A program made the translations under genes and the position numbers. The notes under the pieces are model-generated. The model was given only the letters and a program-made list of their open reading frames with translations, was not told where the DNA came from and searched no databases. 30,048 bases of DNA from Chiloscyllium plagiosum (lineage: Eukaryota): contig NC_057718.1 of NCBI RefSeq assembly GCF_004010195.1, positions 65,287,811-65,317,858 of the forward strand, in the 5' to 3' direction. Below, piece by piece: positions 1-30,048 of the stretch. Position 1 is the first letter of the stretch; every line of letters starts with the position of its first letter.

Positions 1-220
1 AATGTCATTTTGGAGAGTCTTATGGAGATCAAATTTGTGATGTCCATGTTAACTTTTGATGAATCACTGTTGCATAAACCAAAGTCAATTATGCCGGAGT
101 TTCCTGAGGGAGTTCTTTATCTTTCCTGTTTATCTCAGAAGCTTTGAAATTCACACCTTTAAAGATCCATTGTGTTGTCCAAGGATAAATCAAACTCTAA
201 ACAGTTAACATAAGCAATGT

Positions 221-533
221 GGGCAGCACAGTGGCTCACAGCATCAGGGACCCGGGTTTGATTCCCACCTTGGGCAACTGTCTGTGTGCAGTTTGCACAT
301 TGCCCCTGTGTCTGCTTGGGTTTCCTCCGGGTGCTCCGGTTTCCTGCCACAATCCAAAGATGTGCAGGTCAGGTGAATTGGCCATGCTAAATTGCCCATA
401 GTGTTAGATGCGTTAGTCTGGGGTAAGGACAGGGGAATGGGTCTGGGTGGGTTACTCTTCAGAGGTTCGGTGTGGACTTGGTGGGCCGAAGGGCCTGTTT
501 CCATGCTGTAGGGAATCTAATCTAATCTAATCT
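221..533 (+). mobile_element. HE1-type tRNA-derived SINE (V-SINE superfamily)
   Basis: tRNA-like head (GGCAGCACAGTGGCTCA...GACCCGGGTTTGATTCCC, B box), V-domain core GGGTTTCCTCCGGGTGCTCCGGTTTCC, CR1-like 3' end GGGCCGAAGGGCCTGTTTCCATGCTGTA and an (AATCT)n tail. Homologous to 19343-19625. Confidence 0.9.
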
Positions 534-569
534 TGTAAGTGTTGTGAACAATCAGATCTCCATATTTTA

Positions 570-945
570 AAAAAAGAGTGCAGAGGCACTAGAAGAGGTA
601 CAGAAAATATGTAGAATTGAGATGTTATACCTATCTGGAAAGATTGAACAGGTGTTTATTTCTCTGGAAAAAAATATAAAATCCCCTGGAAACGGTGGGG
701 TGGGGGAGTGCAGGGGATGCTGCTGATGGAACTCTTTAAGATTACAGAAGGTTTGAAAAGGTAACTACAAAGGAGGTGCTTCCTCTGATGAGAGCAAACT
801 CAGGAGCAACAAATATATGAAAATCATCAAGAAATCCAAGCTCAGGAAGAATGCATTTGTCCAAAGAGTGGTTAGAATGTGGAATTGCTATCATATGGAA
901 TAGTTGAGGTAAATATCCAACCTTTGTTCAAGGGGAAGCTGGATA
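570..945 (+). mobile_element. Highly decayed CR1 LINE fragment (C-terminal part of ORF2)
   Basis: Degenerate matches to younger CR1 copies in the window: GAGGTACAGAAAA, GAAAGATTGAACAGG, CAAAGAGTGGTTAGAATGTGGAA, TTCAAGGGGAAGCTGGATAAA. Confidence 0.6.
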
Positions 946-1055
946 AACATAGAACATAGAGCTGTATAGCACAGGAACAGGCCCTTCCACCGACCATGTC
1001 TGTACCAACCTTGATGCTATTCTAAAATAATCCCATCTGCCTGGACATGGTGAGT

Positions 1056-1090
1056 ATCCTGAAGAAGGGCATGTGCCCGAAACGTCGAAT
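1056..1090 (+). ncRNA. Putative minimal type I hammerhead ribozyme core
   Basis: CTGAAGA-A-GGGC(ATGT)GCCC-GAAACGTC-GAAT: conserved CUGANGA and GAAA boxes, 4-bp stem II, GUC cleavage triplet. The 5' strand of stem I is partly truncated. Confidence 0.65.
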
Positions 1091-1151
1091 CTTCTGTTCC
1101 CTAGATGCTGCCTGACCTGCTGTGCTGTTCCAGCAATAAAGTTTCAGCATC
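1060..1151 (+). mobile_element. Short Penelope-like element terminal fragment with hammerhead core
   Basis: Flanked by 10-bp direct repeat GTGAGTATCC (1050-1059, 1152-1161). Contains GATGCTGCCTGACCTGCTGTGCTGTTCCAGC, which follows the GIY-YIG ORF in the longer PLE at 19123-20670. Confidence 0.85.
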
Positions 1152-2409
1152 GTGAGTATCCCTCTAATTTGCCTGTTCATCTATCTGTCTAAGTGCCTCT
1201 CAAACATTGTTATCGTCTCTGTTTCTACTACCTTTCCAGCACAGCTACCACCACTCCCTCCCCCCCAACTCCCCTTTGTAGAAAACATTCCTCACACATT
1301 ACCTTTACATTTTTCCCATCTCGCCTTAAACCTATGCCCCTGACTATTTGACATTTCTACTCTGGGTAAAAGACCTTATCCATGCCTCTCATTATTTTAC
1401 ATACTTGATTGCTCCTCGCCCACCTACAGTCTAGTGAAGACAATCCAAGTTTGCCCAAACTCTCCTTATAGCAAATATAGTCCAATCCCATCAGACTCTG
1501 AGGACTTACCTACCTTCGTGTTTTTTTAAGGTACCAACACCTCCTCCATCTTAACATGCCTCAAAATATCAACATAGCCCTCCTGCCCTCCCTAATCATC
1601 CATGTCCTTCTCCTTGGTGAGTACTGATGTAAAGTATTCATTAAGGACAACACCCACTTCCTCTAGCTCCATGTATGAATTCCTTCCTTTGTCCTGTGTG
1701 GACCTAGCTTTCCCTAGCTACCCTCCTTCTCCTAATATATGTATAAAATGTCTTGGATTCTCCCGAATTATTCTTGCCTAGGACATTTCATGGCCTCTTC
1801 TCGCCCTCCTAATTTCTTGTTTAAGCTATTTTCTGATTCCTTTATACTCTTAAAAAGCCTTGTTTGATTTTTGTTTCCTGAACTTTCATGTGCTTCCTTT
1901 TCCTTTTGACTAACCTTTCATTATCTCTGTTCATCCAAGGTTCCGAGTATTGCCATGCTGACGTTTCATCCTCACAGGAACATGCCAGTCCTGGACTCTG
2001 ATCAACTGTCCTTTAAAGGACTCCCACATGTCAGATGTGGATTTATTCTCAAACAACCAGCCCCAATCTAATTTCACCAGCTCCTGACTAATACTGTTGT
2101 CATTAGCCTTCTCCCAATTTCGCACGTATTCCAAGAACCTGTCCCATCCTTATCCATAACTGCCTTAAAACATACAGAATTATAATCACTGTACCCAAAA
2201 TGCTTCCCCACTGAAACTCCCATTACCTGGCCTGGCTCATTCTGCAATAAAAGGTTGAGGATGACCTTTTCCCTAGTTGGACTATCTACACCTTGTTACA
2301 AGAAACCCTGCTGGATGCACTTAGCCAATTCTGCCCCATCTAAGCGCCTGGCACTAAAGGGTTCCTAGTCAATATTGGGGAGTTAATTTCTCTCATTAAT
2401 TTCTTTCGG

Positions 2410-2548
2410 CAAAAAAACTGAAAGAACTGTGGATGCTGGAAATCTGAAACAAAAATAGTAATTGCTGGAAAATCTCAGCAAGTCTGCCAGAATCTGTGGA
2501 GGGAAATCAGAGTTAACGTTTCAGGTGCAGAGACCCTTCTTCAGAACT
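2410..2548 (-). mobile_element. Penelope-like terminal fragment (older family) with degenerate hammerhead core
   Basis: Reverse complement reads AGTT-CTGAAGA-AGGGTC...ACCT-GAAACGTT-AACT...TTCCAGCATCCACAG. Homologous to 5772-5895. Confidence 0.7.
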
Positions 2549-3622
2549 TGCTTTTACATCTTTCCTTCATGTAAATCCAAGGAATGGGGTGGGACCAGAC
2601 AGAGTACCAGGCCATGCACTCAGAGCATGTGCAGACTGGCATCTTCAACATCTCGGACATCTTCAATGTCTCCCTGCAGCAGGCCACTGTCCCTGCCTGT
2701 TTCAAGAGGGCCAACATCATCCCTGTGCCTAAGAAGGCTCATGCAGCATGTCTCAATGACTACCGCCCAGTGGCCCTAACTTCGGTGGTCATGAAGTGCT
2801 TTGAAAGGCTGGTCATGGCATTAATCAACCCCAGCCTCCCCACTACTCTTGACACACTTCAATTTGCCTATTGGACCAACAGATCAACGGCAGATGCCAT
2901 ATCACTTGCCCTTCAATCCTCCCTAGAATATCTGACACCAAGAACATCTATATAAGAATACTACTCATTAACGACAGTTCAGCTTTCAACACTATTATAC
3001 CCTTGAGACTGATTACAAAAATTATTGATCTCGGACTAAGCCCACTCTCTGCAACTGGATCCTCAGTTTCCTGACCCACAGGCCACAATCATTGAAGATT
3101 GGGGACAATATTTCATCCTCACTAACACTCAACACTGGAGCCTCCCACGGGTGTGTACTCAGCCCCCTTTGGTACTCACTATATATCCATGACTGCGTCG
3201 CCAAATACCAGACTAATGGCATTTATAAGTTCACTGATGACACCACCATAGTCGGTCAAATCCCAGATGGCAACGAAACGGACTACAGATGGGTGGTGGA
3301 AGACCTGGAAAAATGGTGCACTGAGAACAACCTAGCTCTCAATGCCAGCAAAATCAAGGACACATTATTGACTTTCAACAGGATGTTACTCATGCCCCCT
3401 CTACACATTAACAGCATAGAGGTAGAATGAGTAGAGAGTGTCAAGCTCCTGGGAGTGGTCATCAACAACAAGCTTTCTTGAACTGGTTACACTGGTGGAT
3501 GCACTGGTTACAAAAGCCCAACAACGTCTCTTCTTCCTCAGACAGCTGAGGAAATTTAGCATGATGGCGAATTCCCTTGCGGACTATTTATAGGAGCGTC
3601 ACCGAGAGCATTCTGTCCGAAT

Positions 3623-3829
3623 GTCTTCCCCCACCCTGACCTATCACCTCCATCCCCACCACCCATTCACTTTCACCCCAGCCCCACCCTCCTCTCATTT
3701 ATCTCTCCACCCTGCAGGCACTCTGCCTCATTCCTGATGAAGGGCTTTTGCCCGAAACGTCGATTTTCCTGCTCGTCGGATGCTGCCTGAACTGCTGTTC
3801 TTTTCCAGCACCACTCTAATCTAGAATCT
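3623..3829 (+). mobile_element. Penelope-like 3' terminal fragment inserted in the Rex1 RT
   Basis: C-rich UTR, hammerhead core and GATGCTGCCTGAACTGCTG...CCAGCACCACTCTAATCTAG. Homologous to 19150-19340 (-) and 20605-20669 (+). Rex1 sequence resumes after it. Confidence 0.85.
3730..3765 (+). ncRNA. Putative minimal type I hammerhead ribozyme core
   Basis: ATTC-CTGATGA-A-GGGC(TTTT)GCCC-GAAACGTC-GATT, with canonical CUGAUGA, GAAA and GUC. Confidence 0.7.
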
Positions 3830-4482
3830 GGGTGTACTACTACCTGATATAATAACTGTACCATTCAATATCGGAGATGGTTACAGTGTGGTGAACTCGG
3901 CCCAGGCAATCACAAAGGCCAACCTCCCATCTATAGAATCCATTTACCAGGCCCGCTGTCAAGAAAAGCCTGCCAGCATTCTCAAAGAACCATCCCACCC
4001 TGGCAATATTTTTCTACAAACTCTACCATCGGAGAAAAGGTACAGAAGCCTGAACACACGAGCCAGTTGGTTTTGTAACAGTTTCCACCTTACTGTTATT
4101 AGAATACTGAATGGACTCACAAACTCTTAACATTCGTCTGTACAGTGTACCTGTGTTTTTGTTTTTGCCACTGTTTGCCTATTATTTACTTATCTATGTT
4201 GTTTAACTCTGCGATCTGCCCGTATCGCTCACAAGACAAAGCTTTTCACTATGCCTCAGTACACGTGACACTATATTCAATTCAATTCAAATAAATACTG
4301 CTTCATCCAGCTTTGTGTTGTTACAGATCCAACATGTCCTTGATCTCAGAATATTCCCATTCGTCTCTCTTTATTCTACCAGTGACAATATATTGTCTTT
4401 GACCCGAAAGCAAATCAGAACACAATATTGTTGCCATGACAATATCAAACCAATAAGTAAAATACTTAGTAAAATTCTTCGT

Positions 4483-4757
4483 ATAGAGTCATTGAGTTAT
4501 ACAGAATGGAAACAGACCCTTCAGTCCAACTTGTCCACACTGACCAGATATCTTAAACTGATTTAGACACATTTGTCAGCATTTGGCCCATTCTCTCTAC
4601 ACCTTTCCTATTCATGTATCCATCCTTTTACATATTGCAATTGTACAAGTCTCCACCATCTCCTCTGGCAGCTTGTTCCATACATGCAACACCCACCACA
4701 TGAAAAAAATGCCACTCAGGTCCTTTTTAAATCTTTCCCTCTCAACTTAAACCTAAA
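4483..4757 (-). mobile_element. CR1/HER1 3' end fragment
   Basis: ATAGAGTCATTGAG tail and GGAAACAGACCCTTCAGTCCAAC. Homologous to 15822-16095. Confidence 0.85.
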
Positions 4758-5178
4758 AGTATCTCTAATTTTAAGAAGACTCAGTGGCAATTTTAAAAAG
4801 GTCATTTATTTTTGTTCATCTATCATATCATTTATTTTAGGTTCAGTTCATCACTGTTGATATACCCTTTGAGTATAATGCATAACCATAACTATAATGC
4901 ATAACTATCATTTACTTTCGTGGAATACTAAAGACTACCTGTGATCCTGACATTTCATAAACAAACTAATCTCTAGTACCTAAAGTTTATTTATCTTCAC
5001 AATTTCATCAGAATTAGATAATCATGGAAATTATGGTCCCAATTCTCCCCTTCTGTGATGGCGAGAATAATGGCAAGTACGTAATTGGACAAGAGTTCCA
5101 AAGCAAATTCTTGCTGTTGAGGTAAACTGTCACAATTCAATCCTCCCTACTTCAATGATAAAACCACATTCTCACCAA

Positions 5179-5213
5179 CAGGTGGCAAGGAACCTATTTG
5201 CATTAATTTGCAT
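5179..5213 (+). promoter_or_regulatory. Candidate cis-regulatory cluster: E-box CAGGTG plus two octamer motifs ATTTGCAT
   Basis: CAGGTG at 5179-5184 and exact ATTTGCAT at 5196-5203 and 5206-5213, in sequence not recognised as repeat. Confidence 0.3.
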
Positions 5214-5254
5214 CTAATTACTTATGCAATTCACCCGATTAACTTCCTCCTAAC

Positions 5255-5565
5255 TAAATTCTTTGCATCTTCTCCTAAGTCAACGTGTACTAATCCAGGC
5301 TCTACGTTTATCTGCCTTATACTCCTTGCATTAAAATAAATACACTTCAAACAACCAGGCCCACTGTGTTCATTAAACTGGCCCTGCCTGTTCTTTCTAT
5401 TAGACTTACTTGACTTAATCGTCAATCACACCACATGCTGACCTACTGCTCTATTTCCAACACCTCGGCCATACTAGTTTAAATCCTCCCATGACACTAG
5501 TAAACTTCCCTGAAAGGACATTAATGCCCCTCAGTTTAGGTGCAACCTATCCTTCTTGGACAGGT
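5255..5565 (-). mobile_element. CR1 fragment (ORF1 end / ORF2 APE start)
   Basis: Minus-strand LKCIYFNARSIR matches CR1 APE starts elsewhere in the window (LNCIYFNARGL, LKCVYFNVRSIR). TTGCACCTAAACTGAGGGGC matches the ORF1 esterase end. Confidence 0.7.
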
Positions 5566-5574
5566 ATGTTGTAG

Positions 5575-5992
5575 AGTCATGTTAATATCACTGGACTAGT
5601 AATCCAGATACTCCAGACTAATATTCTGGGGACATTGACTCATATCCCACCATAGTAGAATGATTGATTGTTATAAAAATCATTCTGATTCATTAGTGCC
5701 CTTTAGGGAAGGAAATCTGTTGGCTTTATCTATAATACATTTAGAATGCATGTGAATCTACACGTATACTTTTTCCTAGCTACCATCAGTTCTGAGGAAG
5801 GGTCAGAGGAACCGAAACGTCAACTTTGACTTCTCTTCACAGATGCTGTCAGACCTGCTGAGCTTTTCCAGCAACTTTTGTTTTTATTCCAGATCTATAC
5901 TTGTCTTGGTGACTTTTAAATGATTGTCTGGGCAATTAGGAATGAGCAGAAAATTAGCCAGCTGCATCTAAAGCCACAAACAAATAAAATAT
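5575..5992 (+). mobile_element. Old tRNA-derived shark SINE, split by a PLE fragment
   Basis: Head ATCACTGGACTAGTAATCCAGA...TTCTGGGGAC...ATCCCACC, core CCCTTTAGGGAAGGAAATCTG, tail CTGGGCAATTAGGAATGAGCA. Recognised from recall of elasmobranch repeats. Confidence 0.55.
5772..5895 (+). mobile_element. Penelope-like terminal fragment with hammerhead core
   Basis: AGTT-CTGAGGA-AGGGTC(AGAG)GAACC-GAAACGTC-AACT then CAGATGCTGTCAGACCTGCTGAGCTTTTCCAGC. Possible 7-bp TSD TATACTT (5765-5771, 5896-5902). Confidence 0.75.
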
Positions 5993-6075
5993 ATTTTTAA
6001 AGGGCAGAGGAGTGGCAATTGGAATTTAATTTAGATAAGTGTGAGGTTTTGCATTTTGGTAAAGCAAATCAAAGC

Positions 6076-6252
6076 ACAATCCAAAGATATGCAGTTTAGG
6101 TGGATTGACCATGCTAAATTGCCTGTAGTGTCCAGAGATGTGCAGGATTATCCATGGGAAATGCAAGATACCGGAACAGGGTAAGGAATGCTCTTCAGAG
6201 GGTTAGTGTGAACCAGATTGACTGAATGGCCTGCTTCCGTACTGTAGGAACT
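6076..6252 (+). mobile_element. 5'-truncated HE1-type SINE
   Basis: CACAATCCAAAGATATGCAGTTTAGGTGGATTGACCATGCTAAATTGCC...GAATGGCCTGCTTCCGTACTGTAGG, homologous to 348-513. Confidence 0.8.
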
Positions 6253-6396
6253 CTATATACTTAATCGTAGGATCCTGGGAATGTTGCCGATCAAAGAGAC
6301 CTTCGGGTGCATGTTCATAGTTCCTTGAAGCTGGAGTATAAGGTAGACAGGGTAGTGAAGAAGGCACTTGGTATACTTGCCTTTGATGGTCAGTGC

Positions 6397-6574
6397 GGAG
6401 GAGAAAGTGAGGTCTGCAGACGCTGGAGATCAAAGCTGAAACTTTATTGCTGGAACAGCACAGCAGGTCAGGCAGCATCTAGGGAACAGAAGATTCGATG
6501 TGCCCGAAACGTCGAATCTTCTGTTCCCTAGATGCTGCCTGACCTGCTGTGCTGTTCCAGCAATAAAGTTTCAG
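6397..6574. mobile_element. Fold-back (palindromic) Penelope-like insertion
   Basis: Perfect 70-bp inverted repeat 6429-6498 / 6512-6581. Flanked by 16-bp direct repeat CTTTGATGGTCAGTGC (6381-6396, 6575-6590). Confidence 0.9.
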
Positions 6575-6626
6575 CTTTGATGGTCAGTGCATTGAGCATA
6601 GGAATTGGGATGTCATGTTGTGGTAG

Positions 6627-7308
6627 CGTTATGGCCCAGACCAAACAGCTTCAAAATATTCAAAAGATAGTCTAGCCCCGACTTTTTTCTGATTTTAAAG
6701 GTAAGTGTGAGGAATTGCATTCCAGATTAAATTCAATTAGTCAAAATACCGGATTATTCATCCGCTATAGTTAAAATGCAACAAAAGCAAGAAGGAATTG
6801 GAAAAACAACTTGATTGGAAAACTTTACAGAATAATAAATATAGTAACTATTGCTAATTAACTGTTCAGATATAGTAACATCCAATAAACACACCCTTGG
6901 CAAAAGGCAAATTCAGAAAACAGATTGGCTCACGTGCTACTCCAGTAGCAGGACGAGAATCCTAACCTTTGGCTGTAACTGAGTAGGGAAATGATAGCTT
7001 CCACTTCTTCAACAGCAAATGCTGAAAACTAAAAATTAAAAATCTGATAAAGAGTCATCTAGATTCTAAATGTTAGCTTGACGGATGCTGCTGACCTGCT
7101 GTGATTTCCAGCATTTTTTATTTTCATCTAAAAGTCCGGATTCTGTGAGAGCTTGGCCACACTCATTCTACTTTTTAAAAGAACCCAAGGACTCACAAGC
7201 TGTTTACTCTAGTGGCTGTGGTAGGTTGCTCACCACATCTGCCTTAGAATCTCTCTTACAAAAAAAGCCAGGGCAAAATACACCTCTTGAAGCCACAGTC
7301 TTGTCACA
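6627..7308 (-). mobile_element. Probable solo LTR
   Basis: Non-coding insert splitting the CR1. Ends read TGTGAC...TAACG on the minus strand (TG...CA with one substitution). Flanks GTAG/TTAG are consistent with a 4-bp TSD. Confidence 0.5.
7043..7127 (+). mobile_element. Decayed PLE terminal fragment inside the putative LTR
   Basis: CTGATAA-AGAGTC(ATCTA)GATTC-TAAATGTT...GGATGCTGCTGACCTGCTGTGATTTCCAGCA, homologous to 24665-24750. Confidence 0.6.
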
Positions 7309-8734
7309 TTAGGCCACTTTTGGAATATTGCATTCATTTCTGGTCTCCCTGCTACAGGAAAGGTGTTGTTAAACTTGAAAAGGTGCAGAAAAAATTTGTA
7401 AGGATGTTGCTGGGGTTGGAGCAATTGCGCCAAAGGGAGAGGCTGAATAGGCTGGGGCTATTTTCTCTGGAGTGTGGGAGGCTGAGGGGTGACCTCAAAG
7501 AGGTTGATATAATCAGGAAGGGCATAGATAAAGTGACTAGCAAAAGTCTTTTTCCAGGTTAGGGGACTCCAACACTAGAGGGCATAGCTTTAATGTGAGA
7601 GAGGCAAGATTTAAAAGGGACCCAAGGGTCAACCTTTTCACGCAGAGGGTGGTGTGTATGTGAAATGAACTGCCAGAAGAGGTGGTGAAGGTTGGTATAA
7701 TAACAACATTTAAAAAGCCATCTGGATGGGTGTTTGAATAGGAAATGTTTAGAGGGATTTGGACCAAATGCTGCCAAATGGGATGAGATTAATCTTGGAT
7801 ATCTGGTCAGCATGGATGAGTTGGACTGATGGGTATGTTTTCTTGCTGTATAATACTACGACCCTGTGACTCTATAACTTGATAGTAACACTGAGCATGC
7901 ATCTGTTGAAATGTCTTGTCGAGATGAATTCATACTTGTGCCATATTTTTTCTTTTAACTTTAACTGGGACTACTACAGAGACTGCAGGTGTCTCCCTGG
8001 ATGTTCTATTCACACAACTGGACAAGGACATTACATCAGATTGCTTGCAAATGGGCAGGTTCAGGTAGCACTTATACTCTCAGAGCTAGCCTTTGCAGCC
8101 TCAGCCTTTTGTTTCTGGATTTAAGATAGTGGGCAGGGACAACTTCTGGCCCAGATGAAATGCTGTAGCCCTGAGAGAAAGGCAGCAGCTTCTGGCATAG
8201 AATGAAAGCTTGTGATAGTAGGAAACAGTGAAGAGAATATGTAACCGTCAAGAATGACAGGATGTCACTGCATGGCACAGTAATGCATCGCAGGTGCATG
8301 CAGCTTCTGCAGCAAGCACATTGCAAGTGCTTGAAGGAAATGACAATTTGTGAAAGTGAGGGCAAGGAATTTTTTTTTATGATGAGGATGGTCTCCAATC
8401 AGTCAGAGGGAGCACCACCATGGACTGTCCATGGGCTGACCAAAGTCAGTTGGGTGTTTGGTCTGACATAAGTCTGCGCATTTGTTCCATTGCTATCAGG
8501 GGATATGGCCAAAGTTAGACTTTGCTGTCAAGTAAAAGCAATCTGGGCTTTGTAGATCAGTCATTTACAGTGTTCTTGCAAATGCAGTCTATAATTTTGG
8601 ACTCCACTACCCTGGGGAAACATTGAACATTAACAAATTGAAATTTATGAAGTGGATCAATATGTGGTGACAAAATGCAGTCATTTATCAGATACTGAGG
8701 AGCTAAGATGGCATGAAAGAGGAGGAACGCTATT

Positions 8735-11244
8735 TGCCAAAGCTATCTCATATCCCCTTTTTGCCTTCCTGATTTCCCAGTTAAGTATACCCTACTGCCT
8801 TGATACTCGTCTAAGGATTCATTTGATCTATCTTGTCCATACCTGACACATGCTTCCTTCTTTTTCTTAACCAAATCCTCAATTTCTTTAGTCATCTTGC
8901 ATTCCTTACACCTACCAGCCTTTCCTTTCACCCTAATAGGAATATACTGTCTATGGATTCTCATTACCTCATTTCTGAAGGTGTCTTATTTTCCAGCCGT
9001 CCCTTTGCCTGCCCCCAATCAGCTTTTGAAAGTTCTTGCCTAATCCCGTCAAAATTAGCCTTCCTCCAAATTATAACTTCAACTTTTAAACCTGGTCTAT
9101 CCTTTTCCATCACTATTTTAAAACTAATAGAATTGTGGTTGCTGGCCCCAAAGTGCTTCCCCACTGACACCTCAGTCACCTGCCCTGCCTTATTTCCCAA
9201 AAGTAGGTCACGTTTTGCACCTTGTCTAGTAGGTACATCCACATATTGAATCAAAACATTTTCTTGTACACACTTAACAAATTCCTCTCCATCTAAATCC
9301 TTAACACTATGGCAATCCCAGTCCACGTTTGGAAAGTTAAAATCCCCTACCATAACCACCCTATTATTCTTACAGATAGCTGAGATCTCCTTGCAAATCT
9401 GTTTTTCAATTTCCCTCTGACAATTGGGGGTCTATTATACAATCCCAATAAGGTGATCATCCTTTTCTTATTTTGCAGTTCAACCCAAACACATTCCTTG
9501 GATATATTTCCAAGAATATTCTCCCTCAGTCCAGCTATAATGCTATCTCTTATCAAAAATGCCGCTCCCCCTCCTCTCTTGCCTCCCTTTCTGTCCTTCC
9601 TGTAGCATTTGTATCCTAGAACACTAAGCTGCCAGTCCTGTCCATCCCTGAGCCATGTTTCTGTAATTGCTATGATATCCCAGTCCCATGTTCATAACCA
9701 TGCCCTGAGTTCATCTGCCTTCCCTGTTAGGCCCCTTGCATTGAAATAAATGCAGTTTAATTTTATCAGTCCTATCTTGTTCTCTGCTTTAGCCCTGACT
9801 GTTTGACTCACTTCTTTTCTGAAGTGTACAAGTCTCAGATTGATCTCTTTCCTCACTATCTCCCTGGGTCCCAACCCATTAGTTACTTCTACCCCAAAAG
9901 AGATTGCAATGATCCAAAAATGTGAATCCTTCTCCCATACACCAGCTCCACAGCCCTGCATTCATCTGTTCTATCCTCCTATTCCTACCCTCAGCTCACA
10001 GCACTGGGAGCAATCCAGATATTACTACCCTTGAGGACCTCCTTTATAAAATCCTGCCTAACTCTAAACATTGTCCCTTCAGAATCTCATCCTTTACCCT
10101 TCCTATGTCATTGGTTCCAATGTGTACAATGACCTCCTGCTGGTCCCTGTCCCCTTTGAGAACATTCTGCATCCTCTCTGAGACATCCTTGATCCTGGCA
10201 CCAGGAAAGCCATGCACCATTCTGATTTTTTGCTGCTGGCCACAAAAACATCTGTCTGTGCCTTTGACTAAAGAATACCCTAACACAATCAATCTTTTGG
10301 AACCCAACATATCCCTCATTGCATTAGAGCCAGTCTCGATATCAGAAAATTGGCTGTTCATGCTACATTCCCCTGAGAATCCATCACCCCCTACATTTTC
10401 CAAAACAGCATACTTGTTTGGAATCAGAATAGCCACAGAAAACTCATGCACTACCTCATCTATGTGACTGTATCTGCAACTTTTCCCCCTTCCTATAACT
10501 GCCATCCATCACATCCCCTTGTTCTTGTAAATTCCTCATTGTCTCTAACTGTCTCTCCAACCAATCCATTCGCTCTTATAGGATTTGCAACCAACCAAAT
10601 TTATTGAAGATATAATCCTCAGTAACGTGTAAGCTCTCCCTAAACTCCCACATCCGACAAAAAGACCATATCACTCTACTAAGGGCCATTTTTGCTTCTT
10701 TCAAACTACAGACCCAGAAAATAGCACTGTTTTATTCCTCGACAAAACATTGCTCCAGGCTAACTTAATACATATGACTTATATTTTTACGTTTAATCAA
10801 GAGACATATCTCAATAAAACATATAATCAAGAAAGAACCCACTCTACTCACTACTGCAGACTTACTATAAGGCCATGCTTAAAAATGTTAATTTATCTGT
10901 TTCTGTGCTGTTACCTCTCCCAACAGATTCCTCCAAAACTAGTTGTAAATTTCACTGTTTATTAATTTTTCCAGATATGCTCCAATGTTCAGCAGTACAT
11001 GAATTCAAACAGCAAAGGCAGTCACTGTGCAGGTTCACTGCTCTGCCAGTTAGCAATGTGGGTTTCTCTCTTTCTCTCTCTCCTGCACTGACCTCACCGC
11101 CTTTGTCGGTTCCTTTCCTTTTTAAAACTGCTGTTATTTTGACTTTATTTTTCTCCAAAGTTCCAAAACAATGCAACAGCATATAAAACAGTAATTGCTA
11201 TTCCTGGAATTCAATGAAATCACCTCTCACATCTAAAATACCTT
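8735..11244 (-). mobile_element. CR1/HER1 LINE 5' half (5' UTR, ORF1, APE endonuclease and linker), inverted
   Basis: Minus-strand ORF1 and APE motifs: CIYFNARGL, GGGAA, VWVEL, LYNRPP, VGDFNFP.VDW, PTRQGA..DLLL, SNHNSI. Confidence 0.9.
9850..10689 (-). pseudogene. Disrupted CR1 ORF1 (zinc-finger/leucine-zipper N-terminus plus SGNH esterase)
   Basis: ATG at 10689 (MALSRVIWSFCRMWEF...ERMDWLERQL), NKYAVLE motif, IVLGYSLVKGTDR (GDS block), FPGARIKDV, IVHIGTNDIG. Stops and frameshifts present. Confidence 0.8.
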
Positions 11245-13247
11245 TGGAGGGTAATCAGGAGGGCAAAAAGGGAACATGCGATAGCTTTGGCAAATAGAGT
11301 TAAGGAGAATCCAAAGTGTTTTTACAAATACATTTAGGTCAAATGGAAACTAAGGAGAGAATAGGGCACCTCAAAGATCAGCAAGACAGCCTTTGTGTGG
11401 AGCTGCAGAATATGGGGGAGATACTAAATGTGTATTTTGCATCAGTGTTTACTGTGAAAAAGGACATGGAAGATATAGAATGTAGGGAAATGGATGGGGA
11501 CATCTTGAAAAATGTCAATATTACAGAGGAGGAAGTGCTGGATGTCTTGAAATGCATACGAGTGGATAAATCCCCAGGACCTGATCAGGTGGGAAGCTAG
11601 AGAAGTGATTGTTGGGCCCTTTGCTAAGATATTTGTATCATCGATAGTCACAGATGAGGTGCCAGAAGACTGGAGGTTGGTTAACGTGGTGCCACTATTT
11701 AAGAAAGGTGGTAAGGCCAAGCCAGGGAATTATAGACTAGTGAGCCTGACGTCGGTGGTGGGCAAGTTGTTGGAGGGGATCTTGAGGGACAGGATGTACA
11801 TGCATTTGGAAAGGCAAGGACTGATTTGGGATAGTCAACATGGCTTTGTGAATGTGAAATCATTTCTCACAAACTTGATTGAGTTTTTTGAAGAAGTAAC
11901 AAAGAGGATTGATGAGGGCAGAGTGGTGGACATGATCTACATGGACTTCAGTAAGGCATTTAGCAAGGTTCCCCATGGGAGACTGATTAGCAAGGTTAGA
12001 TCTCATGGAATAGAGGGAAAACGAGCCATTTGGATACAGAACTGGCTCAAAGGTAGAAGACAGAGGGTGGTGGTGGAGAGTTGTTTTTCAGACTGGAGGC
12101 CTGTGATCAGTGGAATGCCACAAGGATTGGTGCCGGGTCCACTACATTTCGTCATTTAAATAAATGATCTGGATGTGAGCATAAGCGGTGTAGTTAGTAA
12201 GTTTGCAGATGACACCAAAATTGGGGGTGTAGTGGTCAGCGAAGAAGGTTACCTCAGATTACAACAGGATCTTGATCAGATGGGCCAATGGGCTGAGAAG
12301 TGGCAGATGGAGTTTAATTTCAATAAATGAGAGGTGCTGCATTTTTGGGAAAGCAGACCTTAGCAGGATTTTCACACTGGATGTAGATTTGCTCACTGAG
12401 CTGGAAGGTTCATTTTCAGACGTTTCATCACCGTACTGGGTAACAACTTCAGTGAACCTCCAGACGAAGCACTTCTGATGATTCCTGCTTTGTATTTATA
12501 TGTATGGGTAACATATAAGCAGAAAGCAGGAATCATCAGCAGTGCTTCGTCCGGAGGCTCACTGAAGATGTTACCCAGTACGGTGACGAAATGTCTGAAA
12601 ATGAACCTTTCAGCTCATCGAGCAACCTATATCCAGAACCTCAACCTGAGCTACAAATCTTCTCAAAACTCACGGACTTATACACTTAATGGTAAGGTCC
12701 TAGGGGGTGTTACTGAACAAAGAGACCTTGGAATGCAGGTTCATTGCTGCTTGAAAGTGGAGTTGCAAGTAGATAGGATAGTTAAGAAGGCGTTTGGTAT
12801 GCTTTCCTTTATTGGTCGGAGTATTGAGTACAGGAATTTGGAGGTCATGTTGCGGCTGTAGAGGACATTGGTTAGGCCACTGTTGGAATATTGCGTGCGA
12901 TTCTGGTCTCCTTCCCATCGGAAGGATGTTGTGAAACTTGGAAGGGTTCAGAAAAGATTTACAAGGATGCTGCCAGGGTTGGAGGATTTGAGCTACAGGG
13001 AGAGGTTGAATAGGCTGGGGCTATTTTCCCTGGAGTGTTGTAGGCTGAGGAGTGAACTTATAGAGGTTTATAAAATCATGAGGGGCATTGATAGGATAAG
13101 TAGACAAAGTCTCTTCCCTGGGGTGGGGGAGACCAGAACTTGAGGCATAGGTTTAGGATGAAATGGGAAAGATATAAAAGAGAAATAAGGGACAACTTTT
13201 TCACGGAGAGGGTGGTGCGTGTGTGGAATGAGCTGCCAGAGGAAGTG
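11245..13247 (+). mobile_element. CR1/HER1 LINE 3' half (reverse transcriptase), disrupted
   Basis: KSPGPD, VPEDWR..NVVPLFKKG, NYRLVSLTSVVGKLLE, SQHGF, IYMDFSKAF.KVPH, SGMPQGLV, KFADDTK (~12199-12219), RPLLEYCVRFWSP. Confidence 0.92.
12379..12673. mobile_element. Palindromic Penelope-like insertion (distinct family) with a hammerhead-like core in each arm
   Basis: Imperfect ~125-bp inverted repeat 12377-12503 / 12511-12636. Core CTGAAGA-T-GTTACC(CAGTAC)GGTGAC-GAAATGTC at 12562-12595 and its mirror at 12419-12452. Imperfect duplication GGATTTTCACACT / GGACTTATACACT at the flanks. Confidence 0.7.
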
Positions 13248-13263
13248 GGGTCTAGACTAGCGT

Positions 13264-13455
13264 GGAGAAAGTGAGGACTGCAGATGCTGGAGATCAGAGC
13301 TGAAAATGTGTTGCTGGAAAAGTGCAGCAGGTCAGGCAGCATCCAGGGAACAGGAGAATCAACGTTTCGGGCATAAGCCCTTCTTCAGGAATGAGGAAAG
13401 TGTGCCCAGCAGGCTAAGATAAAAGGTAGGGAGGAGGGACTTGGGGGAGGGGCGT
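13264..13455 (-). mobile_element. Penelope-like 3' terminal region running into the gap
   Basis: Reverse complement contains ATTC-CTGAAGA-A-GGGC(TTAT)GCCC-GAAACGTT-GATT (13357-13392) and ends CATCTGCAGTCCTCACTTTCTCC. Confidence 0.85.
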
Positions 13456-14421
13456 NNNNNNNNNNNNNNNNNNNNNNNNNNNNNNNNNNNNNNNNNNNNN
13501 NNNNNNNNNNNNNNNNNNNNNNNNNNNNNNNNNNNNNNNNNNNNNNNNNNNNNNNNNNNNNNNNNNNNNNNNNNNNNNNNNNNNNNNNNNNNNNNNNNNN
13601 NNNNNNNNNNNNNNNNNNNNNNNNNNNNNNNNNNNNNNNNNNNNNNNNNNNNNNNNNNNNNNNNNNNNNNNNNNNNNNNNNNNNNNNNNNNNNNNNNNNN
13701 NNNNNNNNNNNNNNNNNNNNNNNNNNNNNNNNNNNNNNNNNNNNNNNNNNNNNNNNNNNNNNNNNNNNNNNNNNNNNNNNNNNNNNNNNNNNNNNNNNNN
13801 NNNNNNNNNNNNNNNNNNNNNNNNNNNNNNNNNNNNNNNNNNNNNNNNNNNNNNNNNNNNNNNNNNNNNNNNNNNNNNNNNNNNNNNNNNNNNNNNNNNN
13901 NNNNNNNNNNNNNNNNNNNNNNNNNNNNNNNNNNNNNNNNNNNNNNNNNNNNNNNNNNNNNNNNNNNNNNNNNNNNNNNNNNNNNNNNNNNNNNNNNNNN
14001 NNNNNNNNNNNNNNNNNNNNNNNNNNNNNNNNNNNNNNNNNNNNNNNNNNNNNNNNNNNNNNNNNNNNNNNNNNNNNNNNNNNNNNNNNNNNNNNNNNNN
14101 NNNNNNNNNNNNNNNNNNNNNNNNNNNNNNNNNNNNNNNNNNNNNNNNNNNNNNNNNNNNNNNNNNNNNNNNNNNNNNNNNNNNNNNNNNNNNNNNNNNN
14201 NNNNNNNNNNNNNNNNNNNNNNNNNNNNNNNNNNNNNNNNNNNNNNNNNNNNNNNNNNNNNNNNNNNNNNNNNNNNNNNNNNNNNNNNNNNNNNNNNNNN
14301 NNNNNNNNNNNNNNNNNNNNNNNNNNNNNNNNNNNNNNNNNNNNNNNNNNNNNNNNNNNNNNNNNNNNNNNNNNNNNNNNNNNNNNNNNNNNNNNNNNNN
14401 NNNNNNNNNNNNNNNNNNNNN
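13456..14421. other. Assembly gap (966 N)
   Basis: Run of N. ORFs spanning it are artefacts. Confidence 1.
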
Positions 14422-17400
14422 TACAGCGAGTCCCTTCGGACCTGGTCCATCTAGTGACCAACAGTTTCCCACACCAAGGGGAATGCAGGGAACCCCTAGA
14501 GGCAAGACTGTGAGTGAATAGACATTGGGTAATTCTATAAACTCTTAAAGTGGTGTTAGAATTACCAGTATTAACATGCATCAGGTTAAATCTACTGCGC
14601 CATATGTTTCCACGTTGGTTTACCTGCCCAATGCCAAAGCAGGTCTCCTGCGTCTGCAGGAATGGGGATACCATATTTTAGCAGGAAATGGTCAAGATTA
14701 CGGATTTGGTCAGGGGGAAATGATAGCCGCTTCTCTAGCCTGGGTATTCTGCTGCAAGGAGACAATTTCACTATCTCCAAAGTTGAGGCAGTAGGTGGAT
14801 GCCTCCTTGTAGCAGATGTTATGTATAGAAATGCTTTCCTGAGGATAATAAGCAAATATCTCCCAGTGATAAAGAGTGAGTGGCTGGCAGTCCCACTGCT
14901 GCTGGCAACCTTTAGGCCAGTCATTCTGGCCAGAGACTCGAACTGTATCATGGATGATCGGGAGGCGCTGACAGCGAAATGCATTTCACATCCAGATTCC
15001 TGGTGAAAAAGTTGCGAAACTGCACAAAATCTTCAGCACCCCTGCATACAGAGAGCAGCATAGATACGCTTGGTCAAGGCCAGACGGGTCGAACCATTCA
15101 AGGATTGATTTCCTATTTGCATCCCACACATTCTCGGTCAGATCCACCAATCAGATGTTCTTCTCCGACTACTGCCTCCTGCAGGTTGACTGTCAGGTAC
15201 AGGACGACCAGTGGCTGGCATGGAACGTGGCAACTAAACATGAAATAGTTGACCCAGAAAATTACACAAGTTGGAGAAACGTGAAGCCCTCTTTGAGTCT
15301 CCAGCAGACTGGTGGGAAACAGTCACGGGGAACAGCAAGAGGTTCTTCTTCCTCAAAGGTGTTCAGAAGGCAAGAAAGAGGCAGGCAAAACTGTCCAAAC
15401 TCCAGAAAAGCATGCAAAACCTTCTCCTGCTGCAGACGATGACGGTCAATGCCATGGAGGATCTCCAGGAAGTGAAGAGCTAACAAGCCTCACTCTTTGC
15501 CTCGGAGGTCTCCAAGATAACCTTCCGGCCCAGGGTCTGCACCATGGAGCAGGATGAAATGTGCTTGCGCTTCTTCTTCCAGAAGGTGTATAAGGAGAGC
15601 TCTGCAGCCTGAAGGAAGAGGGTGGCTCGACAACATCATCTCATTTTGACATACTGAGGATCAGCACATCCTTTTATGGCAATCTGTGTAACACAAAACC
15701 CCAGAGACAGTACGGCCTCCCAGTCATTCCTGTCCTCTACCACGGACATCTTAGGCGACAGCATGTGGGAGAGGCTGAACCAGCCATTATCTCTGGATGA
15801 GCTGATGAAGGCTCCCAAGTCATAGAGATGTACAGCATGGAAACAGACCCTTCAGTCCAACCCGTCCATGCTGACCAGATATCCCAACCCAATCTAGTCC
15901 CACCTGCCAGCACACGGCCCTTATCCCTCCAAACCCTTCCTATTCATATACCCATCCAAATGCCTCTTAAATGTTGCAATTGTACCAGCCTCCACCACAT
16001 CCTCTGGCAGCTCATTCCATACGCGTACCACCCTCTGTGTGAAAAAGTTGCCCCTTATTTCTCTTTTATATCTTTCCCATTTCATCCTAAACCTATGCCC
16101 TCTAGTTCTGGACTCCCCAATCCCAGGGAAAAGACTTTGTCTATTTATCCTATCCACGCCCCTCATAATTTTGTAAACCTCTATAAGGTCACCCCTCAGC
16201 CTCCAACGTTCCAGGGAAAACAGCCCCAGCCTGTTCAGCCTCTCCCTGTAGCTCAGATCCTCCAACCCTGGCAACATCCTTGTAAGTCTTTTCTGAACCC
16301 TTTCAAGTTTCACAACATCTTTCCGATAGAAAGGAGACCAGAATTGCACGCAATATTCCAACAGTAGCCTAACCAATGTCCTGTACAGCTGCAACATGAC
16401 CTCCCAACTCCTGTCAGTCCTTAGAAATGAATAAAACCCCCGGAAGCGATGACATACTGGCTGAGTTGTATTCAGCTCTGTGGGACTTGATTGGCCATGA
16501 CCTGCTGGAGGTGTACAACATTATGCTTCTGCTAGATACCATGTGCAAATCCATGCAGAAAGCTATCAGCTCTCTCATCTACAAGCGGAAGGGGGAGAGG
16601 GATGAAATTAGAAATTTGCAATCAATATCATTGCTGAATACAGTCTACAAAATTCTGTCTAAAATCATTGTCAAATGGATCAGATCTGCTCTTGGATTAG
16701 TGATTCACCCTGACCAAACCTGTGCTGTACCAGGCAGGATGATCTCTGAAAGCCTCTTGCTCCTCAGGAATATGATCGCCTATGTGCAGGACAGGGGAGT
16801 GGATGTCTGCCTCATCAGCCTGGACCAGGAGAAGGCCTTTGACACGATATTGCACATGTACATGTAGGACTTCCTCTCCAAAATGGGCTTCAGCAGGGAA
16901 TCTGCAAATTTGATCTGACTGCTCTACACCAACATCGTTAGCACAATCTCAATCAATGGCTAGGAATCGGAAAGCTTCCCGATCAGATGCAGAGTCAGGT
17001 AGGGCTACCAACTATCTCTTCCTTGTTTGCTGTAAAGAGCCCTATGCCGAATCCATGAGGAAGGATAGGAGCCTGAGATGGCTGACTATTCCAGACAGCG
17101 AAAGCCTGCAGGTCAAAACCTCCCTGTGCATGGATTACGTTGCCGTTCTCTGCTTGGATCCACTGTCAATGCACAGACACATGAGCATCTGTGACCAGTT
17201 TGAACTGGCCTTCGAAGCCAAGGTAAATCCTGGCAAGAGTGAGGCCATGTTCTTTGGGAACTGGACCGACCAATCTTTCATTCCTTTCACCATCATGATA
17301 GATCAGCTGGAGATGCTGGTAATATGGCTCAGAGGGGTCGGGGCATGCACAAAACCCCTGGAGAAGAGCATTACCAAAGTGAAGCAGAAACTGGTCTTTT

Positions 17401-18667
17401 GGGAGCACTGTTCCCTCTCCATTGTGATTAAAAACATAGTCATCAGGTGTGAGGCACTCTCTCTGCTGTTGTACATGATGCCTGGTCATGTCTGACCCAG
17501 CAGTCACAACTGCACTGTTTTAGTCACCCAAACCATTTTCCATTTCATCTGGAAGCCCAAGATAGACCAGGTCTCCATGTACAAAACTCTGGATAAAGAG
17601 GTGAAGAACATACCACCGTTGCCTTCATCCTTATGGCCACTTTTGTGTGTGGCTGCATCAAGCTGTGCATGGATCCCCGGTACACAGACACCAAGTGTTG
17701 CTACTTTCTGAGGTTCTACCTGTCCCTGGTATTGCAAAAGATGGGACTGGCCTCATTGCCACAGAATGATCCAGGTAGTTGGATAATTCCACATCGCCTG
17801 TCCTTCACACAGAAATTTGTGAAAATAAACACCTTTGACTATGTCCATCAGGAAGTGGTCAGCACGTGGCATCCTCAAGATCCTGAGGGAAAAGGAGATG
17901 GTGGAAACTGTTGTATGGTTCCCTGGGCAGGCTGTCAAAGTCATTTGGCAGAATGCCTCATCACCAGATCTTTCCAACAAGCACCATCACTTGGCTGGTG
18001 GCGAGAAGGGCACTACCTGAGATCCTTCATGTACGCCCAGCCAGTCAGCACCACTGCACACTGCCCTTGAAGTGGCTGCGGTGGAGAAGGGTTGAGACTG
18101 TCACACATCTCCTTCTGGAATGTGCCTTTGCAAAGGAAGTCTGGAGAAAGATGCAATGGTTTGTTTTGAGGTTCATCCTTAGCGGATCTGTGACATGGAA
18201 CTCTGTGCTTTACAGTCACACACCGAGACAAACATCAGCTGCACCTGGAGGACCATCAAATCCGTGACAGATGTTCTTTGGTCTGCCCAAAACTTGTTGA
18301 TCTTCCAGAACGAGGAGTTTACCTCAAACGAGTAATGCAGACAGGCACATTTCAAGGTCCAGGACTGTGTGCTGAGGAATGCACTAAAACTTAGGATAGC
18401 TGCCGACAAGGCACAGTGCAACTCAAGACCACTGCCTGAGGTATTCCTCCTGAAGGTAAATGGGAGTATCATTCCTTTCAGTTATTGGAACATCCCAGCA
18501 TCTCAAATTGTATGTGTAAAAGAGGTCTTTGGTGTTTTGAATAGAGTTAAAGTCCAATGTTTTGTTAGTTTACCTGATATGCAGCTGTACGGATCTGAAT
18601 TTCATTTGTGATAATGTACATATACAAAGATTGTTTTAATGAATAGGGTATATTTTTGAAATAAAAA
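14422..18667 (+). mobile_element. Tx1/L1-clade LINE, degenerate ORF2 (APE-RT-zinc finger) with A-rich 3' end
   Basis: APE: ITSINM, LLRLQE, WSGGND...LGILL, FSDYCLL. RT: NKTPGSD, ISLLNTVYKILSK, IHPDQTCAVPGR, ISLDQEKAFD, CMDYV. C-terminal CP...ETVTHLLLECAFAKEVW. Ends GAAATAAAAAA. Confidence 0.85.
15822..16415 (-). mobile_element. Young 5'-truncated CR1/HER1 inserted in the Tx1 ORF2
   Basis: Open 158-aa frame (LYRTLVRLLLEYCVQFWSP...VWNELP). AGTC on both sides (15818-15821, 16416-16419). Excision restores Tx1 ELMKAPKSLEMNKTPG. Confidence 0.92.
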
Positions 18668-19034
18668 ACCCTTAGGCTATAATATAGATATACATAAATG
18701 CTTGCTGCTAAAATAACACACCCACACACCAATAAATTGTTTTCATTGAAACAAACAAGCTCTTTAATCAGTCATTGACCAACTTTTCATGTTTGATGTA
18801 CATGGTAGAGTTTGGAACCCAAGAATATGAAATGAAATTTGGCATTGCACCTCTCCCTGGGAATGAGACTTGTACTTAGCTGAGATGCAGCCTTATTTGT
18901 GTCCTCAAAATCAACGATCAGAAAATTCAGAATTCTGAATTGGGGGTATCATTCCTCATATAGGTCCACCAGACTCTAAAGCCTGTGAGAATCTCCATCA
19001 CCATTGGAATCTTGTAACAGCAAGCTTATAGTGG

Positions 19035-19122
19035 CAGCTTGGCTCAATTCAGTCTGACTATCAAGTGCAGGAGGTATATACTACATTCAGAAAAGAGCAG
19101 CTCTTCAGATGAGTCTTAAATG
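19035..19122 (+). mobile_element. Decayed Deu-domain SINE (SacSINE1/AmnSINE-like), 5' part
   Basis: GTGCAG...CTTCAGATGAGTCTTAAA resembles the Deu core (TTTCGGATGAGACGTTAAA). Continues at 20671 after a PLE insertion. Confidence 0.4.
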
Positions 19123-20670
19123 GAGTGGGAGAACGTGAGGACTGCAGATGAGTCTAGATTGGAGTAGTGCTGGAAAGGCACAGCAGGTCAGGCCGCATCC
19201 AAGGAGCAGGAAAATCAACGTTTCGGGTAAAAGCCCTCATCAGGAATGAGGCAGGGAGCCTCTGGAGTGGAGAGATAAATGGGAGGGGGGTGGGGTTGGG
19301 GAGAAGGTAGCTAAGAGTACAATAGGTGGATGGAGGTGGTAGTTTAGATTACTTACAGTGTGGAAACAGGCCCTTCAGCCCAACAAGTCCACACCGACCC
19401 GCCAAAGCGCAACCCACCCAGACCCATTCCCCTACACCTAACACTACCGGCAATTTAGCATGGCCAATTCACCTAACCTGCACATTTTTTGATTGTGGGA
19501 GGAAACCCACGCAAACACGGGGAGAATGTGCAAACTCCACACAGAGAGTCACTTGAGGCGGGAATTGAACCCGGGTCTCTGGCACTGTGAGGCAGCAGTG
19601 CTAACCACTGTGCCACCATGCTGCCAGATGTGGATGAGATGCATTGGAGGGCATCTTCAACCAAATGGGAAGGGACATTATGGTCTTTAAAGAAGGAGGC
19701 CATCTGGTGTGTTCTGTGATGGAACTGGTCCTCCTGGGAGCAGATACGGCAGAGGCGGAGGAATTGGGAATAGGGGATGGCATTTTTGGAGGAGGTAGGG
19801 TGGGAAGAGGTATAATCCAGATAGCTGTGGGAGTTGGTGGGTTTGTAAAAAATGTCAGTGTTAAGTCGGTCGTCATTAATGGAGATGGAGAGGTCCAGGA
19901 AGGGGAGGGAGGTGTCCCTCCAATTGCAACAAGGACAGAACCCCCCTGGTCCTCACCTTCCATCCTACCAACCTCCGCATAAACTGTATCATCTGCCGAC
20001 ATTCTGCCACCTCCAAATGGACTCTACCACCAGGGATATATTTCCCTCCCCACCCTTATTCACTTTCTGCAAAGACCGTACCCTCTGTGACTACCTGGTC
20101 AGGTCCACGCCCCCCCCCTCAACAACCCACCCTCCCATCCTTCCCCTGCCAATGCACGAATTGCAAAACCTGCACCCACACCTCGCCCCTCACCTCCATC
20201 CATGGCCCCAAAGGAGCCTTCCACGTCCATCAAAGTTTCACCTGCACATTCACCAATGTCATTTATTGTATCCATTGCTTCTGATGCGGTCTCCTTTACA
20301 TTGGGGAGACTGGACACCTTCTCGCAGAGCGCTTTAGGAAACATTTCTGGGATATATGCACCAATCAACCCCACCGCCCCGTGGCTGAACATTTCAACAC
20401 CCCCTCCCACTCTGCTGAGGACATGCAGGTCCTGAGCCTCCTTCACCATTGGATACCTAGAGGAAGAACGCCTCATCTTCCGCCTCGGAACACTTCAACC
20501 CCAGGGCATCAATGTGGACTTTACCAGTTTCTTCATTTCCCCTCTCCCCGACTTACCCCAGTTTCAACCTGCCAGCTCAGCACCATCCTTGTGACCTGTC
20601 CTACGATTTTCCTGCTCCTCGGATGCTGCCTCATCTGCTGTGCTTTTCCAGCACCACTCTAATCTAGACA
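19123..20670. mobile_element. Rearranged Penelope-like element: inverted terminal region and RT C-terminus (-), linker plus GIY-YIG and 3' end (+)
   Basis: Minus 19626-19915: DIFYKPTNSHSYLDYTSSHP...AIPYSQFLRLCRICS. Plus 19915-20540: CQCTNCKTC...FTCTFTNVIYCIHC..CGLLYIGET...ERFRKH...EERLIFRLGTLQPQGINVDF. 8-bp TSD CTTAAATG (19115-19122, 20671-20678). Confidence 0.9.
19343..19625 (-). mobile_element. HE1-type SINE nested in the PLE
   Basis: Reverse complement begins GGCAGCATGGTGGCACAGTGGTTAGCACTGCTGCCTCACAG...GGGTTCAATTCCC (A and B boxes) and ends GAAGGGCCTGTTTCCACACTGTAAGTAATCTAA. Confidence 0.9.
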
Positions 20671-20810
20671 CTTAAATGAAGTGCCAGCCTATTTATACTG
20701 ACAATTTCCAGTATGTTAATGATCACAGGACACTATGTGAGGCATGACATGAAGCCCTTCTAGTGCTGGCCAGCATTTCCCCATCAGCCAATATATATTA
20801 TTTGTTCATT
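20671..20810 (+). mobile_element. Decayed Deu-domain SINE, 3' part
   Basis: GTTAATGATCACAGGACACTAT...GTGCTGGCCAGCATTTCCCCATCAGCCAA resembles the Deu core continuation. Confidence 0.35.
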
Positions 20811-20857
20811 GATCTTGTGAAGCCATGCCTCACTCCTGAGCTGGATTGGTAATTGAT

Positions 20858-21120
20858 TTAAAAGCAGAAAGTATGTGGGAGGCTCAGCAAGGCTGGCAGC
20901 AAATGTGGACAGAAAAATGGAGATAATGTTTCACATACATTAATATTCTTCTGCAGAACAGAAAGGAGTTGGAAACTGGTGGCTTTTACACTTTTGACTG
21001 GAGGAACAAACAATGAAGATGCACAGAACAAAAGACAAAGGTTTTGCTAATGACAGAAGGAGATCTAGAAATGTAAAATTGGTGTGTAAAGGTGCGAAAA
21101 AGAGAAAATGAATTTACTCT
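20858..21120 (-). mobile_element. Old Penelope-like terminal fragment
   Basis: AAAAGCAGAAAGTATGTGGGAGGCTCAGCAAGGCTGGCAGCAAATGTGGACAGAAAA...AATGTTTCA resembles 2450-2548. Confidence 0.5.
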
Positions 21121-21689
21121 GTTGAGAACAAAGTCAACAAGACACCAGTGAGATCTGCTGATGGTAATACCCTGCTGGAGGTGGCAGAAGGATTTTGCTT
21201 CCCCTTCTGCCTGCAGTCAGCATTCTGCAGGAATCATTCCCTCTGCAGCTTTGAAGGATTGCCTTTAGGGCAATAACCCTATCAGTTCTTTTTCTTCTAT
21301 AATCAACTTCTAGCATTTTTTAAAATTATCAGAAAAGTCTGGGATTCTGTGCAAGATTCAATATTCACTCAGTCACCTGTCCCCCATCACCCACCTTCCA
21401 AACCTAATATTTAACGTCCACTATTAATCTTTTGTCTTGTCTGCCAGGTTGGGGAATCGGGGGGATTTTGGGTTAATAATCTGGATGGTTATTTAGTGGT
21501 TTTAAAAGTTTATACCATTGCCATTCCAATAATTTGTAAAGTACTTCAAGCTAGCAATAAATAGTTATTCCTGTTTTCTGTAAAACAAATGGTGTCAGGT
21601 GCCTTAATAATAAGTATAGCTGGGGGCAGTAAATTGATGGACAGGTCAATTGGGAGGAATTATTATGATAACTTCACCAAACATTCATC

Positions 21690-23005
21690 GCATGTTATGA
21701 ACCCACCATTCTCCATTTTGTGTTTCCCTGTGTGGTTAATTCAGCGTTCAAGACACTACACGTTCATCATTCTTAACAAGTTCGCATGGTCACCCTCCCA
21801 TGCAATTGCGAAAGGTGTAAAACCATTCACCTTGTTCCTCCTCACTGTTAAAGGCCCTAAACTTATCGTCCAGGTAAAGTAGCTTTTATTTCTTTCAATC
21901 TCATCTTCAGTAATTGCAGTTCACAATGTGGTCTCATTTACACTGGCGACACCAGACACAGTCTGGGTGATAGCTTTGCAGAACACCTCTCTACTCTATA
22001 CATAATAGCTCTGACCTTTCAGCTGCTTGACATTTCAATAAACCATTTTTCTCTGAGGCAAGTATTTCCAGCTTGGGCTTGCTGCAATGTTCCAGCGAAG
22101 CTCAGCAAGCAGGAGGAATGACACATCATTTTCAGTTTTGACATTTTATGGTTTCGAGGACTCAATGTTGAATTCCACAATGTGGAAACATAGAAAACAG
22201 GAGCAGCAGTAGGCCATTCAGCCCTTGGGCCTGCTCTGCCATGCAATATGATATAGCTGATCATCCAACTCAGTTTCCCGTTCCAGGTTTCGCACCATAT
22301 CCTCTGACCCCTTTAGCCCTTAGAACTGTATCTAACTCCTTTGTGAAAAGATTTAATGGTTTGGCCTCAACATTTTCTGTGTCCAAGAATTCCACAGGCC
22401 CATCACTCTCTAGGTGAAGAAATTGTCTTCATTTAATTCCTAAATGGCCTTTCCTGTATCATTAGACTGACCGCTGGTTCTGAACTCCCCAGTCATCAAG
22501 AACATGTTGTCTATGTTTAAGTCTTAAAGGAGTCTGGAGAAGGTGAAATGTATACATTGCCCTCCTAACCTGGAAGTAGAGACATTACTACAGTGCCACA
22601 ACTTCAGAGCATTACTTCTGTCCTTTATTTTGCTTGCATACACACCATTCGCCCCTCTTCAATGCAGTGTCTTGGCTTGGTCTGAACAGAGCAGATCCAG
22701 TTTCTTCTTAACACACCTTGATTTACATTCATTTTACTTATCTATCTTTCCTTTACCATCATTAACACTGCCTCTGTCATTTTCTCTGGGCATCCTCATC
22801 ATCTGTTTCATTTGCTGCTCATCCCCCTCTGTCAACTTATAACACCACTATCTTCCAGCTTCTTTCAGTTCTGAAGAAGAGTGATATTTGACTCAAAACT
22901 TTATTTTTGTTCATTTTTTCCACAGAAGCTGTCAGACTTACTGTGTTGCTACAACACTTCTTATTTTTATTTCAGATTTCCAGCATACATGTTATTTTAC
23001 TTTTC
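21690..23005 (+). mobile_element. Old Penelope-like element (decayed GIY-YIG plus 3' UTR) split by a CR1 insertion
   Basis: PCNCERCKT (~21800), SQCGLIYTGDTRHSLGDSFAEHL (~21920-21990) and GLNVEF (~22158-22175) parallel 20145-20520. The UTR resumes at ~22595 with degenerate core CTGAAGA-AGAGTG...GACTC (22871). Confidence 0.7.
22185..22520 (-). mobile_element. CR1 3' end fragment (different family)
   Basis: AAACATAGAAAACAGGAGCAGCAGTAGGCCATTCAGCCC tail and UTR, plus GAATTCCACAGG...CTCTAGGTGAAGAAATT (F.QRV..LWN on the minus strand). Confidence 0.75.
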
Positions 23006-23534
23006 GTAGCATTTCATTTCTCCTGCTGCCCGATCTCTGACATATGTAGAGAACATGTCATTGTGTGAGTTGAAAAGGAAGCCACTTGGCAGCATGTATG
23101 TGCACGATACTCTCCAGAACGAGGCTATTGAAATTTCTGCTGAAGCTTACGTATCGTGTAAAACCATATAGGCAAAGAAGACATAAAGGCTGGAAATTAC
23201 AGTGAGCAGTTGCTGCTGAATACTCAAAATCCATTACTCCACATTGATAACAAAGGTCCTAACTTGTTCATTTCAAAAACGGCGACAACATCTCCTCAAA
23301 AATGGAGAAAGGCTTTTGATAAAGTATGTTCAGCGTTTGCTCAACAGATCCAGTTCTAGCAAAAACTTATTGGATTGATTATTGGATCAAATGGTTGGTA
23401 TGCATGCATTCTAGTCCCTCAAATCTCAACATAGGATACTAAACTACTATCACATCATTTGAAAACAATAGTAACGTTGACTTTGAGAACAAACTTGTTT
23501 CATATACTATAAACCAAACAACTCAGAAAGTTTG

Positions 23535-24790
23535 AACTGAAACAAAAAACGCTGGAGATCACAGCGGGGGAGGCAGTATTCATGGATAGAAAACAAGCTA
23601 ATGTTTCAAGTCTACATGACTCTTCATCAGAGCTGAAGTGAAATGTGGAGGGGGCAGCATTCATTAATAGTGGCAGGGGGTGTTGAACTGCTGGGGGAGA
23701 CAGGATGTTGATGGTTCAGATTTAGTTGGGAGAGGCTGAATAGACTGGGACTATTTTCGCTGGAGGGTCGGAGTATGGAATGGAATGCCATAGAAAGTGT
23801 TGAAGGCTGGTACAATTTGAATAGGAAGGGTTTAGAGGGATATGGGCCAAATGCTAGCAAATGGGACTAGATTAATTTAGGAAATCTGTTTAGCATGATC
23901 AAGTTGGACCAAAGGGTCTGTTTCCATGCTGTACAGCTCTATGACTCTAAGCAATTGGAATGTGAGAATAGCAGAACAATGGTATGTCTAACTGCCCTAT
24001 TCATATACCATCCAGATGTCTTTTAAATGTTGTAACTGTACCAGCCTCCACCATGTCTACTGACAGCTCATTCCATACACCCACCACCCTCTGTGTGAAA
24101 AAGTTGTCCCTGAGGTCCCTTTTAAATCTTTCCCCTTTTACCTTAAATCTGTGCCCTCTAGCTTTGGACTTGCCCATCACTGGGGAAAAGGCCTTGGCTA
24201 TTCCCTCTATTCATGCCCCTCGTGATTTTATAAACCTCTATAAGGTATTCATATACCATCCAGATGTCTTTTAAATGTTGTAACTGTACCAGCCTCCACC
24301 ATGTCTACTGACAGCTCATTCCATACACCCCACCACCCTCTGTGTGAAAAAGTTGTCCCTGAGGTCCCTTTTAAATCTTTCCCATTTTACCTTAAATCTG
24401 TGCCCTCTAGCTTTGGACTTGCCCACCACTGGGGAAAAGGCCTTGGCTATTCCCTCTATTCATGCCCCTCGTGATTTTATAAACCTCTATAAGGTCATTC
24501 CTCAGCCTCCAATGCTCCAGTGAAAATAGCCCCAGCCTGTTCATCCTCTCTCTACTTAATCTGAACTATCAACTTCCTTTCTCCACCAGCACATTTAAAC
24601 CCCACCCCACCCCCACACCCATTGCATAAATGCTGCTCCCTCCACACTTCACTTCACTTCAGTTCTGATGAAGAGACATCTTGACTTGCCTTCTCTCCTC
24701 TCCATGGATGCTGCCTGAATTGCTGTGATCCCCAGCACTTTTTGTTTTCAGTTCAGATTCTGGCATCTGCTGTAATTTGCTCTGAATTTG
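23535..24790. mobile_element. Inverted-repeat PLE/CR1 composite
   Basis: PLE arms 23535-23725 (-) and 24554-24783 (+) enclose CR1 pieces 23726-23950 (+) and 23998-24553 (-). 9-bp direct repeat GAAAGTTTG at 23526-23534 and 24791-24799. Confidence 0.75.
23998..24494. repeat. Near-perfect tandem duplication, unit 248-249 bp, within a CR1 fragment
   Basis: Copies 23998-24245 and 24246-24494 differ by 2 substitutions and 1 C insertion. Confidence 0.95.
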
Positions 24791-24949
24791 GAAAGTTTGC
24801 ATGATTAATTACAAGTGTGGGCTGTGATAGCTGACCTCAACCAGCACAATAGATGTGACAAAATTGAATTCCATTCTCCGAGTAAAGGGAAGTAAATTGC
24901 CAAGGACTCCCACTGCTGGTTACTTTGTAGCAATTTCTGCTGAAGTATC

Positions 24950-25089
24950 ATGGAGTCATTGAGTCATACAGCATTGAACAGACCCTTCAATCCAACAAGA
25001 CCATGCCAAACCTAGTCCCAAAATAATCCAGTTGCACCTGCCTGCTCCCGGCTCATATCTCTCCAAACTCTTACTATCATGTATCTCCA
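24950..25089 (-). mobile_element. CR1/HER1 3' UTR fragment
   Basis: GAGTCATTGAGTCATACAGCATTGAACAGACCCTTCAATCCAAC tail and UTR. Confidence 0.8.
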
Positions 25090-25369
25090 CATATAAACAA
25101 TGAAGAAGACACTAGGCACAGCTTGGATTCCTCCAGGATCAATTGGTTAGTCCACTCTGTGTGTCTAGGATCATACGTAAAGAACATCACTTGGCTGGTG
25201 ATGATAATGGTCCAGGCAGTGACCACTTTCCCTTGTTCTGCCCCCAGTCAAAGTAGAGTCACCTTCCATTTTCAGCTTTGATGATGGGACTTCAGATGTC
25301 TTGGCAAAACTTCGAATGTCTCAGAAAATGGAGTTTTTGTCCTAAATCTTCTTATTATTTATTGTTATC

Positions 25370-26420
25370 ACTATTTATTATTTGGGATATCATTTCTGAA
25401 GATCCAACTCTAGTGTTTAGGCTATGCTCTTGGTCATAGATGCACCATTTAAGCAAAAGCAGTTTCTTTCTACTGGCCTATCTGTTCCCCTTAATACTTT
25501 GGAAAAGTAATCCAAATCAGCATATACCTGTAAATCACAAGAAATACTACCCTTATTGGAATTTAACTCTTGTAGTCAAAGTATAATTTTGTTAAATTTA
25601 GTTACAGTCCTTTGAAGGCTAGTATATCCGAATAGTGTGGTGCCCAGAATTGCTCATAGTATTCCAAGAATAGTCAACCAGAACTTTGTTCAGCTAAAGC
25701 ATAATTCCTTTGAAATAAAGATCAGCATTCCAAGAGCCTTATTGATTATTTCCTGCATAATTCTTTAATAAGCGAGGCAACTGGACTCCCAAGTGTCTGT
25801 GGATCTCCATTATATCCATCACTTCATTATTTAGGAATTATCCTTTTGTAACCTTTTAGATTTAAAGTAAATAATCTCATACCTTCCTTCCTTGGAATCA
25901 ATTGGCACACATGGAGCCTGCCTGTTGCTGCATAGCCATGCAGCTTTGGGGGAACATTGGTATTCAGTACTTGAGTCCCAAGTTCACAAGATTTAGTCAC
26001 ATTTGTCAGGTATGATCTATCTTTACTAATCTATGCTGGCTGTCTCTGGTCAGCTGAAGAATTTCAATGTGCCAAGTTACTCTATCCTTAAGGATAATCT
26101 ATCGCAAATTCCCAACAACCAGTGTTGCTGATGCATTATCCACTTTCTTAGACAACACAGTGGCATCTCAAGTTTACAATCTAAATGAAACTTTGGAAAA
26201 TGAACTTGTAGGCAACTGCAATGTTTTTGTGTTCTTCCTTTAAAATTTTATGATGGAACCATTTGGTGCTGGAGACTTGGCCCTCTTTGGTGATATTATT
26301 TTCTTTGTGACTGTTATTTTGCTTATGTTAATTTTGTAAGTTCCTGCTTCAGTAATAGTTTCTTTGGGAGTCTGACATGCTGATTTCTTCCTCTGTTGTA
26401 AATATTGGCACAAAGGATGA
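25370..26420 (-). mobile_element. Ancient, highly decayed CR1 ORF2 fragment
   Basis: Collinear remnants GGTGCCCAGAATTGCTCATAGTATTCCAAG (LEY..QFWAP), AAAGATCAGCATTCC, GGACTCCCAAG, ATCTATGCTGGCT (SQHG-like), CCATTTGGTGCTGGAGACTT (KSP.P.G), TTCCTCTGTTGTAAATA. Confidence 0.55.
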
Positions 26421-27057
26421 GATTTGCATGAGTCAGTTCAAGTCAACATTGTGGTGGCAAATAATGTCACCAATATCTGCACCCATTTTCAACCCTGCAG
26501 ATTTCCATGAGTAGGGTACAGTAAGAGATAAGGCAGTAAAATAGAGTTGCATTGTATATTGGGTACATTAAAATGATTAAACAACTCCTAAGCAGCTCAC
26601 TCTTTGAGGTAATGAAATATTTGCAGTGGCAGACGGCAGTGCGGACTGTGTAAAGTCAAATTGCTCCATCCTGTGGGATCAGGTCTATAGTAAGAAAAAA
26701 TGTCTTTGTTTGCCTGGGAAAAGTACAAACTTTGAAGAAAATCAATTACACAACTGTGAAATTTTACTGATACTAACATTGCCCTTACCTTATCCCAGGT
26801 CCCAGCTTTCTATTTGTCCTGACCAGAAGATGCAAATACTTTAATGTTTGAACAAGGAAACTCACACTCAGGTAGCAGCTACAACAATGAGGGCAAGGGA
26901 TTGGGCCCGGAGGGCACAGTGTGGCAAGTGGGAAGCAGCAAGAGGGTAATGAAGAACAATGTATACACAATAATGGTATCAGTTGCGGAGGCATCTATCC
27001 ATACTCCAACAGGCAGAATTAGGACTAAACTCGTTCCTGGTCCAAATTCCTGGTCCA

Positions 27058-27181
27058 TTCTAATGAAGGGCTTATGCCGAAACGTCGATTCTCTTGCTCT
27101 TGGGAAGTTACCTGATCTGCTGTGCTTTTCCAGCACCACACACTCGATTCTGATCTCCAGCATCTGCAGTCCTCACTTTCC
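27058..27181 (+). mobile_element. Penelope-like terminal fragment with mutated hammerhead core
   Basis: TT-CTAATGA-AGGGCTTATGCC-GAAACGTC-GATT...CAGCATCTGCAGTCCTCACTTTC. Flanked by CCTGGTCCA (27036-27044, 27049-27057, 27182-27190). Confidence 0.85.
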
Positions 27182-27768
27182 CCTGGTCCAATTTACTATC
27201 AGGATTTAGTGAATCCACACTGCCTTGACCTTGACTCTTTTTCTCTTGCGTGGCAGGACGGGTGGGGGGTCATATTTCAAATTTTCTGTCACTCAGAAGC
27301 CAGCGAGAAAATTTCAGAAAGATAAGGCTGGCCACAACAGTAATTTCAAAAGAAGGCGTACATGTTCCCAGTGCAATCATTCAGCGTTGTGACCTAGAGT
27401 CGTTGGTACAAATGACTCCCCGACATCAATTGAATCCTGCTTCTTTCCCAGCTCCGATTCACGGCCTCGTAATAGTTTCTTCCTCTCAACCTCTGAAATA
27501 TCTCTCACAGTGTAACGCTGGCGAGTGGTGACTGATTATCCTGAGAATCATTCACAAGTGAACTCAGATGGTGCAGCAAATTCTGTCAGTGGGTCGTGGG
27601 GTTTGTGTGGTGAAACCTGGCAAAGAATTCATGTTTTAAAATTTATTTTGTCAGTAAAGTAGTTAAACAGTTGTCGGAATTTTGGTTTCCTGAATCTCCT
27701 GATAAGTTTCAAACACCTCTGTAATCAGTTTGAGCATAACACCCCGAAACCGTGTATGCAAGTATTGT

Positions 27769-27782
27769 GCTCCACCTAGTGG
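27769..27782 (-). promoter_or_regulatory. CTCF-like motif
   Basis: Minus strand CCACTAGGTGGAGC matches 13/14 of the CCASYAGRKGGCRS core, in CpG-retaining unique sequence. Confidence 0.5.
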
Positions 27783-27976
27783 CGGCATTGACTTCAAACG
27801 TAGCCTTTGAAGAAAGACCAAAGCAATAAATTGAGATTTTAGATAAATAAGTACTTAGTACAATGACCATTAAAATATGCCAAGCAGCAGAACCAACTAA
27901 TAAAACCTCATTTTGCTTTCTCAGATGAGATGTAAAGCAAGGAAGTGATAGGAGATGATATGGAGATGTCGGTATT

Positions 27977-28099
27977 GGATTGGGGTAAACAGAAGTCACA
28001 CCGACGGGTTATAGTCCAAGAGGTTTTGTTTAAAATCACAAGCTTTCCAAGCGCTGTATTTTCATTACCTGATGATAGAATCTGATGTCATGTGACTTC
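27977..28099. mobile_element. Decayed palindromic PLE-derived element (further family)
   Basis: GAAGTCACA (27992) and its inverse TGTGACTTC (28091) bracket GGTTATAGTCCAA...ATCACAAGCTTTC...ACCTGATGA. Recognised by recall of a shark PLE terminal repeat. Confidence 0.55.
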
Positions 28100-28379
28100 A
28101 GATGAGGTCATGATCCTAAGTTTTGTTCATAGGCGAAAGGGAGGGAACCAGGGTCCAATTAGGGAGTTGGGTTTAAGTAACAATTATCTTACTTTCTTCT
28201 CTGGCAGCAAACACTCCAAGATATTCTTACTGGAATTCACATGAAAGTGAGCGTTGGAGGTGGGTTGCCTTTCAGCCTGTTCTTCTTCTCTCCCGGCCTG
28301 CTTTCTGTACGGGTTTTTGGAGGGAGGAGGAGGAATGAGAAAGTAAGTCTGATTCTCTCTATCTTAGAAACTGTTCAAA

Positions 28380-28900
28380 CCCTCACTCTTTCCCTCCTAC
28401 AAACACACAGGTACGCACTTCTCACATTCTCTAATTCCGCCTTTCTCTCACTCCCTCATTAACTGACTTTTTCTCACTGCCACACTATCTTTTTTCACAT
28501 ACCCTTCCCATATCTGCCACACTCTCTGTCTTGCACTCTCTCATTCCCTCACTCACTGTCTCACTCACACTCCCTCACTCTGTCTTTTATCACACCCTCC
28601 TTTCTGTCTTTATCTCCCTATTAACCTTCTCTCAAGATCTCTGTCATTCTCTTTCTCATTTCCTCACTCACTGTCCTTCTCTCACTCCCACATTCACTAT
28701 ATTTTTTTCACACACCCTTCCTATATCTCACTCCCTCACTATCTTTCTCTTACCCCCACTGTCTTTTATCACACTTCCCTATTTCTCTCTATCTTAGTAT
28801 TAGCCTTCTCTGATTCATTCTCTCTCCTTCCCTAACTCTGTCTTTCTCTCTCTCTCTCTCACTGTCTTTTTTCACATGCCTTCCCTATCTCTCACTCGCT
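28380..28900 (+). repeat. Pyrimidine-rich low-complexity region (CT/CAC-rich, degenerate ~190-200 bp periodicity)
   Basis: Recurrent CACTCCCTCACT, TTTTTTCACA..CCCTTCC, CTGTCTTTTATCACAC and TTA.CCTTCTCT units, plus a (CT)n tract. Confidence 0.75.
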
Positions 28901-28981
28901 CTGAATTGTCTATAGTGCTCAGGAATGTGTAGGTTAGGGGTAAATGTGGGGGGGGTGGGTTACTCTTCAGAGGGTTGGTGT
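28900..28981 (+). mobile_element. HE1 SINE internal fragment, cut by the following CR1
   Basis: AATTGTCTATAGTG...GGGTGGGTTACTCTTCAGAGGGTTGGTGT matches 390-473. Confidence 0.7.
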
Positions 28982-30048
28982 CCCCATTTCGGAGCAGCGA
29001 GAGCCGGGAGGAGGTGCCGTTATTGCGAGGTGATTGTCGGGAAGGCCGGTAAGTATACTTAAACTTCTTACCTTCAGGCTAGCGAGGGAGGAGTGAGCAA
29101 AGGACTACTGGGAAGGGTAAGTAGAACAGGTTATATTTGCTTGGTTGCAGAGCAGTAATCATTGGGGACTCGATAGTTATGGGGACAGATAGGAGGTTCT
29201 GTGGAGACGAGAGAGACTCACGGTTGGTGTGTTGCCTCCCGGGTGCCAGGGTCCGTGATGTCTCTGATCGTGTTTTTGGGACCCTTTGGGGGGAGGGAGA
29301 GCAGCCCCAAGTCGTGGTCCACATTGGCACCAACAACATAGGCCGGAAGAGAGGAGGGGACTTGAGGCAGAAATTCAGGGAGCTAGGATGGAAGCTTAGA
29401 GCTAGGACAAACAGAGTTGTTTTCTCTGGTTTGCTGCCCGTGCCACGTGCTACTGAGGTGAGGAATACTGAGGGAGAGAAAGGAGTTGAGCACGTGACTA
29501 CAGGGATGGTGCAGGAAGGAGGGTTTTGGGTTTTTGGATAATTGGAGCTCTTTCTGGGGTAGGTGGGTCCTCTATATGCAGGATGGTCTTCATCTAAAGC
29601 AGAGGGTACCAATATCCTGGGTACCAATATCCTGGGTGGGAAATTCGCTAAAGCTATTAAGGTGGACTTAAACTAATACAGCAGGGGGATGGGAACCAAA
29701 ATTGTAGCACAGGTACAGAAGAGGATGAGAGTAGGGAGTTCCAAAATCAAGTATCTGACACTGGCAAGCGAGAACCTGGTTTGAAGTGTGTGTACTTCAA
29801 CGTGAGGAGCATCCGAGATAAAGTGGGTGAACTGGCAGTGTGGGTTGGTACCTGGGACTTCGATGTTGTGGCCTTTATGGAGACATGGATAGAGCAGGGA
29901 CAGGAATGGCTGTTGCAGGTTCCAGGATTCAGATGTTTCAGTAAAAACAGAGAAGATGGTAAAAGAGGGGGAGGTGTGGCATTGTTGATCAGGGACAACA
30001 TTACAGTTGTAGAAAGGATGTTTGGGGACTCATTAACTGAGGTAGTAT
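28982..30048 (+). mobile_element. CR1 LINE 5' portion (5' UTR, esterase ORF1, start of ORF2 APE), continuing beyond the window
   Basis: VIIGDSIV.GTDRRFCG...VCCLPGARVRDV...VVHIGTNNIG (SGNH esterase), GLHL motif near 29585, then GLKCVYFNVRSIRDK...ETW...GGGVALLIR open from 29778 to the window end. Confidence 0.9.

What the first reader, a model, noticed from the sequence alone, without database searches (positions are those of the whole stretch)
1056..28070. Dispersed minimal hammerhead ribozyme cores from several Penelope-like families, with visible covariation
Seen: at least 13 CTGANGA-stem-GAAAC motifs. Intact cores: 1059(+), 3734(+), 5792(+), 13388(-), 19243(-). Degenerate or partial: 2544(-), 6499, 7044, 12452(-)/12562(+), 22871, 23630(-), 24665, 27060. 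The core is constant while stems change in compensating pairs. Stem II: GGGC/GCCC, GTTACC/GGTGAC, GAGTC/GACTT. Stem I: AGTT/AACT (5788, 2545), TCA/TGA (12559), AGCT/AGCT (23631), ATTC/GAAT or GATT. Established: PLE terminal repeats carry minimal type I hammerheads with a tiny, partly palindromic helix III (GAAACGUC) thought to cleave as dimers. Inference: this genome hosts several ribozyme-bearing PLE families and short derivatives at roughly one per 2-3 kb, possibly including non-autonomous retrozyme-like families not yet characterised in sharks.
Basis: partly seen in the sequence, partly recalled or inferred. Interest (0 to 1): 0.75.

Follow-up and report, generated by a model that had tools for sequence, protein, structure and literature searches.

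The report
Shark Penelope stubs carrying hammerhead motifs
These self-cutting-RNA (hammerhead) motifs are real but of a known kind: they sit in short, decaying end-pieces of four families of Penelope-like jumping genes, and in three families most pieces begin at the motif's first letters, which likely marks where the element's RNA starts.

Summary
All 14 listed positions are real. They are minimal type I hammerheads in terminal repeats (pLTRs) of Penelope-like elements (PLEs), as described in 2014. Seven pass a strict descriptor against 0.06-0.09 expected, and the stems covary. Sampling 1.16 Mb elsewhere gave 99 descriptor hits and 375 pLTR pieces, or about 290,000 and 1.1 million genome-wide by extrapolation. 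Four lineages each trace to a GIY-YIG-type ORF end. Only 8 of 216 cores have a tandem neighbour, so retrozyme-like families are not supported.

ORF-bearing copies do the same (6 of 14). The likely cause is an RNA that starts at the ribozyme. Microhomology joining remains a live rival, because the extra G was templated in all 11 cases inspected.

This scan has noted the motifs and the pile-up before, on this and other shark genomes. Cleavage is untested.

The parts
1057..1148 (+). Lineage A1 pLTR stub; core 1059-1086, predicted cut after 1086; 5' end inside stem I; 10-bp target duplication at 1050-1059 and 1152-1161
   Evidence: sequence
2413..2548 (-). Lineage B stub with tail; intact core from 2544; 5' end at the first base of stem I
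3631..3831 (+). Lineage A3 3'UTR plus pLTR piece, core 3734-3761, inserted in an unrelated LINE RT remnant (2575-4130)
5768..5897 (+). Lineage B stub; core boxes intact from 5792, stem II broken at pair 3
6399..6581 (.). Lineage A1 inverted pair: long arm 6501-6399(-) with tail, short arm 6499-6581(+); neither has the full core; 16-bp target duplication at 6381-6396 and 6575-6590
7043..7124 (+). Decayed lineage B stub starting at the CTGA box
12377..12671 (.). Lineage C (Poseidon-like) inverted pair: short arm 12509-12377(-), long arm 12510-12671(+) with core from 12562 and an ATG at A9; inserted in a LINE remnant
13267..13455 (-). Lineage A2 copy with tail; intact core from 13388; its 5' part runs into the assembly gap
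19115..20683 (.). One rearranged lineage A insertion between 13-bp near-identical duplications (19115-19127, 20671-20683): arm 19328-19150(-) with core at 19243, a SINE-like insert, RT piece 19916-19560(-), linker and GIY-YIG piece 19916-20522(+), and a last piece 20604-20668(+) that starts at the predicted cut site
22818..23004 (+). Old lineage B copy, core decayed (22871)
23508..23636 (-). Lineage B variant (stem I AGCT/AGCT), core boxes intact from 23630; 5' end just before stem I
24605..24777 (+). Old A/B-type copy; CTGA box at 24665, GAAA half deleted
27056..27180 (+). Lineage A2 stub with tail, core damaged (27060); 5' end at stem I
27955..28073 (-).

Best explanation
The motifs are minimal type I hammerheads in the terminal repeats of four ORF-linked Penelope-like retrotransposon lineages, left as short decaying insertions, and in three lineages most insertions begin at the first bases of the ribozyme, likely because the element's RNA starts there. 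Shown: the motif, its covariation, its place after the endonuclease ORF end and before the ORF start, two fixed 3' ends about 30-40 nt apart, inverted pairs, and the 5' pile-up. Inferred: a promoter in the upstream repeat starts transcription at about the first base of stem I. The reverse transcriptase would prime internally at one of two sites about 60 and 95 nt past the cut site, as shown in vitro for the anole element. Priming on the front copy of these sites would run off the RNA 5' end after about 95-130 nt. Two such cDNAs, one on each target strand, would join into the inverted pairs. The ribozyme is predicted to cut after GUC/GUU/CUA only as a dimer or with protein help, and the dispersed copies are likely inert. 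Odds: PLE origin about 0.95; RNA start as the cause of the pile-up about 0.55.
For: Descriptor excess. Stem I was not in the descriptor, yet 73% of pairs 1-3 are Watson-Crick in 90 copies, against 37% shuffled (maximum 46% in 2000 shuffles). On 10 representatives of lineages A-C, 95% of 60 cells pair, 5 of 6 pairs change on both sides, and 0 of 500 shuffles reach the score.

ORF links: L235 has a 725-residue open frame with RT, CX4CxxC linker and GIY-YIG, 51% identical to an 889-residue relative, with the ribozyme 366 nt beyond it. B, C and D upstream regions match PLE endonuclease ends. The ribozyme also precedes the ORF start.

3' ends are bimodal, and 58 of 72 inverted pairs have one long and one short arm (P 8e-8).

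5' ends per 100 nt at risk in the 12-nt window at the ribozyme edge: A 7.6 (71 ends), B 10.2 (26), D 7.0 (26), against 0.6-1.3 in the flanking zones. This holds in solo copies (5.4) and young copies (6.8). Flanks are unrelated, and target duplications occur in 8 of 55 edge copies against 7 of 400 mismatched pairs. Genome-wide, 6,999 of 30,393 exact A2 cores keep 10 upstream bases (23%), against 3,088 of 3,987 (77%) for lineage C2. 22 of 30 inspected A2 loci end within 6 nt of the core. 6 of 14 resolvable ORF-start copies also begin there. TATAAA lies 29 nt before the B peak and 30 nt before one D peak. The base before ATTC is G 2,926, A 1,413, T 543 times; one base further in it is G 696, T 1,722.
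Against: No cleavage or start site was observed. Laid reads cover both strands about equally, with no place where many molecules begin (library not suited).

The G excess is not shown to be untemplated: all 11 G cases inspected lay beside an inverted arm (8) or inside the target duplication (3), and 11 of 17 solo copies had the reference C. Of 8 solo copies ending exactly at the A, 1 had G. 1,854 of the 2,926 G cases are preceded by G or A, as an inverted arm would give.

Lineage A has only a weak TATA-like stretch (5-6 of 8). Lineage C has a perfect TATA box but no pile-up downstream of it. About two thirds of copies stop at the edge both in short and in ORF-start copies (6 of 9 that reach it), which a simple stop site would also give. 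The peak is about 12 nt wide. Exact-match ratios are sensitive to subfamily variants: my downstream control gave 14% because I chose a minority variant (3 of 30 against 22 of 30). Long copies are under-assembled (gaps).
Confidence: 0.65

Rival explanations
1. The pile-up is not an RNA start. Reverse transcription stalls or cDNA ends are joined by microhomology at the palindrome-rich 5' half of the ribozyme, for instance where it is paired in a dimer or bound by protein.
For: Stop rate is higher in inverted arms (11-20 per 100 nt) than in solo copies (4-8). Junction bases, the G included, are often templated by an arm or the target. The stop fraction is similar in short and ORF-start copies. 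The TATA match is weak in A.
Against: Solo copies show the peak too. A structure should stop the enzyme at its 3' edge, which it meets first, not after it is unwound (inference). Lineage C has a stronger stem II and no peak. TATA spacing fits in B and partly in D.
Confidence: 0.3
2. Copy ends record ribozyme cleavage in vivo: the cut RNA's 3' product is reverse transcribed to its 5'-OH end.
For: In lineage A, 16 ends fall in the 8-nt window round the cut (1.3 per 100 nt) against 0.33 just downstream (P 7e-6). Window piece 20604 and the inverted arm of L264 begin at the cut.
Against: The excess is not significant against the core interior (P 0.10). It is absent in C and in solo D, and the site is a palindrome that favours microhomology. 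It cannot explain the main peak 32 nt upstream. In the anole element, ribozyme mutants did not change insertion in vitro and no reads ended at the cut (PMC11167929).
Confidence: 0.2
3. The short copies are self-propagating non-autonomous retrozyme or SINE-like families.
For: Most copies are 90-140 nt with similar ends. One 43-nt-spaced tandem dimer was seen at L012. Retrozymes derive from pLTRs and occur in one chondrichthyan (10.64898/2026.07.22.740005).
Against: 8 of 216 cores are in tandem within 1 kb. There are no shared upstream flanks, the 5' ends are heterogeneous, every lineage links to an ORF, and the same 5' end occurs on ORF-bearing copies.
Confidence: 0.07
4. The dispersed ribozyme copies are kept by selection for a host function.
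For: Non-CpG mismatch is lower in the core (85 of 1753, 4.8%) than downstream (448 of 5487, 8.2%).
Against: That gap is expected from subfamily differences against one reference. CpG decay is the same in core and flank, and only 109 of 216 core-spanning copies keep all 11 core bases.
Confidence: 0.03

Closest known systems
[quoted passage not shown]
   Same: Same core, extra base between 9 and 10.1, G10.1 closing pair, palindromic 15.2-16.2, short helix I; mostly single dispersed motifs in several consensus families.
   Different: Copy number here is about 290,000 by extrapolation, against about 4,000 (coelacanth) and 9,000 (Xenopus) there, with a different descriptor. Sharks are not named in the parts read, and no 5' end pile-up is reported there.
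Neptune-type endonuclease-positive PLEs (PMC8557442, PMC3846280; passages read)
   Same: Single RT plus C-terminal GIY-YIG ORF, Cys-rich linker (CX4CxxC in A and D), pLTRs, inverted 5'-truncated arm, optional 30-40 nt tail, target duplications.
   Different: Clade not tested by a tree. About half of the A, B and D pieces are stubs of little more than ribozyme plus priming region.
Poseidon element of the green anole, PAc (Frangieh et al. 2024, PMC11167929; parts 1-2 of 4 read)
   Same: Lineage C has an ATG at the start of stem II, with the cut 28 nt on (26 in PAc), and long 3' ends 105-110 nt past the ATG (111-118 in PAc). Two 3' ends and extension on both strands fit the long/short inverted pairs.
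   Different: In lineage A the RT-linked frame starts about 140 nt past the cut. PAc priming, cleavage and protein dependence are measured; nothing is measured here.
Non-LTR retrozymes (bioRxiv 10.64898/2026.07.22.740005; parts 1-3 of 5 read, supplements not seen)
   Same: Type I hammerhead, derived from pLTRs, many monomers.
   Different: Defined by tandem units each with a ribozyme. The window has none, and the sample has 8 of 216.

Membership tests
Metazoan minimal type I hammerhead | CUGANGA, GAAA and UH core around stem II | tested here: met
   7 window hits against 0.06-0.09; 99 sample hits against 4
Metazoan minimal type I hammerhead | Extra base at 9/10.1 and G at 10.1 paired with C or U | tested here: met
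   90 of 90 lineage-assigned copies; the lineage rule used that first base, so partly circular
Metazoan minimal type I hammerhead | Palindromic 15.2-16.2 in place of helix III | tested here: met
   CG in A and C (and in the B majority sequence), with TG/CA decay; GC in 16 of 16 D
Metazoan minimal type I hammerhead | Short covarying helix I | tested here: met
   73% against 37% shuffled; 3 of 3 pairs change on both sides; A2 and A3 carry a U-U mismatch at pair 3
Metazoan minimal type I hammerhead | Self-cleavage, as dimer or protein-assisted | not testable with these tools
   Minimum-energy folds give the hammerhead arrangement as a monomer only for A1 and B1; no assay
Endonuclease-positive PLE | One ORF with RT and C-terminal GIY-YIG | tested here: met
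   L235 open frame of 725 residues; Pfam RVT_1 and a weak GIY-YIG hit in its relative P0009; for B, C and D only the endonuclease end was seen
Endonuclease-positive PLE | Ribozyme-bearing repeat after the ORF and before its start | tested here: met
   after; before; lineage A only
Endonuclease-positive PLE | Inverted truncated arm, optional 30-40 nt tail, target duplication | tested here: met
   142 of 333 usable pieces are inverted arms; 58 of 72 pairs long+short; four duplications in the window
Neptune/Nematis clades | CX2-5CxxC linker between RT and endonuclease | tested here: met
   A (L060, L235, L057) and D (L229); decayed in the one B copy read
Neptune or Poseidon clade | Placement in an RT tree with named references | not tested
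   No named reference set was fetched; lineage C as Poseidon-like rests on the ATG position and a recalled endonuclease pattern
Non-LTR retrozyme | Tandem units each with a ribozyme | tested here: not met
   8 of 216 with a same-strand neighbour within 1 kb; none in the window
Non-LTR retrozyme | Circular RNA | not testable with these tools
   One contig joint going back 132 nt in X1 could be a genomic tandem

The most novel reading that the evidence does not exclude
In Neptune-type shark PLEs the 5' strand of hammerhead stem I doubles as the transcription initiator, so the ribozyme is the capped first 32-34 nt of the RNA. Internal priming near the RNA's front end then makes hundreds of thousands of run-off stubs, a genomic record of the RNA start, the two priming sites and, faintly, the cut.
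Probability: 0.5. Interest if true: 0.6.

Novelty: new member of a known kind. Interest (0 to 1): 0.36.

Why it matters
The motif class is known. What adds value is scale and end geometry. About a million pieces let the two priming sites measured in vitro for one lizard element be read from a genome. The 5' pile-up gives a precise prediction for an open question, what the PLE hammerhead is for: if it is the first 32 nt of a capped RNA, cleavage would decap the transcript rather than only cut tandem precursors. One CAGE or 5' RACE experiment would test this. The scan has already noted the same pattern on other DNA, so this window adds controls more than a first sighting.

Tried and rejected
Rfam: no hammerhead family among 12 matches at E up to 10; the miRNA hits are the inverted PLE pairs. 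Long 'open frames' were mostly N gaps; one real 725-residue frame was found among 36 loci fetched. My first A2 and B1 references were faulty and were rebuilt; no B2 reference was made, so old B2 copies are under-counted. The first 12-row alignment misplaced lineage D by one column, so the two D rows were dropped before the pair count. The downstream exact-match control is uninformative (minority variant). A shared exon or unknown subfamily upstream of the edge was rejected: no homology among flanks. RNA: no RNA holder listed. Laid reads from X20 show both strands and no start sites, and X21 laid nothing; the loose-end peak at 1542 is confounded by the A2 subfamily. The CTGATGA at 28069(+) matches no lineage as a core and is treated as chance. 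The dimer-cleavage paper PMC5785218 is not held; only its title was seen in a reference list. No covariance model or R-scape run was made.
Full report
Setting. The window lies on contig C9 of a 3.56-Gb genome. The nearest named relatives of its PLE protein are from Chiloscyllium (83-88%) and Stegostoma (60%), so the host is inferred to be a carpet shark. The window is largely LINE and SINE debris.

Observation. All 14 listed positions are terminal-repeat pieces, and three more were found. A strict descriptor finds 7 in the window against 0.06-0.09 in Markov resamples. Several labels need changing: 5792 has a broken stem II, 1059 a truncated stem I, and 2544, 12562 and 23630 keep their core boxes. 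Rfam reports no hammerhead. In 120 position-chosen 10-kb segments of chromosome-scale contigs (1,155,970 non-N bases) there are 99 descriptor hits, 4 in the reversed control, and 375 pieces by homology. Scaled to about 3.4 Gb this is about 290,000 and 1.1 million. One exact 32-mer occurs 30,393 times and another 15,500 times, with 0 for the reversed patterns.

Structure. Hits fall into four lineages: A 50, B 9, C 15, D 16, other 6 of 96 distinct. Stem I pairs change together: GAA/UUC (A1), AAC/GUU and AGC/GCU (B), UGA/UCA, UGC/GCA and UGG/CCA (C), GUG/CAC and GUA/UAC (D). A2 and A3 have a U-U mismatch at pair 3. The palindrome is CG in A-C and GC in D. Stem I was not in the descriptor, yet 73% of pairs 1-3 are Watson-Crick, against 37% after shuffling. 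On 10 representatives (D dropped for misalignment) 95% of cells pair and 0 of 500 shuffles reach the covariation score; slid registers give 22-43%. Related rows inflate such controls. These traits match the min-HHR of PMC4209133. Within lineages copies decay: 109 of 216 keep all 11 core bases, and CpG change is 24% in the core and 26% downstream.

Origin. Lineage A follows an RT, CX4CxxC linker and GIY-YIG frame: L235 has 725 open codons, 51% identical to a full-length relative, with the ribozyme 366 nt beyond. Among 16 loci fetched for the endonuclease, 7 had a same-strand A ribozyme about 430-630 nt past it. The ribozyme also lies before the ORF start. B upstream regions match PLE endonuclease ends (5 of 36 copies; E to 1e-42). 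C runs into a different endonuclease end (28 of 47 copies) and has an ATG at stem II as in the anole element. D is linked by one locus, L229 (E 3e-11, with a CX4CxxC linker). First-look candidates for A and C endonuclease pieces number 71,303 and 72,874. Tandem cores are rare (8 of 216) and short copies share no upstream flank, so retrozyme-like families are not supported.

3' ends. Each lineage has two 3' ends: about +55-68 and +87-103 from the cut in A, B and D, and +38-42 and +77-82 in C. 142 of 333 usable pieces are arms of inverted pairs, and 58 of 72 pairs join a long and a short arm. This is the known tail (PMC8557442, PMC3846280). It fits two internal priming sites and extension on both target strands, shown in vitro for PAc (PMC11167929). 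The window pairs at 6399-6581 and 12377-12671 are examples.

5' ends. These pile up in a 12-nt window at the ribozyme's 5' edge: 71 of 190 A, 26 of 61 B and 26 of 65 D pieces, at 7-10 per 100 nt at risk against 0.6-1.3 on either side; C has 2 of 41. The window was set after seeing the histogram. The peak holds for solo and for young copies. Target duplications flank 8 of 55 edge copies, against 7 of 400 mismatched pairs. Genome-wide, 59% of exact A2 cores keep 4 upstream bases and 23% keep 10, against 77% for C2. Such ratios are sensitive to variants, but 22 of 30 inspected loci are truly cut short. Of 30 loci with the ORF start, 14 had a resolvable repeat and 6 of these begin in the same window; 14 were truncated inside or just before the ORF start and 2 ran into gaps.

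Mechanism. The simplest reading is that the RNA starts at about the first base of stem I. The A and B sequences there fit a pyrimidine-A initiator pattern (consensus recalled, not scored). TATAAA lies 29 nt before the B peak and 30 nt before one D peak (lead). G is over-represented just before the first base (2,926 G, 1,413 A, 543 T) and not one base further in (696 G, 1,722 T). An extra G marks capped full-length LINE-1 insertions (PMC11702581, passage). Against this: the 11 G junctions inspected were all explicable by an arm or the target, 1 of 8 solo copies ending at the A had G, A has only a weak TATA-like stretch, and C has TATA without a peak. A stop or microhomology hot spot remains possible. 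In D. virilis the promoter is internal and an intron ends at helix I (PMC2377424 part 2 of 4; PMC4209133), so the layout differs among PLEs. A small excess at the cut in A (16 ends) is significant against downstream but not against the core interior. RNA data were uninformative.

Novelty. Seven literature searches found the PLE hammerhead papers. They found none that describes shark PLE hammerheads in detail or this 5' pile-up; 'shark' with Penelope and hammerhead ribozyme gave one paper, where the word refers to the animal's head. Subscription papers, PMC5785218 and all supplements were not seen and may list shark motifs. The 2026 preprint reports retrozymes in one chondrichthyan. Papers were read as stated under Closest known systems; PMC6155905 and PMC6765202 as passages. 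The scan index lists 1,054 notes with these words in at least 37 genomes, several with the same pile-up, extra G and TATA idea (unreviewed). My look-up came after the pile-up and G counts and is not independent support.

Verdict. Real, and a new member of a known kind. Interest 0.36, carried by the testable RNA-start reading.

Noticed in passing
L012:855-998 (G000:C1 about 20,010,900): A natural tandem of two intact A2 cores 43 nt apart on one strand, next to an inverted arm: a ready-made dimer for a cleavage assay.
   Followed up: no
window:20604-20668: After the endonuclease and part of the 3'UTR, the copy jumps straight to the predicted cut site, dropping the ribozyme.
   Followed up: partly
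window:3797-3827 and L001-L010: A common A3 variant has an in-frame TAG in the short frame that starts at the ATG 18 nt past the cut; the RT-linked frame seems to start further on.
   Followed up: no
L235:5830-6070: Young A1 inverted pair with a 14-bp target duplication whose arm ends exactly at the predicted cut, joined through the stem I complementarity.
   Followed up: partly
window:232-524 and 19340-19625: Copies of an abundant SINE-like repeat (resembles the elasmobranch HE1 SINE, name recalled); one sits inside the PLE insertion.
   Followed up: no
window:2575-4130, 11270-13248, 14590-18450, 28980-30048: Remnants of several LINE families (RVT_1 hits), two interrupted by PLE pieces.
   Followed up: no
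window:24019-24495: A 248-249 nt direct duplication (99% over 167 nt) inside a LINE remnant.
   Followed up: no
window:13456-14421: 966-base assembly gap that starts in the C-rich 3'UTR of a PLE copy; such gaps interrupt most long copies fetched.
   Followed up: partly
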